Virus record (IMG/VR): IMGVR_UViG_3300031823_000009
Span: 1-50,775 of that record
DNA length: 50,775 bases
Direction: 5' to 3' (one strand)
From: a virus
Taxonomy: Duplodnaviria > Caudoviricetes
In this document: positions 1 to 50,775 of the stretch, one piece after another
Numbering within the stretch: the first letter of the stretch is position 1
Layout: each line of letters opens with the position of its first letter
Notes under the pieces: generated by a model
Told to the model about the DNA's origin: nothing
Databases searched by the model: none
What the model saw: only the letters and a program-made list of their open reading frames with translations
Translations under genes and position numbers: made by a program

Positions 1-127
1 TGAACGGCCGGGTCTGCAGCGCTGTGAGCGGGAAATGGATTGCTATGTCCAAAGCCTTGGCTAGGGGACGGTGCAAATTGGTGTGCTGTCGCGGCAGGCG
101 GCATGATCGGCGCCGGGGCCTGTGCAT
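1..127. repeat. Terminal direct repeat, left copy (assembly overlap of a circular or circularly permuted genome)
   Basis: Bases 1-127 are identical to 50649-50775; 127 is a common assembler k-mer; a CDS reads through the junction. Confidence 0.95.
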
Positions 128-221
128 CGCCTTCGTCGTTACCGCCTTTTGGACCGCGAGTGCCCTTTAGACTCTTAACGAACTCTTTCACTTCGTCGAG
201 GCTGTTGAACGTGATCTGCAT
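1..221 (-). CDS. 5' part of a 139-aa hypothetical protein spanning the contig junction (continues 50648..50450)
   Basis: ATG at 221 with GGAG RBS; MQITFNSLDEVKEFVKSLKG... joins in frame with listed ORF 50450..50752. Confidence 0.8.
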   Translation of the reverse strand, partial: MQITFNSLDEVKEFVKSLKGTRGPKGGNDEGDAQAPAPIMPPAATAHQFAPSPSQGFGHSNPFPAHSAADPAV

Positions 222-253
222 ATTCGCTCCTGTTTGTTAGAACCGACACTTCG

Positions 254-292
254 TGTATGACACTATTACAAAGCGGCGTCAACCCTTATCGT
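254..292 (-). promoter_or_regulatory. Sigma70-like promoter for the nuclease/SSB/polymerase operon
   Basis: Minus strand TTGACG-N17-CATACA in the intergenic gap; overlaps a TGTATGACA motif. Confidence 0.5.
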
Positions 293-1884
293 TCGTGTAT
301 GCGACCATTAATATCATAGATCCCAGCGGCGACGTACCTGCCATTCTTAGCGCGCTTTAAGTACACCGAATGTGGCTCTGGCAAGTCTTCGTAGGGCCAT
401 AAAGCTGTTGTAAACTTAGTTGTGAGCAACCAACCACTCGTATGCTTAACAGGTGGTGACACTACAATTTGCCACGGTTCTCCTTCTATGATCTTCGTTA
501 TGCTAATGGCCTCACGCCCGGCACCGCGGGTTTTTAAATCTTTACCTGCTGATTGTTCAGTTGCGTTATCGTAGCTACAAAACGGGCATATTGGATGCAA
601 GAAAGCAGCATAGGTCTGATCACACGCCGCGCACTGCTTAATAGCTGATTGCTGCGCTCCGCAGTATGGGCAACGCATGCCATGGTAATGCGGGTCAAAG
701 CGTTTGTTGCAGGCTTTACACTTCGGCGCGCTCTTATGAATCGTCTCGCATTTCGGACACGTACGGCCGTGTTCCCACGTCTGCCACTCACCGCGGCATT
801 CATCGCACGTCAACATCCGGCCGGGTGACGCTACCACGGCGTCCAGCGCTCCATGACGTTCAATGTTGCCGCCGAAATCCGAAACTAGGCAATTCGCAGC
901 ATATGGAGTAACCCTAGCTCCACGGCCGAGTCCTTGAGCGTAATAGACTGCGGATTTAGTAGCTCGGCAAAATGCCAAGTAATCGATATCCGGCACGTTG
1001 AAACCCGTCGTGAACATGTTGCATGAGACGAGAATGCCTACTTGCCCCGTCCGGAAAGCTTCGACCGCTCTATCTCGCTTGCTGATGATTGATCGCGAGT
1101 GTACTCCAGCAACAGCAACGCCGCAACGCTTGAATTCTGCTTCTAATTTGTCAACGTGGGCGATGTTGCACGAGAACACCAGTACACGGCGACGATTAAA
1201 CTTCTGCATAACATCTAGGATAGTTTTGACGTGACTCGATGCGAGTTTAATCGCGCGCGGTGCCATTTCGTCTAGATCGAAATCCCCGGCAACTGTATTC
1301 AGTCCCTCCACATCAATCGTTTCATCTTCACCGGCATCGACTGGTACGAGCGGCTTAACATAGGTGTCGCGAAGCGCGTCAAGAAACGTATATCGATAAA
1401 CAACGGGGCCGAATGTTTTCTCCAAGTCGCCGGTTCCGTCTGATCGGAAAGGCGTTCCAGTCAGGCCGTGGACTTTGGTATGTGAGAGCTTATTGAAGAG
1501 CTGACGGTATTGCGAAGATTTAGCGGGGGGTACGCGGTGAACTTCATCGACGAGGATAGCCGCAACATCGCGAAACATATGCGTGCGATTGACAATAGTA
1601 CCTATAGTGCCAACTGTAATTCTAGCAAACGCGTTGGTGCTAATGGATGCACTGCAGATACCGGGACGCAATCCGAATTCTCGACAGGCTTTATCGTTTT
1701 GTACGACTAATTCTTTGTTATGAGCTACGATTAAGACGCGGTTTGTCGAGCTGTAATGTGCAGCTAGCATACCGAGCATGGCGCTTTTGCCGCCGGCCAC
1801 GGCTATCTCAGCTACACTGAAACGGCCAGTGTATTCTGTTAAGGCCTGAACGCCTTCGATCTGGTGTTTGCGCGGAATGAACAT
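286..1884 (-). CDS. Superfamily 2 DExH helicase with C-terminal Zn ribbons (RadD/YejH-like)
   Basis: Walker A-like AGGKS, DEVH, LTGTPFRSD, TTGFNVPDID, QGLGRGAR; several CxxC pairs at the C-terminus. Confidence 0.9.
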   Translation of the reverse strand: MFIPRKHQIEGVQALTEYTGRFSVAEIAVAGGKSAMLGMLAAHYSSTNRVLIVAHNKELVVQNDKACREFGLRPGICSASISTNAFARITVGTIGTIVNRTHMFRDVAAILVDEVHRVPPAKSSQYRQLFNKLSHTKVHGLTGTPFRSDGTGDLEKTFGPVVYRYTFLDALRDTYVKPLVPVDAGEDETIDVEGLNTVAGDFDLDEMAPRAIKLASSHVKTILDVMQKFNRRRVLVFSCNIAHVDKLEAEFKRCGVAVAGVHSRSIISKRDRAVEAFRTGQVGILVSCNMFTTGFNVPDIDYLAFCRATKSAVYYAQGLGRGARVTPYAANCLVSDFGGNIERHGALDAVVASPGRMLTCDECRGEWQTWEHGRTCPKCETIHKSAPKCKACNKRFDPHYHGMRCPYCGAQQSAIKQCAACDQTYAAFLHPICPFCSYDNATEQSAGKDLKTRGAGREAISITKIIEGEPWQIVVSPPVKHTSGWLLTTKFTTALWPYEDLPEPHSVYLKRAKNGRYVAAGIYDINGRIHER

Positions 1885-2058
1885 TTAACGACGCACCAGT
1901 ACTTTTTTGGGGTGATATATTTGTACGTACATGCGTTGCTTTAATGCTGATGCTAAGGCACGAGCGCGCGCAATTACGCTGCTGAGATCAGCAGATGAAA
2001 AGTAATCGAAACTTCGGTGTTCTGCTTGTTCCTTACTACGTACTACATAGTAAATCAT
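1885..2058 (-). CDS. Hypothetical protein (57 aa)
   Basis: MIYYVVRSK...; stop abuts the helicase start; start codon uncertain. Confidence 0.55.
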   Translation of the reverse strand: MIYYVVRSKEQAEHRSFDYFSSADLSSVIARARALASALKQRMYVQIYHPKKVLVRR

Positions 2059-2129
2059 CGTCACACCCATACGTAAAGCAAAACGCTCAGTTGAAACGCT
2101 AAACAAATTGCAGACAGCCACGGAATCAT

Positions 2130-2300
2130 TTAATCCTCCTCAACAATTGAATATTTACGTTCTTCGATTCTCTTAAGACGATGCTTCAAATTACTAATTT
2201 CTCCGCCGTGCTCCCAAACTGAGATAACCATAATAATAAGCGTAACAATAACCAATACCGTTACGACGCCAATAGCAGCCACGCCGATTGTTTCTAGCAT
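2130..2300 (-). CDS. Small membrane protein (56 aa, below ORF-track cutoff)
   Basis: GAGGAG RBS; MLETIGVAAIGVVTVLVIVTLIIMVISVWEHGG..., one TM helix and a charged tail. Confidence 0.65.
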   Translation of the reverse strand: MLETIGVAAIGVVTVLVIVTLIIMVISVWEHGGEISNLKHRLKRIEERKYSIVEED

Positions 2301-2315
2301 TTTTGATACTCCTCT

Positions 2316-2630
2316 TTAGTACAGTGGATTTAAAAGAAGCATAAGTTGGCCGTCAAAGTCTAAGATCATGCACGCTCGTTCCATTAGACTCCACTGTTCA
2401 TGCGTAGGCATGCGTAAATAAGCATGCTTTGGACAGGAAGAAATATCTTTGATTAGTACGAGCCCATTCATTGCGATTGGCAGCGAATTTTCTGCGACGG
2501 CGCCGCAGCAATCGAACGTACTAGGTGATATTTTAGTCGTGTGATAGACTGCACCTAACTCATGTCGAGCTTGTGGTGTCAATAGCGGCGATATGCAGAT
2601 TGCGCTCAGAGGCCAGTATGGCATGCTCAT
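2316..2630 (-). CDS. Hypothetical protein
   Basis: 104-aa ORF packed in the leftward operon, AAGGA RBS. Confidence 0.6.
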   Translation of the reverse strand: MSMPYWPLSAICISPLLTPQARHELGAVYHTTKISPSTFDCCGAVAENSLPIAMNGLVLIKDISSCPKHAYLRMPTHEQWSLMERACMILDFDGQLMLLLNPLY

Positions 2631-2633
2631 AGT

Positions 2634-3203
2634 TCAATCCTTTCCTTCGTAAAAAATGCGCGGCGGCGGTTGCCACAGCGGTCCCCACACATACCATGCG
2701 TGATTCTGAGTCGAACCATACTCGCCGGGAAACCATTGTATTCGATGAGTTAACGCAAGCTTGAAGGAAAACCGCGGATTATCCGAAAAAAGATCGCGGC
2801 GACTTCTTCCAAAGTCAAATGTCGCAGGAAGCAAGAGCGCAATCCATCCGTTAGTACGTTGAAGCGCCAGATGTGCAAATCGCACGGCATCGCGACAACC
2901 TTTACCATAAGGCGGATTAGTGATTATGTCGCAGTTCCATACTAATGGCGGTATGGCTTTACGTGGTACTAAGAAATCATAAATAAAAGTGTGTTCTTTA
3001 CTATACGTCGTAATATCAGACGTAGATATGCACGCTCCCCACAGTCCTAATTCATAAGCAATTGCGTGGTTACCGGCGGCAGGTTCCCATATTTCGCGGC
3101 CTTGCACTGATGGAAAATGCCGCATTAGTACTCGCGTCACCCACGGTTCTGTTTCGTAAAGATCATTCGCTGCACGTGCGAATTTTGAAGCGACGACGGT
3201 CAT
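2634..3203 (-). CDS. Phage DNA N6-adenine methyltransferase
   Basis: DLYETEPW, SAM-binding WEPAAGNH, catalytic IITNPPY, C-terminal HAWYVW. Confidence 0.85.
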   Translation of the reverse strand: MTVVASKFARAANDLYETEPWVTRVLMRHFPSVQGREIWEPAAGNHAIAYELGLWGACISTSDITTYSKEHTFIYDFLVPRKAIPPLVWNCDIITNPPYGKGCRDAVRFAHLALQRTNGWIALLLPATFDFGRSRRDLFSDNPRFSFKLALTHRIQWFPGEYGSTQNHAWYVWGPLWQPPPRIFYEGKD

Positions 3204-3505
3204 ATTTCAAGCCCCAGAGCGAACGCTTTGTCCAACGTCGTGAGCACCAACTCTTGTACGGTCATTGCCGGCACGCCGATCTGCGGCATGCCGATATCTT
3301 GAAACTCAATAGTAGTGCCATCTTTGAAAGTACACTTACCTTCTGGCATGACTTGTCCACGTTCAGTGTTTACTACCGTACGCAGTTCTTCATTTTGACT
3401 GCGCACGAGTATAGCCGTAAATGCGTGCATAAACTGCATGTCTGCCCGTAATGCTTGAATAATATCTTCTAAAGATTGTTCGGGTGTTTCCCACGGCATC
3501 TTCAT
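3200..3505 (-). CDS. Hypothetical protein starting MKMPWET
   Basis: ATG at 3505 overlaps the upstream TGA (ATGA); stop overlaps the MTase start. Confidence 0.7.
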   Translation of the reverse strand: MKMPWETPEQSLEDIIQALRADMQFMHAFTAILVRSQNEELRTVVNTERGQVMPEGKCTFKDGTTIEFQDIGMPQIGVPAMTVQELVLTTLDKAFALGLEI

Positions 3506-3681
3506 TCGGGCTGCGCTCTGTGCCATTCATTATCGCGCTTCCTTATAAGTGCAATACCGTTCATGTTAATCTCACCATCATTGCTGAATACGTGATCGTA
3601 ACCGGCTTTTCGGAGAGCACAATCAATTTCATTGTACGCAACATCGCTGATTTCTAGTATTGCTAAGGTGTATGTTCCCAT
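3502..3681 (-). CDS. Hypothetical protein (59 aa, unlisted)
   Basis: AAGGAAA RBS; MGTYTLAILEISDVAYNEIDCALRKAGYDHVF...; ATGA coupling to the next gene. Confidence 0.7.
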   Translation of the reverse strand: MGTYTLAILEISDVAYNEIDCALRKAGYDHVFSNDGEINMNGIALIRKRDNEWHRAQPE

Positions 3682-3827
3682 GGCATTTTCCTTTCTGATT
3701 GTTCAATTTCCCACGGGAAAGCATGCTTTTTCTCGTGAGTCGCACCGAATCGACACCGTACGCCATCCGCAACAGTTTTCCCGCAGGCGCAAACTTCATC
3801 CCACTCACCATTCGATTTCAGCCCCAT
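3663..3827 (-). CDS. Small Cys/His protein (54 aa, unlisted) with two PWE motifs
   Basis: GAGGTG RBS; MGLKSNGEWDEVCACGKTVADGVRCRFGATHEKKHAFPWEIEQSERKMPWEHTP; fills the gap after the primase. Confidence 0.6.
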   Translation of the reverse strand: MGLKSNGEWDEVCACGKTVADGVRCRFGATHEKKHAFPWEIEQSERKMPWEHTP

Positions 3828-5869
3828 TTCGGCACCTCAATCGACCAAGGCATAATCAAAGCATGCTTTTTCCTGTCAACGCCGTTAATCGGGGCATATA
3901 CGGCTAGGTACGGACACCCACGCATCATACGCAAATAGCCGCTGTCAAGCAAGCCCTTTAAACCGTCCTTGCCAAAAATTCGCAGTGCGGCGTCTCGATT
4001 GATGACATAACCCGGCGCGTCCCCTTCAAGTATTTTGCCGCCAAGTTCGTGCACACTCTCGAATTTGACGATTTGGCCAGCCCGCAAAGCATCCATGCCC
4101 TCGGCTACCGCGCCAGGCAACATCGCAGCAAGTCTGACTGCCGCGGATTGTTCGGTTTCCTGCCGGGTGGGAGCAATCTCGCGTCTGAACACATTGACCG
4201 TAGTCGTACGTCCTTTGCTGTCTAGACCATAGCTTTCCGATATGATTCGGCCAAGATAACTTTTTGGTCTCGGCGCGCCACGGGCTTTTCCGCAATCGAT
4301 CGAAACGGCATCCTGCCTCCCAGCGGTAACCCGGTACACAAAACCGGAATTGCCGGATTTAGCGCCATTGCCTTTTTGAAATGCATCTTCATTGCCAAGT
4401 GGCAGGTGATCCGTGACCACGAGAGCTACGTTCATACGTCGAGCTATGGATTTGAGGATGAACATGGCTTTCAGGACGCTTTCGGTGTCATTGTCGGCGA
4501 AGCACAACCCGCTAGCTCCCCACGTGTCTAGCACAGACAGTCCAACTGTCTTGCCCATGGCTGCCATTGCTTGAATCTGTGCGATAGCTTGCCGTTCGAA
4601 CGCTAACGGCTCATTAATGGCCGGAACTAAATGGAAGCGGTCGGCAAGTTCGCGACCATCCGGACGCTGCCTGAGAAGGTGCCGCACCCGGCGTTCGGTT
4701 CCGTACTCGTCTTCTGCGGCAATCCATAATACGTGACCGCCGGGGCACTCCACATCAGCGTCAAGCCATGGGGTACCAGTGAGGTAGCTCACAGCCAAAT
4801 CGGTCACCACGGTTGATTTGCCGGCCCCTGAATGGCCAGTAAAAAAGTGGACTTCACCACATAGAATCCGTTGGTAGAGGAGCCACGGCAGTTCATTCGT
4901 GTTGTCGTCTAAGGAAATTTCAAAACCGGTCCGCGCAACCAAAGTTGGCGCGCTCCATGCATCCAGGAAAGCATGCTTTAATATGCGGCGCCCTGTAACG
5001 GCGCCCATGATCAGGTTGCCGCGAAGCACGGGAAGCTGATCATGCCTGGCGATCTCCTCGCCGAGCTTCCGGCCGCCAACAGCTTCGTCGAGGCCATGGC
5101 CAGCTTCGATTATTGCTTCTTCAATTTCGTGACGTACACACATGCCATGCATTTCGGCAAATTTCAACACGCCAACAATCGAAAAAATCACAGTTCCGCG
5201 GCCTTCCGTACGGCCCATCAGTTCTTGCTTAAGTAATCCAAGATAGCGCTGTGCAGCGTCACGGCCGGCTTGCCATTCATCCTGTGTTTGCGGCACGGCT
5301 TCCTGCAGTTCTTCGTCATTGCATGTTTCGTGTTCGGCGCTGAGGCGCAATGACGTACCTGCGAGTACGGGGACTTTCGCAAGGATATCAATCAGTTGCG
5401 CGGCAGTGATTCGCGGCCATTCGCCATCCCAATTTTCCCATTCATATGGCTCTCCCGTGTCTTTGTGAGGGCCGAAAGCAACAAACTGACCGCCCATAAG
5501 TTGGAGCTTCTCGCCGCTAGCGAACGTAAACGTACGGCTCTTGACAGGCGCATCGACTAAGAAAAAAGGAATTAAGAAGCGTGGCTTCCGGCCCCAGCGT
5601 ACCGGAATGTCTCGCCCTAGCACGTCACGGAATGCCTGCAAAAGCTGTGAGGCGAGCGCTATGTGACTCACGTCCACATCAAAGCCGGATAAGCCTCGAT
5701 CGCCGCAGCGCAGCCCTACAGAGCCGGCGCCAGGGTGTGGAACTGGTCGCGTCCAAACGTTCCAGCCCTCCCCGATCGGGGCCTTGGTGCCTTTGGCGAT
5801 TGCCAATGGAAAGAGGCCACGCGCAATCGCGGCAGCCCAAAAATCTTGAATGGTGGCGGGAAGCGTCAT
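3818..5869 (-). CDS. Bifunctional primase-polymerase (Prim-Pol) fused to AAA_25/RepA-type helicase
   Basis: N-terminal LFPL..GTKAP, GFDVD, GQFVAFGPHKDTGEPYEW; Walker A GHSGAGKS; Walker B VLDT. Confidence 0.88.
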   Translation of the reverse strand: MTLPATIQDFWAAAIARGLFPLAIAKGTKAPIGEGWNVWTRPVPHPGAGSVGLRCGDRGLSGFDVDVSHIALASQLLQAFRDVLGRDIPVRWGRKPRFLIPFFLVDAPVKSRTFTFASGEKLQLMGGQFVAFGPHKDTGEPYEWENWDGEWPRITAAQLIDILAKVPVLAGTSLRLSAEHETCNDEELQEAVPQTQDEWQAGRDAAQRYLGLLKQELMGRTEGRGTVIFSIVGVLKFAEMHGMCVRHEIEEAIIEAGHGLDEAVGGRKLGEEIARHDQLPVLRGNLIMGAVTGRRILKHAFLDAWSAPTLVARTGFEISLDDNTNELPWLLYQRILCGEVHFFTGHSGAGKSTVVTDLAVSYLTGTPWLDADVECPGGHVLWIAAEDEYGTERRVRHLLRQRPDGRELADRFHLVPAINEPLAFERQAIAQIQAMAAMGKTVGLSVLDTWGASGLCFADNDTESVLKAMFILKSIARRMNVALVVTDHLPLGNEDAFQKGNGAKSGNSGFVYRVTAGRQDAVSIDCGKARGAPRPKSYLGRIISESYGLDSKGRTTTVNVFRREIAPTRQETEQSAAVRLAAMLPGAVAEGMDALRAGQIVKFESVHELGGKILEGDAPGYVINRDAALRIFGKDGLKGLLDSGYLRMMRGCPYLAVYAPINGVDRKKHALIMPWSIEVPKWG

Positions 5870-5939
5870 TGCGCATCCCAAGGAATTACGCTAAATGACG
5901 GAGGCATTCGCGGTGACTCGCGATTGTTGGAGGCGCGAG

Positions 5940-6013
5940 ACCCCTGACATGGGTTTCCGGTCCGTGTCAGGGGCGTTCATTTAATGTTAGCGCCGTGGCT
6001 TCCAGGTTGTCAA
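5940..6013 (-). promoter_or_regulatory. Promoter and 5' leader hairpin upstream of the primase
   Basis: Minus strand TTGACA-N18-TAACAT, then inverted repeat CCCCTGACATGG/CCGTGTCAGGGG (about 5941-5973). Confidence 0.55.
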
Positions 6014-6166
6014 ACGTTCAATCGTTTCGTAACATAGTGCCGCATCGTGTTGAAATACTCTCGCTGCTGATAGATAATGGAGTTCCATAGCGCGTACGGA
6101 TGCGTCGTGGAATTCGCGTTGCATGTTTTGGTAGTGCTTAATTAATTCGATTTGTGCATCGATCAT
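5987..6166 (-). CDS. Hypothetical protein (59 aa, unlisted)
   Basis: GAGG RBS, ATGA overlap; MIDAQIELIKHYQNMQREFH... Confidence 0.65.
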   Translation of the reverse strand: MIDAQIELIKHYQNMQREFHDASVRAMELHYLSAARVFQHDAALCYETIERLTTWKPRR

Positions 6167-6378
6167 GTGTGCCTCAAAACATCAAGCGCAGTTGCGCGAG
6201 ATACTATGCGATACGGATAGCCGCCCTGCCAAATGTAGACAAAGTCGCTACCCTCAACGAAAACACAAAGCCATTTGCCGGCAATATTACGCGACGCGCT
6301 TGCTCCAGTAGCAGCCGTTGCTTCCATTTGTCGCAACTTGAACTCAGCATGCGAGCTTAACTTGTGTTCATCGATCAT
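6163..6378 (-). CDS. Hypothetical protein
   Basis: GGAG RBS before MIDEHKLS; contiguous operon. Confidence 0.65.
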   Translation of the reverse strand: MIDEHKLSSHAEFKLRQMEATAATGASASRNIAGKWLCVFVEGSDFVYIWQGGYPYRIVSRATALDVLRHT

Positions 6379-6380
6379 GA

Positions 6381-6764
6381 TTAGTACTCCCACGGCATTC
6401 TATTTTTCAGTGCAGCGTTCTCCGCAAGCAGCTTCATTACTTCCGCACGCAATTCACGTTCGATGGCATATAGGCCATTAAGCTCTTGAGTCATCACGCG
6501 ATCCTTCGAGCGTAACACAGCTTTTTCGGAGTTGCCTTGCAACTTGCGGCGATGAAGCTCGCAATTGACGAGGCCAAATGCATTAGAGTCTGCGTGACCG
6601 TCCGCGATCTTGCGCGTGACATAGATTGAAAATTTTTCGCTGCAGACACCGCAGGGCCGTTTGAATTCCGTCAACTGCCGGTAGCGTCCACCGTTGGCGT
6701 AATGCGATTTGTCCCCGCATCGCTCCCACGGGGATCGATCGTGCCATCCGTCAATCTTAGTCAT
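6381..6764 (-). CDS. Hypothetical protein with Zn-binding-like motif and C-terminal coiled coil
   Basis: CGVC...CELH; heptad-rich tail ending RMPWEY. Confidence 0.7.
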   Translation of the reverse strand: MTKIDGWHDRSPWERCGDKSHYANGGRYRQLTEFKRPCGVCSEKFSIYVTRKIADGHADSNAFGLVNCELHRRKLQGNSEKAVLRSKDRVMTQELNGLYAIERELRAEVMKLLAENAALKNRMPWEY

Positions 6765-6972
6765 CGCTGCCAAATCCCATGCTGGCGTACCAAGCTTTTT
6801 GAGCGGCTATACGTGCAGTATATAGTTCTCGTAAGAGGCTCTGTGGTGCGCCTTGTCCTTCTGCGGTATGGCGCACATTACTCGCACGTCTGCCGAATTG
6901 TTTGCGCAGTTCTGCATCCCAATCTTCATAAGTACGAATAACTTCGAGGTGTTCCGGCGAATACAGTGTCAT
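6757..6972 (-). CDS. Hypothetical protein
   Basis: GAGGAG RBS; 71 aa. Confidence 0.7.
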   Translation of the reverse strand: MTLYSPEHLEVIRTYEDWDAELRKQFGRRASNVRHTAEGQGAPQSLLRELYTARIAAQKAWYASMGFGSDD

Positions 6973-6977
6973 TTTCG

Positions 6978-7145
6978 TTACTCCTCGATAATTTCGAAAG
7001 AATCCACGCGTAATGTTTTATCGATAAAACATCCACGTGCGACGTAGATAGGGATTTTATTCGCCAAATGAAATTCTGCTCGTTCACGGGAATCAAACAG
7101 ACCGTGCACTGCGTTTCGATCCTTCTTTTCGACGAGCTTAAACAT
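6978..7145 (-). CDS. Hypothetical protein
   Basis: Start MFKLVEKK follows the leader ACGTCAACAGATGGAGATCGAAATG. Confidence 0.65.
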   Translation of the reverse strand: MFKLVEKKDRNAVHGLFDSRERAEFHLANKIPIYVARGCFIDKTLRVDSFEIIEE

Positions 7146-7203
7146 TTCGATCTCCATCTGTTGACGTGTGTAGTTCCAATGGTTTGTCATTTTGATTTTC
7201 CTT

Positions 7204-7428
7204 TCAAACTTCTCGAATCAATTGCATAGATCCCCAATTTAGTTCGGTTTTTGCCGGTGCCAGCTCAAATGCTCGCCGAATAATCGCATCCCGTTCTGCG
7301 TCCGTTGGGTTAGACCACATGCGGGCTTCGTCGCCCTCTGAAGCTATTTGAAAAATGGCAAGCGCGACAACGTCGGATGTTTCGCGAGTGCTGGCGAATT
7401 CACGGATATTGGTGGGTACGTAAGTCAT
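7204..7428 (-). CDS. Hypothetical protein
   Basis: Start MTYVPTN follows the same leader, ACGTCAACAGATGGAGATCGGAAATG. Confidence 0.7.
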   Translation of the reverse strand: MTYVPTNIREFASTRETSDVVALAIFQIASEGDEARMWSNPTDAERDAIIRRAFELAPAKTELNWGSMQLIREV

Positions 7429-7456
7429 TTCCGATCTCCATCTGTTGACGTATGTA

Positions 7457-7485
7457 CGTATACAGGCTTCCTTAAGGAATGTCAA
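7457..7485 (-). promoter_or_regulatory. Strong sigma70-like early promoter
   Basis: Minus strand TTGACA-N17-TATACG; spacer holds palindrome TTCCTTAAGGAA. Confidence 0.7.
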
Positions 7486-7669
7486 GTGTTGCAGTTGGAT
7501 TCCAAATAATTTTTCGACCGCCAAATTCACGCTTGCCGGCTTTTTTGGCCTCCCGCTCGGACTGCCATGAATTGATTGACCATGAAATAGCGCCAGGTCG
7601 TAAGAGCGAAAGCATGCCGAAATGCCATCGGTTTTGTTCTAACTTAGTGTAAAGTTTTTGGGTTTTCAT
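7472..7669 (-). CDS. Hypothetical protein
   Basis: GGAGAG RBS before MKTQKLYTKLEQ. Confidence 0.6.
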   Translation of the reverse strand: MKTQKLYTKLEQNRWHFGMLSLLRPGAISWSINSWQSEREAKKAGKREFGGRKIIWNPTATLDIP

Positions 7670-7713
7670 ATTTATGCTCTCCAGCTCGTGTTGACATTCA
7701 CAACCTATCACAT

Positions 7714-7944
7714 CCCTAAGGATTGTCCAATCACGAAATGTTACAAAACACATCCTTAGGGTAAGAAAATGTCCTTAGGGTAAGGTCGGCTTCCCTAAGG
7801 AACATTTCCTTACCTTAGGGATGGTACATGACGCCATTCTGAGTGTACAGTGTATCGTCCTTAGTGACAGGAAAACATCCTTAGGGAGAGGTCAGTCCTA
7901 AGCCCCTACGGGGCAGGGACGCCCCTTTTTAAGTGGGGCGTCCC
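7714..7944. repeat. Non-coding CCTTAGGG/CCCTAAGG octamer array plus GC hairpins (candidate origin, packaging/terminus region or operator array)
   Basis: Perfect copies at 7714, 7754, 7773, 7793, 7813, 7879; near copies at 7859 and 7897; hairpin GGGACGCCCC-N9-GGGGCGTCCC at 7916-7944; lies where transcription diverges. Confidence 0.75.
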
Positions 7945-7972
7945 CAAAGTGGAAGGGAAGAAGGAAAGAGTC

Positions 7973-8437
7973 ATGAGTGAAAATCGGCTCCCGGTTGTTA
8001 AAGTAGCGCAATATGCGCTAGAGCAAGCTACGCGTCATAGCACGGCTATTCGTGCTAAATTGGTACGGTTCACAAGTCCGGCTTTAACGCGCGATTGTAT
8101 AGAAGCCGGCTTAACGACGGATTTGGCAGACTTATGTGGCGGATTGCTTGCAAGCGTAATTGATGATCTAATTGCAGTTGGAAAACTGCCAAGAACGGAT
8201 TTTGGGCGAACGAAGCGTAAAGAACGGATTTTAGCAGCTTGCCAAGAACCGGCTTCTAGCGCGCTTAAAATTGCAATTGCGGCATCGCCGATTAACGGCT
8301 GTGCGGCGATTGTGCATTGGGATGCACTTTGCGGCAACAAATACGAACGGCACGAAATAGGTAAGTTGGCGTGGCTTTTAGGTGTTGACACAGATGCAGC
8401 GAGGCGCTATGGTCGGCGAATTGATCAACATTCCTGA
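7973..8437 (+). CDS. Hypothetical protein
   Basis: AGGA RBS; first rightward gene. Confidence 0.7.
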   Translation: MSENRLPVVKVAQYALEQATRHSTAIRAKLVRFTSPALTRDCIEAGLTTDLADLCGGLLASVIDDLIAVGKLPRTDFGRTKRKERILAACQEPASSALKIAIAASPINGCAAIVHWDALCGNKYERHEIGKLAWLLGVDTDAARRYGRRIDQHS

Positions 8438-8454
8438 AGCTGGAGAGCGCGAAA

Positions 8455-8715
8455 ATGAAAAGACCGACAATTTACGAAGCACTGCGTATTAAGTTGGATC
8501 GCGAGCCAACAGATGTAGAAATCAAGACGGATGTACAGCGAATTTTAGCGGAAGAAGCGTCTGTGACTCTTGCCTTGATGACTGAGGTTAACAAACTTCG
8601 TGCACATCACGGCTTTAAACCGTTCTCTAAATACGAGTTTGGTACGCAAGCGAAATGGCGTCGTGAGTACAGACGTGTAAAGGCGGACATTCGTGCTAAT
8701 AAATGTCCATGGTGA
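8455..8715 (+). CDS. Hypothetical protein
   Basis: GGAGAG RBS; MKRPTIYEALRIKLDREPT... Confidence 0.7.
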   Translation: MKRPTIYEALRIKLDREPTDVEIKTDVQRILAEEASVTLALMTEVNKLRAHHGFKPFSKYEFGTQAKWRREYRRVKADIRANKCPW

Positions 8716-8879
8716 TTATCATGCATCTTCTCGGACTAGCCGGATTTATTGCGCTTATCGCAATTGCATTCGGCGAGCGCGGCGCCCGGATCATCGCGCA
8801 ACTGATCTTGCTTTCAGGCGTGGCTTTCGTTGCTGCGTTTCTCGGAACGGTGATTCTTAATGGCCCGGCGTGGTGGTAA
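8709..8879 (+). CDS. Small two-TM membrane protein (56 aa, unlisted)
   Basis: MVIIMHLLGLAGFIALIAIAFGERGARIIAQLILLSGVAFVAAFLGTVILNGPAWW; overlaps the upstream stop. Confidence 0.6.
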   Translation: MVIIMHLLGLAGFIALIAIAFGERGARIIAQLILLSGVAFVAAFLGTVILNGPAWW

Positions 8880-8881
8880 AA

Positions 8882-9097
8882 ATGAACGAAGAGATTATTG
8901 CGCGTTCGCAGAAACGGCTTGACGTGCTTACGGAAGGCCTTCGTGAGGTCGTCGGCGAGCTGATTGATGCGCTCGTCGCTCAGAACGCGGCTATCGAAAA
9001 ACTGCAGAAAGAGCTGGTGGATATCATTCCCGTTCGTGCGGCTCTTGACAAGCTGTGTGAGGAGAATACTTGGCCGAAGTATCTTCCGCGCTCTTGA
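8882..9097 (+). CDS. Hypothetical coiled-coil protein
   Basis: Heptad-like 71-aa ORF in operon context. Confidence 0.65.
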   Translation: MNEEIIARSQKRLDVLTEGLREVVGELIDALVAQNAAIEKLQKELVDIIPVRAALDKLCEENTWPKYLPRS

Positions 9098-9122
9098 CAA
9101 GTCTCGCGAATCGGTATAGGCA
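9094..9122 (+). promoter_or_regulatory. Sigma70-like promoter, copy 1
   Basis: TTGACA-AGTCTCGCGAATCGGTA-TAGGCA. Confidence 0.65.
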
Positions 9123-9282
9123 TGGTTTTGGAAGTGGTGACAAGGTGCTGCAAGGCTGCGTGATTGCTTCTTAAGCTACCGTTGGGTGGGTGAGCGCGCT
9201 CGAAAGGCTTACCCTTGGTACGCGTTGGGAGGGGAGGTACTCAAGTGACCGGTCCACAGCCAAACTTGATTACCGACCCGAC

Positions 9283-9311
9283 TTGACAAGTCCCGCGAAT
9301 CGATCTAGACA
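9283..9311 (+). promoter_or_regulatory. Sigma70-like promoter, copy 2 (near duplicate of copy 1)
   Basis: TTGACA-AGTCCCGCGAATCGATC-TAGACA. Confidence 0.65.
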
Positions 9312-9401
9312 GGTATCGTTCAGAGACTAAGTCGGACTCGAGTCGGGATCCCCGGCGCCGCCTAATGCCTAAGGGTCCCGACTCAAACGCTGGAGAGCGA
9401 C

Positions 9402-9803
9402 ATGCAAAACCACCGAACACCGTCTGAAATCAAAATCGCGCTTGATGCTATCGTCGCCGAGCTTGCGACGCTCGAGGTCGCGACTGTTGCGGATGACGAG
9501 CTTGTGCCGCTTGCCAAGGCAACGCAGGCGATCGTCGGCTTTGCTCAGATCATTGATCGGCGAATCACGGCGCGCGCTATCGACGACGGCGTGCTCGTGC
9601 CTGGCGCGGCTCTGAAGCCGGGAACCACCCATCGCAAGTGGCATGATCCTGTGACTGCAGCGGAGTTGGCATTTAAGTCGTTCGGTCTCAACGCGTTTAA
9701 GCTCGACACGCCGGCTGCGCTCGAAAAGCTTGGCGACGAAGGTAAGGCATTGGTTGCTGTTGCGTCGTATAAGCCCGAAGCGTGCGGACGTGTGGTATAC
9801 TGA
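9402..9803 (+). CDS. Stand-alone paralog of the C-terminal domain of the DUF2800/Cas4-like nuclease
   Basis: GAALKPGTTHRKWHD...TPAALEKLG aligns by eye with GAALKPVHAWRVWND...TPAQAEKLG of 49055..50005. Confidence 0.7.
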   Translation: MQNHRTPSEIKIALDAIVAELATLEVATVADDELVPLAKATQAIVGFAQIIDRRITARAIDDGVLVPGAALKPGTTHRKWHDPVTAAELAFKSFGLNAFKLDTPAALEKLGDEGKALVAVASYKPEACGRVVY

Positions 9804-9829
9804 TATTTGACGTAGGTGTATAGTTTGCT

Positions 9830-10024
9830 ATGAAATCTATCGATATGTGTCTTATTCAAGCGCGTCTCAAGAGGATTAAGGAGGCGTTACAAGAGGAAAA
9901 TTTGCGTCATCAGGAGAGAATTAAGGCTTTTACGCAGGAATTAGAAGAATTGATGATTGCCGAGCGCGTCGTTTCGAGATTAGTTCATGATGGGGAGACT
10001 AAAGATGATGATTGTTTGGATTGA
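9830..10024 (+). CDS. Hypothetical coiled-coil protein
   Basis: 64-aa E/K/L-rich ORF. Confidence 0.6.
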   Translation: MKSIDMCLIQARLKRIKEALQEENLRHQERIKAFTQELEELMIAERVVSRLVHDGETKDDDCLD

Positions 10025-10160
10025 TCCGCGACTTTCCGGAGGCTGCAGTAAGGGCCACGGTATTGTTAAGTGCTTCGTGCCTAAGTGTGTTGCCGAAGGG
10101 AAATGCGTTTATAGCCTGCAATTCGGCAATCTGCCTTTAGGAAAAATGCTATGGGAGTGA
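10005..10160 (+). CDS. Small Cys-rich protein (51 aa, unlisted)
   Basis: GGGGAG RBS; MMIVWIDPRLSGGCSKGHGIVKCFVPKCVAEGKCVYSLQFGNLPLGKMLWE. Confidence 0.55.
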   Translation: MMIVWIDPRLSGGCSKGHGIVKCFVPKCVAEGKCVYSLQFGNLPLGKMLWE

Positions 10161-10259
10161 CAGATCCGTGTCCGACGTGTACGCTAATTGTGGTCGGGGC
10201 GTTAGGGTTGTTGTTAGCGCTCGGCGGGATTTCGCTTTTTCTTCTGACTTGGTGATGCC

Positions 10260-10442
10260 ATGGGAGTGACAGAACGTACTCTACGTGATCGCACGACACG
10301 GCTGCGGAACCGGCTTGATGCTAGACTGCACTACATTAACAAGCCGCCTCATCCATCGTCGGATGAAAACATTCGCGAACTGATCGGCGTGATGAAAGGG
10401 ATTCTCGATATAATTGATGATTATGGAGTTATCCGAGATTAA
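10260..10442 (+). CDS. Hypothetical protein
   Basis: 60-aa ORF in operon context. Confidence 0.6.
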   Translation: MGVTERTLRDRTTRLRNRLDARLHYINKPPHPSSDENIRELIGVMKGILDIIDDYGVIRD

Positions 10443-10467
10443 AACCGCACTCGACGGGAGGGAATGC

Positions 10468-10662
10468 ATGACGTATACTGAATTTAAGGCTCTGCAGTCA
10501 GGTGACCGGATTGTCAATCCCATGACGAGCGGTCACGGCGTTGTTGACTCGATCGATGAAAAAGGCGTCAAAGTGCGGTGGGGCAGTAGTCCGCTGACGC
10601 GGTACTACCCCGCCATGACGACGGCGTGGATGCACTGGATGCGTGAAGATCAGAATACCTGA
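10468..10662 (+). CDS. Hypothetical protein (SH3/KOW-like beta domain)
   Basis: GGGAGG RBS before MTYTEFKALQSGDRIVNP..GHGVVDSIDEKGVKVRW. Confidence 0.6.
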   Translation: MTYTEFKALQSGDRIVNPMTSGHGVVDSIDEKGVKVRWGSSPLTRYYPAMTTAWMHWMREDQNT

Positions 10663-10983
10663 ACGAGGGCATTCCCTGTCGGTTACGGTGGGAGTCGGCA
10701 GCTTTCAGAAATGCATTCTCCGGCCTCGTTCAGGGCACCATGAGACCGGTCAAGGATGCAGACCCGCCGCTTACTGCAACCAAGGAGGTTTGCATGGATC
10801 GCAAGTAAACTACAGTAAAACAGGCCAGCTAAAAAGACAATGATTAGACTGACGAAGCACTGCGCAAATTGCTTTTGCGGCGCGTAAGCAATCAAGGAGG
10901 TTTATCATGTAATCGGCATCTAAAAATAGCTTAGATAGTCGCCAGTCCTGAGCATGACTATAAAAGGCTCAAGGAGTCGCGCC

Positions 10984-11178
10984 ATGAAAGTCGTTGAGAA
11001 GACCGCGTTCTGGACTAGGGCCCGGGATGATCACTTGCGTGCTTTTTACAATGATCGGATTCATGTTGATCCTGCGATACTTGCTTACGCGCTCGGCGTG
11101 ACTGGTCAAAATAAGGCTCGACGTGTGGTGCGGCGGCTTTGTGATCTTGGACTGCGTAAATTGGTGAGGTACCCATAA
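10984..11178 (+). CDS. GcrA N-terminal-like helix-turn-helix protein
   Basis: WTRARDDHLRAFY...ILAYALGVT...VVRRLCDLGLR resembles the GcrA pattern WT.ER...L..LW..G.SA..IA..LG.VTRNAV.GKV.RLGL; AAGGAG RBS. Confidence 0.45.
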   Translation: MKVVEKTAFWTRARDDHLRAFYNDRIHVDPAILAYALGVTGQNKARRVVRRLCDLGLRKLVRYP

Positions 11179-11275
11179 GGCTTCGCCATTGAAACACAGA
11201 GACCGCGGTTTTCCACCAAGTCCTATCGTTAACTTGTCCGGAAAGCTCAGAATTCAACAAAGGAGATATCGTATC

Positions 11276-11593
11276 ATGGCGACTGTAACGCTTACCTTTA
11301 CCGATCCCACCACCCGTACGGACGGCTCGGCGCTTCCCCCTGCCAGCATAGCGAGCGTGGACATCTTTGATTCCGTAGATGGCAATCGCGCTTCGCAGAT
11401 CGGTACGGTGCAGACCACTGGTTTGACTTTTACAACTGGGGTTCTACCCGCTGGCGTTCACGCTTTCACCGCGGTGGTTAACGATACCACTGGGCACTCA
11501 TCAGCGGCAAGCAACGTCGTAACCTTGACAGTGGTGACAACGATCGCGCCGCCGTCTCCCATCACAGATTTGGCGGGAGTGTTGAACCCGTAA
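11276..11593 (+). CDS. Small fibronectin type III / Ig-like protein
   Basis: AAGGAG RBS; VTLTFTDPTTRTDGSAL...F.AVVNDTTGHSSAASN pattern; Thr-rich. Confidence 0.65.
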   Translation: MATVTLTFTDPTTRTDGSALPPASIASVDIFDSVDGNRASQIGTVQTTGLTFTTGVLPAGVHAFTAVVNDTTGHSSAASNVVTLTVVTTIAPPSPITDLAGVLNP

Positions 11594-11664
11594 TGAGCAC
11601 AATGAGAGTTGGGATATTTCGAGGCCTGTTTATGGGCTTTAGTGGTTTGATTGGAGGCATCCAA

Positions 11665-13248
11665 ATGAATTTGGTTATTTTCTGCATAGCTGTGCTAAGT
11701 GCCGTTCCAGCTTTTGCTCAGACTACAATCTATGCAGAGGGGGCTCCGATTTCAACGGAGGTGGGATCCGAGTTCACTATGAATTATTCATTTGGTGCGA
11801 TGCCGCTCGCAAGGAATTATACAGTCTTCGCCCAATTCGTAAACTCGGCGGGAGCCATAGTGTTTGCAGACTCATACTTCCCCTCGCCGGGAACATCTGT
11901 ATGGACTGGTGCGACGATGGTCAGCCGTAGGCTGACAGTACCGGCTACAGTGGCGCCGGGCAAATATTCGATTGTCGTCGGCCTTTACTACCCTCCGACC
12001 GGAGAGCGAGTCGGATTAGTGACTGGCCTCGGGGTCACGCAGTTCGGCTATCTGGATTACAACATCGGGAACCTCATGGTGTCTGCCGCGGTATCCGTCA
12101 CAGCGCCAGCCCCAGCCGTTACTGCGGGCTTCACAACGCTGGCTGCGAACTATGACTTTACTAAGCCCATGGCGGCGGATTGGCTTGATTGTTATCCCAA
12201 TGATGGGAAATCGCATCAGTTTTGGGCTGGATATTGGTATCGAACAGATATTCCGCCCTGCAACCAGTCTATCAATCTGGTGAATGACAAGGTCGCGGGG
12301 TCGCAAGTTTTGGACATGACTTGGAAACCTTCCTTCTATGGGATGGACCAAGGCTACACAGAGATTCAAACGGCTAGTCATGACGGAAGCCTGGCGACTG
12401 ACTTTCCCCCCAATGTCTATTTCGAAACGACTTATCGGGTTGAAACAACTCCAAATATCAACCTGTTGAATTGGGCCGATGTGGGTGGAAGTTTCTGGGG
12501 CATCTATACCTGGCCCACGGTCGGTATTGCCAAGCAGCTCCCAGGACTTGAAACCGACATTACCGAGGATCACGGGGACTTTCCCAGCTATGTGACCGGT
12601 GGCGGGTATTTTAATTGGGCCGCTGGCGGGTGCCCGAATTGCGGCGGCTTTGGTGGGGTGAGCGGCTTCGATCCGAGGCAATATCACACGGCGGGATTGC
12701 TGGTCACTAGTGACGGCAGCACTAGCATGGCCGTCTGCGGATATCTCGATGGCATACCCCATGGCTGTCGCAATGTTCTTAAACCGACTGTGGGAGATTT
12801 CTCCTACAGAAATTTTCTAATACTTATCAACGGAATTGGTTGTAATTACTATGCGGGAGATAATAGCTGTTTGAATGCGACTATTACGAATGTCTACGCA
12901 TGTCCCGCGCCAAATGCGGGGAAGATTTGCATTTCTCCGCGGACCTCGAGTCTATCGTGGAATGGCGCCGGTCACTGGATTGTTGAAGCGCAAAACAATC
13001 CTACGGTCATGATTTCTGGCGTCAATGGAGTGCCCGGTGCCAACGGTGTTTTTACCATGACTTTTTCTGGAACTTATAACGGAGATTGGGTTCTGAACGG
13101 GACGACATTCTCCGGAGCCTATACGGGTGGGGGAGAACTGAATCAGTACACGCAAACCGACATGTATGTGAAGAATGCTCGCGTGTGGAGTTGTGCGGGC
13201 TGGTCTTCTGGCTTATGCAATCGATCAGTGATAACAATTGCTCCGTAG
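11665..13248 (+). CDS. Secreted GH16-like (beta-jelly-roll) glycoside hydrolase or adhesin with N-terminal Ig-like domain
   Basis: GGAGG RBS; signal peptide MNLVIFCIAVLSAVPAFA-Q; ExDxxE motif (ETDITE), YHTAG and MYVKNARVW typical of GH16. Confidence 0.6.
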   Translation: MNLVIFCIAVLSAVPAFAQTTIYAEGAPISTEVGSEFTMNYSFGAMPLARNYTVFAQFVNSAGAIVFADSYFPSPGTSVWTGATMVSRRLTVPATVAPGKYSIVVGLYYPPTGERVGLVTGLGVTQFGYLDYNIGNLMVSAAVSVTAPAPAVTAGFTTLAANYDFTKPMAADWLDCYPNDGKSHQFWAGYWYRTDIPPCNQSINLVNDKVAGSQVLDMTWKPSFYGMDQGYTEIQTASHDGSLATDFPPNVYFETTYRVETTPNINLLNWADVGGSFWGIYTWPTVGIAKQLPGLETDITEDHGDFPSYVTGGGYFNWAAGGCPNCGGFGGVSGFDPRQYHTAGLLVTSDGSTSMAVCGYLDGIPHGCRNVLKPTVGDFSYRNFLILINGIGCNYYAGDNSCLNATITNVYACPAPNAGKICISPRTSSLSWNGAGHWIVEAQNNPTVMISGVNGVPGANGVFTMTFSGTYNGDWVLNGTTFSGAYTGGGELNQYTQTDMYVKNARVWSCAGWSSGLCNRSVITIAP

Positions 13249-13314
13249 CAGTCGAACATTGTTTATGATATGAATCAGTTCATGAATGACGGGCGATAGA
13301 CGTGGAGTTGATTA

Positions 13315-13647
13315 ATGGTAGATGTTCCATTCAAGACATACCAAGCTCTCGTAACGCGCCTGCACGAATATGGAAGAGCTGTCGCTGTTCTTGGTGGGAT
13401 GAACGACTTAGACGTGGCTTTGCATACGGCGGCAGGCGCCATAGACTTGCTGCAAAAGCACGTACCAGAAAGTGAGCGAGTCGAAATAGGTGGCTGGGAG
13501 GATACAGACCTGCCGGTAGAACTGGCACCTGGCTGCTGTTCGGCGATCAATCCATGCCCGCATCAGCAGTTGTATCCTGATTCTCTTTGTGATGTCTGTC
13601 GGGATCCGTGCGTCCAAAGGTGTGCGTTGTTGCGATTGATTGGATGA
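13315..13647 (+). CDS. Hypothetical protein with C-terminal Cys cluster
   Basis: GGAG RBS; CC..CPH..CDVC..C. Confidence 0.6.
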   Translation: MVDVPFKTYQALVTRLHEYGRAVAVLGGMNDLDVALHTAAGAIDLLQKHVPESERVEIGGWEDTDLPVELAPGCCSAINPCPHQQLYPDSLCDVCRDPCVQRCALLRLIG

Positions 13648-13692
13648 TGCGGATGCTTGGCAGCGCGCGTCGTTCGTGGTACGAATCAGTCC

Positions 13693-16600
13693 ATGAGCGA
13701 CGCATTCGGATCAAGCTACGGCCCCCCTCCTGCGCCCCAGCAACCTGCTTTTGGCAGTTCGTTCCTTGATTCGGCCATGCAAGCTGGGAAGTCGTTTCTG
13801 GGGGCATTCATGGGGCCGCAGTACAAGCCGACGAATCCAAATGCATCGCCGCTCGACCAATCGGCGGACCTGCTACAGCAGCGAATCAATCAGGCCAGTA
13901 GCATTGCTACGAATCCGTTTGCTCAGATGTGGTCGCCCGAAAAGGTGCAAGCCGCCCGAAATTTCGTGCCGCAGGCGACGGAGCAATTGCAGGCGATTAA
14001 CAATCAGCGCCAGCATCAAGCGGATATCAGGCAAGCGGCCATAAACAGGGGACTTAGAAATCCCGATCAATTCGGGCCTTCGGCAACCGACACCACGCTT
14101 AACGAAGAATCATTGCGTCAATGGAAGGACGAAGGCAATCCTGACGCTTACAAAGCATTACAAGGTGCAGGGGATGAGTGGGCAAACCGTGCAAATCTGT
14201 ACATGCCCGAGGCGATGGAAAAATTTTCTCAGCGCATCAATGCTGCACAAGACGCTATCAAGACTCTAGACGGCGCAGCCAACCCAAAGATGGGCGCACA
14301 AGCGTACGTTCAAAAACGGCAACAGGTTGTAGGTCAGCTCACACAGTTTGGAATCAAGGATAGCGATATTCCGCAGAAAGCAGACGGGTGGAGGTTAGCC
14401 AAGGGTCCGCTGCAGGCGCAGCTTAATCAAGCACTGGGCGTGTTGAACCAGTTCAACGCATCGCAAGACAGGCTAGGACAAGCCGTTCCTATCACGGATG
14501 ACAAGGTTGCATCGCGGATCGAAGGGTCGTTCATGTTTTCGAACACTGAACCGATACCTGGATTCAAGGCTGTAACGCTGCCCGGGAAAGGCGGCGTATC
14601 TGGCGCCATGGGGCCGCCCGGGTCGTTCGATACGACCAAGCGCGGCATGGGCGGTCCCGGCGGATGGTCGAATGCGCCGCCTGCACAGATCAAAACCGTA
14701 CAAGACCAGTTAGGTACGAAAGAAGTAGAAGGCGCCATCAATAAGTACAAGAGTGCGCGTGATTTCTACGATACGACGCATGATGACAAGCTGTACACGT
14801 CTGCAGCTGGCATCGCGATGATTCAGGACAAGACGGGTGGCGTGCTGCGCAACGTCTCGGAGGAGGCGAAAGGTTCGGGCACCATCGGTTATACGAAGAT
14901 GCTTGAACGCCAATTTGGTTCAGTCGAAGGCGCGCGCAACGAACTGGCCAAGGAATCTTCGGCGCTTAAAGAGTGGCTGGGCAGACCTGCGGATAAGCGT
15001 CTTTCGCCACCTTCGATCGAGGGCTTCAAATACATTTCGGAATTCGAACACGGTATGGCGTTGAAGGAATTGAATGATCGTCTTGGACAGCCATTGGAGA
15101 CGGCGGGCCGTTACGGTATGAAGCTGCAAAACCTTGGGCTCGACAAGGAAGTCACGAGTCAGCCCGATCTGTACAACACCTGGAACAACGCGAGGATTGC
15201 CGGCAACAAAGAAATCGACGGCTATCCAATGATACGGATAGACGATCAGCGGGTCATGTTACCGAAAAACAGCCACGTGCCCGGTGCGCAGGTCATGCGG
15301 CTGGACCACACTGACAACAGCGGAACTGTTCCCGGTGTACCGTCTAGCTCAGTGCCCCCGCCCGCCTCTGGCCCTGGCACTCCGCAGGGCGTACCCAATG
15401 CGGGCGGCGGTGCTGGGCCTGCCCCCTCTCCTTCCGGTACACCTAATGTGGGTGGCAGCCCAACGGCTCGGCCCCTTGGCGGTTCTCCGGTTCCCCCTGC
15501 CGCTCCTGCGGGTATTCCTAGCAGCCCGGTGGCTCCGGTTCATGGCGACCCCAATAACCCGCCGGGCCGTTGGGGCCTGACACCGGGGATGAAGCTCGAC
15601 AATCCCCAGGCCGTAGTAGCTTTGGCGAATCGCGAAATTCAGTTGGAAAGCGGCTTTCAGCCGAAGCAACGTACGGGGTCATATGTCGGGCTCGGGCAGT
15701 GGTCGCAGGAGGAAATGCAACGTCACGGCATTACGGACCCTGATGACTTGGAGCAAAACCGCACTGCGCTGCAGGCCGACATACGGACGCGGGCAGACAA
15801 GCTGCAGCGTGATGGGCTGCCCGTCACTGCGGCAAACGTCTACCTGATGCATCAGCAGGGCGAAGCCGGCTTAGAAGCGCACTTGCGCAATCCGGACGGC
15901 CTTGCTTGGCAAAATTTGAAGCCGTATTTCCGTTCAGACGCAATTGCGAAGCAGGCCGTTTGGGGCAACATGACGCCAGAAATGCGTGCTCAGTTCACAG
16001 CGCGTGGTGGTGTCAATGGCGTGACTTCCGGTGATTTCACGCGGCTGTGGGATGCGCGGACCAACGGCACGGACGGCGCCGGCTACACTATGGCGGGTCG
16101 GGGCAACATGCCACTCGCAATTCCCGAAAGCGCAAGTTCGGGGTTGGCAGCGCGCGGTCGCACTGCGCCTCGTGCGACGCAGGAACCTACGTCGCAAAGT
16201 AGGGCGGGCATGCTCGGGACAACGGGTCCTTTGATAGGTTCGTTGATTAATCGTGCCATGGAATTGGAAGGTCCGGCGATCGGTGGCACGGTTGGCGGTC
16301 TTGTCGGTGGCGCGCTTGGCGGGCCTGCGGGAATGCTTGGTGGCGGCGCGGCTGGCGGCGCGGCTGGGCAGGCCGCGAAGGATTGGCTGTCAGGGAATCC
16401 ACAGCAACCCGGTCAGATCGTCAAGCAAGGTGCCTTGCAGGGTGTTCTTGGTGTGGCGCCGGCAGGACGGCCGATTGTTGGCGCATTAGCGCGTATGGCT
16501 GGCGCGGGGGGTGTAGAAGCTGCTTCAAAATACGCGGAAGGAGGTGATCGGGCTGACGTTGTGGGAGCGGGGGTCGGCGGGGCGGCGTCTGCGGGGGCAA

Positions 16601-18123
16601 GCGAATTGTTCGGCCGCGCACTTGGCATGGTTACGCATAAAGTTTTTAGATTGTTCGGTCCCGACGCGCAAGAAGCGTTTCGTGGTGCCGCTGCAGATTT
16701 GCACGAGGCGAATGAGACGCTGAGGACCGAACCGGAGAAGTTGCCGGGCATTGCCGGTGGTGCCGAGACAGCAAATCCGAAATACGAGGCGGCGAAGGAT
16801 GCGAAGGAAAAAGCGGAATCGACGATCAAGGAAATGATTCCGACTGCAAAACCAGACGAAGTCGCGTACGCTCATAAGGTGAGTGCCGGTCCCGTGCCGA
16901 CGCCGGCTGCCGTTGCTAAGGCGGGATTTCCTGGTGCTAAGGAAAAGGCAGAACTCAGTGCCGCCTACGAGCAACTTCATGGCGAGGTAGGCGCAACTGG
17001 CGTACCGCCACCGATATCGCCGCCGAAGCTTCCGGATGGTCCGATTTCGGTTGTCGATAGCGGAAAAGTGGGGGAGCGATTCCGGGATACGGCTAAACGC
17101 GCGGAAGCTGTAGCAACGGCGCCGCGTTTCGATCCAGAGACGAAATCGCGTGATCTTCAAAAAGTTCGTTCATCGTTACTTGAAGCCGAGCAAAATGCTT
17201 TGACAAGTAATGAGTCTGATCGGGCGCAAACAGCTAAGGATATGCGCACGCTTGCCGATACCATACGTGTACAGCAAGAGAGGCTTGTGGATCACGTACT
17301 TGGGCCGGATGCGGCCAAACCATGGATTCAACGGCTTCGAACGATCGATTATCGTTATCGGCAATTGATGGATGCAACAAACGGCGGTAATTTGGAAGCT
17401 GCAGCCGGCCTTAAGGGCGAAGCTGGTCGTGAGGTTGATCGCAAGTTTCGCGCTTTTGCGCAGAATGATCCTGCAGCGGTTGCGGCTTGGAATCACATGC
17501 GCGTAAAGGCAGGCAATCCAGATGCTACTGAAAAATCTATTTTTGGCCAAATCTCACTGGAAAATTTTCCGGTTGTTGGAAAGTACCTTGCTTCGGGGGC
17601 ATCAATACTAAATCTTCGTAAATGGATGCGAGATAGGGCGGCGGGCAGTCCGGCACAATTCGGAGACTTCGTTCCCGGATATAACAATTTGAGTGGTCCT
17701 AAATCCGCACGCGATATTGCAGGAAGCAAATACGCTCGTTTCGGAGCTGACAGCGGTTGGAATCCGTTAGCAGCATCGCCTGCGCAAGCCGGTGAGATCA
17801 TACCTACGTCCCGGACGCCACTCAGTGCGGGCTCGGGCGGCGGTGTTCCAGCAAACAGTATCGGTCTGCCATCACAAGGAGCGCAGACAGTCATTTCACC
17901 TTCGTCTCTAAATGTGCAGGCAGCAATAAACAGAGCTAGTGCATATGTTAAAGGCGACAACAATGCCGGTGCCATGCAGAGAAACATCATGATCATGGAG
18001 CGCGGCGGCCCCATGGCCGAAAAGGTGGCCGATTTCGTAATGAGTACTTTCTCGCAGCATCCGTTCGAACGTACTGGCATGGTCCCTTCGGGACGTACTA
18101 TTCAGGGTGATTCTGTACGTTAA
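13693..18123 (+). CDS. Large internal virion (DNA ejection) protein with lytic transglycosylase-like domain
   Basis: About 1476 aa, A/G/Q-rich helical; IQLESG...YVGLGQW...VYLMHQQG lysozyme-fold motifs; Gly-rich GGLVGGALGG segment; Pro-rich linker. Confidence 0.75.
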   Translation: MSDAFGSSYGPPPAPQQPAFGSSFLDSAMQAGKSFLGAFMGPQYKPTNPNASPLDQSADLLQQRINQASSIATNPFAQMWSPEKVQAARNFVPQATEQLQAINNQRQHQADIRQAAINRGLRNPDQFGPSATDTTLNEESLRQWKDEGNPDAYKALQGAGDEWANRANLYMPEAMEKFSQRINAAQDAIKTLDGAANPKMGAQAYVQKRQQVVGQLTQFGIKDSDIPQKADGWRLAKGPLQAQLNQALGVLNQFNASQDRLGQAVPITDDKVASRIEGSFMFSNTEPIPGFKAVTLPGKGGVSGAMGPPGSFDTTKRGMGGPGGWSNAPPAQIKTVQDQLGTKEVEGAINKYKSARDFYDTTHDDKLYTSAAGIAMIQDKTGGVLRNVSEEAKGSGTIGYTKMLERQFGSVEGARNELAKESSALKEWLGRPADKRLSPPSIEGFKYISEFEHGMALKELNDRLGQPLETAGRYGMKLQNLGLDKEVTSQPDLYNTWNNARIAGNKEIDGYPMIRIDDQRVMLPKNSHVPGAQVMRLDHTDNSGTVPGVPSSSVPPPASGPGTPQGVPNAGGGAGPAPSPSGTPNVGGSPTARPLGGSPVPPAAPAGIPSSPVAPVHGDPNNPPGRWGLTPGMKLDNPQAVVALANREIQLESGFQPKQRTGSYVGLGQWSQEEMQRHGITDPDDLEQNRTALQADIRTRADKLQRDGLPVTAANVYLMHQQGEAGLEAHLRNPDGLAWQNLKPYFRSDAIAKQAVWGNMTPEMRAQFTARGGVNGVTSGDFTRLWDARTNGTDGAGYTMAGRGNMPLAIPESASSGLAARGRTAPRATQEPTSQSRAGMLGTTGPLIGSLINRAMELEGPAIGGTVGGLVGGALGGPAGMLGGGAAGGAAGQAAKDWLSGNPQQPGQIVKQGALQGVLGVAPAGRPIVGALARMAGAGGVEAASKYAEGGDRADVVGAGVGGAASAGASELFGRALGMVTHKVFRLFGPDAQEAFRGAAADLHEANETLRTEPEKLPGIAGGAETANPKYEAAKDAKEKAESTIKEMIPTAKPDEVAYAHKVSAGPVPTPAAVAKAGFPGAKEKAELSAAYEQLHGEVGATGVPPPISPPKLPDGPISVVDSGKVGERFRDTAKRAEAVATAPRFDPETKSRDLQKVRSSLLEAEQNALTSNESDRAQTAKDMRTLADTIRVQQERLVDHVLGPDAAKPWIQRLRTIDYRYRQLMDATNGGNLEAAAGLKGEAGREVDRKFRAFAQNDPAAVAAWNHMRVKAGNPDATEKSIFGQISLENFPVVGKYLASGASILNLRKWMRDRAAGSPAQFGDFVPGYNNLSGPKSARDIAGSKYARFGADSGWNPLAASPAQAGEIIPTSRTPLSAGSGGGVPANSIGLPSQGAQTVISPSSLNVQAAINRASAYVKGDNNAGAMQRNIMIMERGGPMAEKVADFVMSTFSQHPFERTGMVPSGRTIQGDSVR

Positions 18124-18139
18124 AGGCGGGACAGAGAAA

Positions 18140-19510
18140 ATGACCAACGAAGACATTATTGCGAATTTGCATAGCCAACTCGACGAGGTTTCTAATTCAC
18201 CTGCGCCCGTCGCTTCCAATGATGCTTCGGCTGGGCCTGCAGCTCCGCAGTCTGACATGCCTACGCCTGCGCAAGTGGGTATTCAGAGGCCGCTTCCCGT
18301 TGATCAAGCTTTGCGTCAGGGGGGCGTTGGTGCTTTCAAGACGCTTGCTCCGCGTTTGTACGACTACATGACGCAGCCTAATCCGCAACCACCATCGATG
18401 ACGCCCAACAGAGCTGGCAAAGTGGCACCTTCCGATTACGATCCGAGAACGATGGGAGCTTTGGAAGATCTACGGAACTTGGCTCTTGATGCCATGCCTG
18501 AAGGAGGCTGGGCGGCTCGTGCTATGGGCGCTGTTGCGGGGGCCGTTAGTCCTTCGGCCGAGGCTGCCCAGCAACAGCAGCGCACCGCGGCGGTCCCTGC
18601 GCAGGCCTCACGGCCGCCTCCCGGTCAGCCTGGACCGACGGTTGTGTCCGCCGCTCCGCAGCCACAAGGTCCGCCAGGACCGATGCCGACGGCTGCTGTT
18701 CCGCAGCCCAGCATACGGCCGGATTTCACGCCTCAGGATATGGATCGGCTGAGTCAGCTCGGCACTGAAATGAGTGATCTCAATAAAAAGATAGACTCGG
18801 TTGGAAAACGGACTGATATTGGACCCGGTGGCAAGCGTGCACAAATCGATCCGCTTCAGACGCAAATCAATGCTAAACAGAGTGAGATTGACCGGATTCG
18901 TGACAATGTACGCCAGGCGCAGGCTGCTTTCGATTTGGCTGGGCAGCCGATCGGCGTTCGTAATCCTCCAGCGGTGGCGGTGGGGCGTGGTATTGGTCTC
19001 GGTCTTGGCGCTGGTACTGGTCTTTTGAAAGGATACAGCGGTAAAGGTCAATTCGGCCGCACTGTGCTATACGGGGCTGCCGAGGGTGCCGCTGGTGTTA
19101 CAGTACCTAATCTTATGGACCTTGGAGCCGCTCCCGGAACGCCGGCACGCGAAACAGCGGAACGCAATCTTGCCTTCATTCATGACCCTACAAGTATCGC
19201 GAATTGGGATTATGCTCGGCGTGTTATTGCGCCTGAAATGATAGGCGGTGGGCTGCTAGGAATTGCGGGTTACGGCTTCGGCAGTGCGATTAATTCGGCT
19301 AGGAATCGACGATCGGCGCCATCTGTTCCTGCCGCTCCTGCAGAGCTACCCGCTTCGAGCTTGCCCAGCGGCGGTTATGCGTGGCCGACCGATCCGGAAG
19401 CACTCAAGAGCTTGCAATCGGTTGCCTACAAGACACCTTCGGGGCAATGGCGTGTCTATGTTGAGGGTAAGAATCGACGGTTGCCGAAAGGGCTTGAACC
19501 GCGTCCGTAG
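18140..19510 (+). CDS. Probable internal virion/ejection protein
   Basis: P/A/Q-rich, coiled coil, glycine-zipper segments; follows the large ejection protein. Confidence 0.6.
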   Translation: MTNEDIIANLHSQLDEVSNSPAPVASNDASAGPAAPQSDMPTPAQVGIQRPLPVDQALRQGGVGAFKTLAPRLYDYMTQPNPQPPSMTPNRAGKVAPSDYDPRTMGALEDLRNLALDAMPEGGWAARAMGAVAGAVSPSAEAAQQQQRTAAVPAQASRPPPGQPGPTVVSAAPQPQGPPGPMPTAAVPQPSIRPDFTPQDMDRLSQLGTEMSDLNKKIDSVGKRTDIGPGGKRAQIDPLQTQINAKQSEIDRIRDNVRQAQAAFDLAGQPIGVRNPPAVAVGRGIGLGLGAGTGLLKGYSGKGQFGRTVLYGAAEGAAGVTVPNLMDLGAAPGTPARETAERNLAFIHDPTSIANWDYARRVIAPEMIGGGLLGIAGYGFGSAINSARNRRSAPSVPAAPAELPASSLPSGGYAWPTDPEALKSLQSVAYKTPSGQWRVYVEGKNRRLPKGLEPRP

Positions 19511-19519
19511 GAATTAAAA

Positions 19520-19828
19520 ATGCTCCTGCCGTGGCTCGAATGGCCTCAGGTTGCCAAGACGCCACGCGAATTGATGCTTGCGCGGCTTCGTGATGGCGTG
19601 CCGCCGGAGCTTGCAGCGCGTGCCGCCGGCATTACTATGGATCAACTGAAAGACGATAAGGAAGTGGATATGGCGCTCGCAGAGGGCGAGATATTGCTTT
19701 TTGAGCGCGCACGTGATAGTGGCGTGACCGGTGTTGTACGGGCAGCCATGCGGCGCGAAGCTAACTCGTGGATGCCAAAGGCCGAAGTCACAGTTGGGAT
19801 GACTTTGGAGGATTATTTGAGGGATTAA
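19520..19828 (+). CDS. Putative terminase small subunit (HTH)
   Basis: LRDGVPPELAARAAGIT HTH followed by helical ALAEGE...AAMRRE; size and pattern typical of TerS. Confidence 0.45.
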   Translation: MLLPWLEWPQVAKTPRELMLARLRDGVPPELAARAAGITMDQLKDDKEVDMALAEGEILLFERARDSGVTGVVRAAMRREANSWMPKAEVTVGMTLEDYLRD

Positions 19829-20007
19829 TACCAACCCCATATTGCTTCTTTTACCCACCAACCATATAATATGCAGACTGTCGCTAAGGAGATTAGACGT
19901 ATAGTAATTCTATGCCACCAAATGCACGCCCACAGTGCGAAAAAAGTTCCGAATACTAAGCACTCGATTTGATGGTTCCAAAAACAACCGTCGGGACATA
20001 AGTTCAT
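19825..20007 (-). CDS. Small membrane protein
   Basis: Two hydrophobic Trp-rich segments; GGAG RBS; ATGA-coupled to 20004..20150. Confidence 0.6.
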   Translation of the reverse strand: MNLCPDGCFWNHQIECLVFGTFFALWACIWWHRITIRLISLATVCILYGWWVKEAIWGWY

Positions 20008-20150
20008 TTTGTGTTCTCCAATTCTATGACTGGCGTACGTCGCAGAAAGTCCGGAATATCAAGTGGATGATTTTGACCGGGCCATAATTCTGTTACTGAG
20101 TCTTTGATTAGTTCTGGCCGTACAGGTACGGTTTCCCACGGCATTTTCAT
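20004..20150 (-). CDS. 48-aa protein with FtsZ C-terminal-core-like motif (unlisted)
   Basis: AAGGAA RBS; MKMPWETVPVRPELIKDSVTELWPGQNHPLDIPDFLRRTPVIELENTK; stop overlaps the next ATG. Confidence 0.7.
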   Translation of the reverse strand: MKMPWETVPVRPELIKDSVTELWPGQNHPLDIPDFLRRTPVIELENTK

Positions 20151-20179
20151 GGAATGTGTTCCTTGATTTTGTGTGTACG

Positions 20180-20280
20180 TGTGTACACTGTTTTGTTATG
20201 TAATGCAACCCCCTAAATGTATGACAGATTTGCCGCCGACACGCAAGCTATTGACGTATGACAATTTGTGCTGCTACACT
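20180..20280. promoter_or_regulatory. Divergent promoter region
   Basis: Minus strand TTGCAT-N17-TACACA; plus strand TTGACG-N18-TACACT (20251-20280); two GTATGACA..ATTTG repeats. Confidence 0.55.
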
Positions 20281-20320
20281 TTAGGAGACTGATTCGTTCC
20301 TCTAAAAGAAGGGCCGGCTT

Positions 20321-21061
20321 ATGGTCCAAATTGTTAATCAATCCACCCTCAGCATTGGCGGTTTTCGGCATTATTCGGGCCTCTTGCCCTCCATACCGGG
20401 TGATGGCAGTGCGCAAGCTCAAGCGTCCGTGCGGCCTTTCCATCTTGCTCCGACGAATGCGCTTGCGATCTTCCGCGGTGACATTGTCGTCTTCAATTCC
20501 GCTACGATCGGCGTGCAGGGGGCTGGCGATCTTCCGGTCAATATTGGTCCTCCATCCGCTACAAGCCTTGTAATTGGCAATGGTGGCGGTTCGCTGCTTG
20601 GCAATGCTTCGATGGCGGCGAACGTTTCGCGGTGGGTTCCGGGCGACACCACTAGTGTTATTGCTGGCGTCGTGGTGGGCTTCGGTCCGATCACGCTCTA
20701 CATGGCAAAAAACGGCTTTCAGTACGTTCCTGCGTCTACCGAAGCGTGGGTTTTTGTCGAAACTGATCCGCAGGTCATGATGACTGCGACGGTGCCCACC
20801 GTACCCGCCACTGCGTTCAACCTTGACCTGAATAGCGGCGTTGATGTGAAGGCGAATGCCGCTTTCCAGAGCACGAGATTCGGCATTTCGGGAATGTCGC
20901 TTGATCCGACGACGATCCAAACGACTTCGACGCTGCCGCTTCGCTTTGTTAATTCGTCCGAGCAAATCGGAAACGATCCGACGGCGGCCGGCTTTGTTGC
21001 GCAAGTCACGTTCAACATGTCGCGCCATTACAAAGGCGGTGCCGGCTTCACTGCGGATTGA
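20321..21061 (+). CDS. Probable capsid decoration/cement-type structural protein
   Basis: GGFR..., AIFRGDIV, GVVVGF, YVPAST...V.TDP pattern recalled from proteins normally adjacent to gpT-like capsid genes. Confidence 0.55.
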   Translation: MVQIVNQSTLSIGGFRHYSGLLPSIPGDGSAQAQASVRPFHLAPTNALAIFRGDIVVFNSATIGVQGAGDLPVNIGPPSATSLVIGNGGGSLLGNASMAANVSRWVPGDTTSVIAGVVVGFGPITLYMAKNGFQYVPASTEAWVFVETDPQVMMTATVPTVPATAFNLDLNSGVDVKANAAFQSTRFGISGMSLDPTTIQTTSTLPLRFVNSSEQIGNDPTAAGFVAQVTFNMSRHYKGGAGFTAD

Positions 21062-21070
21062 GGAGCAAAT

Positions 21071-21640
21071 ATGTCACGTTTTCTCGCGATTTTTCTTGCG
21101 GCGGTTCTGTCGGTCGGCGGCGCAGTTGCGCAGACCGTCGTTTCACAACCGGTGTTCGTTCCATCGAAACAGTGGATCGATTTGGGCAACGGCCCGCTCG
21201 ATATTCAGCCGATTGAGGGTAACGGCGATCTTTATTCGTCATTTGGATCCGGACAAGGCAGTACGTCTGGGTCAACTACCAGTTTGGTGTTGACGACAAC
21301 GCCTTTGGTGTCGCCGTGCATAGGCTGTGTCATTTCCGGCCCCGGCATTACGTCCGGAACTACCGTCTCTGCATTCACGCTTGGAACATCGATCGCGCTT
21401 TCAACGTCCATGTCCGTGACGCCGGTATCATTGGTTTCGTGGGGAGCTGCGTGTCCCGCGGCAACTGCGGCCAACGTTCCTGGCGTCTTTCCAAATGGGG
21501 TTGCGTCGCTGTCACCGCCGGCTCCTGCTCGTTCAAGCATTGGCGGAACGTATCCGTTCTATACGCAAGCCCGTGTTTGTGCGTACGGTGCTGCGCAGAA
21601 CGGTTTTACGCTTCTTTATTTCGCGATCGGTGCTCATTGA
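21071..21640 (+). CDS. Secreted Ser/Thr-rich protein
   Basis: GAGGAG RBS; signal peptide MSRFLAIFLAAVLSVGGAVA-Q; GSTSGSTTS tract; 4 Cys. Confidence 0.75.
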   Translation: MSRFLAIFLAAVLSVGGAVAQTVVSQPVFVPSKQWIDLGNGPLDIQPIEGNGDLYSSFGSGQGSTSGSTTSLVLTTTPLVSPCIGCVISGPGITSGTTVSAFTLGTSIALSTSMSVTPVSLVSWGAACPAATAANVPGVFPNGVASLSPPAPARSSIGGTYPFYTQARVCAYGAAQNGFTLLYFAIGAH

Positions 21641-21641
21641 A

Positions 21642-22730
21642 ATGCTGTGGATCGGGCTCGCCGTATCGCTTTGCTACGTTCCGGGTTTGACCGGAGCGTA
21701 CATCGCGACACAGTGGCCTTTGTTGGCTGTGATTCTGCCTTTCGGGTTGTTGTGGAAAGGGCCGTTCACAATTTTTCATTTGCTCGGACTTATCTTCGTT
21801 GACTATGCGGCAGTGCACATACTTTGGAGTCCTAATCCGTACGGTTCTGTCTATGGCGTGTGGCTGCTTGCCATTTCGGCGTTGGCTGTGTGGTTCGGAA
21901 CTGCCTTGGAAGATACGCGTGAGCTGTACAAAGGCTTAGCTATTGGCGCTACATTGTCGAGCTTCGTTGCCGTGCTGCAGTTTTTCGGTATTGGCGTTGT
22001 TCCCGTTACATCGACAATGCCCGCCGGTCTGTACGTCAACAGCGTACAGCAAGGTACTGTGCTTGCCCTTGTAGCGGTCGCGTTGATGACGGAGCGTATG
22101 TGGTTGTGGATTCCGTCATTGCTGCCCGGCATTTGGCTTTCGCATTCCCGTGGTGGTGCTATTGTTTTGTTGATAGGATTGCTTTGTTGCTGTTCACGTC
22201 GTTTGTGGATACCGGTAGGCGTTCTCGCGATGGCGGCTTCGATTTACCTATTTTATCCGCTTTCGCCGTCCGACAGTCAACGTCTGTACATTTGGCACGT
22301 CGCATGGGATAACTTGACATTGTTCGGCTGGGGTGCCGGAGCTTTCTTCAGTGCAGTTCTCGTGCATGACGGCGTCACTTTGTTTCCGGAGTACGCGCAT
22401 AATGACTTTTTGCAGTTCGCCTTCGAATTCGGTATCGGCGCGATTCTTCCTGCGATTATCATTGGTTATGCAGCATGGCGTACGGATGTTAAGGAATGGC
22501 CTGTCGTATTGGCATTCTGTGCGGCAGCGTGTTTTTCAATGCCGCTCTCCATGCCGATCGCTGCGTTTCTTTCTTTGGTCGCTGTGGGGCGTGTTCTTCG
22601 CGCTCATGGCCTACATGGCAGCGAGCGCAACTATCGCGGATATGATTTCTTATCGTGGGATGACACGTGCCGACTGGCAATTCGCGGCCGAGATCTTTCC
22701 ATGGCACCGCAGCATTCAGCAAAAGGCTAA
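21642..22730 (+). CDS. O-antigen ligase / O-oligosaccharyltransferase family (Wzy_C, WaaL/PglL-like) membrane protein
   Basis: Polytopic hydrophobic profile; GLYVNS, SHSRGG, QRLYIW, FGWGAG, YAHNDFLQFAFEFGIG are Wzy_C signature motifs. Confidence 0.85.
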   Translation: MLWIGLAVSLCYVPGLTGAYIATQWPLLAVILPFGLLWKGPFTIFHLLGLIFVDYAAVHILWSPNPYGSVYGVWLLAISALAVWFGTALEDTRELYKGLAIGATLSSFVAVLQFFGIGVVPVTSTMPAGLYVNSVQQGTVLALVAVALMTERMWLWIPSLLPGIWLSHSRGGAIVLLIGLLCCCSRRLWIPVGVLAMAASIYLFYPLSPSDSQRLYIWHVAWDNLTLFGWGAGAFFSAVLVHDGVTLFPEYAHNDFLQFAFEFGIGAILPAIIIGYAAWRTDVKEWPVVLAFCAAACFSMPLSMPIAAFLSLVAVGRVLRAHGLHGSERNYRGYDFLSWDDTCRLAIRGRDLSMAPQHSAKG

Positions 22731-22733
22731 GCA

Positions 22734-23123
22734 ATGAGCGGCGTCGATAGTGCCAATCAATTTCCTAACAGCTTCATGGCTAAGGCCGTGAAGCTGGGCG
22801 CGTCTCGATTCGTTTCTGACGACTATCCGAGTCGAATTCAGCTCGCTGAACAGAACAACGTCAGTATCGCCGTGGCAACTGGTTTGACCGTTCCGAGTGG
22901 CGCAACGTCGTCGCCAGGGACGACTGTGAACAACATACCGACATACGCGGTCATTACGGCAATCGGTGGGCCGCTGTATGCTACGTATGACGGCTCGACG
23001 CCCAGTTCTGTGAATTATGCTGTGGCGCTTGCTATGGGCGCGTCGCTGCCTGTGCAGGGCGAACAGGCGCTCGCGGCGGTCAAGGTTCAGGGAACGATAA
23101 TGTCAGTTAGTTATTGGAGCTAA
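22734..23123 (+). CDS. Hypothetical beta-rich structural protein
   Basis: 129 aa, translationally coupled in the virion operon. Confidence 0.6.
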   Translation: MSGVDSANQFPNSFMAKAVKLGASRFVSDDYPSRIQLAEQNNVSIAVATGLTVPSGATSSPGTTVNNIPTYAVITAIGGPLYATYDGSTPSSVNYAVALAMGASLPVQGEQALAAVKVQGTIMSVSYWS

Positions 23124-23127
23124 GTTA

Positions 23128-23382
23128 ATGATTGAGACGCTTGCTTTGTTCGGTATTGCTGTATTGAACGCTTTTACGGCGTACATGAGTTATCGGGCAC
23201 AGCATGAAAGTTACTTGTCACGTCTTTCGAATAGCAATACTGAAATCAACGTGCAGCGAATCGAAACTGCCACAAACAGTATGAAAGATGCACTAGTAGC
23301 ATCAACTGCCAAGGCTTCGCATTTTGAGGGCGAAATGAAAGGACGCGCCGACATGCGTAATGAACTGAGCCATACAGGTTAA
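23128..23382 (+). CDS. Small membrane protein (possibly holin-like)
   Basis: N-terminal TM helix plus amphipathic tail; GGAG RBS. Confidence 0.55.
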   Translation: MIETLALFGIAVLNAFTAYMSYRAQHESYLSRLSNSNTEINVQRIETATNSMKDALVASTAKASHFEGEMKGRADMRNELSHTG

Positions 23383-23501
23383 TAGTTTTGGAACCGTTGT
23401 TAATTGTACTCGCGATTTCGGTTTGCGTTATTATTTTAGGAGTTTTGTTGATCGTTTTTGACAAGTAAAGTACAGAACGACAAACGCAGGAGCAAAAGAC
23501 T

Positions 23502-23978
23502 ATGACCCTAAAGACGGACCTTGAGCAAACGGTTGCCAAGTTGACAGAACTGGAAACTGCGGCTCGAACATTGAAAAACCAGAATTTTGCTGATATCGTG
23601 CTGTCGGCGCGCGGGCGACTGTCACAGCTCACTGAGCATCCGGATATCGATACGGTGCAGCGGCATTTGAGCGGCGAGCTTGAACAGAGCGGTGGGCGCC
23701 TGAAAGAACTGCTCGATCGCGCTCACGACAGCTTGAAAGAGGCGCGAGAGGCTGTTGACCACGCTCCTAAGACCGAACCCGATAAGACGCCAATTCCTGT
23801 TTTTGAACCGCCGCAAGTTTCCGCGAGTGGCCTACCAGATGGGCATTTGCATCGCAACGCGGCCGGGAAGTTGTTCGAAGTTCATAACGGGACGTGGATT
23901 CCTGCAGAAATTGAAAAGACGTCGTCTCCGTATCCGAATACAGAGGTGAAACATGGGAACACGGTTCTGCGGCCATAA
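23502..23978 (+). CDS. Hypothetical coiled-coil protein
   Basis: AGGAG RBS; 158 aa. Confidence 0.7.
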   Translation: MTLKTDLEQTVAKLTELETAARTLKNQNFADIVLSARGRLSQLTEHPDIDTVQRHLSGELEQSGGRLKELLDRAHDSLKEAREAVDHAPKTEPDKTPIPVFEPPQVSASGLPDGHLHRNAAGKLFEVHNGTWIPAEIEKTSSPYPNTEVKHGNTVLRP

Positions 23979-24012
23979 AACGGGGTTCAACCCCACTGGT
24001 GAGAACGACATC

Positions 24013-24285
24013 ATGCCGAACTTCATGGGCGCTCCTGCCACCAAGTTCGGTGGCCGGCCGGCGGTGCCTGCGGGGCTGCTCAAACGCTTTCCTGGAGCTA
24101 CGGCCGATATCAGTTCGGGCAACAGGCGCTTGGCAAAATCGAAGCACGGGGACGGCGGTGGCGATGGTGTTACGTACCGTGGCTCCACTGCATTCGGCAA
24201 TCGCGAGGGTGGCATGCGATCAGGACGCAAGCCCGGCGGCATGGACGGCAAGCGTTCGCGCAGCATGGCTGACAATAAGAAGTAG
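24013..24285 (+). CDS. Small basic Gly/Arg/Lys-rich protein
   Basis: MPNFMGAPATKFGGRP...; GAGA RBS; low complexity and basic. Confidence 0.55.
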   Translation: MPNFMGAPATKFGGRPAVPAGLLKRFPGATADISSGNRRLAKSKHGDGGGDGVTYRGSTAFGNREGGMRSGRKPGGMDGKRSRSMADNKK

Positions 24286-24306
24286 GGCAAGAAGTAGGGC
24301 CCGGTC

Positions 24307-24453
24307 ATGCCGAGGCGGTACGAGGCCATTAAGCGCGAGCTGCGTAAAGGGCATCCCAGCATGTCTGAGGCGATGGTGAAAAAGCACGCGGCGATGATTT
24401 TCAACGGCACGCGCAAGCGTGGCCAGAAGCCGGTCACGCGCAAATCGAAGTAG
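24307..24453 (+). CDS. Small basic protein (48 aa, unlisted)
   Basis: MPRRYEAIKRELRKGHPSMSEAMVKKHAAMIFNGTRKRGQKPVTRKSK; fills the operon gap. Confidence 0.6.
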   Translation: MPRRYEAIKRELRKGHPSMSEAMVKKHAAMIFNGTRKRGQKPVTRKSK

Positions 24454-24459
24454 GCCAGG

Positions 24460-24891
24460 ATGTTCTACAGGCCCGGCGGCAACAATAAAGCGATCAATCG
24501 CCAGTATGATTGCGTGTACGGCGACGCCATCGGCCTTACTACGGGCTGGTTGCCTGTCAACAAAGGGGATACAATCGCCGTCAACATCGCTCGTGCGTCC
24601 ATCGCTTTCAGTTCCGCGGCGTCGAGTGTCGTTACTATGTCGCCGATCGCGCCGGAAGCAACGTTGCTGATGGAAATGCGCATGTTTGGCGTTGATCAGA
24701 GTTCGCAAAATCCAAATGCGGGCATGTGGCCTGTGGACCAGTGGCAGAACATGGTAGTTGCTACGTCACGGAGGGCGCATCGATCAGGTTGGATGCGACT
24801 GCGCATTTTGAATATAAATAACGGGGACGGAACCGGCGTCAACATGGCAATGCAGATTTCGCGTACGGGTGACGTAGGAGCGCAAACGTGA
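24460..24891 (+). CDS. Hypothetical beta-sandwich structural protein
   Basis: 143 aa in the virion operon. Confidence 0.65.
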   Translation: MFYRPGGNNKAINRQYDCVYGDAIGLTTGWLPVNKGDTIAVNIARASIAFSSAASSVVTMSPIAPEATLLMEMRMFGVDQSSQNPNAGMWPVDQWQNMVVATSRRAHRSGWMRLRILNINNGDGTGVNMAMQISRTGDVGAQT

Positions 24892-24895
24892 TGCT

Positions 24896-25528
24896 ATGGG
24901 CGGCATAGACAACGGCTCAATTCAGAGCGGCGTCTTTTTTCAAGCCAAGCAATTTGGATCGCTTTTGCGTGGTAGTGGACCGCCCGTATCACAGGCTGGC
25001 ATTCTGGGCGATCTGTACGTAGATGTGCAGACGTGGAACTTGTACAGCAAGCGGTCATCCGACATAGCTAGTGACGTTGATCCGTGGGGACATTATATAT
25101 TTGTCGTGCCGTCTACGTATCAACTACAATTGAAATGGTTCAGCACTTCGGCACCCGATGATAGTGTTGGCGTGATTGGCGATTATTGTTTAGCATGGGC
25201 TGGTTTCGGAAATTACGGTTTACAGCCATCGATTTACGGACCGAAAGGTGCCAATAATACATGGCCAGAAAATGGCAACGGTCCAAGCACGTTAATAGTC
25301 ATAGGTGGCGTGTTTCCACTTGGATTATCTGGCGAGGGTACGCAAACCGCGTACAGCACATCAACTCAGTTGATCACCGCAGGGCTCGTAGACGAGTACG
25401 TAGCGGCCATTCCGGTTGCGAATGTAGTTGGTACTCTTATCGGTCAGTTCGGTTTGCAACAGCAACCAACGCCGGTTGCCGTTACACTTAACACGCTGTA
25501 CACTGTTGAAGATAGCCATGCCATATAA
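24896..25528 (+). CDS. Virion/tail-associated protein, paralog A
   Basis: LRGSGPP...GILGDLYVD and G.IGDY...IYGPK repeats typical of tail/collar fibre proteins. Confidence 0.65.
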   Translation: MGGIDNGSIQSGVFFQAKQFGSLLRGSGPPVSQAGILGDLYVDVQTWNLYSKRSSDIASDVDPWGHYIFVVPSTYQLQLKWFSTSAPDDSVGVIGDYCLAWAGFGNYGLQPSIYGPKGANNTWPENGNGPSTLIVIGGVFPLGLSGEGTQTAYSTSTQLITAGLVDEYVAAIPVANVVGTLIGQFGLQQQPTPVAVTLNTLYTVEDSHAI

Positions 25529-25739
25529 GTACGATCATACTGCAGACAATGCCGCAACGCAAGCTAGATTTGAATGTGACATGCCGGACATTATGAGTCG
25601 TCTCTTGTCGGGAGTGAGTAGTGCAGCCGGGTGTGGTGTACATTTTCTGCAAGTACGCGACGACGGCATTCTGATTTCGCGCGGAACCGCTGAATTCATC
25701 ATGCGAAATTTCACAAAGGCAAGTCATGAGCGGATTTGA
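25518..25739 (+). CDS. Hypothetical protein between the two paralogs
   Basis: MPYKYDHTADN...; overlaps both neighbours. Confidence 0.5.
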   Translation: MPYKYDHTADNAATQARFECDMPDIMSRLLSGVSSAAGCGVHFLQVRDDGILISRGTAEFIMRNFTKASHERI

Positions 25740-26166
25740 TAACGGTACGATGCAGAGCGGCGTCTACTTTCAAGCGAAGCAGTTTGGAAGTATCTTGCGT
25801 GGTAATGGACCGCCCGTACCGCAAGCCGGCGTTGTTGGCGATCTGTACATAGACGTTGCAGCGTGGAATCTGTATAGCAAGAGATCAACAGACAGTGGCG
25901 GGGATGTTGACCCATGGGGGCATTATTTGTTCGCCGTGCCGATTACTTACCAGCCGGCTTTGAAGTGGTTTGGTACTGCAGCGCCAACCAGCGATATCGG
26001 CGTGAACAATGATTACTATCTGCTATGGGCCGGGTTTGGGAACTATGGACTTAATCCCGTGTCCATATATGGACCAAAAGCTGCAGGTGTGTGGCCAAAT
26101 ACGTCAAATCCAGTTACCGTTACGCTTAACTCGCTGTACACGGCTGAAGATAGCCACAGCGTATAA
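25726..26166 (+). CDS. Virion/tail-associated protein, paralog B
   Basis: Highly similar to 24896..25528 but lacks an internal segment of about 60 aa. Confidence 0.65.
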   Translation: MSGFDNGTMQSGVYFQAKQFGSILRGNGPPVPQAGVVGDLYIDVAAWNLYSKRSTDSGGDVDPWGHYLFAVPITYQPALKWFGTAAPTSDIGVNNDYYLLWAGFGNYGLNPVSIYGPKAAGVWPNTSNPVTVTLNSLYTAEDSHSV

Positions 26167-26175
26167 AGGCACGCT

Positions 26176-26802
26176 ATGTCCTACAATTCGCTGACTGACT
26201 TTATAGCGTTGCTTCGTAGTACGGGTGGCGGCGTCCGTACGGAACAGATGCCGGGCCTTGATTTTGTCGTGGCTGCTTTAGGCCGTGCTGGTTTCATAAC
26301 TCTGGCAGTTCAAGCTACTGCACCAATATCTAACCAAGCTGCAACGGCCTGGTTTCAGCCTGCGTCACCATCGTGGAGTGCTGAGGGTATTCTGTATTTG
26401 TGGAATCCCGCAGTTTCGGCGTATCAGCCCGCCACGCCGGCTTTATGGGAACAGTATTTTTTACCGCTCATATCTGGTTATGCATTCCAAAGTATAAACG
26501 GAACGGGACAGGCTATCGTCGCCGGCACGTCGCTGGCGGCTGTACAGCGCGCCGCGCCCGCTACCACAGCGATTACGCTTCCGACGCTTGCCAATCAATT
26601 CGCCAGTGGAAAGAAACTGCAAATTGTGGATTTTTCTACGGCTGTCACGAATCATGTTATTACATTGAGCGTGCCTGAAATAGTTTCGTCACCAACTATT
26701 ATGGGGCAAGCGACGCTGCAAATGCTTTCCACGGCTGTACAGCTTGCAGGAGTCATGCTACAGCCATCCCCTGATCTCAATGCGTGGGTAATAGCACCAT
26801 GA
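26176..26802 (+). CDS. Putative tail-fibre-associated structural protein
   Basis: A/T-rich; TAITLP...LQIVD...AW C-terminal pattern seen in fibre domains. Confidence 0.55.
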   Translation: MSYNSLTDFIALLRSTGGGVRTEQMPGLDFVVAALGRAGFITLAVQATAPISNQAATAWFQPASPSWSAEGILYLWNPAVSAYQPATPALWEQYFLPLISGYAFQSINGTGQAIVAGTSLAAVQRAAPATTAITLPTLANQFASGKKLQIVDFSTAVTNHVITLSVPEIVSSPTIMGQATLQMLSTAVQLAGVMLQPSPDLNAWVIAP

Positions 26803-28025
26803 AGATGCTCCGCTCAGTTCTTGCCGTTTTCGCATGTTTCGTTGCAATTCCAGCATTCGCGCAGTGGCAAACACCGAATCATTCCACTCCTGTCGGTCGT
26901 GGCGTCGGCGTCATTGGTTTTGGCAGTGTTGGACCGTGCAATTCTGGCGTGCCTATTCTTGGTGCCGGGGGTTCTGCCGATCCGGCGTGTAATCCGCTTC
27001 CTTTAGGTGGTTCGGGCGTTACGGGGAATCTACCTGTTGCCAATCTTAATTCCGGCACCAACGCGTCCGCCACGACTTTTTGGCGTGGTGACGGTACGTG
27101 GTCGCCCCTCAATTTTGGCATTCCTGCTAATTTGCAGCTTAACGCCAGTGTCGCAACGAACAATTTGACGGTTGCCATTAAGGGAAGCAACGGTGCCGAT
27201 CCGTCGGCATCTAATCCGGTGCTGATTCCGTTCCGGGATCCAATTATTGCGAATGGCGATCCAATAATCCGTTCGCTTCAAGCACCGCTCAGTATTTCAG
27301 CCACTTCAGGCTTTGCAGTAGGGTGCAACAATGCCCAAATGTGCCGGTTGTGGGTTGCGGCAATCGACAATGCCGGTACTGTGGCTCTGTGTTTGTATAA
27401 CGCGCGTTCCGCGCCGGCTGGGGCGTTTGCCAGTTTGATTCCTCTTAACGAGAGCAACGTTGCTACGTCTTTCGCGGGATCGGGAGGCGGCGCTAATGCA
27501 CAAGTACTGTACTGTACGTCTGTATCCGTCACAAGCAAGTCGATTAAGGTGCTTGGATACATAGACATACAAGAGGCCACTGCAGGGACTTGGGCCACAG
27601 GTCCGACTACTGTGCAATTGTCGGGTCCTGGCATTCCTATAGCTGGTCAAACGGTTCAAGAAATAGGGATGAACACTGCCGTAACGCAGCTTGTTACATC
27701 GGCTACGCCTGCCACCAGCAACATGACGTTGAGTTTAACTCCTTTCAGTGCGGCTGACATAGTTTCGTGTTCGGCGTCCACATGGGATTCTCCTACGGGG
27801 GCTGGAGGTGAGTTAATAGTGCAGATTTATCGAGGGGCTACAGCTTTAGCTCAATCCATAACAACAGGTCCGGCTAATAGCAATGCAGCCATTGCAATTG
27901 GGCCGGTGTTTGACGTACCAAATTCCGCTTCTTCGCTGACCTATGCGCTGTTTGTCGCTGCGCCAGGAGCCGCGACCGTCACGGTCGAAACCGGCATGAT
28001 TGCCTGTCGAGAGTTGCAGGGATGA
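26799..28025 (+). CDS. Tail-fibre-like protein with Sec signal peptide
   Basis: MKMLRSVLAVFACFVAIPAFA-Q; fibre motif VTGNLPVANLNSGTNASATTFWRGDGTW; 8 Cys in the mature part. Confidence 0.7.
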   Translation: MKMLRSVLAVFACFVAIPAFAQWQTPNHSTPVGRGVGVIGFGSVGPCNSGVPILGAGGSADPACNPLPLGGSGVTGNLPVANLNSGTNASATTFWRGDGTWSPLNFGIPANLQLNASVATNNLTVAIKGSNGADPSASNPVLIPFRDPIIANGDPIIRSLQAPLSISATSGFAVGCNNAQMCRLWVAAIDNAGTVALCLYNARSAPAGAFASLIPLNESNVATSFAGSGGGANAQVLYCTSVSVTSKSIKVLGYIDIQEATAGTWATGPTTVQLSGPGIPIAGQTVQEIGMNTAVTQLVTSATPATSNMTLSLTPFSAADIVSCSASTWDSPTGAGGELIVQIYRGATALAQSITTGPANSNAAIAIGPVFDVPNSASSLTYALFVAAPGAATVTVETGMIACRELQG

Positions 28026-29053
28026 CCGTTCCGTCTTTTAGTTTGCTGGCACCACATTACGCCAAACTGTGGACGGAGCTTGTTCCGTCGCCGGCTCACA
28101 TGCCGGAACTCACTAAGATTTGCAATGGCCTCATCGCGCATAAGGCAACCTATCAGCAAGTTGCGCAGACTGTGTGGGGCGACCCAAAATTCTGGTGGTA
28201 CGTTGCCGTCAACGATCAGATGGAAGGCGGTGGTGGCGCGTGCACTTTTCTTGGTAATGGGCAGCCACTTAATCGCGTCACGACGGAGGTTCCGGTTGGA
28301 CTTGGTCCGTTCGCTAGCTTTTTGGCTGGCGCTATCGCTGCATTGCGGGGCGTTTCAGCGCCGACATCGATTGAGCGTGCAGCATTTGATTGGGAAGCAT
28401 TTAATGGTTGGGGTTACCTCAATAAGCCGATTGAAAATCCTTATCTTGCATCGGATTCGAATGAGTATACTAAAGGTAAATACATTGCTGATCACGTTTA
28501 CAGTGCAAGTGCGGTTAGCGGGCAACCTGGCGCGCTGACGATTTTGAAGGTTCTCGTGGGGCTCGATCCGACGATCAAGATTCCATTGGAAACACAACCG
28601 GAGGTTCCTGTGGCCGAAACTTCAACTGCAGCATCCCAGATCGATATGAACGCTTTGGCCACGCTCGTCGCGGCTCAGCTCCGGGCTCAATCAGCCTCAG
28701 CGCCGCTGACGCCGATGGTTGTTCAAGGCGTGAACATGTCGGGCATTACGCTTGCCTCGACTGTCGCCCATGTGAACGCTTTCATGCCGATTATCGGAAC
28801 GTTGCTCGGGTTCATGCCGCCGCCCTGGAATGCGGCGGGCCCGATCGTGTTGCTCGCGCAACGCGGAATCAGCGCCGCGGTGGATGTGACCAGTGCAATT
28901 CAGACCAACCCGGCTACGGTTGGAACCGTGCTCAATAGCCACATGGACGTGATTGGCGCGCTGGCGGTTCAGTTGGAGAAGCAGTTCCCGAATATCAAGC
29001 CGTGGGTTGATGCCATCAGCGGTATCGCTGCGGCAAAAACTACAACCAATTGA
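28022..29053 (+). CDS. Endolysin, lysozyme family (COG5526-like), with C-terminal hydrophobic extension
   Basis: ME...LGNGQPL..TTEVPVGLGPF...EAFNGWGY...NPYL...YTKGKYIADH...QPG; next to a holin. Confidence 0.8.
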   Translation: MTVPSFSLLAPHYAKLWTELVPSPAHMPELTKICNGLIAHKATYQQVAQTVWGDPKFWWYVAVNDQMEGGGGACTFLGNGQPLNRVTTEVPVGLGPFASFLAGAIAALRGVSAPTSIERAAFDWEAFNGWGYLNKPIENPYLASDSNEYTKGKYIADHVYSASAVSGQPGALTILKVLVGLDPTIKIPLETQPEVPVAETSTAASQIDMNALATLVAAQLRAQSASAPLTPMVVQGVNMSGITLASTVAHVNAFMPIIGTLLGFMPPPWNAAGPIVLLAQRGISAAVDVTSAIQTNPATVGTVLNSHMDVIGALAVQLEKQFPNIKPWVDAISGIAAAKTTTN

Positions 29054-29066
29054 AAGGATGAGTTCC

Positions 29067-29441
29067 ATGGATGACGCCACCACAAGCTTTTTGGAAACCG
29101 TGATTGCCGGACAGGCCCGCCACATCCTTACAGGCGTCGCTGGCGGCCTGGTCGCCCATGGTGCCCTCACAGCAGATCAAAGCAATTCGTTCGTCCAGAT
29201 TGGCGTCGGCCTCGTGCTGTATGGCGTTGGAGCCGGATGGTCATGGTGGCAGAAAAACGGCCAAGCACTCGTTAAGGCACGGTTCGACAAACTTAGGCAT
29301 CGCGTCGCCGCCATTCCAATCGTAACAGCGACTACGCCGACGATTGCGGTCAACTCGGCTATTATTAAAGCAAAGGAAATGGCGGTAGTAGATACGACCG
29401 CGAATCCGGTTCTTCCCGTGACGGGAGATCAGCGATTATGA
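29067..29441 (+). CDS. Putative holin
   Basis: RHILTGVAGGLVAHG, TM segment ending WSWWQK; directly after the endolysin. Confidence 0.65.
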   Translation: MDDATTSFLETVIAGQARHILTGVAGGLVAHGALTADQSNSFVQIGVGLVLYGVGAGWSWWQKNGQALVKARFDKLRHRVAAIPIVTATTPTIAVNSAIIKAKEMAVVDTTANPVLPVTGDQRL

Positions 29442-29683
29442 CTATGCCGGATCGCAAGTTCCCGTGGATTTGGACTGCATTCCTTCTCGCGTTCGTCATC
29501 GGCTTTGCCGTGATCGAAGGATGGGCGCTTGCGACTGGCGGCACGACTTTGTCGCGATACACCTACGAGCTTTCGAAAGATTGGCCCGTCTTGCCATGGC
29601 TGCTTGGCAACGTCACGGGAGGGCTTGCAGTGCATTTTTGGTGGCATTGGACTATTCCTGGAGAAGCGGGCGACGGAGGTTAA
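29438..29683 (+). CDS. Small two-TM membrane protein
   Basis: Hydrophobic, GLAVHFWW; in the lysis cluster. Confidence 0.65.
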   Translation: MTMPDRKFPWIWTAFLLAFVIGFAVIEGWALATGGTTLSRYTYELSKDWPVLPWLLGNVTGGLAVHFWWHWTIPGEAGDGG

Positions 29684-29688
29684 TATTT

Positions 29689-31227
29689 GTGTCCGTTCCA
29701 TGGGAGCGGCCTGTTCGGCTGAGTAAAGAGAGCGTACGGGACGCTCTTCTTTTAAATTTCGATAGATATCGTGAGACATTTTTGCGTGTCCGCCCTCCTA
29801 TAGGCGGCGAGCGCATTCCTTTTATTTTGAACAGCATGCAGCGCGTTCTGCATGCTGGCATTGAGAAGGAACGTGCTAAGTTCGGCATGGTGCGCGCCCT
29901 GGTTCCTAAGGCCCGGCGGATGGGCGTCAGTATGTACATAGGCGGCCGTTTTTTCCACCGTACTGCAACGCAGACAGGCAGACGTGCGCAAGTTGTTGCA
30001 CATCGATCTGACAGCGCTACGAATTTGCATCGGGAAATTAAGGAATTCTACAATGGGCTTCCTGCGTGTGCACGTCCACATTTAGGTGCATCAAACGCAC
30101 GCGAACTGATTTTTGACGTACTTAAATCACTGTACAAAGTCGCATCGGCAGAAGGTGGTGATATTGGCCGTTCCGATGATTTTCACTTGCTGCATCTGTC
30201 GGAGGCTGCGTTTTTTGATAATACGGAGGACTTGTCGTCCGGTTTGCTGCAAACCGTACAGAACCTTGCAGATACGGAAATTATTGTTGAGAGCACGGGT
30301 AATGGCCAATCAGGCATGTTCTACAGCATGTGTCAGGAAGCGCACATTGCACGGAATGAAGGGCCGTGGCGACTGTACTTCTTACCGTGGCCGTTAATGC
30401 CTGAATATCGTATAGCGGTTCCCGCTAATTGGAAAGCTCCGAAAGAATTCGAGGACTACGCTAAATTTCATGCGCTTGATCAGGAACAGACATACTGGTT
30501 CTGGCTAGAGAACTACACTATTACTACAATGAATGGCGGTCACCCTGGAAGCATTCACAGACTAACGAGACAGGAATATCCGGCTACGTACGATGAATGT
30601 TTTATGGCAGATAGTACGCTGGACTTTTTTTCGGCGTCTACTGTTCAAGCTGCCATGATGCGCAAGCCGAGTCCATCAACTGGAGCGCTTAAGCTTCTCT
30701 GTATTGATCCGGCCGGTGATGGGCAGGACAAACCTTTCGTGTGTGACCGACAAGGTTCTGCGATCGGCGCTCGGGTTTGGGGAGAGTTGGCTAATAGGGA
30801 TTACAATGTGCAAGCAGATTGGCTTGTACAGACCTTTGAACGCTTCGGCATGGACGCAATTCTCGTGGATATCACCGGGACCGGCAAGGGGCTCGCGGAT
30901 GCGTTGCGGCTTCGTATGCGGCGGTTTGGAGTGGAAAAAGTGATAGCAGTGAATTTTGCTTGGGGTGCTCTTAACGGTACGCTGTACGGCAATAGACGTG
31001 CGGAGTTGCATGATAAATTTCAGCGATGGTTGCAAAGCGATGTGTCGATGCCGAATGACGAACAATTGCAAAAAGAAGCGGCGGCGTACAAATGGGGCCA
31101 AGGCGGTTGCCGACGTGATGAGAAAGCACGACTGTTCATGACGCCGAAAGAGAAAATCCGTGCGGAGATCGGCCGATCGCCTGATCGGCTTGATGCTTGC
31201 GTCGTTTCAATGGCTATGGAGGGTTGA
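29689..31227 (+). CDS. terL: Terminase large subunit
   Basis: GGAGG + GTG start; Walker A PKARRMGVS, Walker B LHLSEAAF, ESTGNG, nuclease IDPAGDGQD, VDITGTG, SPDRLDA. Confidence 0.92.
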   Translation: MSVPWERPVRLSKESVRDALLLNFDRYRETFLRVRPPIGGERIPFILNSMQRVLHAGIEKERAKFGMVRALVPKARRMGVSMYIGGRFFHRTATQTGRRAQVVAHRSDSATNLHREIKEFYNGLPACARPHLGASNARELIFDVLKSLYKVASAEGGDIGRSDDFHLLHLSEAAFFDNTEDLSSGLLQTVQNLADTEIIVESTGNGQSGMFYSMCQEAHIARNEGPWRLYFLPWPLMPEYRIAVPANWKAPKEFEDYAKFHALDQEQTYWFWLENYTITTMNGGHPGSIHRLTRQEYPATYDECFMADSTLDFFSASTVQAAMMRKPSPSTGALKLLCIDPAGDGQDKPFVCDRQGSAIGARVWGELANRDYNVQADWLVQTFERFGMDAILVDITGTGKGLADALRLRMRRFGVEKVIAVNFAWGALNGTLYGNRRAELHDKFQRWLQSDVSMPNDEQLQKEAAAYKWGQGGCRRDEKARLFMTPKEKIRAEIGRSPDRLDACVVSMAMEG

Positions 31228-31253
31228 CGCATAAAAGTGTACAGTGTAAGACG
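31225..31253 (+). promoter_or_regulatory. Sigma70-like promoter of the RHH gene (-35 box and spacer)
   Basis: TTGACG at 31225 followed by AT-rich spacer with AGTGTACAGTGTA; -10 box not fixed with certainty. Confidence 0.45.
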
Positions 31254-31280
31254 TGCACACCTTCATAGGAGCACGTACAT

Positions 31281-31595
31281 ATGGAAACGGAGAGTTCTGA
31301 AAGCGCAGTTCAAGTGCCTATTGAGCCTGCCAAGCTGAAGCCGAAACCGAAGAAAAAGAAGACTAAGCCTGCGAAGGCTGCCAAACCGAAGCGATCGCAG
31401 AAGAAAGCGAAGTCTGCGGCAAAACGCCACACTAGTAAAAATGGGGCCGCACGCAAGCCTTCTGTCGTATTGCGTGCTTGTCGCATGGATATCCGTTTGA
31501 CGGCCGCGGAGCGTGAAAAGCTCACGCGCAAGGCCGCAGTGATGCGGCGGACCGTGACTAGCATTGTTGCTGAGCTTATTGAGAAGATGAAATAA
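31281..31595 (+). CDS. Ribbon-helix-helix DNA-binding protein with Lys/Ala/Pro-rich (histone H1-like) N-terminal arm
   Basis: KPKPKKKKTKPAKAAKPK then RMDIRLTAAEREKLTRKAAVMRRTVTSIVAELI. Confidence 0.7.
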   Translation: METESSESAVQVPIEPAKLKPKPKKKKTKPAKAAKPKRSQKKAKSAAKRHTSKNGAARKPSVVLRACRMDIRLTAAEREKLTRKAAVMRRTVTSIVAELIEKMK

Positions 31596-31598
31596 CAA

Positions 31599-31630
31599 AG
31601 AGCCCGCGGCTGTCCAACACCGCGGGCTCT
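31599..31630. terminator. Hairpin between convergent genes
   Basis: AGAGCCCGCGG-N10-CCGCGGGCTCT. Confidence 0.65.
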
Positions 31631-31656
31631 GGCCCCCGTCGTGCCCACCCAGGACT

Positions 31657-34600
31657 TTACTGTCCGTTCTGATGGTACTGCGCGGTCGCCGAGGCGTCAA
31701 GTGCCGTGCAGGTGCCGGCAGAGATCGCCCACGCCGTGTAATCACCCGCGGTGATCGCCGGATTGGTAACCGCTCCTACAACGGCGGCTCCGCTTGCTGT
31801 TAGAGTTACCGTTCCGATTGTGATCGGCGTTGCGGTACAAGTTGCGCTCGTTCCGCATTCGTAGAAAGTAATTGTCGGATTTCCTGCGCAAGTGAATGAA
31901 CTAGTGGACCCTATCAAATTGTCTACGGTAGATGATTTTACCCATTTTTGGAATTGAGCAATGGTATTGACTATGCTCGCCTGAAATCCAGGGGCGTATG
32001 TTGTGGACAACTGCGGACCCGGCCCTACGGTACGTCCGCTCAGTTCGTAGGGAAAAATCGGATACAGACCGCTCGCTGTGGCAGCGGAACTGAGTGTCAT
32101 TGAGCCTGGATTGGCAGGCGTTAGCGTTAAAAGTGTAACACCGCCGGAATTACTTGTCGGCCAAGGTGAACTGCCACCCCCGAACTGGAAAGGCGCAAGT
32201 AATAAGTCACCGACTTTGTAGTATGTTCCGAGATCGGTACCAATCACGCCATTACCGTTGCTGACGTTGCTTACGGTTGTACTACCACTGGTAAACAGTC
32301 CGTATTCCAACTGTCCTGGAATTGTCACGCCGGTTTTTATGAGCGCAGTGTTTCCTGAATTCAGGAGCGGCGTTGCGTTGAGATTGCTCGCCCACGTATT
32401 TGTGTTGGGAGTTACCGTGAGATTGTTCTGTTGAACGGCCGTAATGACCGATGACGTAGTTGGCGCGAATGTGCAGTTTGTCGCATCGGGTACCGGCGAT
32501 CCTACTGACAGCACAACGAATATTGTGCCGCTGTTGAAATGGTATAGGATATCTCCCGGAGCCATTACGTAAACGATTCCGTTGCTTCCTAATTGGTAAA
32601 CATTGCAATAATTAAATTGCATCACGTCATTGGTGTAAGTCGGCAATACGGAAATTTGAGTGCCTGGGGAAGACGGAAATGTAAGCTGAGCAGGAGCGGG
32701 TACTGTCATATTCCAAGAGCGGCCTTGTGTGTCTACGTACGTCTTCATATCCTGTGTCATTGGGAAGCGATTGGTAAGGTTTCCACGCGTAAGTACATCG
32801 GCATGGGGATACGAACTAAGGCTAGAACTGGCGGTCATTGCTTCCGCACCAATCGTCTGACTATTGTTGACTAGATAAGTGCCGTTGCCGCCGCCTCCTG
32901 TGCCTAACGCTGTGATGCACGTGTTTGCAGTGACTCCTGCGCCGGTGTATATGCAGGAGCCGATTGCTAGCGATCCGCCGACGACGCCGCCGGTAACCGT
33001 CAACGTGCCGCCATTGGTGGTAGATATCGCTCCTGTGAAGCTTACAGTCGAATAATATGAGCCAAGATAATATTGTGGTACCTGCCAATTGTTAATGGCG
33101 CTGGGGTTATAACGTGGCGCTCCGGCAAACATGCTGCCGGTGTAATTGATCGCTTGCAATTGCATGGGAGTTACCGCTCCCGCTACAGCACCTTGGATGC
33201 CACCTCCATTTAAGACAGCAGTAGTTTGCGACCCACCGCAGAACAAATTTGATATTCGCTGATTTCCGTTGAAATTGACGCCGGTCATGCGAATTTCGGC
33301 GTTTGTGGCGGTTATGAAGCACGCAGGGATTTGACCGTGCAGTGTTTCGGTTAGGTTGAACGTGCTGTTCTTCAAATCTACTAGGTTATTGAATGATGTA
33401 TTAGAAATGAAGTTACCAATTCGCACGCATCCTTCACAATATATTTCCGATATATCGAGAGGGCCGGACAGTCCAAGGTTACCAAAGTTGAACACTTGGT
33501 AAACTGGTGAACAGCCGATATTGCTGATCGGGCCGTTAAATTCACCTTGTTGCATTCCAAGTGTGGTTTGGTCAATTACGGTGTAATTGAATCCACAAAC
33601 GAAATTGCTGATATTAACGTTGCGGCTTTGTGAATTGGTTATGCTAAGTCCGTAGGGATTGTATGCGATATTGAGGTTTTGCGTTTTCAGAAAATCTCCG
33701 TTGTTCTGAGTATTTAGACCGACGGCGAAGGCTACTCCAAACCCATTGATATTGACATTCTTCAATTCGATATCCGACGTGACGGCTTTGCCGTACTGAG
33801 CGCTAAGCATAGTCCACGCCGGAAATGTCAAGTTTGGGTACGGTGCGGATACTGGTTGTGTGCCTGAATAGGCATCTACCGTCACTGCCGCCCACGGCGT
33901 ATGCTGAGTAAACCCGCCAGAAGTCCCCGATGGCGTAAATTCTGGCGGCAGCCAATCGTTCACGTTTGACGACAGGTTGAAACCGCTGCTCATCGTAAAC
34001 AATAGATAATTGTATAGTCGTCCCCAAAACGTAACACCGTACAGACCGACTTGCCGGCCAGATTGAAAATTAATCGCTGGTCTGTCCGTTTGGGTTGGAT
34101 ACAAATTGCATCCTGGTAACTGATTGTACCCACCGCGATACCCACCAGATAGACGAAACGCATAAAATCCATTTCCCCACCCAGCTTGCAGAACGTCCGT
34201 AATCTTGAAGTTTCCGAAACAATAGAAATCAGCGACTCCCGACTGCATTCCGTAATCAAACATGGCTTGGAAAGCGGCTGTGTTGTCAGTGCCAGTGACG
34301 GCATCCGCCCACGCGACTGAAGGGATCGTTAGTGATGTAGGCACGGCTTGCGATGCGACGATATTTCCCGAGCCTACGCTGACAATAGTCGTGCCGCTTG
34401 GAATGATAGGCAGGGAAGCAGCTTGGCGCGTTGCCCAGCCGACGGTTGTGATGTGCTGCCCGGGAGCCAATCCGGCCGTACTTGAAACAGTGACCGTCGT
34501 CGTGCCGTTGGCGGTTGCCGTCCATCCGTATGATCCAGCAATCGGCGACCCTGCATCGGAAAGGGCACCCCATTGTTTTACGTCTACGGCGCCAGATGGA

Positions 34601-34932
34601 AATGAAGCAATCCAGCATTTGCCGTCTGCGCTCGGGACCTGCGCACCGTTGTCGCCGGCCCCTGCATTGAACGTGCAAGCGCCTGCACTTGGATTGTAGA
34701 ACAGCGGCGGCGCGCCATTGCCGTTGCCGTAGGTTGTGCGCCAAACGCCAGTGGGATAGGCTGCCGTAGAAGCTAATGTGAGGGCTGTTAAATTGGCAAC
34801 CCCTCCTGCGCCGCCAGTGCCGCCTCCTCCCGGGTTGTTGGGGAGTTGGCTGCCGCCGAAATTAGGGAGCCCCTGTGCGAAAGCAGCGACGCTAAATATC
34901 AGCAATAAGAAAAATGCGGCTATCCGTTTCAT
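31657..34932 (-). CDS. Tailspike-like beta-helix protein with Sec signal peptide
   Basis: MKRIAAFFLLLIFSVAAFA-Q; VDVKQWGA...DNTAAFQAM pectate-lyase-like tailspike start; N/G/T-rich beta-helix repeats; 18 Cys. Confidence 0.75.
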   Translation of the reverse strand: MKRIAAFFLLLIFSVAAFAQGLPNFGGSQLPNNPGGGGTGGAGGVANLTALTLASTAAYPTGVWRTTYGNGNGAPPLFYNPSAGACTFNAGAGDNGAQVPSADGKCWIASFPSGAVDVKQWGALSDAGSPIAGSYGWTATANGTTTVTVSSTAGLAPGQHITTVGWATRQAASLPIIPSGTTIVSVGSGNIVASQAVPTSLTIPSVAWADAVTGTDNTAAFQAMFDYGMQSGVADFYCFGNFKITDVLQAGWGNGFYAFRLSGGYRGGYNQLPGCNLYPTQTDRPAINFQSGRQVGLYGVTFWGRLYNYLLFTMSSGFNLSSNVNDWLPPEFTPSGTSGGFTQHTPWAAVTVDAYSGTQPVSAPYPNLTFPAWTMLSAQYGKAVTSDIELKNVNINGFGVAFAVGLNTQNNGDFLKTQNLNIAYNPYGLSITNSQSRNVNISNFVCGFNYTVIDQTTLGMQQGEFNGPISNIGCSPVYQVFNFGNLGLSGPLDISEIYCEGCVRIGNFISNTSFNNLVDLKNSTFNLTETLHGQIPACFITATNAEIRMTGVNFNGNQRISNLFCGGSQTTAVLNGGGIQGAVAGAVTPMQLQAINYTGSMFAGAPRYNPSAINNWQVPQYYLGSYYSTVSFTGAISTTNGGTLTVTGGVVGGSLAIGSCIYTGAGVTANTCITALGTGGGGNGTYLVNNSQTIGAEAMTASSSLSSYPHADVLTRGNLTNRFPMTQDMKTYVDTQGRSWNMTVPAPAQLTFPSSPGTQISVLPTYTNDVMQFNYCNVYQLGSNGIVYVMAPGDILYHFNSGTIFVVLSVGSPVPDATNCTFAPTTSSVITAVQQNNLTVTPNTNTWASNLNATPLLNSGNTALIKTGVTIPGQLEYGLFTSGSTTVSNVSNGNGVIGTDLGTYYKVGDLLLAPFQFGGGSSPWPTSNSGGVTLLTLTPANPGSMTLSSAATASGLYPIFPYELSGRTVGPGPQLSTTYAPGFQASIVNTIAQFQKWVKSSTVDNLIGSTSSFTCAGNPTITFYECGTSATCTATPITIGTVTLTASGAAVVGAVTNPAITAGDYTAWAISAGTCTALDASATAQYHQNGQ

Positions 34933-34944
34933 TGCGTCGCCCCT

Positions 34945-35484
34945 TCATGCTCGAATACGGAAACCCCAGCCTGTAAATTGGCCGAACGTGCCGTCTTTTT
35001 TGTCGACTTTGTACGTATATTTGCCAGCGAACTCTTTGTTAGCGGGATCCATGCCGGCGTACAGACTTTGCAGTTGCAGGCGATTTTGCTTTCGTACGTA
35101 ATCGCCGACTTTTGTCGAGCGTGCACACAGAATTGGTCGGAATGCCTTGCCTTCCTTGTCAGTGCCGGCTACTAGGTTATCGAACAACTTTACCAGTCTT
35201 TCGTTGGTTACTTGTTCGAAGCCCTTATTGTGGGCATCTGCAATTTCATGCGCTACGCTGTTGATAATACGGAATTCCCACTGCGGATAGAGGTGCCGAT
35301 CCGGTATGTATAGTTTAAGCGGTCGGTCAAGATTGAGTTGTTTGATAATGCTTTCTATATCCTGAGGCTCGGAAAATGGCGAGAGCCCCGCAGTAGCATC
35401 GTTCACGCCGGGCACTTCCGGTATGCTGGGCGGCGGATTGGGAATTAGGTTTGGGGATATTCCAAAACCTGGAAACGGCGTCAT
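34945..35484 (-). CDS. Conserved head-module hypothetical protein
   Basis: WEFRIIN...GFEQV...ILCAR pattern recalled for genes that follow scaffolds in this capsid type. Confidence 0.6.
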   Translation of the reverse strand: MTPFPGFGISPNLIPNPPPSIPEVPGVNDATAGLSPFSEPQDIESIIKQLNLDRPLKLYIPDRHLYPQWEFRIINSVAHEIADAHNKGFEQVTNERLVKLFDNLVAGTDKEGKAFRPILCARSTKVGDYVRKQNRLQLQSLYAGMDPANKEFAGKYTYKVDKKDGTFGQFTGWGFRIRA

Positions 35485-35487
35485 ACT

Positions 35488-36159
35488 CTACTTCCTTTTG
35501 CTTCGTTGGTGCGCAGCATAGTGGCTCTCAAGAGCCTTAGTCTCAAAAGTTGTTCGCTGTTCTTTCGTGGCTTTGGATGACAGGAGCTTATCGGCAGAGC
35601 GCTTTATCTCAGCTCGAATATCAGGTGGCGCATCGCTGAGCTTAGTCCAAGGTCCTGCACGACGACTGGCACCACGCGTGTTTGAAATGTCACCCTCCTT
35701 AGGGCCATCTGTGCGGCGGCGTTTGCTCTTGCTTTTGCTCTTAGTTTCTTCGTCGTCTTCATCCTCATTCTCTGCGCCGTCTTCATTTTCGGCTTCTTCA
35801 TCGTCTTCGTCCTCTGTGTTAGCAGGCTTGGGCGGTTTGAATTCGTTTTCTACAGCCTTCACGATAGCTGCGGTAAAATCGGCCGCAGTGGCGAACTTGT
35901 TCGGATCCAAGTCCTTACCGAACTGAATTGCTTTTGCCGATCGTTTAGGATCGGTGCCGAACCATTCCTGCTTGTTCAGTTCTGCACGTATTTCGGCGTC
36001 GCCGTATGGAAGCGGTTTCGGAGCCGTACTGATTTCTAGCTGTGCCAGTTGCGTTGCGGCTTTACGAGCGCCTTCTTGGTCGCCTTCTAGCACGGCTTTA
36101 TCGAGTGCAGCTCGCAAACCATTGAGGGCTTGTTCCCTCACCATCGTATTTAAGTCCAT
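35488..36159 (-). CDS. Capsid scaffolding protein
   Basis: Helical, WFGTD motif, acidic tract then basic C-terminus; downstream of portal and GroES. Confidence 0.65.
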   Translation of the reverse strand: MDLNTMVREQALNGLRAALDKAVLEGDQEGARKAATQLAQLEISTAPKPLPYGDAEIRAELNKQEWFGTDPKRSAKAIQFGKDLDPNKFATAADFTAAIVKAVENEFKPPKPANTEDEDDEEAENEDGAENEDEDDEETKSKSKSKRRRTDGPKEGDISNTRGASRRAGPWTKLSDAPPDIRAEIKRSADKLLSSKATKEQRTTFETKALESHYAAHQRSKRK

Positions 36160-36623
36160 TTATTTACCTCGATTTTGCTGTTGCTGAAATCAAAGGTCGG
36201 TATTGTTTCCGTATGCGCATCTGGCGTTTCCCATTCAAGCGTAGCGGGGTCCGGCATGTGTTCTGCTTTAATGATGCCGATTACATCATTGAAACTGGAC
36301 ATGTACCGCCAGCCATTTGTTGCCGTCAGCTTTCCGCCTTGAATCATCGTTCCGGCGAATGGACGGAATATTACCCAATCGCCAATCTGTATATCCTGCT
36401 TTTTTAGGGTGTCTTCTCCGCTTTTATAGCTGAACGCGAGCGGCCCCATTCCCGCAATGCGCCCGGCCATGACGTTGTGCTGCATCATGTCGCGCGTAAT
36501 ATCTGGCGTTAGAATGCTGCCGATTTTTGACGGTGGCAGTGGAATACGTACAATGACCATGTCACGTGTCGGCTGTACGTGTTCATGCGGAATTTGGAAT
36601 GAATGAACGCCCACGCTGCTCAT
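36150..36623 (-). CDS. groES: GroES-like co-chaperonin
   Basis: QPTRDMVIVR...IGSILTPD...GRIAGMGPLAF...IGDWVIF..FAG...NDVIGII. Confidence 0.8.
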   Translation of the reverse strand: MSSVGVHSFQIPHEHVQPTRDMVIVRIPLPPSKIGSILTPDITRDMMQHNVMAGRIAGMGPLAFSYKSGEDTLKKQDIQIGDWVIFRPFAGTMIQGGKLTATNGWRYMSSFNDVIGIIKAEHMPDPATLEWETPDAHTETIPTFDFSNSKIEVNKWT

Positions 36624-36829
36624 ACTGTCTCCGTATTTCTTTTTGTGGCTTCGCAGAGGGTGTCGGCTGATGTTTGAAGTTCACCTATGCGCTTCGCTAA
36701 CTTGCGTAGCTCATTAGCTTCTAGAATTAATTGATGCGCCCGTAACTCTAGTTGAGTAGCGCACAGCAAGAGATACGCATGTCGTTTAGTGCGTTCTTTT
36801 GCGATTTCATCGTCCCTCGCATCACTCAT
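36620..36829 (-). CDS. Hypothetical protein
   Basis: ATGA-coupled on both sides. Confidence 0.6.
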   Translation of the reverse strand: MSDARDDEIAKERTKRHAYLLLCATQLELRAHQLILEANELRKLAKRIGELQTSADTLCEATKRNTETV

Positions 36830-37050
36830 ATTGTCTCCGTGCTTTGTAGTTTTTGTAAAGCGAGTTGTGACGGCAGTTCAAGGAGCACGCAAATCTCATT
36901 GAACGCTACCGCCCGGCCCTGCGATACCGGGTCCACCGGGGCTCCTGCCAAGAATGCCGCCGTCACTGTTTTGGTTCGGCGACGTAGGTAGTTGAGGAGC
37001 GCCTTGGTTTCCTGGCTGCTGAGCCATTCCGTCAATGCTAGTTCCCGCAT
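36826..37050 (-). CDS. Small protein downstream of portal
   Basis: EWLSSQETKALL...QGR; GGAGG RBS; overlaps the portal 3' end, as is common in this module. Confidence 0.6.
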   Translation of the reverse strand: MRELALTEWLSSQETKALLNYLRRRTKTVTAAFLAGAPVDPVSQGRAVAFNEICVLLELPSQLALQKLQSTETI

Positions 37051-38851
37051 TGCCCGCCTCCTGCATCATTGTCTGCACGGCTTGTTCGAGTTGCGCCATT
37101 TGTAACATGGCAATTTGGCTGTTGATCATGCCACCGCCGGCTTCAACTAAATTCTTAAGTGCTTGCGTAAGCTGTACAGCGACGGCACCTGTGACCTTTA
37201 TATTTTCAGTTTTTTGCTTCATTAACTTTATTGCAGCTTCGGCTTTTTCCTTAGGAGTAGCCTGCGGCATTGGCGGCTGTCCGATCAGCTTTTCCGGATT
37301 TGGGAGTCTCAGTGTTTTATACAGACGCATGCGTACTTCGCGCCAGTCCGTCAATTGATCTTTCATAAGTTCCATATAGATGCCGGCAAGTGCACTGCGC
37401 TGCATTTCGGTTGCAAGCTGTGGGTCTGCCGTTACTGCTATGTTGTCGGCACCAGAAACTTGTATGTTTTCGGGCAGAACGTCGTAAGCGCTGGCCATTT
37501 CGACGAATGACCGGAATTCCTGCGTCATCGATGCGACGAGACGGCGGTGCACTGCGGATTGAACTTGCGCACCGTTATCTATCACGCCGCGGGCCATGGT
37601 CGCAGTCATTGACGCAGGTGCATTTTCTAGTAGATTGATTGTTCCGGCGAGACGGTCGCCCAGCGTCATGATCTTGTCGAGAACCTGTACGGAACCGGCT
37701 GAAACCGATTTCATCGGCCATGGCGAGAACATCTTTTCGAGCGGCATCCCGTCTGTAGGTAATGAGGTAAATCGGTTGCCTTTTACTTCGATTTTGTCCG
37801 GCAAGCCAAACGAACTGCCGCCGACAACGCCGCCGTTTTCACTTTCGCTTTTAGCTGTATCGGAAATTGACGCAAGCAGCCGGTTGGCTGTGTTCTCGAC
37901 GCGGGCGAGCAACTTGCCGAATCCCATGGGTAGAAATCCGCCTTTGGGATCAGGAAGGAACTTATACGGATGGAACCGGATAACTGGATTGAAGTATAGC
38001 GTATCGTCTGTATTCACTACTGTTTTTGCAGACCATCGTGGTTCGATTTTGACGACTTCCGGAAAATCGTCACGTGATATTATGATTGTCCACGGCTCCT
38101 CAATGCCGTCGTCGTCTAGGTCTAGCCACGCATCGCAATCGTAAAACCGTTTCGGCGCCTGTGGATCGTTATCGTGAAAACCAGGTTCGTAGTCAACCCA
38201 GCGCTTGCGTTCGATCGATCGATTGATCTCGTACGGATACCGCTCGAATTGGTCCGTAATTCGCGGTGCCCGGTTGATGATACGCAGGTATTTCACATTT
38301 ACGATTACGTCCTTACATGTACGGAAAGCCGTGTGAAATATTTCGTCCTCGCGATCGAATGATCGTTTACGCCATGCCAGTCCGGTGACGGACATGTGTA
38401 CGACAAGCGGATCAGTATCAGTCACCCAATTTGGGTCATTTGTACGGAGCTGACTGGATACCCACGCCGCAACAGCTTCGCTTCCCGGTTCGGTTGCTCT
38501 TGCCAGGTCGGGCTCGCCCAGCAAAGCGTCCGTGGCGCGCGCTGAAAACTGCACAACTGCCGTCAGCGTCATTTCTGTGGCTGGCGGTCCTTCCTCATTC
38601 GAACCTTCTTGCTCGCGGTCCTGAGGCTTTGCGTCATTTTCCTGTGCGGTGACGGTGTTCAAATAACCTTCTGCCTCACTGAGCCAATCGCTCATGGATT
38701 GCTCGTCGATGCCGATCAACATGATCAATTCGTCGGCAAGTAATCGGCGTTCGTCTTTTGACAATTTTTCGGCCAAATTGCCAAATTTCTCAGGCTTATC
38801 AATATCAAACTTAATGATCGGAAGGTTACGCATAAGGCTGCTGTCATACAT
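36896..38851 (-). CDS. Portal protein
   Basis: 651 aa; D.QSMSDW, AVVQFSARA, GLAWRK, YKFLP...GFG, Q-rich C-terminal barrel. Confidence 0.85.
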   Translation of the reverse strand: MYDSSLMRNLPIIKFDIDKPEKFGNLAEKLSKDERRLLADELIMLIGIDEQSMSDWLSEAEGYLNTVTAQENDAKPQDREQEGSNEEGPPATEMTLTAVVQFSARATDALLGEPDLARATEPGSEAVAAWVSSQLRTNDPNWVTDTDPLVVHMSVTGLAWRKRSFDREDEIFHTAFRTCKDVIVNVKYLRIINRAPRITDQFERYPYEINRSIERKRWVDYEPGFHDNDPQAPKRFYDCDAWLDLDDDGIEEPWTIIISRDDFPEVVKIEPRWSAKTVVNTDDTLYFNPVIRFHPYKFLPDPKGGFLPMGFGKLLARVENTANRLLASISDTAKSESENGGVVGGSSFGLPDKIEVKGNRFTSLPTDGMPLEKMFSPWPMKSVSAGSVQVLDKIMTLGDRLAGTINLLENAPASMTATMARGVIDNGAQVQSAVHRRLVASMTQEFRSFVEMASAYDVLPENIQVSGADNIAVTADPQLATEMQRSALAGIYMELMKDQLTDWREVRMRLYKTLRLPNPEKLIGQPPMPQATPKEKAEAAIKLMKQKTENIKVTGAVAVQLTQALKNLVEAGGGMINSQIAMLQMAQLEQAVQTMMQEAGNAGTSIDGMAQQPGNQGAPQLPTSPNQNSDGGILGRSPGGPGIAGPGGSVQ

Positions 38852-38948
38852 CCCTTAAGTTGTATTACTTTGGAAGTTCTCACAATTCCTGTTAAAGCTG
38901 CACAGTGATTCGCGGTGGCTAGTCAAGGCCATCATAGAGGAGATTGAC

Positions 38949-39881
38949 GTGCAAGTCATCGATCGAAGTTTGCAGCCTTCACAATATTGGCCCGGCCTCT
39001 ATGCGTTGTTTGGTCTGGACTATGAAAGGCTGATGCCGGTCTATCCGCAATTTTTTGATTCAAAGCCCAGCGAGAAGGCTTTCGAGGAGTTCATGACGGA
39101 ACGCGCCGGCCTTGGTCTCGCCGTGCAGCAACCGGAATTGGAGCCCGTTCAGTTCGACGTGCCGAACGAAGGCTATCGGACGCAAGTCACGCATGCAAGC
39201 TATGGCCTCGCCGTGGGGATTTCACGCGAAGCGAAGGACGACAACCTATACGAAGATGTTGGTTCCCGCATGATGAAGGAACTGGCATTTTCGGCTCGGC
39301 AGACTGAGGAATACATTGCCCACGCGCCATTGCAAGTTTCCGTGGACGCCGTGAATGGCGTTCGAGCTGACGGCGTTCCGCTCGGGTCTGCGGCGCATCC
39401 AACCGCCGTCGGCGCGCAATCGAATTTGCTGGTCGCCGCAAACGTCTCTGAACTGGCCTTCGAAAATGCCGTCATTCAAATCTCGTACACACGCAATGGT
39501 CGCGGCTTTGTAATCAATGTCTTGCCTAAGCGCGTCATTCTCTCTCCGGAAAGCGGTCCGGAAACACGGCGCATCCTCGGATCGCCGTTGCAGTGGAACG
39601 CTCAGACCAACAATATTAACGTCCTGCGTGCCACCAATGCATTGCCGGAAGTGGTCGAAACGCCGTACCTCGTGGACAAGGACAATTATTTCGTCCAAAC
39701 TAGCGAGCAGGACAAGGACAACGGTCAAGGCTTTACGTTCTGGGAGCGCTCGCAGCTCGAAACCCGCGAAGACAGCAATTGGTCGAATCAAGCGTCGCTC
39801 ATCGCACTGTGGTTCCGCTGCGCCGCATCTGTCATCGACTGGCGTACCGTGTTTGTGAGCCCGGGTGCCGACAACGTTTAG
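38949..39881 (+). CDS. Major capsid protein (Mu gpT-like HK97-fold family)
   Basis: GAGGAG + GTG start; WPGLYALFGLDY, SEKAFEE, ISREAKDDNLY, ADGVPL.SAAHP, DWR..F.SPGA. Confidence 0.9.
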   Translation: MQVIDRSLQPSQYWPGLYALFGLDYERLMPVYPQFFDSKPSEKAFEEFMTERAGLGLAVQQPELEPVQFDVPNEGYRTQVTHASYGLAVGISREAKDDNLYEDVGSRMMKELAFSARQTEEYIAHAPLQVSVDAVNGVRADGVPLGSAAHPTAVGAQSNLLVAANVSELAFENAVIQISYTRNGRGFVINVLPKRVILSPESGPETRRILGSPLQWNAQTNNINVLRATNALPEVVETPYLVDKDNYFVQTSEQDKDNGQGFTFWERSQLETREDSNWSNQASLIALWFRCAASVIDWRTVFVSPGADNV

Positions 39882-39903
39882 CAATCCACAGGGTAATTAA
39901 TTC

Positions 39904-40188
39904 ATGAATAATCAATCACGTGGCATTGGTTGGGCCGTTAAGCAAATGCACGATGGCGCCAAAGTTCGCCGTACTGGTTGGAACGGAAAGGGGATGTTCC
40001 TTTTTCTTGTTCCCGGTTCGCGTTTCAAAGTTAACCGATCTCCACTTCTTGGTATTTACTCAGAAGGTACGGAAATTGACTATCACCCACACGTTGATAT
40101 GAAGACAGCGCAGGGTTACATCGTGCCGTGGCTGTGCTCACAGGCGGACTTACTGGCAACAGACTGGGAACTCGCCGACAACGTCTAA
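39904..40188 (+). CDS. tad2: DUF2829 / Thoeris anti-defence Tad2-like sponge protein
   Basis: GWAV..M..G.KVRRTGWNGKGMFLFLV...PWLCSQADLLATDW, the DUF2829 signature. Confidence 0.8.
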   Translation: MNNQSRGIGWAVKQMHDGAKVRRTGWNGKGMFLFLVPGSRFKVNRSPLLGIYSEGTEIDYHPHVDMKTAQGYIVPWLCSQADLLATDWELADNV

Positions 40189-40204
40189 TGTTTCACGTGA
40201 AACA
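40189..40204. promoter_or_regulatory. parS: parS centromere-like site (perfect consensus)
   Basis: TGTTTCACGTGAAACA, intergenic; palindrome extends over 40187-40206. Confidence 0.85.
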
Positions 40205-40212
40205 TTCGCCCC

Positions 40213-40836
40213 ATGGGTGAACCGGTTCACACTACAAAGCCTAAGTTGCGCCCTTACGAAACGTGGGGTGCGTGCTCCCGTTGCAATGCCAGAGTTCCCT
40301 ACAAAACTCTTGGGCGTGAGCGGTTAACGGGCTTGCTCGTCTGCACGCGATCGTCAGGACGCGCCGTACGGCCGTGCTTCGATCCTTGGCCGCCCGTGTA
40401 CGATTTTCAGGTGTCGCCAGATAAATCGATTGACCCGCCGCCAGAGCCCCTTCCGCTGCGCTACAATCTTGACGACATATGGGGGAGTGGACCGTCATCC
40501 GGAGCGCCCAGCGTCTTCGCTGCGGGGCCTAAGGCAGCTCCGGATGACGCCACGCGGCTTGCTGCACTTCTTTCGGCGCCGCCCTATTATTCAACGCTGG
40601 GCAAGACGGCATCGTTCACCGGCATTCAGGCGCTTGCTCAGCCTGTCGCGACAGAAGTGATGAACTTGCAAACCTTCGTGCCTTCGGATTATGATGGCAC
40701 GTTCATTCCGTCCAGCTCCGTGCGGACCGTTGTGCCTCCTTCGGAAAGTGCGGAGCTGGCCGGCGTGAACACGACGGACAAGGATGTTAACGATCCGGTA
40801 CTGTCGCCTCCGTGGGCTACGCGCGTAGGAGTGTAA
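40213..40836 (+). CDS. Hypothetical protein with N-terminal Zn-binding Cys motif
   Basis: CSRC...GLLVC...CFDP; Pro-rich tail; typical of genes downstream of this capsid type. Confidence 0.7.
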   Translation: MGEPVHTTKPKLRPYETWGACSRCNARVPYKTLGRERLTGLLVCTRSSGRAVRPCFDPWPPVYDFQVSPDKSIDPPPEPLPLRYNLDDIWGSGPSSGAPSVFAAGPKAAPDDATRLAALLSAPPYYSTLGKTASFTGIQALAQPVATEVMNLQTFVPSDYDGTFIPSSSVRTVVPPSESAELAGVNTTDKDVNDPVLSPPWATRVGV

Positions 40837-40838
40837 AG

Positions 40839-40997
40839 ATGAATAAAAAACAAAAACTTACACCGCGCAAGCTTGCTCTCATACGACGCGCTAATACTGC
40901 ATCGCAAAATAAATACAGCATTAGTGGTTCTCTGAAAAGTCGCCTCAAATTGCGGACAATTACACTTCCGAAACTGAAATTCTTGGAGCTGCCATGA
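40839..40997 (+). CDS. Small basic protein
   Basis: AGGAG RBS; MNKKQKLTPRK...ITLPKLKFLELP; ATGA overlap. Confidence 0.55.
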   Translation: MNKKQKLTPRKLALIRRANTASQNKYSISGSLKSRLKLRTITLPKLKFLELP

Positions 40998-41680
40998 CCA
41001 TCACTGCAGCCTACGTTATTACCCAAGCAATGCATCTGTTTCGCATTCTCGATCAGACTGAACAACCAACCGCTACAGACCTAGCGAACAACGTTCCAAT
41101 CCTCAATGATATACTGCGCAGTGAACAAGCGGACGGCGCTTGTCAGTACCTAATTTCTCGCGTCAAAGCTACGTTGCCACCTGGTGTTACGGGCTCCATT
41201 TACAGTTTTTCGATTGGTACCGGAAACGCGTCCTACTTGGTTCAGGTAGATGCCGTTGCTATGCGTGCACTGTGGATGAACGACATAAATAACCTCGTCA
41301 ACCGCGAAACGCGTCCGGCGCCATCCGCAGACGTTGTACGTACAACGCAAGTTGGAATTATTACTAAGTGGCATCAAGAGCGCCAAACGGACGGCTCCGT
41401 ATTAGTGACCACATGGCAGCCACCGCGTGCCGCTGCGCAGGCTCTCATAGAGTACGGTGGCCGAGTGCCATTCATCAACAATCCGGCCGGAACTGACGTC
41501 GTTACGCTGCCTCCGGAGGGCATCCACGACGCTGTGCTGCTATTAGGCCGACGTATCATGGGTTCGTACGGTAGTGCATTGTCACCTACAGACCCAATCA
41601 TTATGGATGCGAACGACGTACATGTACGGTGGAAGAACTGGGCTCGCGGCCAACAGTGGCTTCGTGCGGTGCGTTCGTGA
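40994..41680 (+). CDS. Head-to-tail adaptor (P22 gp4-like)
   Basis: TAAYVITQAM...LND...; VTLPPE; lies before the gp10-like gene. Confidence 0.65.
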   Translation: MTITAAYVITQAMHLFRILDQTEQPTATDLANNVPILNDILRSEQADGACQYLISRVKATLPPGVTGSIYSFSIGTGNASYLVQVDAVAMRALWMNDINNLVNRETRPAPSADVVRTTQVGIITKWHQERQTDGSVLVTTWQPPRAAAQALIEYGGRVPFINNPAGTDVVTLPPEGIHDAVLLLGRRIMGSYGSALSPTDPIIMDANDVHVRWKNWARGQQWLRAVRS

Positions 41681-43113
41681 GTGTTATTAACATTCTCGGT
41701 TCCTTTCTCGATCCAAACAATCTTGATCAAGGCAGCGGGAAACTTATCAACGTGCGCGTCGTGGCGCGTGCGCAAGAAGAAGGTCGGGAAGCGCAAGTGC
41801 GCTTTGTTGGCGCTCCTGGCCTCGATACGGTTTGCCGCCCTACTGCTTCGCCATGCTTGGCACTGTGCCATGCTTTGGAAACCGTATGGAGTGGACACGC
41901 AGACGGCTCGATATGGTCTGGCGTGGAGACCGGCGCACCTACGCTACAAGGTTTCGTTACACTCAATCCGACACTGCCCGTTTTGCGTTTTGCAGAAGAT
42001 CGCACGGCGCTCGTAATTGCTACGAATGCTAACACCATAGGTCCATCGTTAGCTGGTACCGGATACACCGCAACATTGTCTGGCGTTGTGAATGCGGGTT
42101 TAGATGCATCGATTAGTTTCGACCCTTCTGCAGTTGCGATTTTGGAAAATTTTACGGTTTGGGGCGGTGCAAGCAACTTTTACGCCAACCAAGATAGCAA
42201 AATGTTTAGCTCGCTTGCATTGCAGCCGGCGAACGTACCGGGTACCAATTTCGCGACAAAGGAAGCGCGAGCCGACAAACTTGTGGATTTGGCAGTATCG
42301 GGCCGCGTTCTGTGGCCGCTTGGTGCCCGATCGCTCGAACAATGGTACAATCCCGGCGGCGCTACGGATTTCGCTTTCAGCTCCTACCCGAATTCTCTTA
42401 TCTCCGTAGGACTTGCTGCGCGTTTGTCACTCGCTATAATACGTGATGCTATCATGTTCGTTGGAACGGATCGCAGAATTTGGTTATGTACGGGACAGAC
42501 TGGACAAGCAGTGTCGCCAGCGTGGATCGATTTGCTTCTTCAACAATTGTCGCTGGCACAGTTATCGACGCTGACTGCTTATGCATACGGACAAGGCGGA
42601 AGCGATTTTTACGTGCTTACACTCCCCACCCAATGGTCCTTAGAACTGGCGGCTTCATCCGGTGTTTGGTCATATCGTCAGTCGCTAGGTCGTGTGGACC
42701 ACGCTGGACGGTGTGCCACTGAGCATGACGGCGGCGTCACCTACGTTGGACTCGATACCGGCCATATCTGTACATTGGATTTGAACAGCGCATCTGAGCC
42801 CGCGGGAACGATGGCACGTCTTATCCAATCGCCATGGGTAGGCAGTCAGGAAATGCGGCAAGCGTTTGATTCTATCGACGTAGCGTCGTTCATGGGTCCT
42901 GCAGCCGGAACATTTCAGTTTGATTGGTCTGAACAATTTCCGGCTATGTGGCGTGGCGTACGTCAGATTACGCTGCCTGCGACAGGTCAGCAGCGCGCAA
43001 TCGCGCGGGTTATGGGTACGGGGCGACGACGTGTATTTCGTTTGCAGTACAGCGGTGCACATGCACCGTTTACGATTGATGAAATGTATGCACGTACATC
43101 ACCGGGTACATAA
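41677..43113 (+). CDS. Tail hub / packaged-DNA stabilisation protein (P22 gp10-like)
   Basis: GAPGL, FATKEARAD, LGARSLEQW, AYGQGGSDFYVLT, MGTGRRRVFRL. Confidence 0.8.
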   Translation: MSVINILGSFLDPNNLDQGSGKLINVRVVARAQEEGREAQVRFVGAPGLDTVCRPTASPCLALCHALETVWSGHADGSIWSGVETGAPTLQGFVTLNPTLPVLRFAEDRTALVIATNANTIGPSLAGTGYTATLSGVVNAGLDASISFDPSAVAILENFTVWGGASNFYANQDSKMFSSLALQPANVPGTNFATKEARADKLVDLAVSGRVLWPLGARSLEQWYNPGGATDFAFSSYPNSLISVGLAARLSLAIIRDAIMFVGTDRRIWLCTGQTGQAVSPAWIDLLLQQLSLAQLSTLTAYAYGQGGSDFYVLTLPTQWSLELAASSGVWSYRQSLGRVDHAGRCATEHDGGVTYVGLDTGHICTLDLNSASEPAGTMARLIQSPWVGSQEMRQAFDSIDVASFMGPAAGTFQFDWSEQFPAMWRGVRQITLPATGQQRAIARVMGTGRRRVFRLQYSGAHAPFTIDEMYARTSPGT

Positions 43114-43814
43114 TGGTACAGAAGCTCCCGCCACCGCCTAAGATTGCTAAGATCGATCCAGCGCTGAATCGCTGGTTTCTTGAATTGACGGGCCTTTTAA
43201 ACGGACAGGGTGATGCTACGCTTACGGGCGTACCAACCGCGCCCACCGCACCGCTTCTTACAAATACTAATCAGATCGCAACTACCGCATTTGTGATTCA
43301 GAACACTGCTAGTAGCCCGGCAACTGCCATACCGTTGATGGACGGCGTTGGAGCTGTTGGTGTTTCAACTAAGTACGCTCGTCAGGATCACGTTCATCCG
43401 ACCGACACGTCACGAGCTGCCTTGGCGTCGCCGATATTTACAGGCACTCCCAAAGCTCCGACGGCGGCACCGCTTACGGACAACACGCAGATAGCGACTA
43501 CCGCCTACGCGGACATTGCCGTAGCTGTGGAAACTACGCGAGCGGAGGCCGCGGAAGTACTATTGGCTCCGCTCGCATCGCCAGTGCTTACAGGCGTGCC
43601 CGCCGCACCTACTGCGGTTGCCGGGACCAACACGACTCAGCTCGCGACTACTGCCTTCGTACAGGCGCGCGGAGGAGCTTTGCACAACGGTACCGGAGCG
43701 CCTGCGGCTGGGCTAGGTGCGGTAGGAGATTGGTACGGAGACGTAGCTGGCGGCGTTGGTGCTCGTGTCTGGATCAAGACTGGAGTAGCGACGTGGACAG
43801 CATTTCCGTTTTAG
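43113..43814 (+). CDS. Tail fibre/needle protein with repeats
   Basis: Three (SP.)(L/F)TG.P.APTA...TQ.ATTA(F/Y) repeats; YARQDHVHPTD. Confidence 0.75.
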   Translation: MVQKLPPPPKIAKIDPALNRWFLELTGLLNGQGDATLTGVPTAPTAPLLTNTNQIATTAFVIQNTASSPATAIPLMDGVGAVGVSTKYARQDHVHPTDTSRAALASPIFTGTPKAPTAAPLTDNTQIATTAYADIAVAVETTRAEAAEVLLAPLASPVLTGVPAAPTAVAGTNTTQLATTAFVQARGGALHNGTGAPAAGLGAVGDWYGDVAGGVGARVWIKTGVATWTAFPF

Positions 43815-43981
43815 ATGAAGCTTTGGCTGAGTATGATCGTGCCGTAGTTTCAGCACAGAATGCACATGATTGCGCATTACAGTTAGGACAAGATTTTATT
43901 TATACAAAAACTATATTTGAGGCTGCAATAAATGCCGCACGAGCAGAGTTTAAGTCTAAAGTATCGTATTTTGGCGTATGA
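43793..43981 (+). CDS. Hypothetical protein
   Basis: GGAG + GTG start; helical, 62 aa. Confidence 0.5.
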   Translation: MDSISVLDEALAEYDRAVVSAQNAHDCALQLGQDFIYTKTIFEAAINAARAEFKSKVSYFGV

Positions 43982-43989
43982 TTTCCATT

Positions 43990-44319
43990 TTAGATAGACA
44001 CGCCCACAACTGCTTGGAATTGCAGTAACGTACGTACAAGATAGTATCGATTACCCGCAGCTTCCCACTGCTTCTGAAATTCTTTTTGATTCTCGTTTTG
44101 CATGCCTTCTTCGTCTTTCAGTTCAATGGCGATCCTGCGATCAGTGGTGAATAAAAGATAGTCTGCCACGCCGGGACGTACACCAAGACGTTTAAAATGC
44201 GTAATTGCACCAATACTGCCAAACCGCTCATTAGGAACGTGAAAAATCAGGAGCTTTTCCCAAAGGCCAGATTTTTCTAGCCATTGCTGTGCTTTCATAT
44301 GCAGTTCTTTTTCTTTCAT
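43990..44319 (-). CDS. VRR-NUC family nuclease
   Basis: FHVPNE, GVRPGVAD, IELK, Q.ENQKEF. Confidence 0.85.
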   Translation of the reverse strand: MKEKELHMKAQQWLEKSGLWEKLLIFHVPNERFGSIGAITHFKRLGVRPGVADYLLFTTDRRIAIELKDEEGMQNENQKEFQKQWEAAGNRYYLVRTLLQFQAVVGVSI

Positions 44320-44501
44320 TTTGGGGGCTCCAAGCCCAATTCGCGCATACGGCGCTCACGACTGTCGAGCCATGATTCTATAGCCGCTTGAACTTCAGAC
44401 GACCGGGTTGCCGCGTTGGCTTCGTCATTCCGAACGATGAAATCAAGCCGCTCGACGAGATCGGCGGATAAACGCAAGGAAATCATTCTTTTGTAACCCA
44501 T
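44316..44501 (-). CDS. CopG/Arc-like ribbon-helix-helix regulator
   Basis: MISLRLSADLVERLD...TRSSEVQAAIESWL. Confidence 0.75.
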   Translation of the reverse strand: MGYKRMISLRLSADLVERLDFIVRNDEANAATRSSEVQAAIESWLDSRERRMRELGLEPPK

Positions 44502-44570
44502 GGTTTTTTCGCGCGAATCGTGGTAACGTGCTCATAGCAAATTTTGTCATACACTGCAAGGGGCATCGCA

Positions 44571-45212
44571 ATGCCGAGTCTTGATTTTGGTTCCGGTATT
44601 GGTTCCGGCCTCGGGACTATTATCGGGTCGGAAATTGCCAACTCCCAATTGAATTCGGGAATGAATAACATCAACCAAATTGCGCAAGGATTTACTGGAC
44701 AGACACAGCCGTACAACAGCTTTGGTCAATCGTTTCTCGGTCCAGCGTCCGGTGCGATCAACAATATCGGCAAGGTCGCGGGGGCCGATCCGAACTTGAA
44801 CTACAATAATTTCATGAGCAACTATCAAACCTCGCCGGCTGCAAAATACGAAATGGGTGTTGCCGATGCTGCGCAGAATAGCAGCGCGGCAGCAACCGGC
44901 GGTTTGCTTTCTGGATCGAACGAGCGCGCGCTTGCTGGCGTCAACACTGGAATTGCTAATACGTATGCGAATAATGCCTACACAAATTATCTTGCCGGTA
45001 ATCAGCAAATGTTCGGGCAGCTTCAAGGCTCTCTTCAAAATATGTTCAACGCAATCAGCGTTGGCACCACGGCAACCGGTCAGCAAGCCGGCGTGGATAC
45101 GTCACAGATAGCGGGCCAATCTCAAATCGCGCAGGCGCAAGCTAAAAACGATGCTAACTTAGGTATGGGCATTGGTCAGATGCTTGGTGGGTTGCCGATG
45201 CTTAATTTCTGA
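44571..45212 (+). CDS. DNA ejection/pilot protein (P22 gp7-like)
   Basis: TQPYNSFG, YQTSPAAKY, NSSAAATGGLLSG; G/N/Q/A-rich. Confidence 0.7.
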   Translation: MPSLDFGSGIGSGLGTIIGSEIANSQLNSGMNNINQIAQGFTGQTQPYNSFGQSFLGPASGAINNIGKVAGADPNLNYNNFMSNYQTSPAAKYEMGVADAAQNSSAAATGGLLSGSNERALAGVNTGIANTYANNAYTNYLAGNQQMFGQLQGSLQNMFNAISVGTTATGQQAGVDTSQIAGQSQIAQAQAKNDANLGMGIGQMLGGLPMLNF

Positions 45213-45381
45213 ATTCTGAACGTAGATACAAATAACTTACTAAAATAATTGAAAGTGCAGCAAGTCCAATTGCGAACACAAAGTTTTGCGATAGCGCCGC
45301 TGTTATGAGGTAAGTTAGTATAGCGGTTGGGGCCGCTATTATTCCTAGTATCATTCCAACTATTTCTGGTTTTTCATTCAC
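45202..45381 (-). CDS. Small two-TM membrane protein (59 aa, unlisted)
   Basis: GTG overlaps the polymerase TGA; MNEKPEIVGMILGIIAAPTAILTYLITAA... Confidence 0.5.
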   Translation of the reverse strand: MNEKPEIVGMILGIIAAPTAILTYLITAALSQNFVFAIGLAALSIILVSYLYLRSEFRN

Positions 45382-47339
45382 TTACATACCCTTTCTGACT
45401 CATACCCGTCACAACCAAGAAGTAGCCCTGCGGTCCAATGCCGAGGTCTTTTCATGATCTCTCGTATTTGTGCAGAACGCTCTTTCGCCACATATGCGGA
45501 AGCAAGGGCGAGAATACTGTCGTATACGTCCAGCAAGAGCACAACATCTGGCAACTCCTTTTCAATGTCATCTTCTGCGGCTGTTACTAAATCACGCGTC
45601 ATGCACTGACAAGAAATTTCTAATAAGGAGCCCCCGAACGCTTTTTGGCGGTACATAGCGCCAAATTTGGCGCGGAAGAAGGCCATTTCGCCGGTGTATG
45701 TTATATGCGCTGAGTAGTGCGGCACGGCGCGCCTGGATGGAAGTAGCATCCATACAGTTCCATACGCGTCCTTTTGAAATGCAACTTTGCCGGCATGGAA
45801 TATACGGCCGGGAGCTTCATAGATTGCAAATTTAAAAGCGTCGGCTAGATCATACCAAAGTTGTACCAGTAGCGGATTTCCTTTTCTGTAGCCGTCTATA
45901 TCTGTACGTGCTTTTGTTTCAGTTAATTCGTGTTTTTTCAGTCCGTTTTCGGCCACAGTTTTGATTAAATACGCTAAATATGTTTTCCATCCTAATTGAT
46001 AATTTCCACCGAGTGTCACGCTTTTGAATGTTTGACGTTCCTTGGGATGCGTTGATTTCGTTGCGTTTTGCGGCAATCCTAGACAGTTTATTGCATTGTA
46101 CATGTACAAATCTTTGCCGGTGGCTAAAATGTTAAGGCGATCAGTATCTCCGGCCTGCCATAAAGCGATACGTAGTTCGGCTTGTTCGAGATCATTATCC
46201 ATTATTGTCCAGCCCGAGGGTGCTACAATGCATCCACGAAGACAATCTTTCAGAGCTGTATTGTCATACTGAAAGCCTTGCTTCAGCCCAGCAATTACGC
46301 TATCGATCGTCGGACGGCCTTCTTTGCCATCATATCTGCCAGAAGGCCGAGCGATGTTGAACATGTTGGTGCCTTCTGACGTACCACGACCGGATCGCGC
46401 ACCAAAATAACGTGTTGCGTCTTTATACCATCCGCCAACATGTCGATTTAGAAGTGACTGTGCTTTGAGCGGCGCAGAGCCACCTTCTACTTGCAAGAGT
46501 TCAAGTATAAGCCGCACGTCCGGATGCAGATCTTCATCGCTTAATTTTTCGGCTACTACGTGCTTTTGTGTATTCTCCAGTCCAGCGGCGCGGTTACCGC
46601 CATTGCACCATTCGATAATTTTTTGCCGTTGCGACAGCTTGGTCACGGCATTGTTCGTTAGCTCCATTAATTTTATCGTAGTTTCATGTTCAATTGCTTG
46701 GCGACGCAGTGCAATTGCAGTTACCAACTGAATATCTATTGGCAACCCGATTTCGTTTTTGCGCCATGTACGTTCGAATATTAATCGTTCGTACGGCGGA
46801 AGCGGCGGCAACCGTTTGTCTAGCTCTTCTAAGCAATACGTATCCTGAACGTTGTATTCTAGCAACTTAGCAAATATATCTGCGTCCTCGTTAAATGCGC
46901 CATTTCTTTGCGGTCTACATGTCGCATTTACTAATGCTCGTCCACGTGGGTCTTTTCCACTGATACCCAATGTCATACATATTGCGTCCAAGCCCCCCGG
47001 TAGTGCAAGACTCTGAGCCCTCGCCATTGTACAATCGATCTTGTACAGCGGAATCTCGACAAATGGATTTTGATGACGCAGTACGTTCACATCAAAATTA
47101 GCGTTGTGCGCTACGAATCGTGTACAAATCCGAATATCGTCATAAAGTACATGAATTAGATGCGTGCCAAGGAAAGGGTGCACTGTGCATGCAGTTTTTA
47201 ATTGACCTTGAAAACGCCATACGGCTGTTGTGACCTGTGTCGAAGCGTCCGCTGCGTAACGCCTTGCGCCAGCCGCTTTAAGATCAACACGGCTTCGCGT
47301 TTCAACATCGACTAGGAGGTCGTTAGAATGGAGCATCAT
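45378..47339 (-). CDS. polA: Family A DNA polymerase with 3'-5' exonuclease
   Basis: Exo DVETRS, AHNANFD, YNVQD; motif A DLEQAELR; motif B RQTFKSVTLGGNY; motif C LDVYDS. Confidence 0.9.
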   Translation of the reverse strand: MMLHSNDLLVDVETRSRVDLKAAGARRYAADASTQVTTAVWRFQGQLKTACTVHPFLGTHLIHVLYDDIRICTRFVAHNANFDVNVLRHQNPFVEIPLYKIDCTMARAQSLALPGGLDAICMTLGISGKDPRGRALVNATCRPQRNGAFNEDADIFAKLLEYNVQDTYCLEELDKRLPPLPPYERLIFERTWRKNEIGLPIDIQLVTAIALRRQAIEHETTIKLMELTNNAVTKLSQRQKIIEWCNGGNRAAGLENTQKHVVAEKLSDEDLHPDVRLILELLQVEGGSAPLKAQSLLNRHVGGWYKDATRYFGARSGRGTSEGTNMFNIARPSGRYDGKEGRPTIDSVIAGLKQGFQYDNTALKDCLRGCIVAPSGWTIMDNDLEQAELRIALWQAGDTDRLNILATGKDLYMYNAINCLGLPQNATKSTHPKERQTFKSVTLGGNYQLGWKTYLAYLIKTVAENGLKKHELTETKARTDIDGYRKGNPLLVQLWYDLADAFKFAIYEAPGRIFHAGKVAFQKDAYGTVWMLLPSRRAVPHYSAHITYTGEMAFFRAKFGAMYRQKAFGGSLLEISCQCMTRDLVTAAEDDIEKELPDVVLLLDVYDSILALASAYVAKERSAQIREIMKRPRHWTAGLLLGCDGYESERVCK

Positions 47340-48010
47340 CGTGGTGCCAGCATAAATAATTTTTCAATAGTGCACTGTTCTCGTTTAATTGTATGCATAT
47401 CCGACTTACTTTTGAACTCGCGTAGAACATACCAAGGTGGTCCTGAAAACTCACTAACAAAAACAAGCACTCCGCGTGACGCTTGCCAGTTACACCAATC
47501 CCAAAATACGGCATGATCAAAATCCTTAGTTCCTTTATACTTTGTTGTACCCGCATACGGTGGATCACAATAAATTGTATCGCCAAAACGTGCGGGCGTC
47601 CAAAAATAATCACGATGCGTAAATTTTACATTGCGAGTTGCGGCTATCTTTTTAGCAAGTGACCGTTTACCATCCATAGCGTAGTTCCGTTTCTTACCTC
47701 TCGCGTAGCCGCCGAACCACTTACCACCAAAAGAACAGCAGAATCCTGCGAAAGATTCGAGCGGAGTGCCAGCCCCACGCACAGAATTGTAAGTTTCTTC
47801 GGTAACGAAGTCTGGCGGCTCCCAACCAGCTCGCAAAGCAGATACTAATCGCGTCAGCGGTTCGAAACAATCACTGGCATACGTGGGCTGCAACGCAACA
47901 GTAGAACTCATTCCGCCATGGAAGGGCTCAAACAGCCTTCCCTGCACGCGTGGAATTATTTCGGCGGCCAATAGTTTCGCAATTCTATGTTTACCTCCAA
48001 GATAATACAT
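47336..48010 (-). CDS. dam: Dam-like (D12 class) DNA adenine methyltransferase
   Basis: YLGGK, EPFHGG, IYCDPPY, FDHAVFW, VFVSE. Confidence 0.88.
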   Translation of the reverse strand: MYYLGGKHRIAKLLAAEIIPRVQGRLFEPFHGGMSSTVALQPTYASDCFEPLTRLVSALRAGWEPPDFVTEETYNSVRGAGTPLESFAGFCCSFGGKWFGGYARGKKRNYAMDGKRSLAKKIAATRNVKFTHRDYFWTPARFGDTIYCDPPYAGTTKYKGTKDFDHAVFWDWCNWQASRGVLVFVSEFSGPPWYVLREFKSKSDMHTIKREQCTIEKLFMLAPR

Positions 48011-48025
48011 AGTTAATTCAGCTTG

Positions 48026-48058
48026 AAAAAGAGCTCGGAAGCCGAAGCCTCCGAGCTT
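48026..48058 (-). terminator. Rho-independent terminator after the SSB gene
   Basis: Minus strand AGCTCGGAGGC-TTCG-GCTTCCGAGCT followed by CTTTTT. Confidence 0.8.
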
Positions 48059-48075
48059 AGTTGGGGAGGCTCTGC

Positions 48076-48810
48076 TTATCGTAGTGGCCAAAGCGGCGGC
48101 TGAAATTGACCGGGATTAGAAGGGAATGCTGATGCATTCTGTTGTGGTGTCGGGGTAAATCCGTTCGTTGGGGGTGTATTCCCGTGAGTAAAACCCGGCG
48201 AGAAACTGCCAAATCCTGGCGATCCGGAGAATCCCGTAACTTGCAAACCCTGTTTCTGTGCCTGTTGCATGAGTTCGGCACCGCTAACTGAGTTCGCAAA
48301 TACGATTTCTTCGCCTGGCGAGGAAAATACGACCGCACTGAGATAGAGTTTCACGCCGCGAGGATCGTTTTTCTTGACAGTCGCAGTGACGCCCACCATT
48401 ACATAGTCACCGCTCTTCACTGCATTTGTTCTCTCCGGCATTTTTACAAGCTGACCGTTGGCCTGCGCTATTTCGACAGGTGGCGGTCTATCAGTATTTG
48501 CGCTGAACAACCAGTGTCCTTTGGCAAATTCCGATGATTTGCCTTCTGGATTTGGCAGGTCGCCATCTACGATCGGCCAAGTCACGATATGCGGAGCGCT
48601 TTGGTAGATTTTGCCGCACGCCTGTACGACGCCGGCTAGTGCGGGCTCTGCGTGCCACGTCGGCTGTGTTTTCTTTACCAAGAACATTGCGAAGTAGTTA
48701 GGTTTCTGAGTTTTTTGTCCCCTGAATGTGTCAGATGGAATCCAAAGATGCCGCATATCTGCGATACGTGCATTGAATACCGTTGCTGCTTCATATTGTC
48801 GCTGTGCCAT
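48076..48810 (-). CDS. ssb: Single-stranded DNA-binding protein (DUF2815 / T7 gp2.5-like)
   Basis: WPIVDGD, KGHW, VKSGDY, GVKLYLSAV; AAGGA RBS; between nuclease and polymerase. Confidence 0.75.
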   Translation of the reverse strand: MAQRQYEAATVFNARIADMRHLWIPSDTFRGQKTQKPNYFAMFLVKKTQPTWHAEPALAGVVQACGKIYQSAPHIVTWPIVDGDLPNPEGKSSEFAKGHWLFSANTDRPPPVEIAQANGQLVKMPERTNAVKSGDYVMVGVTATVKKNDPRGVKLYLSAVVFSSPGEEIVFANSVSGAELMQQAQKQGLQVTGFSGSPGFGSFSPGFTHGNTPPTNGFTPTPQQNASAFPSNPGQFQPPLWPLR

Positions 48811-48873
48811 AGTCAGTTTTCCTTTTGTCAGATTTGCCAATGTCTGTACATATACACTACTGAACGCAGTTAG

Positions 48874-49053
48874 TCAAGACTTAATGGCTAAGCAGAAAGC
48901 GCGTTCCTGACCGCGGATAGTGGCGATCCACTGCGCTAAGACTAATGGAACATTCCCTGGTTCACAATCATGTATATCGTAAAAAATGCGCAGCGCTATT
49001 TCGTAATCGGAAACTTCCAATTCCATATCTTCGTCTCGTTCGAAACTGTTCAT
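48874..49053 (-). CDS. Hypothetical protein (59 aa, unlisted)
   Basis: MNSFERDEDMELEVSDYEIALRIF...; starts 1 nt after the nuclease stop. Confidence 0.55.
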   Translation of the reverse strand: MNSFERDEDMELEVSDYEIALRIFYDIHDCEPGNVPLVLAQWIATIRGQERAFCLAIKS

Positions 49054-49054
49054 G

Positions 49055-50005
49055 TCAGTAGCTCGCTTTCAGTTTGCCGGGAGGCCGATGCACGCCGACT
49101 ACAGCGTATTGCTTGGCGGCAAGTCCAAGCTTTTCTGCTTGCGCTGGAGTAAGAGGGCGCACGCCTTTCATGCCGTAATGCTGATGTAGATATGTTGCTG
49201 CTTGCGTTAAATCGTTCCACACACGCCAAGCATGTACGGGCTTCAATGCCGCACCTTCGGCCGTCCGACCCATCTTCAAGTGCGCCGTCAATGTGTCTTC
49301 ATAGACGGGCTTCACGTCGCCAAGAGCGCGAATCATCCGCAACAATCTTACCAATTCTTGGGTCGTCAAGTCTTCCGGACGGCGCGATACGGCGCCTACG
49401 ACGAAACCGGCATCTGTAGACATTGCAGGGCATACCTGAAACGCGCTGCACCATCGGCAGTGGGGCCCCGGTTTTGGGGCACTGCGATCGGCAATAGCAG
49501 TCAATACGCGCTGCCGGTGCGCCTCAACTTCTGATCGATGCGCAATCCATTGTTTCCAAGGTTCTTCATCCAACCCGTTTGGTTGGTAAATCACGAATCG
49601 CCACCAAGAAGCGTCGTTAAGAGGAAGCAAAGCAGCGGCGTACGTCAACATTTGCTTGTTATGGAACGCTGGAACATCCCATTTACCGAATTTTGCGTCG
49701 ATGATGGTTACTATATTCCATCCATCACGCCAACCATGAGAAAGTATATCGATCGTACCGCCGCAGTTTTCGGCGACTCTCACCCGGAATTCGTGAATTG
49801 TAGACGCCGGATTTTCCAACTGTTTAATAAATGATTCAACTTCCGAAATGTCGCCTTCTTGCACGTCAACATGGGCTTCTGTACCGGCTTCCGCGGCTTC
49901 AATTGTGCTTGCTTTTTTAGGTGGATTGGGCACGGCATTTAGTGCAGACCATGAGCATTCAAGCCACGTCGCGGCCGATGACGCTGCGAAAATGTCGTGC
50001 TCCAT
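49055..50005 (-). CDS. DUF2800 / Cas4-like PD-(D/E)xK exonuclease
   Basis: SSAATWLEC, GTEAH, GTID, IDAKFG, QMLTYA, IYQP, HCRWC.....C. Confidence 0.85.
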   Translation of the reverse strand: MEHDIFAASSAATWLECSWSALNAVPNPPKKASTIEAAEAGTEAHVDVQEGDISEVESFIKQLENPASTIHEFRVRVAENCGGTIDILSHGWRDGWNIVTIIDAKFGKWDVPAFHNKQMLTYAAALLPLNDASWWRFVIYQPNGLDEEPWKQWIAHRSEVEAHRQRVLTAIADRSAPKPGPHCRWCSAFQVCPAMSTDAGFVVGAVSRRPEDLTTQELVRLLRMIRALGDVKPVYEDTLTAHLKMGRTAEGAALKPVHAWRVWNDLTQAATYLHQHYGMKGVRPLTPAQAEKLGLAAKQYAVVGVHRPPGKLKASY

Positions 50006-50014
50006 TTTTGCCTC

Positions 50015-50350
50015 CTAAGTTGACTGCCCCTTTAGCATTTCAGCGACGGTCGCCGGGTCATCCTTACGATGCCGACCGCGATCTGGGTCACCATCGCCGT
50101 GCTCTTTGCGATAGCGCTCGAATTCGTCTGCTAAACGTCGCACGGCATCGGCATAGCCATGAGTCATTACACGTGCCAACGCCGAATCTGCATAGGCTCG
50201 CAGTGCTGCTGGGGCACACGGATCGCGTGCGCCAAGAACAAAATGCGGCCACTCAACTACCGTACCGTCGCGGCGTTTAACTAAGTACTTGCCTTCTGGC
50301 GTTTCTGGATCGTCACGCCACAAGCCGTGCATCACTGGTTTGTATGTCAT
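50015..50350 (-). CDS. Conserved phage hypothetical protein
   Basis: AAGGAGG RBS; KYLVKRRDG...FVLGARDP.A.AALRAYA. Confidence 0.7.
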   Translation of the reverse strand: MTYKPVMHGLWRDDPETPEGKYLVKRRDGTVVEWPHFVLGARDPCAPAALRAYADSALARVMTHGYADAVRRLADEFERYRKEHGDGDPDRGRHRKDDPATVAEMLKGQST

Positions 50351-50370
50351 TTTTCCTTACCTCCTTAATG

Positions 50371-50442
50371 TGGGGTTCCCCGTGCGGCGTTTGCATCCGC
50401 TTCGCCCGTCTGCCGGGACTCTACTATATGAGCTAACGGGGA
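50371..50442 (-). ncRNA. tRNA-like element with shortened anticodon arm
   Basis: Acceptor TCCCCGT/ACGGGGA, TA linker, D arm GCTC-ATATAGTA-GAGT, short arm CCCG-GCAGA-CGGG, T-like arm GCGG..TGCAAAC..CCGC, 3' ACCCCA. Confidence 0.6.
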
Positions 50443-50449
50443 ATTTCGA

Positions 50450-50648
50450 TTACGCGCCTACCAGCTTGGCGATATTCTCCAGCGCCGGCACGGCCATACG
50501 TGGGAGAAATATCGTCTTGATCTGGTCCATCGTGGCCAATGCGGCTTCACTGCCACATTGCGACCGGAACCAGTTCAGTGCCGGTTCAGTAGGTTGGCCA
50601 TTAGCGAGCGAGCCGTCGATTTTAGTAACAATCCGCTGAACAAGGCCG
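50450..50648 (-). CDS. 3' part of the junction-spanning hypothetical protein (start at 221)
   Basis: In-frame continuation through the 127-bp overlap. Confidence 0.8.
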
Positions 50649-50775
50649 TGAACGGCCGGGTCTGCAGCGCTGTGAGCGGGAAATGGATTGCTATGTCCAA
50701 AGCCTTGGCTAGGGGACGGTGCAAATTGGTGTGCTGTCGCGGCAGGCGGCATGATCGGCGCCGGGGCCTGTGCAT
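50649..50775. repeat. Terminal direct repeat, right copy
   Basis: Identical to 1-127. Confidence 0.95.

Follow-up and report, generated by a model that had tools for sequence, protein, structure and literature searches.

In the textbook account, tailed phages assemble wholly within the cytoplasm. Their fibres and spikes can be built in several parts, as in T4 (gp34-gp37) and the adaptor-tailspike systems of G7C, CBA120 and SP6-type phages, where a tail-anchored proximal protein carries a separately encoded distal receptor-binding trimer, an N-terminal anchor domain is common to several fibres of one phage group, and all parts are cytoplasmic. N-terminal export signals are also borne by some phage proteins with a role in the envelope, among them the spanins, T4 Spackle and T5 Llp. 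Lys44 of phage fOg44 and the SAR endolysins belong with these, according to the part of the source available to us (PMC6116005). These Sec users serve in lysis or exclusion and are either small or enzymes, and none is a particle fibre or receptor-binding protein; nor did the literature that we searched, which included PMC3556154 and PMC13412088 and few subscription journals, yield any tailed phage whose fibre or spike bears a secretion signal. In bacteria, the MATs of Bdellovibrio bacteriovorus combine a signal peptide, a conserved N-domain, a fibre stalk and a variable adhesive tip (PMC10769870, in the sections available).

The window analyzed here, meaning the whole stretch of 50,775 bp, is a complete virus record with direct terminal repeats. 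Cultured phages gave no megablast match to 20 kb of it, and the best identity of its capsid to any isolated phage is 35%. The reading towards which we lean, on balance, is that four of its proteins (P0001 to P0004) are Sec-exported and disulfide-bonded, with P0003 the distal half of a two-piece fibre completed at lysis and P0001 and P0004 glycan enzymes. Such a fibre would resemble the multi-part systems in its tail-anchored proximal protein, its separately encoded distal trimer and an anchor domain common to several fibres of one phage group. It would differ from the T4 and adaptor systems in that the distal part bears a Sec leader as well as paired Cys, with a modelled docking surface at the N-terminus that leader cleavage would make. 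The features concerned are the following.

11665..13248, + strand: P0001, GH16-like glycanase, predicted to be exported, that has an additional N-terminal domain; 12 mature Cys
13315..13647, + strand: 110-aa ORF with 7 Cys that accompanies P0001
20321..21061, + strand: conserved 246-aa protein directly before P0002; no leader, 0 Cys
21071..21640, + strand: P0002, small, predicted exported protein of no known family; 4 Cys
21642..22730, + strand: multi-pass membrane protein directly after P0002; many hydrophobic segments (by reading)
26176..26802, + strand: proposed proximal anchor subunit, 208 aa; no leader, 0 Cys
26799..28025, + strand: P0003, predicted exported distal tail-fibre subunit; 8 mature Cys
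26799-26861, + strand: predicted P0003 leader (residues 1-21), followed by the invariant mature N-terminus QWQTPNHS
P0003 residues 68-107 (approximately), + strand: common tail-fibre motif
P0003 residues 283-408, + strand: tip, a TNF/C1q-like jelly roll
29091..29441, + strand: holin of the Pam3 gp28 family (PF23987, E 1.2e-8, 35.3 bits against a cut-off of 27)
31657..34932, - strand: P0004, predicted exported protein of 1,091 aa with leader, Gly-rich linker, right-handed parallel beta-helix (about residues 200-628) and C-terminal domain; 18 mature Cys
43113..43814, + strand: leaderless 233-aa tail fibre, 0 Cys (phrog_2631, E 6.6e-24)

Leaders cut by signal peptidase I follow the von Heijne rule, with a positive n-region, an h-region of 7-15 residues and small uncharged residues at -3 and -1. 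We called leaders with our own n/h/c-region heuristic and the translations of 251 ORFs of at least 60 aa in six frames; P0001 to P0004 were the only ORFs flagged in the window (at least 100 aa, h-region score at least 30), and by this heuristic all four show Sec-type n-, h- and c-regions. The predicted leaders are MNLVIFCIAVLSAVPAFA for P0001 (start 11665), MSRFLAIFLAAVLSVGGAVA for P0002 (start 21071), MKMLRSVLAVFACFVAIPAFA for P0003 (start 26799) and MKRIAAFFLLLIFSVAAFA for P0004 (start 34932, minus strand), with n-regions MN, MSR, MKMLR and MKR, respectively, Gln at +1 in every case, and cleavage sites predicted from the heuristic and from conservation. An earlier note on this DNA had described four ORFs with signal peptides ending in A-x-A before Gln, which the translations and heuristic bear out; its mature Cys counts of 12, 4, 8 and 18 for P0001 to P0004 were reproduced on recounting, as was the complete lack of Cys in the ORFs at 20321, 22734, 26176 and 43113. 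Good Shine-Dalgarno sequences precede 11665 (GGAGG), 21071 (GAGGAG) and 34932 (AAGGGG), and the P0003 start overlaps the stop of the upstream gene as ATGA. Reading of the four sequences revealed neither the twin-arginine motif of a Tat leader nor a lipobox Cys at +1, and both leader types were rejected. Searches of Pfam, PHROGs and NCBIfam returned no family for P0001-P0004, save one unnamed PHROG on P0004 residues 629-704.

Conservation of the leader in homologues, which the earlier note had named as a check, was found in the P0003 family. The leader abuts the invariant QWQTPNHS in all 23 viral-contig homologues (the real ones among 42 pattern matches). At E ≤ 1e-3, a profile of the leader and N-domain retrieved 868 cluster representatives; with the threshold at E ≤ 1e-10 the number is 423. 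Of the 150 best representatives, 144 show the leader-motif arrangement. Within these 144, leaders are 18-29 residues long in 141, K or R occurs in every n-region, position -1 is occupied by A (139), G (3) or S (2), and position -3 by A (118), V (19) or T (7). Conservation starts exactly at the predicted cut, with A21 and Q22-S29 invariant, and all 16 invariant columns of alignment A2 fall within residues 21-62, while identity to the window's P0003 drops to 23-40% in 12 of the 13 other full-length sequences. An invariant N-terminus with a diverging C-terminus is also the pattern of receptor-binding proteins.

The cysteine content of the four proteins points to the same compartment as their leaders. 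The mature chains hold 42 Cys in 2,136 residues, compared with 28 in 7,226 residues of 24 other late-region proteins of the window (odds ratio 5.2, Fisher p 2e-11). Four even counts alone are a 1-in-16 event, so the weight comes from homologue statistics: among the 144 P0003-family members, 128 have an even number of mature Cys (binomial p 7e-23). With odd counts in 16 members and no Cys in 4, disulfides are not universal in the family, as judged from its sequences. A Cys pair, GPC...DPxC, covaries, with both residues in 30 members, neither in 105 and a single one in 1; in alignment A5, both are present in 5 and neither in 9. Mature leader-bearing fibres contain 1.72% Cys against 0.22% in 33 leaderless anchor-domain fibres, an 8-fold excess within the same phage group. 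Leader conservation, the -3/-1 rule, Cys parity, the covarying pair and the Cys excess, all from sequence and comparison, strongly support the earlier note's proposal that the four proteins are exported through Sec and fold oxidatively outside the cytoplasm, and we infer that export, cleavage and disulfide formation take place in vivo.

P0003 is a fibre with a TNF/C1q-like tip, and probably a trimer according to modelling. Its tip matches the TNF-like lectin 9ib6_A (Z 14.9, rmsd 1.9, 118 aligned) and Pgp3 (Z 14.6) and, at Z 9-10, the receptor-binding heads of phages. Its named BFVD matches are tail-fibre proteins, and of 600 viral stretches picked out by a pattern search, 595 match the motif near residues 68-107. 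PDB sequence searches gave no match for P0003, and tblastn against cultured phages gave matches in 4 records, all confined to the short common fibre motif. The gene occurs in all four relatives and sits between fibre-like paralogues and the holin. The protein is without a particle-binding domain of its own, the leader being followed by a conserved segment of ~45 aa. P0003 shares the MAT layout, and its tip resembles the C-terminal domain of Bd2734 (Z 10.9, rmsd 2.3, 114 aligned); however, MATs, as far as the available sections describe them, are proteins of a cellular predator with an N-domain of ~130 aa, whereas P0003 is encoded next to an anchor gene within the tail cassette of a phage, and the two are likened by layout and fold (PMC10769870). 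The label "tailspike/fibre-like" that the earlier note gave to all four proteins is right for P0003 and P0004 but not for the glycanase-like P0001, and P0002 cannot be recognised as a fibre.

The gene upstream of P0003, whose stop overlaps the P0003 start, appears to supply the missing attachment. The N-terminal ~95 aa of its 208-aa product are common to leaderless, Cys-poor tail fibres, and an anchor gene lies upstream of the P0003-type fibre in 22 of 23 loci, the remaining one (L113) beginning at the fibre. The two genes abut or overlap in 19 loci; in L128 the anchor start is beyond the locus edge, and in L010 and L139, which are identical in sequence, a 0.9-kb gap separates them. Second pairs of anchor and leader-bearing fibre occur in L127 and L119. 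All 33 longer anchor relatives are leaderless fibres whose similarity to the anchor is limited to its N-terminal 37-54%; one of them, P0222, contains Peptidase_S74 (E 5.1e-15) and matches tail-fibre PHROGs. A fusion of the anchor C-terminus to a QWQ fibre was sought among these longer forms, and the finding that 0 of 33 cover the C-terminal half of the anchor is weak evidence against a two-piece fibre. A PDB sequence search with the anchor alignment gave no match.

A model of the complex between anchor and P0003 (3+3 chains) scored 0.73 (runs 0.73, 0.73 and 0.85), where the score is the model's own confidence and was obtained with our own alignments and 3+3 copies, unlike the calibration, in which 58 of 80 solved complexes and 2 of 110 mismatched pairs came up to the mark. 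The best of three controls scored 0.00. At least 90% of contacts recur between runs, the partner pLDDT is 87 or higher, and the interface joins anchor residues 175-193, 206 and 208 to P0003 residues 22-27 and 34-43, such that the mature N-terminus of P0003 is predicted to dock onto the C-terminus of the anchor. The overlapping genes and this model lend indirect support, for P0003 only, to the earlier note's suggestion that the exported proteins attach to particles at lysis, and we infer that P0003 joins the virion at that stage.

In the mechanism that we propose, four precursors with leaders cleavable by signal peptidase I would be exported and fold with disulfides outside the cytoplasm of a host that is probably diderm and possibly an alphaproteobacterium. 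The 208-aa protein would be made in the cytoplasm as the proximal half of the fibre, its N-terminal ~95-aa domain serving as the virion anchor that leaderless fibres of related phages also carry. P0003, the distal receptor-binding half, would be exported, cut after A-F-A, form about four disulfides and trimerise into a TNF/C1q-tipped fibre. When the holin breaches the inner membrane, particles built in the cytoplasm would meet the periplasmic fibres, and the new P0003 N-terminus (Q22-N27, G34-G43) would dock on the anchor C-terminus to complete the fibre. Whether a large group of uncultured tailed phages makes its host-recognition fibres in two compartments in this manner, with a cytoplasmic anchor and a Sec-exported, cut and disulfide-bonded half attached at holin opening, is a question on which we are evenly poised. 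In that group the P0003 type alone would account for at least 423 clusters (50% identity), and unrelated lineages of the same layout would be added to these. In other lineages (L154, L156 and L158), the protein encoded immediately after a tail-fibre gene bears a leader and is rich in Cys.

The same phage has a conventional cytoplasmic fibre at 43113..43814, encoded beside a head-closure (Hc3) family gene. This leaderless fibre might alone serve as the receptor-binding protein, which would count against the mechanism.

P0001 appears to be a GH16-like glycanase, judging from its sequence. The catalytic motif of GH16, a family that includes beta-glucanases and laminarinases, is E-x-D-x-(x)-E. P0001 has E-x-D-x-x-E at 320-325 (LETDITE at 319-325), where E320 and D322 are the same in all 6 sequences and the last E is present in 5 of 6, and this motif aligns with the EVDIE region of a GH16 glucanase. 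All nine weak PDB profile matches are GH16 (E 0.045-0.48), 16 of 30 Atlas feature matches (0.93) belong to the GH16 set, and the PDB sequence search returned only beta-glucosidase matches (E 0.021), while no Pfam match at E ≤ 0.1 (PF00722 included) and no NCBIfam match was found. P0001 differs from GH16 enzymes in its extra N- and C-terminal regions and many Cys, six of which are invariant in homologues. A search of five related phage records did not recover the gene, which is absent from the two complete relatives searched, and a pattern scan of viral contigs yielded no homologue; its bacterial relatives have leaders in 5 of 5 cases, and 5 of its 6 genome matches are Alphaproteobacteria MAGs. 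Since P0001 is accessory and its relatives are secreted bacterial proteins, the earlier note's alternative of secreted factors fits it better than attachment, whereas P0004 could be either. The accompanying ORF at 13315..13647 has no match in relatives G001 or G004 and one short match in G003 (47 aa, 47% identity).

P0004 is a beta-helix protein of depolymerase-like build, putatively an enzyme. Residues 201-602 match the RbmB lyase 9ozd_A (Z 25.7, rmsd 3.2, 308 aligned), and the helix matches phage tailspikes at Z 21-24.6 (best 24.6, 24.3 and 23.9), AlgG at Z 19.0 and WceF at Z 18.8, with Foldseek E values of 1.7e-4 to 7e-4, from a poor structure model (mean pLDDT 48.8). PDB sequence searches gave no match for P0004, and five Alphaproteobacteria MAGs held one short match, to its N-region. 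It is like the tailspike depolymerases (P22 gp9, CBA120 TSP1-4, Acinetobacter and Klebsiella spikes) in its right-handed parallel beta-helix, but a cleavable leader and Gly-rich linker replace the N-terminal head- or tail-binding domain, and it has 18 Cys and a conserved C-terminal domain of ~110 aa with 4 Cys. That domain was considered as a type IX secretion domain, a sorting signal or an intramolecular chaperone, for which Pfam offered no support. One relative (P0007, 37% identity) has a tail-fibre-type N-terminus instead of the leader, and another (P0015) a twin-arginine-like leader by reading. P0004 also resembles Pantoea WceF (which has a Tat signal; PMC7949094), V. cholerae RbmB and P. 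aeruginosa AlgG in joining a beta-helix to envelope export, yet these are encoded in host polysaccharide loci, whereas the P0004 gene is the last in a phage portal/scaffold operon and is absent from relative G004. P0004 and P0001 would come and go between relatives as exported glycan-cutting enzymes, most likely free and acting on host envelope or matrix polysaccharide, though P0004 may be particle-bound. Neither has an anchor-only gene before it and both are missing from complete relatives, which counts against the mechanism.

Alternatively, the four proteins may be exported with none entering the virion, a reading that we find doubtful: they would be receptor-destroying or -masking factors, public-good depolymerases or MAT-like cell-surface fibres, and the 208-aa protein would act as an escort within the cytoplasm or be a relic of how the fibre arose. 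The secreted bacterial relatives of P0001, the accessory nature of P0001 and P0004, the fold that P0004 has in common with exported bacterial enzymes (PMC7949094, in part), the MAT-like plan of leader, conserved N-domain and variable tip in P0003 (PMC10769870, in part) and the presence of a leaderless fibre are all consistent with it. P0003 itself fits less well, however, given its occurrence in all four relatives with the divergence pattern of a receptor-binding protein, its pairing, usually by start/stop overlap, with a protein carrying a tail-fibre anchor domain, and a model that docks the pair through exactly the residues exposed by leader cleavage.

We consider it very unlikely that the hydrophobic N-termini are uncleaved membrane anchors or have another role, such as holding the proteins at the inner membrane until lysis, with folding in or facing the cytoplasm. 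The hydrophobic N-terminal segments of SAR endolysins can be releasable anchors (PMC6116005, available part), but in the P0003 family the -3/-1 rule holds in 144 of 144 members, lengths stay within the leader range and conservation begins at +1; the even counts and covarying pair of Cys indicate an oxidising compartment, and the leaderless fibres of the same phages are Cys-poor. We give almost no credence to a programmed frameshift at the ATGA overlap that would join anchor and P0003 and make the "leader" an internal segment. Such a product would suit the overlapping genes and the P0003 frame that stays open for 197-315 codons upstream in L105, L115 and L123, yet in the window a stop at 26772-26774 closes that frame 9 codons before the ATG, no slippery heptamer was seen by eye in the 30 nt upstream, and the genes of L010 and L139 lie 0.9 kb apart. 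The full n/h/c leader is moreover kept in 144 of 150 representatives, and gene calls start there.

The two-compartment route for fibres, if true, is one not described for Caudoviricetes. If receptor-binding parts are routinely exported and oxidised, progeny would need the Sec, signal peptidase and Dsb systems of the host in order to be infective, and these systems would form a new class of host factors and possible targets of defence, and completion of the particle would be tied to the lysis step. Recombinant fibres or depolymerases of this kind would then need periplasmic expression, and a large family would be wrongly labelled by annotation pipelines in which a signal peptide counts against a place in the virion. 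The 208-aa anchor and the mature fibre are a directly testable pair with a predicted interface.

P0002 would be a conserved exported protein beside a Wzy_C-like membrane protein. It was found in 4 of the 5 related records searched, with leader and 4 Cys in the homologues examined, and its Atlas leads are weak (0.84, TM about 0.4). The adjacent ORF at 21642..22730 has a weak Wzy_C match (PF04932, E 6.6e-6, 26.4 bits against a cut-off of 31.7) and no NCBIfam match, and is conserved in G001, G002 and G004. The Wzy_C superfamily comprises O-antigen ligases and polymerases of PglL type, and this membrane protein might modify the exported parts, for example by glycan transfer.

The four ORFs that an earlier note singled out as encoding exported proteins are as follows:

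11665-13248 (+), P0001
21071-21640 (+), P0002
26799-28025 (+), P0003, fibre
31657-34932 (-), P0004, beta-helix protein

All four translate as that note had claimed. Each begins with a short charged segment, then 11-16 hydrophobic residues and an A-x-A motif followed by Gln, and a leader heuristic (ORFs of at least 100 aa, score at least 30) flagged these four ORFs and no other in the window. The starts at 11665, 21071 and 34932 are backed by Shine-Dalgarno sequences, and the P0003 start at 26799 overlaps the stop codon of the upstream gene. The proposed cysteine content was likewise confirmed: the mature chains of P0001, P0002, P0003 and P0004 hold 12, 4, 8 and 18 Cys, and the four neighbouring ORFs named for comparison hold none. 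The four mature chains have five times as much cysteine per residue (42 in 2,136) as 24 other late proteins (28 in 7,226; p 2e-11), and cysteine makes up 1.72% of leader-bearing fibres versus 0.22% of 33 leaderless fibres from the same phage group. Of 144 P0003-family representatives, 128 have an even number of Cys in the mature chain (p 7e-23), and in this family the positions GPC and DPxC both carry Cys in 30 proteins, neither does in 105, and a single one does in 1. Six Cys are invariant in P0001, where they lie in close pairs, and four are invariant in the C-terminal domain of P0004. Export and oxidative folding of P0001-P0004 are, in our judgment, very probable.

Signal peptides proved to be conserved among homologues in every one of the four families. 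A back-translated QWQTPNH pattern from P0003 retrieved 42 viral loci, 19 of them short chance ORFs and 23 real homologues, and in 23/23 of the latter a leader ending A/V-x-A directly precedes QWQTPNHS. A profile of the P0003 leader and N-domain matched 868 of 1.84 billion representatives at E<=1e-3 (423 at E<=1e-10); 144 of the best 150 matches have the leader arrangement at their N-terminus, the other six being five long proteins with internal part-profile repeats and one leaderless protein. These 144 leaders have A, G or S at -1 and A, V or T at -3 with no exceptions, K or R in every n-region, and a length of 18-29 in 141 cases, and invariance in the family starts exactly at the predicted cut (A21, Q22-S29). 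In the five long proteins (P0043, P0044, P0085, P0123 and P0157; 813-1,883 aa), 6-13 internal repeats match profile positions ~28-65, so this part of the N-domain occurs as a repeat unit as well.

The P0002 homologues in four related phage records (G001-G004) keep both the leader and the four Cys, and a leader was read in 5/5 P0001 homologues. Reading 11 of the 17 P0004 relatives yielded eight Sec-like leaders, a twin-arginine-like one (P0015), none in P0010 and a classical tail-fibre N-terminus instead in P0007. Five more loci with the P0004 N-region and twelve with its C-terminal domain all have a hydrophobic leader, called in the twelve by heuristic in 10 and by reading alone in 2. P0015, a beta-helix relative with 30% identity to P0004, begins with ..VTRRSVSLGLLGSVIAGKALA, a twin-arginine-like leader comparable to that of the bacterial enzyme WceF.

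The structure model of P0003 (mean pLDDT 67) is good from residue 110 onward and ends in a predicted TNF/C1q-like jelly roll. This modelled tip resembles a Photorhabdus lectin (Z 14.9), Chlamydia Pgp3 (14.6), a Bdellovibrio fibre tip (10.9) and phage receptor-binding heads (9-10); the named viral structure neighbours of P0003 are tail-fibre proteins, and residues 68-107 contain a motif present in hundreds of phage fibres. In five loci (L107, L108, L115, L123 and L140) the homologues continue beyond the conserved ...E(I/L)(M/Q)G terminus (alignment A2 columns ~750-840) into an extra tail, e.g. AL-EPANDNG-LEMAG, before which the window protein ends; its 'ANDN' presumably resembles the start of alphaproteobacterial tmRNA tags. 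Residues 200-628 of P0004 align as a parallel beta-helix (Z 18-25.7, from a poor model with pLDDT 48.8); the predicted structural matches are polysaccharide lyases and epimerases, together with numerous phage tailspikes. P0004 may act either as a free protein or bound to the particle. P0001 is probably GH16-like, judging from a conserved ExDxxE motif, nine weak PDB matches that are all GH16, and an Atlas search in which the GH16 set holds 16 of 30 matches; it fails the Pfam profile. A free exported glycanase is a likely role for P0001. P0002 has no assignable family.

How an exported fibre could reach the particle is suggested by the gene overlapping the P0003 start:

26176-26802 (+), 208-aa anchor protein, no leader, 0 Cys

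Conservation of this protein is high (mean column identity 69% over 18 sequences). In 22 of 23 loci its gene precedes the fibre gene, which it abuts or overlaps in 19; the anchor start is beyond the locus edge in L128, the identical L010 and L139 have a 0.9-kb gap, and the 23rd locus (L113) begins at the fibre gene, with its upstream sequence outside the locus. A second anchor and fibre pair, with a different leader-bearing fibre, is present in both L127 and L119. Longer leaderless proteins also begin with the ~95 N-terminal residues of the anchor, among them ~380-aa proteins and one of 808 aa in the same cassettes; all 33 matches in the longer-form search share this domain, covering only 37-54% of the query. 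One longer protein, P0222, carries an endosialidase-chaperone domain (Peptidase_S74, E 5.1e-15), which is typical of fibres, and matches tail-fibre PHROGs (E 1.8e-18). Because the N-domain is shared with leaderless fibres including P0222, it would serve this phage group as its particle anchor; the ~200-aa forms would then be anchor-only proteins, each followed by a leader-bearing fibre.

A 3+3 complex model of anchor and P0003 scored 0.73 (runs 0.73, 0.73 and 0.85; three controls all 0.00). In a calibration whose set-up differs from 3+3, 58 of 80 solved complexes reached the mark, as did 2 of 110 mismatched pairs; the score expresses model confidence and is no measured quantity. Runs agreed in at least 90% of contacts, with partner pLDDT of at least 87, and in the predicted interface, residues 22-27 and 34-43 of P0003, at the very beginning of the mature chain, contact residues 175-193, 206 and 208 of the anchor. 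On balance, we lean toward a two-piece fibre whose distal half, P0003, is exported and joins at lysis. In loci without the core genes of this phage, large leader-bearing Cys-rich proteins directly follow tail-fibre-family genes, with upstream genes matching, for example, Collar (L154, E 4e-24), tail-fibre PHROGs (L156) and Mtd_N (L158).

The main alternative is that all four proteins are envelope-acting or secreted factors, an explanation that we consider less likely. Two points favour it: the phage also encodes a conventional fibre, and the P0003 architecture also fits the Bdellovibrio MAT cell-surface fibres (PMC10769870). Among published cases, phage endolysins carry secretion signals (PMC6116005), WceF, a bacterial tailspike-like protein, has a Tat signal (PMC7949094), and the MAT fibres have signal peptides (PMC10769870). 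In the literature searched, largely that outside subscription journals, no such signal was described for a fibre or spike of a tailed phage.

Among the relatives, P0003 is present in 4/4, its N-terminus conserved and its C-terminus diverged, and P0002 and a 246-aa protein occur in G001, G002, G003 and G004. The complete, ~90% identical G001 is without P0001 and an adjoining 110-aa Cys-rich ORF, and the complete, ~65% identical G004 is without P0001 and P0004 and has other leader-bearing ORFs elsewhere. Such additional proteins are encoded at 12772-16218 (-) and 17124-18344 (-) in G004 (L095) and at 2243-2944 (-) and 8290-9210 (-) in G003 (L098), mostly with even Cys counts and at other genome positions; each clade member therefore appears to have its own set of 3-5 exported proteins. 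Cellular relatives of P0001 belong to uncultured Alphaproteobacteria in 5/6 genome matches and to an Acidobacteriota MAG in the other. Two further ORFs adjoin the leader-bearing genes:

13315-13647 (+), 110-aa ORF accompanying P0001, 7 Cys, no leader
21642-22730 (+), multi-pass membrane protein in the late operon, two bases downstream of P0002

The former has no Pfam family; G001 and G004 contain no match to it, and G003 gives a single short one (47 aa, 47% identity). The latter has a sub-threshold Wzy_C (O-antigen ligase/polymerase/PglL-type) match and could modify exported proteins or host glycan; it is present in G001, G002 and G004, and in G003 its slot is taken by a leader-bearing protein of 306 aa that has 10 Cys.

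The window, a virus record of 50,775 bp, is complete and carries direct terminal repeats; it belongs to a tailed phage with these recognised genes:

29091-29441, holin, Pam3 gp28 family
29464-31227 (+), large terminase
38949-39881, capsid protein
41629-43113, head-closure (Hc3) family protein
43113-43814, leaderless tail fibre
Replication block: family-A polymerase, primase-helicase, SNF2 helicase

Megablast found no cultured phage close to the window. The best capsid match is 35% identical, and isolated phages among the capsid matches infect mostly Alphaproteobacteria (Roseobacter, Pelagibacter, Caulobacter), as well as Alcaligenes and cyanobacteria. Since terminase homologues align from residue 76 onward only, the gene probably starts near 29689; the portion of this ORF before that point overlaps an 81-aa two-segment membrane ORF (29438-29683), next after the holin. 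Between P0003 and the holin, a 343-aa ORF (28022-29053, +) with hydrophobic segments near its C-terminus may be a putative endolysin; it has no family match, is 93% conserved in G001/G002 and has no match in G003 or G004. Finally, 24896-25528 and 25726-26166 (+) encode paralogous proteins for which no family was found; they have their first ~100 residues in common (MxGFDNG...GDLY.DV) and are kept in nearly all loci that have the fibre pair (23 loci).

Follow-up and report, generated by a model that had tools for sequence, protein, structure and literature searches.

The phage genome described here encodes, on its minus strand, a 48-aa protein containing the nonapeptide LDIPDFLRR, which resembles the C-terminal peptide of the bacterial cell-division protein FtsZ. 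The locus raises the question of whether a phage has copied the FtsZ tail and what such a copy would do in an infected cell. In the following, the window denotes the whole stretch of DNA that was analyzed, a virus record that is complete at 50,775 bp and carries direct terminal repeats (measured length 127 bp).

The small gene and its genomic setting

The phage encodes a DEAD/ResIII helicase, a Prim-Pol/AAA_25 primase-helicase, a DUF2800/PD-(D/E)XK nuclease, a large terminase, a head-closure-like protein and a head protease/major head-like protein, together with a family-A DNA polymerase whose match lies below the Pfam cut-off; tRNA genes were looked for in the genome and none was found. Its nearest cultured phages are only ~26% identical in the DNA polymerase, and homologs of the terminase number 360 at E <= 1e-10, the best 120 listed being 69-95% identical and in many cases located on contigs of 50-55 kb. 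With so many terminase homologs and such distant cultured phages, the phage belongs to an abundant, uncultured group. Two large proteins encoded just upstream of the cassette that holds the small gene, one of 1488 aa (13657-18123, +) and one of 467 aa (18107-19510, +), are rich in Gly/Ala/Pro low-complexity stretches, have no convincing Pfam or PHROG match and presumably function in the virion or in ejection. A 411-aa polytopic membrane protein is also encoded in the window (21495-22730, +), with a sub-threshold match to the O-antigen ligase family Wzy_C (26.9 bits against a cut-off of 31.7).

The small gene and a 60-aa ORF form a minus-strand cassette between two conserved plus-strand genes (Table 1). 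The initial annotation, made from the sequence alone, had described a minus-strand ORF with a ribosome-binding site and LDIPDFLRR, coupled by ATGA to a small membrane protein. This layout was recovered, with 48 aa read from an ATG, AAGGA placed 9 nt before it, and the stop of the small gene overlapping the start of the next ORF. The promoter proposed in the same annotation stands only in part: a TTGCGT-17-CATACA arrangement with TG can be picked out by eye, but it is weak, and a consensus promoter scan of the minus strand over 19400..20500 found none. The weak candidate sits within an over-represented 8-mer, TGTCATAC, which occurs in 7 copies in the window against 1.0 expected (7 was not reached by any shuffle) and may belong to a phage promoter or serve as an operator. 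Its sites are 255-262, 20219-20226, 20256-20263, 38842-38849, 44545-44552, 46262-46269 and 46971-46978; at the copy at 255-262 (-), TTGACG lies ahead at a spacing like that of a promoter, and a GGAG-ATG start comes after. The intergenic blocks around the candidate promoter are kept in the related contigs L003, L004, L006 and L007. The small gene runs against the direction of the virion genes, which hints at a promoter of its own.

Table 1. Coordinates of the small gene, its internal motifs, its upstream signals and its neighbors in the window
Feature	Position	Strand	Basis
Small gene, 48 aa, member of family A2	20004..20150	-	ATG-start ORF; homologs; purifying selection; no Pfam or PHROG family
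FtsZ-tail-like motif LDIPDFLRR, residues 30-38	20037..20063	-	Unique in six frames; family conservation; hhalign against FtsZ tails
Second conserved module RPELIKDSVTELWPGQ, residues 11-26 (family consensus RPELxKDPxTGLYPGQ)	20073..20120	-	A2 alignment
N-terminal PWE motif, residues 4-6	20133..20141	-	PW-x within the first 12 residues in 59/78 proteins; common to A7
Ribosome-binding site AAGGA, 9 nt before ATG	20160..20164	-	Read directly
Perfect palindrome GTGTAC-ACGT-GTACAC in the 5' leader of the small gene	20173..20188	.	Listed as terminator-like hairpin on the + strand
Weak candidate promoter TTGCGT (20241..20246), 17 nt, CATACA (20218..20223), TG before CATACA	20218..20246	-	By eye
Downstream 60-aa hydrophobic ORF (putative gene), start overlapping the small-gene stop (ATGA)	19825..20007	-	One hydrophobic stretch
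Conserved 102-aa gene converging on the cassette (left anchor)	19520..19828	+	Homologs with 51-94% identity in 19/28 related loci
Conserved 246-aa gene diverging from the cassette (right anchor)	20321..21061	+	28 related loci, 62-88% identity

The small gene is real and under purifying selection. Relatives lie at the same position in six related viral contigs (L002-L007), and over a 28-codon core shared by the window and L003-L007, pS is 0.52-0.95 and pN is 0.00-0.29; L006 and L007 differ in this core by 13 synonymous and 0 non-synonymous changes. The ORF is short and matches no Pfam or PHROG family, but the probability that 20004..20150 is not a functional gene is minute in view of a pN/pS of 0.00-0.35 at nearly saturated synonymous sites, 75 motif-bearing homologs, the conserved position in related phages and the ribosome-binding site.

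The protein family and its likeness to the FtsZ tail

Family A2 was delineated from the window protein (P0010), which forms its first row. A word-indexed profile search of 5.8 billion proteins yielded 40 small homologs, and an exhaustive HMM search of 1.84 billion representatives yielded 50 at E <= 0.001, with P0010 itself at E 6.1e-18 and 1.5e-18, respectively. Because 47 of these 50 homologs are 111 aa or shorter, the protein is a stand-alone peptide and no domain of a larger protein. As defined here, an A2 member is a protein of ~45-110 aa with an N-terminal PWE, the module RPELxKDPxTGLYPGQ and the peptide DIPxFL[R/K]R, all of which are present in the window protein. Across the family the modules follow in the order M-x-x-P-W-E, RPELxKDPxTGLYPGQ and [D/G]-[I/L/V]-P-x-F-L-[R/K]-R; some members add RMPDGxVxIGLENxK, of which VIELENTK in the window is a remnant, and some carry a C-terminal PPWAxxS. 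The PWE and RPELxKDPxTGLYPGQ modules, which the initial annotation had missed, have no counterpart in FtsZ.

Conservation of the motif in homologs, proposed beforehand as a check on the idea of a copied FtsZ tail, is pronounced: [D/G]-[I/L/V]-P-x-F-L-[R/K] is kept in 75 of the 78 collected family proteins. Among these 75, P and F are present in all (75 each), L in 72, R/K in 68, I in 58 and D in 54, the acidic residue before I/L-P being replaced by G in 21. The pattern G[LMFI][YWLF][PA]G[QE] is found in 74 of the 78. In one member (P0011) the peptide appears twice, as DDIPGFL near the N-terminus and as DDIPGFLRR at the usual place. Two of the three motif-less proteins look truncated, and the third, P0074, is a repeat protein that is probably unrelated to the family; it comprises 237 aa with seven tandem copies of ..NLQTGMWPGQQDTD.., which are similar to the family's GLWPGQ module, and lacks the tail-like peptide.

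The 48-aa protein is not hydrophobic (Kyte-Doolittle maximum -0.13), and its AF2 monomer, modeled with the family alignment, is mostly coil (pLDDT 75.5, pTM 0.39); residues 4-6 and 34-36 (D-F-L) form short helical turns, and confidence is highest at residues 11-30 (mean pLDDT 81-89). Searches for established relatives gave little: Pfam and PHROGs returned no family for it at E <= 0.1, 50,697 phage records returned only two chance matches (E = 10), and neither the A2 profile against PDB sequences nor the AF2 monomer against the PDB by Foldseek returned a match at E <= 10. A lead from the ESM Atlas (cluster 0.81, 17% of members with FtsZ_C) was flagged as often chance, all leads being below 0.9, and was not counted.

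The extreme C-terminus of alphaproteobacterial FtsZ, LDIPAFLRRQAN, matches the window motif. In Bradyrhizobium sp. TZ2, the FtsZ protein (Pfam Tubulin and FtsZ_C) ends in ...DDHLDIPAFLRRQAN, and the FtsA of this strain is Pfam-confirmed as well; 8 of 9 residues over LDIPxFLRR are identical between this FtsZ and PLDIPDFLRR of the window. The likeness claimed in the initial annotation was borne out by profile comparison, in which hhalign aligned A2 with 40 FtsZ tails at Prob 92.2% and E 5.9e-7, placing PLDIPDFLRRT on HLDIPAFLRRQ, whereas the negative control of A2 against FtsA gave Prob 0.2%. The A2-FtsZ score of 35.8 compares with a maximum of 17.8 from column shuffles, 0 of 200 of which reached the observed value. 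A relaxed pattern, [DE][IVL]Px[FYW][LIM][RK], has a single occurrence in the six frames of the window. DNA coding for DIPxFLRR occurs once per genome, and always as DIPAFLRR, in five of five alphaproteobacterial genomes (4.4-8 Mb), at sites presumed to be ftsZ; the reversed-pattern control occurs 0 times in the same five. A degenerate pattern for DIPAFLRRQAN matched at least 120 stretches, almost all labelled Alphaproteobacteria. Among the matches listed, the motif-bearing ORFs have the motif at their C-terminal end, except for L082, where four residues follow, and an FtsA homolog is present in 59 of the loci listed.

LDIPDFLRR therefore contains the core of an FtsZ-type docking motif, D-I-P-x-F-L-[R/K]-[R/K], in a protein that is not an FtsZ: the 48-aa protein has no Pfam family, and FtsZ_C was found nowhere in the phage. 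The phage peptide also differs from the tail in several respects. It is internal, with 10 residues following it in the window and 0-76 across the family (0-5 in 10 of 75), and in 65 of 75 family proteins P is followed by D or G, where alphaproteobacterial FtsZ has A. Three other identities for the protein were considered and dropped: mimicry of the SSB tail (acidic-I-P-F), which needs a free C-terminal Phe, because the motif is internal here; a Tat signal, because the residues come in the wrong order and hydrophobicity is lacking; and a RiPP precursor, because no modification enzyme lies nearby.

Related cassettes, the sister family and the host

The surroundings of the small gene were compared in 28 loci fetched around homologs of the 246-aa gene. 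Nineteen of them also hold the 102-aa anchor, with a cassette of 377-1914 bp between both genes, and omission of three loci that repeat the coordinates and matches of another (L139, L153 and L160) left 16 cassettes. A small minus-strand ORF with [D/E/G]-[I/L/V]-P-x-x-[L/I]-[R/K/L]-R, usually after PWE, is found in all 16. In 11 of the 16, the protein belongs to a sister family, A7, with the consensus MTxPWE..DIPxxLRRDANNRAPWM...WVPPWAAxS, which is syntenic with the small gene in related phages and carries LDIPDWLRRDAN(N). The A7 and A2 profiles are related (Prob 93.6%), and both families combine PWE with a [D/E]-[I/L]-P-x-x-[L/I]-[R/K]-R peptide in the same cassette. Unlike A2, A7 lacks the GLYPGQ module, continues after the peptide as DANNRAP[FW]M and usually ends in PPWAxxS, and its F position is variable (W, C, A, V, M). 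The alignment of the A7 peptide LDIPDWLRRDAN with LDIPAFLRRQAN extends through the final FtsZ residue, with Prob 94.7% and agreement at 10 of 12 positions, and 0 of 200 shuffles come near its score. At E <= 0.01, A7 has 81 homologs. An A2 or A7 member is present in 19 of the 28 related loci, a count in which L154 is new and the A7 hits in the loci used to build the A7 profile arise by construction; the other nine have none within the 2.5 kb fetched, one of the nine being without its upstream flank.

The same peptide and PWE recur in four proteins of a different kind (P0276 and P0280-P0282; 156-179 aa). These Lys/Ala-rich proteins are headed by [L/G]DIPxFL[K/L]RDANNRA.FM, after which a long Lys/Ala/Pro-rich stretch leads to a conserved C-terminal domain; the module is all that they have in common with the small proteins, to which they are otherwise unrelated. 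No Pfam family was found for P0280 or P0282, P0282 was not matched in the phage or plasmid collections, and the small protein of L136 was not matched in the phage collection. The tail-like peptide is common to all 17 aligned cassette proteins, and since it is present across the cassettes and the lysine-rich proteins while other modules and neighbors vary, it is the constant element.

The 60-aa ORF coupled to the small gene had been put forward as a membrane partner, a proposal that is not supported in that form: a search of viral_contigs found no relative of this ORF, and the cassette neighbors differ between related phages. Its single hydrophobic stretch of 19 residues reaches a Kyte-Doolittle maximum of 1.68, just above the 1.6 threshold, and its only Pfam match, to OapA_N, is below the cut-off. 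A crude hydrophobicity scan found at least one hydrophobic ORF of >= 30 aa in 13 of the 16 cassettes, these being predicted ORFs that are not homologous to that of the window. A separate observation concerns six of the 16 cassettes (L135, L136, L140, L144, L149 and L159), in which a recurring small protein that is absent from the window is encoded upstream of the tail-mimic gene. It has two hydrophobic stretches, begins MHFL/MHVL...G..A.AFGE and may be a membrane partner or holin-like.

The host of the phage is probably an alphaproteobacterium, as judged from a Bradyrhizobium family member, a GcrA-like gene in the cassette of a relative and the match to the FtsZ ending RRQAN. A Bradyrhizobium assembly is the sole named source of an A2 family member. 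In the related phage L149, the variable cassette that contains the small gene also holds a gene (1462-1848, -) resembling the GcrA family of cell-cycle regulators (PF07750, 33.1 bits against a cut-off of 26.9); GcrA-like matches were found in two of five related phage records, one of them above the cut-off, and none in the window. The G+C content of the window is 52%, and that of Bradyrhizobium is higher. The terminase homologs come from metagenomes or nameless sources, except for one MAG labelled Planctomycetota. Searches of genome_contigs with A3, the Wzy-like protein and the terminase found no relatives; the A2 profile was not found in 401 genomes from the same family as Bradyrhizobium sp. 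TZ2, nor was a coding pattern for IPxFL[KR]RDANN in 401 genomes from the same class.

Possible roles of the small protein

Known readers of the FtsZ tail provide a frame for the function of the small protein. Excerpts of PMC4117426 describe the E. coli tail, DYLDIPAFLRKQAD, as binding FtsA, ZipA, MinC, ClpX, ZapD and SlmA, with I374 and L378 critical, and a 14-residue tail peptide as sufficient for specific but weak binding, the Kd of the free peptide for SlmA being 81 uM. For ZipA, the Kd given in excerpts of PMC11831152 is about 20-35 uM, and F377 is named as one of the main contacts in E. coli. [quoted passage not shown]

The phage peptide shares with the FtsZ C-terminal peptide (CTP/CCTP) the core L-D-I-P-x-F-L-R-R, including the I and the L that are critical in E. 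coli; in the phage protein, as in FtsZ, the core appears to be preceded by a flexible, often acidic stretch. Unlike the FtsZ tail, it lacks a tubulin-like GTPase and is hence not multivalent; its internal position (10 residues follow), its D or G in place of A and its flanking modules are likewise foreign to FtsZ. A free tail peptide of 30-50 residues that acts by competitive inhibition has a precedent in the dominant-negative E. coli FtsZ C-terminal fragments of Savinov et al., as cited in excerpts of PMC11831152. Those are laboratory fragments of the host's own FtsZ, whereas the phage gene is natural and evolves independently.

The small protein probably jams or hijacks the host cell-division machinery. 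In the reading preferred here, which falls only a little short of an even chance, it is a soluble decoy of the FtsZ-tail readers of an alphaproteobacterial host, with FtsA as the first candidate, because a peptide retaining L, D, I, P, F, L, R and R would be expected to compete for the same sites. The protein would occupy the FtsZ-tail-binding site of FtsA and possibly also those of MinC, ClpX or FzlC; with these sites taken, the Z ring would lose its link to the membrane and to its regulators, and host division would be delayed or blocked during infection. We infer that the protein binds partners of FtsZ, and likewise which partner this is and how host division is affected. A complex prediction of Bradyrhizobium FtsA (A4) with A2, run without folded controls, gave ipSAE values of 0.16 and 0.24 against a mark of 0.32 and counts neither for nor against the pairing. 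Since free monovalent tail peptides bind weakly, a decoy would need high expression or extra contacts, and the conserved PWE and RPELxKDPxTGLYPGQ, together with RDANNRAPFM and PPWAxxS of the relatives, point to at least one further partner.

The replacement of the acidic residue by G, the D or G in place of A, the variable F of A7, the internal position of the motif, the weak binding expected of such a peptide and the modules foreign to FtsZ keep two other explanations alive. One of these, rated as rather unlikely, treats the peptide as a docking module for some other partner, either a phage protein (for example, as an assembly signal) or a host hub beyond the FtsZ-tail readers, with the likeness to FtsZ being incidental. 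It would account for the A7 module running well past the end of FtsZ (DIPxxLRRDANNRAP[FW]M), for the appearance of this extended module at the head of the unrelated P0276 and P0280-P0282, much like a portable tag, for an F position that is not fixed in A7, and for the remaining A2 modules that lack an FtsZ counterpart. However, LDIPDWLRRDAN and LDIPAFLRRQAN agree at 10 of 12 positions as far as the last residue of FtsZ, with 0 of 200 shuffles near the score, and the DIPxFLRR coding pattern occurs nowhere else in the five genomes; chance resemblance is therefore unlikely, and a host reader of the peptide is already known.

The other explanation, which is judged improbable, is that the protein serves as an adaptor and not as an inhibitor, its FtsZ-like peptide docking on FtsA or the divisome at the membrane while PWE, GLYPGQ and the PPWAxxS of the relatives bring in or remove a second component. 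Several independently conserved short modules in a mostly coil model (pLDDT 75.5, pTM 0.39), the gain and loss of these modules between subfamilies around a tail-like peptide that stays, and the recurrence of small hydrophobic ORFs in 13 of 16 cassettes are consistent with such a role, but the neighbors are not homologous between phages and the hydrophobic ORFs counted are predicted only. Far less probable is a peptide read by a protease (ClpXP), whether as a degron that times the lifetime of the small protein or as a competitive protector of FtsZ. ClpX is listed as reading the E. coli FtsZ tail in excerpts of PMC4117426; nothing in the protein, however, is specific to a protease, and the motif is internal in most members.

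In a further, tentative and rather doubtful proposal, the FtsZ tail peptide would be a portable short linear motif that phages of alphaproteobacteria graft onto unrelated proteins, namely the 48-aa peptide, A7 and the lysine-rich, DNA-binding-like proteins, as a bacterial counterpart to the motif mimicry of viruses that infect eukaryotes. Rather than simple inhibitors, the small proteins would on this view act as adaptors with several motifs, linking FtsA or the divisome to a second host target via PWE, GLYPGQ and PPWA.

Phages stop host division with small proteins, and lambda Kil, T7 Gp0.4, Rac KilR, DicB and SPO1 Gp56 are small phage-encoded inhibitors that either target FtsZ directly or work through ZipA, MinC or FtsL. 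The protein studied here resembles them as a small phage protein, encoded by an accessory gene, that is presumed to stop host division. To our knowledge, none of the five copies the FtsZ tail, and the described phage division inhibitors act on FtsZ or its regulators by folds of their own. The 48-aa protein matched no family in Pfam and PHROGs (0 families at E <= 0.1), which sets it apart from the described phage division inhibitors so far as these libraries model them. A search of openly accessible full-text papers, without their supplements, turned up no account of phage mimicry of the FtsZ tail.

Small phage proteins that target host division are a known theme, whereas copying of the FtsZ tail would be a new mechanism. 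If true, the protein would compete at the hub where FtsA, ZipA, MinC, ClpX, ZapD and SlmA read FtsZ, and it would represent a ready-made, evolution-tuned inhibitor of an antibiotic-target interface. Mimicry of short linear motifs is well known in viruses of eukaryotes; the small phage protein, if this reading is true, would mean that phages use it as well.

Follow-up and report, generated by a model that had tools for sequence, protein, structure and literature searches.

The parS palindrome and its neighbours

The window analysed here comprises the full 50,775 bp of an IMG/VR virus record, which carries direct terminal repeats and is estimated to be 100% complete; the phage comes from soil. 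Its rightward late operon opens with the major capsid gene, and downstream of that gene lies a palindrome that contains the chromosomal-type parS consensus. The features of the locus are as follows (the palindromes have no strand).

38949-39881, plus strand: major capsid gene (Pfam Phage_capsid_4, 1.2e-10; PHROG major head), first gene of the rightward late operon
39867-39881, plus strand: left copy of a 15-bp direct repeat, GCCGACAACGTTTAG, which is the end of the capsid gene
39904-40188, plus strand: Tad2-like (anti-Thoeris type) gene (Pfam PF11195, 4.4e-23), between the capsid gene and parS
40174-40188, plus strand: right copy of the 15-bp repeat, GCCGACAACGTCTAA, with which the Tad2-like gene ends, stop codon included
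40187-40206, no strand: perfect 20-bp palindrome, whose AA/TT flanks agree with the extended preference of 160 viral parS sites
40189-40204, no strand: chromosomal-type parS consensus, a single exact copy, identical in the relatives L139/L219, L140/L220 and L141/L221
40213-40836, plus strand: gene for a 207-aa protein of no Pfam or PHROG family, directly downstream of parS
40217-40230, no strand: second palindrome, GTGAACCGGTTCAC (14 bp), within the first codons of the 207-aa gene, with arms like the inner parS arms minus one base

The 16-mer TGTTTCACGTGAAACA at 40189-40204 matches the chromosomal-type parS consensus TGTTNCACGTGAAACA at all 16 positions, and is enclosed in a perfect palindrome of the form AATG...CATT (40187-40206 reads AATGTTTCACGTGAAACATT). 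An earlier note on this DNA had described precisely this arrangement, which the exact match confirms, and had called the site intergenic. The latter holds for the 16-mer but not for the whole palindrome, which takes up nearly all of the 24-nt spacer separating the ORFs at 39904-40188 and 40213-40836: its first two bases, AA, are part of the TAA stop of the upstream ORF, and the 16-mer begins at the next base. At the other end, 8 nt separate the 16-mer from the ATG at 40213, and this gap holds no Shine-Dalgarno-like sequence.

The genome contains one copy of the site, even when up to three mismatches are allowed, so that the single copy previously counted by eye stands; a search at this tolerance is not significant alone, as one or more matches were also obtained in 26 of 100 shuffled sequences. 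For the exact 16-mer, arithmetic from base composition gives a chance occurrence of about 1e-5 per 50-kb window. Half-sites (GTTYCAC) are not enriched in the window (9 observed versus 12.4 expected), and the count of CACGTG is ordinary (13 observed versus 16.6 expected).

The Tad2-like gene is an insertion specific to the window genome. It is missing at the same place in the three nearest relatives (L139-L141, the clade mates hereafter), where the gap from the capsid gene to the 207-aa gene is 27-30 nt, as against 334 nt in the window. The 15-bp direct repeats flank the insertion, and their two copies agree at 13 of 15 bases, whereas each clade mate has a single copy. The Tad2-like gene therefore ends in codons that duplicate the end of the capsid gene. 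In all three clade mates the capsid stop codon directly adjoins parS, and in L219 the capsid end reads GCCGATAACGTCTAA, immediately before the site. The insertion left the parS palindrome intact and still directly ahead of the 207-aa gene, and homologues of the encoded protein (34 viral and 25 metagenome loci) begin at the same residues. The second palindrome, GTGAACCGGTTCAC, is retained beside parS in the complete clade mate G053 (the other two clade mates are fragments) and is missing from the next relatives. A promoter-like site lies at 39885-39912, within the Tad2 insert.

Gene content of the phage and its possible hosts

Pfam and PHROGs scans of 49 ORFs identified a helicase, a primase-polymerase/AAA_25 protein, a family A DNA polymerase, a Gp2.5-like SSB and an exonuclease, together with two methyltransferases, a large terminase, the major capsid protein, a head-closure/connector-type protein and a tail fibre. 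The same scans found no ParB, ParA or integrase among the 49 ORFs, and six-frame searches of the window gave no match to PF02195 (ParB_N), PF00589 (Phage_integrase), PF13614 (AAA_31, ParA-type), PF00239 (Resolvase) or PF01381 (HTH_3). A profile of a ParB-like protein found in relatives (described below) was silent in the window and matched its positive controls, G072 and G059. A six-frame search of the window with DUF6551 was silent as well, as was the control for that particular search, which by itself is therefore uninformative. Specifically, a parA-parB operon of the plasmid-prophage ParABS type was not found in the window by the six-frame searches with ParB_N, AAA_31 and the ParB-like profile, and the window has no tRNA genes. 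The earlier note's statement that the phage has no recognised ParA, ParB or integrase is upheld by these results, including those of the HMM search for a cryptic ParB or integrase that it had proposed. Because the six-frame searches gave no par, integrase, resolvase or HTH_3 gene, the phage looks strictly lytic.

At the DNA level, blastn found no match between the window and cultured phages. The capsids of the nearest cultured phages are less than 36% identical, and their hosts are mainly Proteobacteria and cyanobacteria, with one Bacillus phage; with identities this low, a Caulobacter-like host, a type of cell mentioned in the earlier note, is not indicated. Searches of one genome each of 185,579 species found no relatives of the capsid or of the family's ParB-like protein. 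One homologue of the latter is labelled a Planctomycetota MAG by NCBI, which is a weak lead only.

Exact parS sites in viral contigs

The parS 16-mer is present in at least 137 IMG/VR stretches, while control palindromes of identical base composition are present in 2 (reversed) and 21 (inside-out), an excess of at least 6.5-fold to 68-fold. The surroundings of these sites are also distinctive. When both arms of the 160 distinct viral sites listed are pooled, A stands at the two positions just beyond the 16-mer with frequencies of 61% and 56%, versus a 28% background, and this bias is gone by position -4. The full AA...TT form is found at 20 of the 160 listed sites (12.5%) and in the window, where the left AA doubles as part of the stop codon. 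As these flanks lay outside the search, they argue independently for a single class of sites and for the membership of the window's site in it. Moreover, 51 of 106 viral parS sites lie outside called ORFs, where 16 would be expected (80 loci with flanks, among the matches listed).

The viruses concerned do not seem to bring a recognisable ParB of their own. ParB_N (PF02195) was found in 0 of 50 parS-bearing viral records examined, a result of lower sensitivity and no proof of absence because PF02195 misses divergent ParB-like forms such as DUF6551, and none of the 148 ORFs within 3 kb of parS sites in 22 loci is a ParB or ParA. Five of these 22 loci belong to phi29-like phages, which have 2-4 sites each.

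Distribution of the site within the phage family

A search of IMG/VR with the capsid protein returned 112 relatives, 80 of which were retained as loci, and a search with the 207-aa protein returned 34 viral and 25 metagenome loci. Exact parS occurs in only three of the 80 capsid loci, namely the clade mates, whose capsids are 98-99% identical; the other 77 have nothing within three mismatches of parS at the place downstream of the capsid gene. Among the 25 metagenome loci it is found only in L281, which is the same contig as L140, and is missing from the other 24. A search for parS at up to two mismatches was also extended to the full records of 50 relatives, 27 of which are at least 90% complete; beyond the three clade mates, it gave one match with two mismatches (G057) and one exact site (G061).

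The exact site in G061 (capsid 91% identical; site at 92004) was considered as a second independent gain of parS and rejected. The G061 record measures 98 kb, and the part that holds the site has 59% GC, codes for GcrA, RecT, DUF1376 and HNH proteins, and has nothing in common with the window but a methyltransferase-like match; the record is therefore read as a composite or as another phage, and is not counted. Absence from close relatives had been named beforehand as an observation that would speak against the site. The outcome is divided, as parS is present in the three nearest relatives but absent from 77 of the 80 capsid loci and from more distant whole records. From this distribution, parS is most likely young within the phage family, and recently gained.

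Within the clade, the flanking DNA differs from that of the window by 8-11% (identity of 89-92%), and parS plus the next 14 nt is identical at 30 of 30 positions in all three clade mates. The signal of constraint is nevertheless weak, because perfect 30-nt bins also occur elsewhere (5 of 30 bins in L219, and 3 of 21 aligned bins before the alignment of L220 breaks down). In two clade mates, the left flank is AG rather than AA.

The junction between the capsid gene and the next gene is a hypervariable hot spot across the 80 capsid loci, with the following contents.

6-nt gap: 10 of 80 capsid loci
75-150-nt spacer: 31 of 80
parS spacer: 3 of 80
1.2-1.6-kb insert with a minus-strand gene for a ParB-like protein of about 300 aa: 20 of 80
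inserts of another kind, 176-903 nt long, among them an Acb2/Tad1-like gene and an endonuclease VII gene: 14 of 80
locus cut off: 2 of 80

Such a slot raises the possibility of coincidence, i.e. that gene turnover in a recombination hot spot left behind, as a neutral scar, a palindrome equal to parS, with no ParB-related role even if it is incidentally bound. The extreme variation of the slot, from 6-nt gaps through spacers to inserts of 0.2-1.6 kb, and the confinement of parS to one shallow clade are in keeping with this explanation, as is the fact that control palindromes do arise by chance in IMG/VR (in the 2 and 21 stretches mentioned above). Very many windows were surveyed, so that chance alone should produce a few exact matches among them even at the low probability per window. 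Another perfect 20-bp palindrome, unrelated to the site, lies at 7013-7032 in the window and is shared by no relative. This other palindrome has the same ATGTTT/AAACAT arms and was itself tried as a shared phage operator, an idea that was rejected: a small ORF encloses it, its spacing differs, and none of the 50 relatives, the clade mate G053 among them, has it even when three mismatches are allowed. Coincidence does not, however, account for the excess of parS over the controls in viral contigs, nor for the AA...TT flanks, which would be expected by chance at about 0.3-0.6% of sites as against the 12.5% found among those listed, and it sits poorly with a parS that is unchanged across lineages whose flanks have diverged by 8-11%. 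A scar is considered unlikely.

Spacers and terminators after the capsid gene

In T7, an intrinsic terminator (T-phi) follows gene 10. Terminators of this kind are also seen in the present family, since GC-rich hairpins followed by T-runs are found in the spacers inspected (L222, L223, L224, L228, L232 and L250, among the 31 loci with a 75-150-nt spacer), with whole-fragment folding energies of -27 to -36 kcal/mol, and the same type is found in the metagenome loci L283-285, L288, L291, L294, L297 and L300. The palindrome of the window shares the operon position of such post-capsid terminators but lacks the GC-rich stem and the U-run.

It could accordingly be asked whether the palindrome regulates the late operon in cis, in place of the terminator of the relatives and independently of ParB, either as an RNA hairpin or as the operator of another protein. 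In its different variants, this element may influence mRNA stability or read-through after the capsid gene, assist the translation of the next gene (whose start codon, 8 nt away, has no Shine-Dalgarno sequence), or be read as an operator via its CACGTG-centred palindrome. Besides the hairpins of the inspected relatives at the same position, the explanation can draw on the second palindrome at 40217-40230 and on the folding of the site, which is better than that of shuffled sequences (z = -2.9, with 2 of 200 shuffles as good). As RNA, however, the palindrome gives an AU-rich 8-bp hairpin of a weak -6.4 kcal/mol, followed by CGCCCC and not by a U-run. The terminator scan did not call it, and it lacks the features of an intrinsic terminator (GC-rich stem-loop plus U-run); Rfam has no match at the site, the wider fold around it is not significant (z = -1.2), and no HTH_3-type regulator was found in the window. 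Ten relatives, those with the 6-nt gap, have no hairpin at all at this position. Above all, the explanation leaves unexplained why the sequence is exactly that of parS, with the flanks of the parS class, and the balance makes it a rather improbable one.

A ParB-like gene at the same position

While the absence of ParB is true of the window genome, an orphan ParB-like gene occupies this slot in 20 of the 80 relatives. Its product of about 300 aa matches DUF6551 at about the Pfam cut-off and PHROG 1033 (‘ParB-like partition protein’) down to 2e-11, and has an invariant GRHR motif, which extends to VDGRHR in all but two of 34 aligned homologues. In a fold search, a confident AlphaFold model of the protein (pLDDT 87) aligned with Noc, Caulobacter ParB, KorB and Spo0J across some 210-250 columns, with E-values of 1e-4 to 1e-3; compared with PDB chains, the sequence profile of the protein reached only E of about 0.8. 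Beyond its matches in G072 and G059, this profile is silent in the complete clade mate G053, in G052 and in the nearest relative without parS (G054), as it is in the window. Conversely, genomes with the ParB-like gene have no canonical parS in the whole-record scan, and the best parS-like matches in the ParB-like cassettes have 5-6 mismatches. As far as the search extended, the ParB-like gene and parS are mutually exclusive among the genomes examined.

Some possible connections between the two were considered and set aside. The idea that parS is a remnant of the relatives' ParB-like cassette found no link, as the cassettes are without parS-like sequence. Inverted TGTCAA/TTGACA elements upstream of the ParB-like gene stand at varying distances from each other and resemble divergent -35 boxes, and a near-palindrome at the 5′ end of the gene coincides with a conserved peptide, (F/L)PWE, and is inseparable from coding constraint.

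A bolder proposal is that the family alternates at one locus between its own orphan ParB/Noc/KorB-like DUF6551 clamp and a host ParB borrowed via parS, the selected trait being a ParB-type clamp on the phage DNA or interference with the ParABS system of the host. If so, one lineage would have dispensed with the gene and would carry the host parS in its place, in strictly lytic phages and a non-sporulating host. In a variant of this proposal, the ParB-parS complex may act as a protein roadblock in place of the post-capsid terminator. An alternation of this kind is, in our estimate, unlikely.

A predicted docking site for host ParB

The explanation that is favoured here, with somewhat more confidence than not, is that the palindrome is a genuine chromosomal-type parS, and a recently gained, predicted docking site for the ParB of the host. 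It is consistent with the exact 16-mer, the AA...TT flanks, the many viral stretches with parS compared to those with control palindromes, the tendency of viral parS sites to fall outside ORFs, the phi29-like phages among them, the unchanged site in the clade mates and after the Tad2 insertion, and a genome without par or lysogeny genes. Against it stand the single site, compared with several in phi29 and phi29-like contigs, and the presence of parS in only 3 of 80 capsid loci.

The consensus TGTTNCACGTGAAACA is common to most bacterial phyla and missing from Enterobacteriaceae, Pasteurellaceae and Mycoplasmataceae, and a single parS suffices for ParB loading and ParB-dependent positioning, while a ParB complex at one site can influence nearby expression (PMC7022226). 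The sequence of events might then be the following. One shallow lineage, i.e. the window and three near-identical relatives, would have recently gained parS in the recombination-prone slot after the capsid gene. In a host with canonical ParABS, CTP-bound ParB dimers would load at the single site and slide onto the flanking phage DNA, thus spreading over the late region, where the complex could sit undisturbed because the late operon is silent until late in infection. The phage DNA would be handled like a chromosome origin or origin-proximal cargo, to be positioned or segregated by ParA, and SMC may be recruited. The payoff, by analogy with phi29, would be a carrier state, in which cells that grow slowly, divide or lie dormant retain unpackaged genomes or share them out. 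We infer the binding of ParB in vivo and all of its downstream effects, and the same analogy suggests that the site would serve to position phage DNA or to make it persist.

Sabotage, whereby the replicating parS copies of the phage would titrate host ParB (and with it SMC, ParA and division regulators) away from the origin and so disturb segregation or division, could appeal to the viral excess and flanks like any real parS, to a strictly lytic appearance that makes a role in segregation less obvious, to the orphan ParB-like protein of the relatives, which could target the same host pathway from the same slot, and to published abstracts according to which ParB levels are critical for cells, but nothing separates it from the segregation reading and one site per genome would be a weak sink early in infection, and sabotage is judged very unlikely.

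Comparison with known systems

The closest precedent is found in phi29. As described in PMC2731898, which cites Meijer et al. 2005 (EMBO J), the phi29 genome has five parS sites, the parS sites of the Bacillus phages phi29 and Nf are read by the host protein Spo0J, and Spo0J is needed for spore entrapment. In the literature searched on phage parS and host ParB, phi29 and Nf are the only described case in which a phage without ParB makes use of host parS. The suggestion of the earlier note, that a phage lacking ParB borrows that of its host via parS, is partly supported by this precedent (PMC2731898), by the viral parS excess, by the flank preference and by the ParB_N result in parS-bearing records. 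The more specific roles that it put forward, namely segregation of an episome, SMC loading and silencing of the capsid operon, are hypothetical.

Like phi29, the window represents a virulent-type phage that bears the parS sequence of host chromosomes without a ParB of its own, and both the scans and the six-frame searches place it among phages lacking ParA and a lysogeny module too. The two differ in the number of sites, five in phi29 versus one in the window at up to three mismatches, where half-sites are not enriched either. They also differ in type: phi29, a podophage with protein-primed replication and a genome of 19 kb, infects a spore former and pairs parS with Spo0A boxes that suppress the lytic cycle, whereas the window is a terminally redundant phage of 50.8 kb with a DNA polymerase A, a primase-helicase and a Gp2.5-like SSB. 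With the nearest cultured capsids less than 36% identical, and mostly from phages of Proteobacteria and cyanobacteria, spore entrapment cannot be assumed for the phage of the window.

The P1 ParAB-parS and actinobacteriophage parABS systems are partition systems of plasmid-prophages. The arrangement proposed here would resemble them in that a ParB-family clamp sits on phage DNA by way of a palindromic site. Unlike the window, which encodes no ParB and carries the host consensus once, these phages encode their own ParB and have their own site sequences, often in many copies. The relatives of the window phage are different again, with an orphan ParB-like DUF6551 protein but without canonical parS.

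With respect to the parS sites that chromosomal ParABS systems have near oriC in most bacteria, the 16-bp sequence is identical (PMC7022226). The site of the window is, however, borne by a phage, far from any origin-proximal parAB operon, and has no cognate ParB or ParA on the same replicon.

Implications

The borrowing of host ParB via parS is known from phi29, and the window would be a further member of this group, in an unrelated, lytic-looking soil phage. Taken alone, one site that is conserved no further than the nearest relatives is of modest weight. The census of viral parS sites, with its excess over control palindromes, its AA...TT extension and its records in which ParB_N was not found, provides a lead that extends across the whole collection, and the alternative occupants of the same slot (an orphan ParB-like gene or a host parS) form a natural pair of genotypes for comparison. 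If host ParB does load at this site, the borrowing of the host partition machinery would not be peculiar to phi29 and spore formers, and unrelated, lytic-looking environmental phages would share the strategy. This would in turn bear on how such phages survive, as a carrier state or by pseudolysogeny, in soil bacteria that grow slowly, and on the roles of ParB clamps beyond chromosome segregation.

parS sites in other viral records

The 160 exact viral parS sites among the matches listed (loci L002-L138) have an extended consensus in common, AA-TGTTTCACGTGAAACA-TT: position -1 is A in 61% of them and position -2 in 56%, against a background of 28%. For the listed loci with flanks, 51 of 106 sites lie outside ORFs, where 16 would be expected. 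Two IMG/VR contigs that are unrelated to the window each carry five exact sites within ~0.8-0.9 kb:

L025 2657-3444, five-site exact parS array
L065 3001-3928, five-site exact parS array

Both arrays are adjoined by an Sf6-type small-terminase gene, and neither ParB nor ParA was found near them in the fetched flanks. An exact site (at 92004) and a copy with two mismatches (at 87271) also exist in the relative's record G061 (98,428 bp, locus L253), specifically in an unrelated phage-like half of 59% GC that encodes GcrA, RecT, DUF1376 and HNH and is joined to a member of this phage family. This record is likely a composite assembly.

Other palindromes in the window

Two further palindromes were detected:

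7013-7032, second perfect 20-bp palindrome, ATGTTTTATCGATAAAACAT, inside a small ORF (6978-7190, minus strand)
3718-3729, 3858-3869 and 4968-4979, 12-bp palindrome AAAGCATGCTTT, around the start of the primase-helicase gene

The former shares its outer arms with the parS palindrome but spaces them differently, and is absent from all 50 relatives searched. The latter, with three copies in the window and five in the complete clade mate G053, may be an early-region operator or origin element.

The junction downstream of the capsid gene

An orphan ParB/Noc/KorB-like gene (DUF6551) is present in 20 of the 80 capsid loci of the family. It separates the capsid gene from the late gene that follows, lies on the strand opposite to these neighbours, and stands exactly at the position that parS occupies in the window. 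Examples include:

L151 5053-5946, minus strand
L173 5034-5930, minus strand
L229 2816-3712, minus strand

The protein contains a GRHR motif (usually as VDGRHR), and its predicted structure matches the ParB/Noc/KorB fold (E ~1e-4). Divergent TTGACA-type boxes lie upstream of the gene; no cognate site was identified in the relatives' cassettes.

In the window, the same junction carries an insertion that, by comparison with relatives, is specific to its lineage:

39882-40188, Tad2-like anti-defence gene insert
39867-39881 and 40174-40188, flanking 15-bp repeat, duplicating the 3′ end of the capsid gene

With a sigma-70-like promoter match inside it (39885-39912), the insert has a classic moron layout. 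Other relatives carry further cargo here:

L235 3706-3957 (minus strand), L244 1790-2452 (plus strand) and L218, Acb2/Tad1-hairpin-like gene and endonuclease VII-domain gene

The endonuclease VII-domain gene is possibly a homing endonuclease, and such cargo marks the junction as a hot spot for anti-defence and mobile genes.
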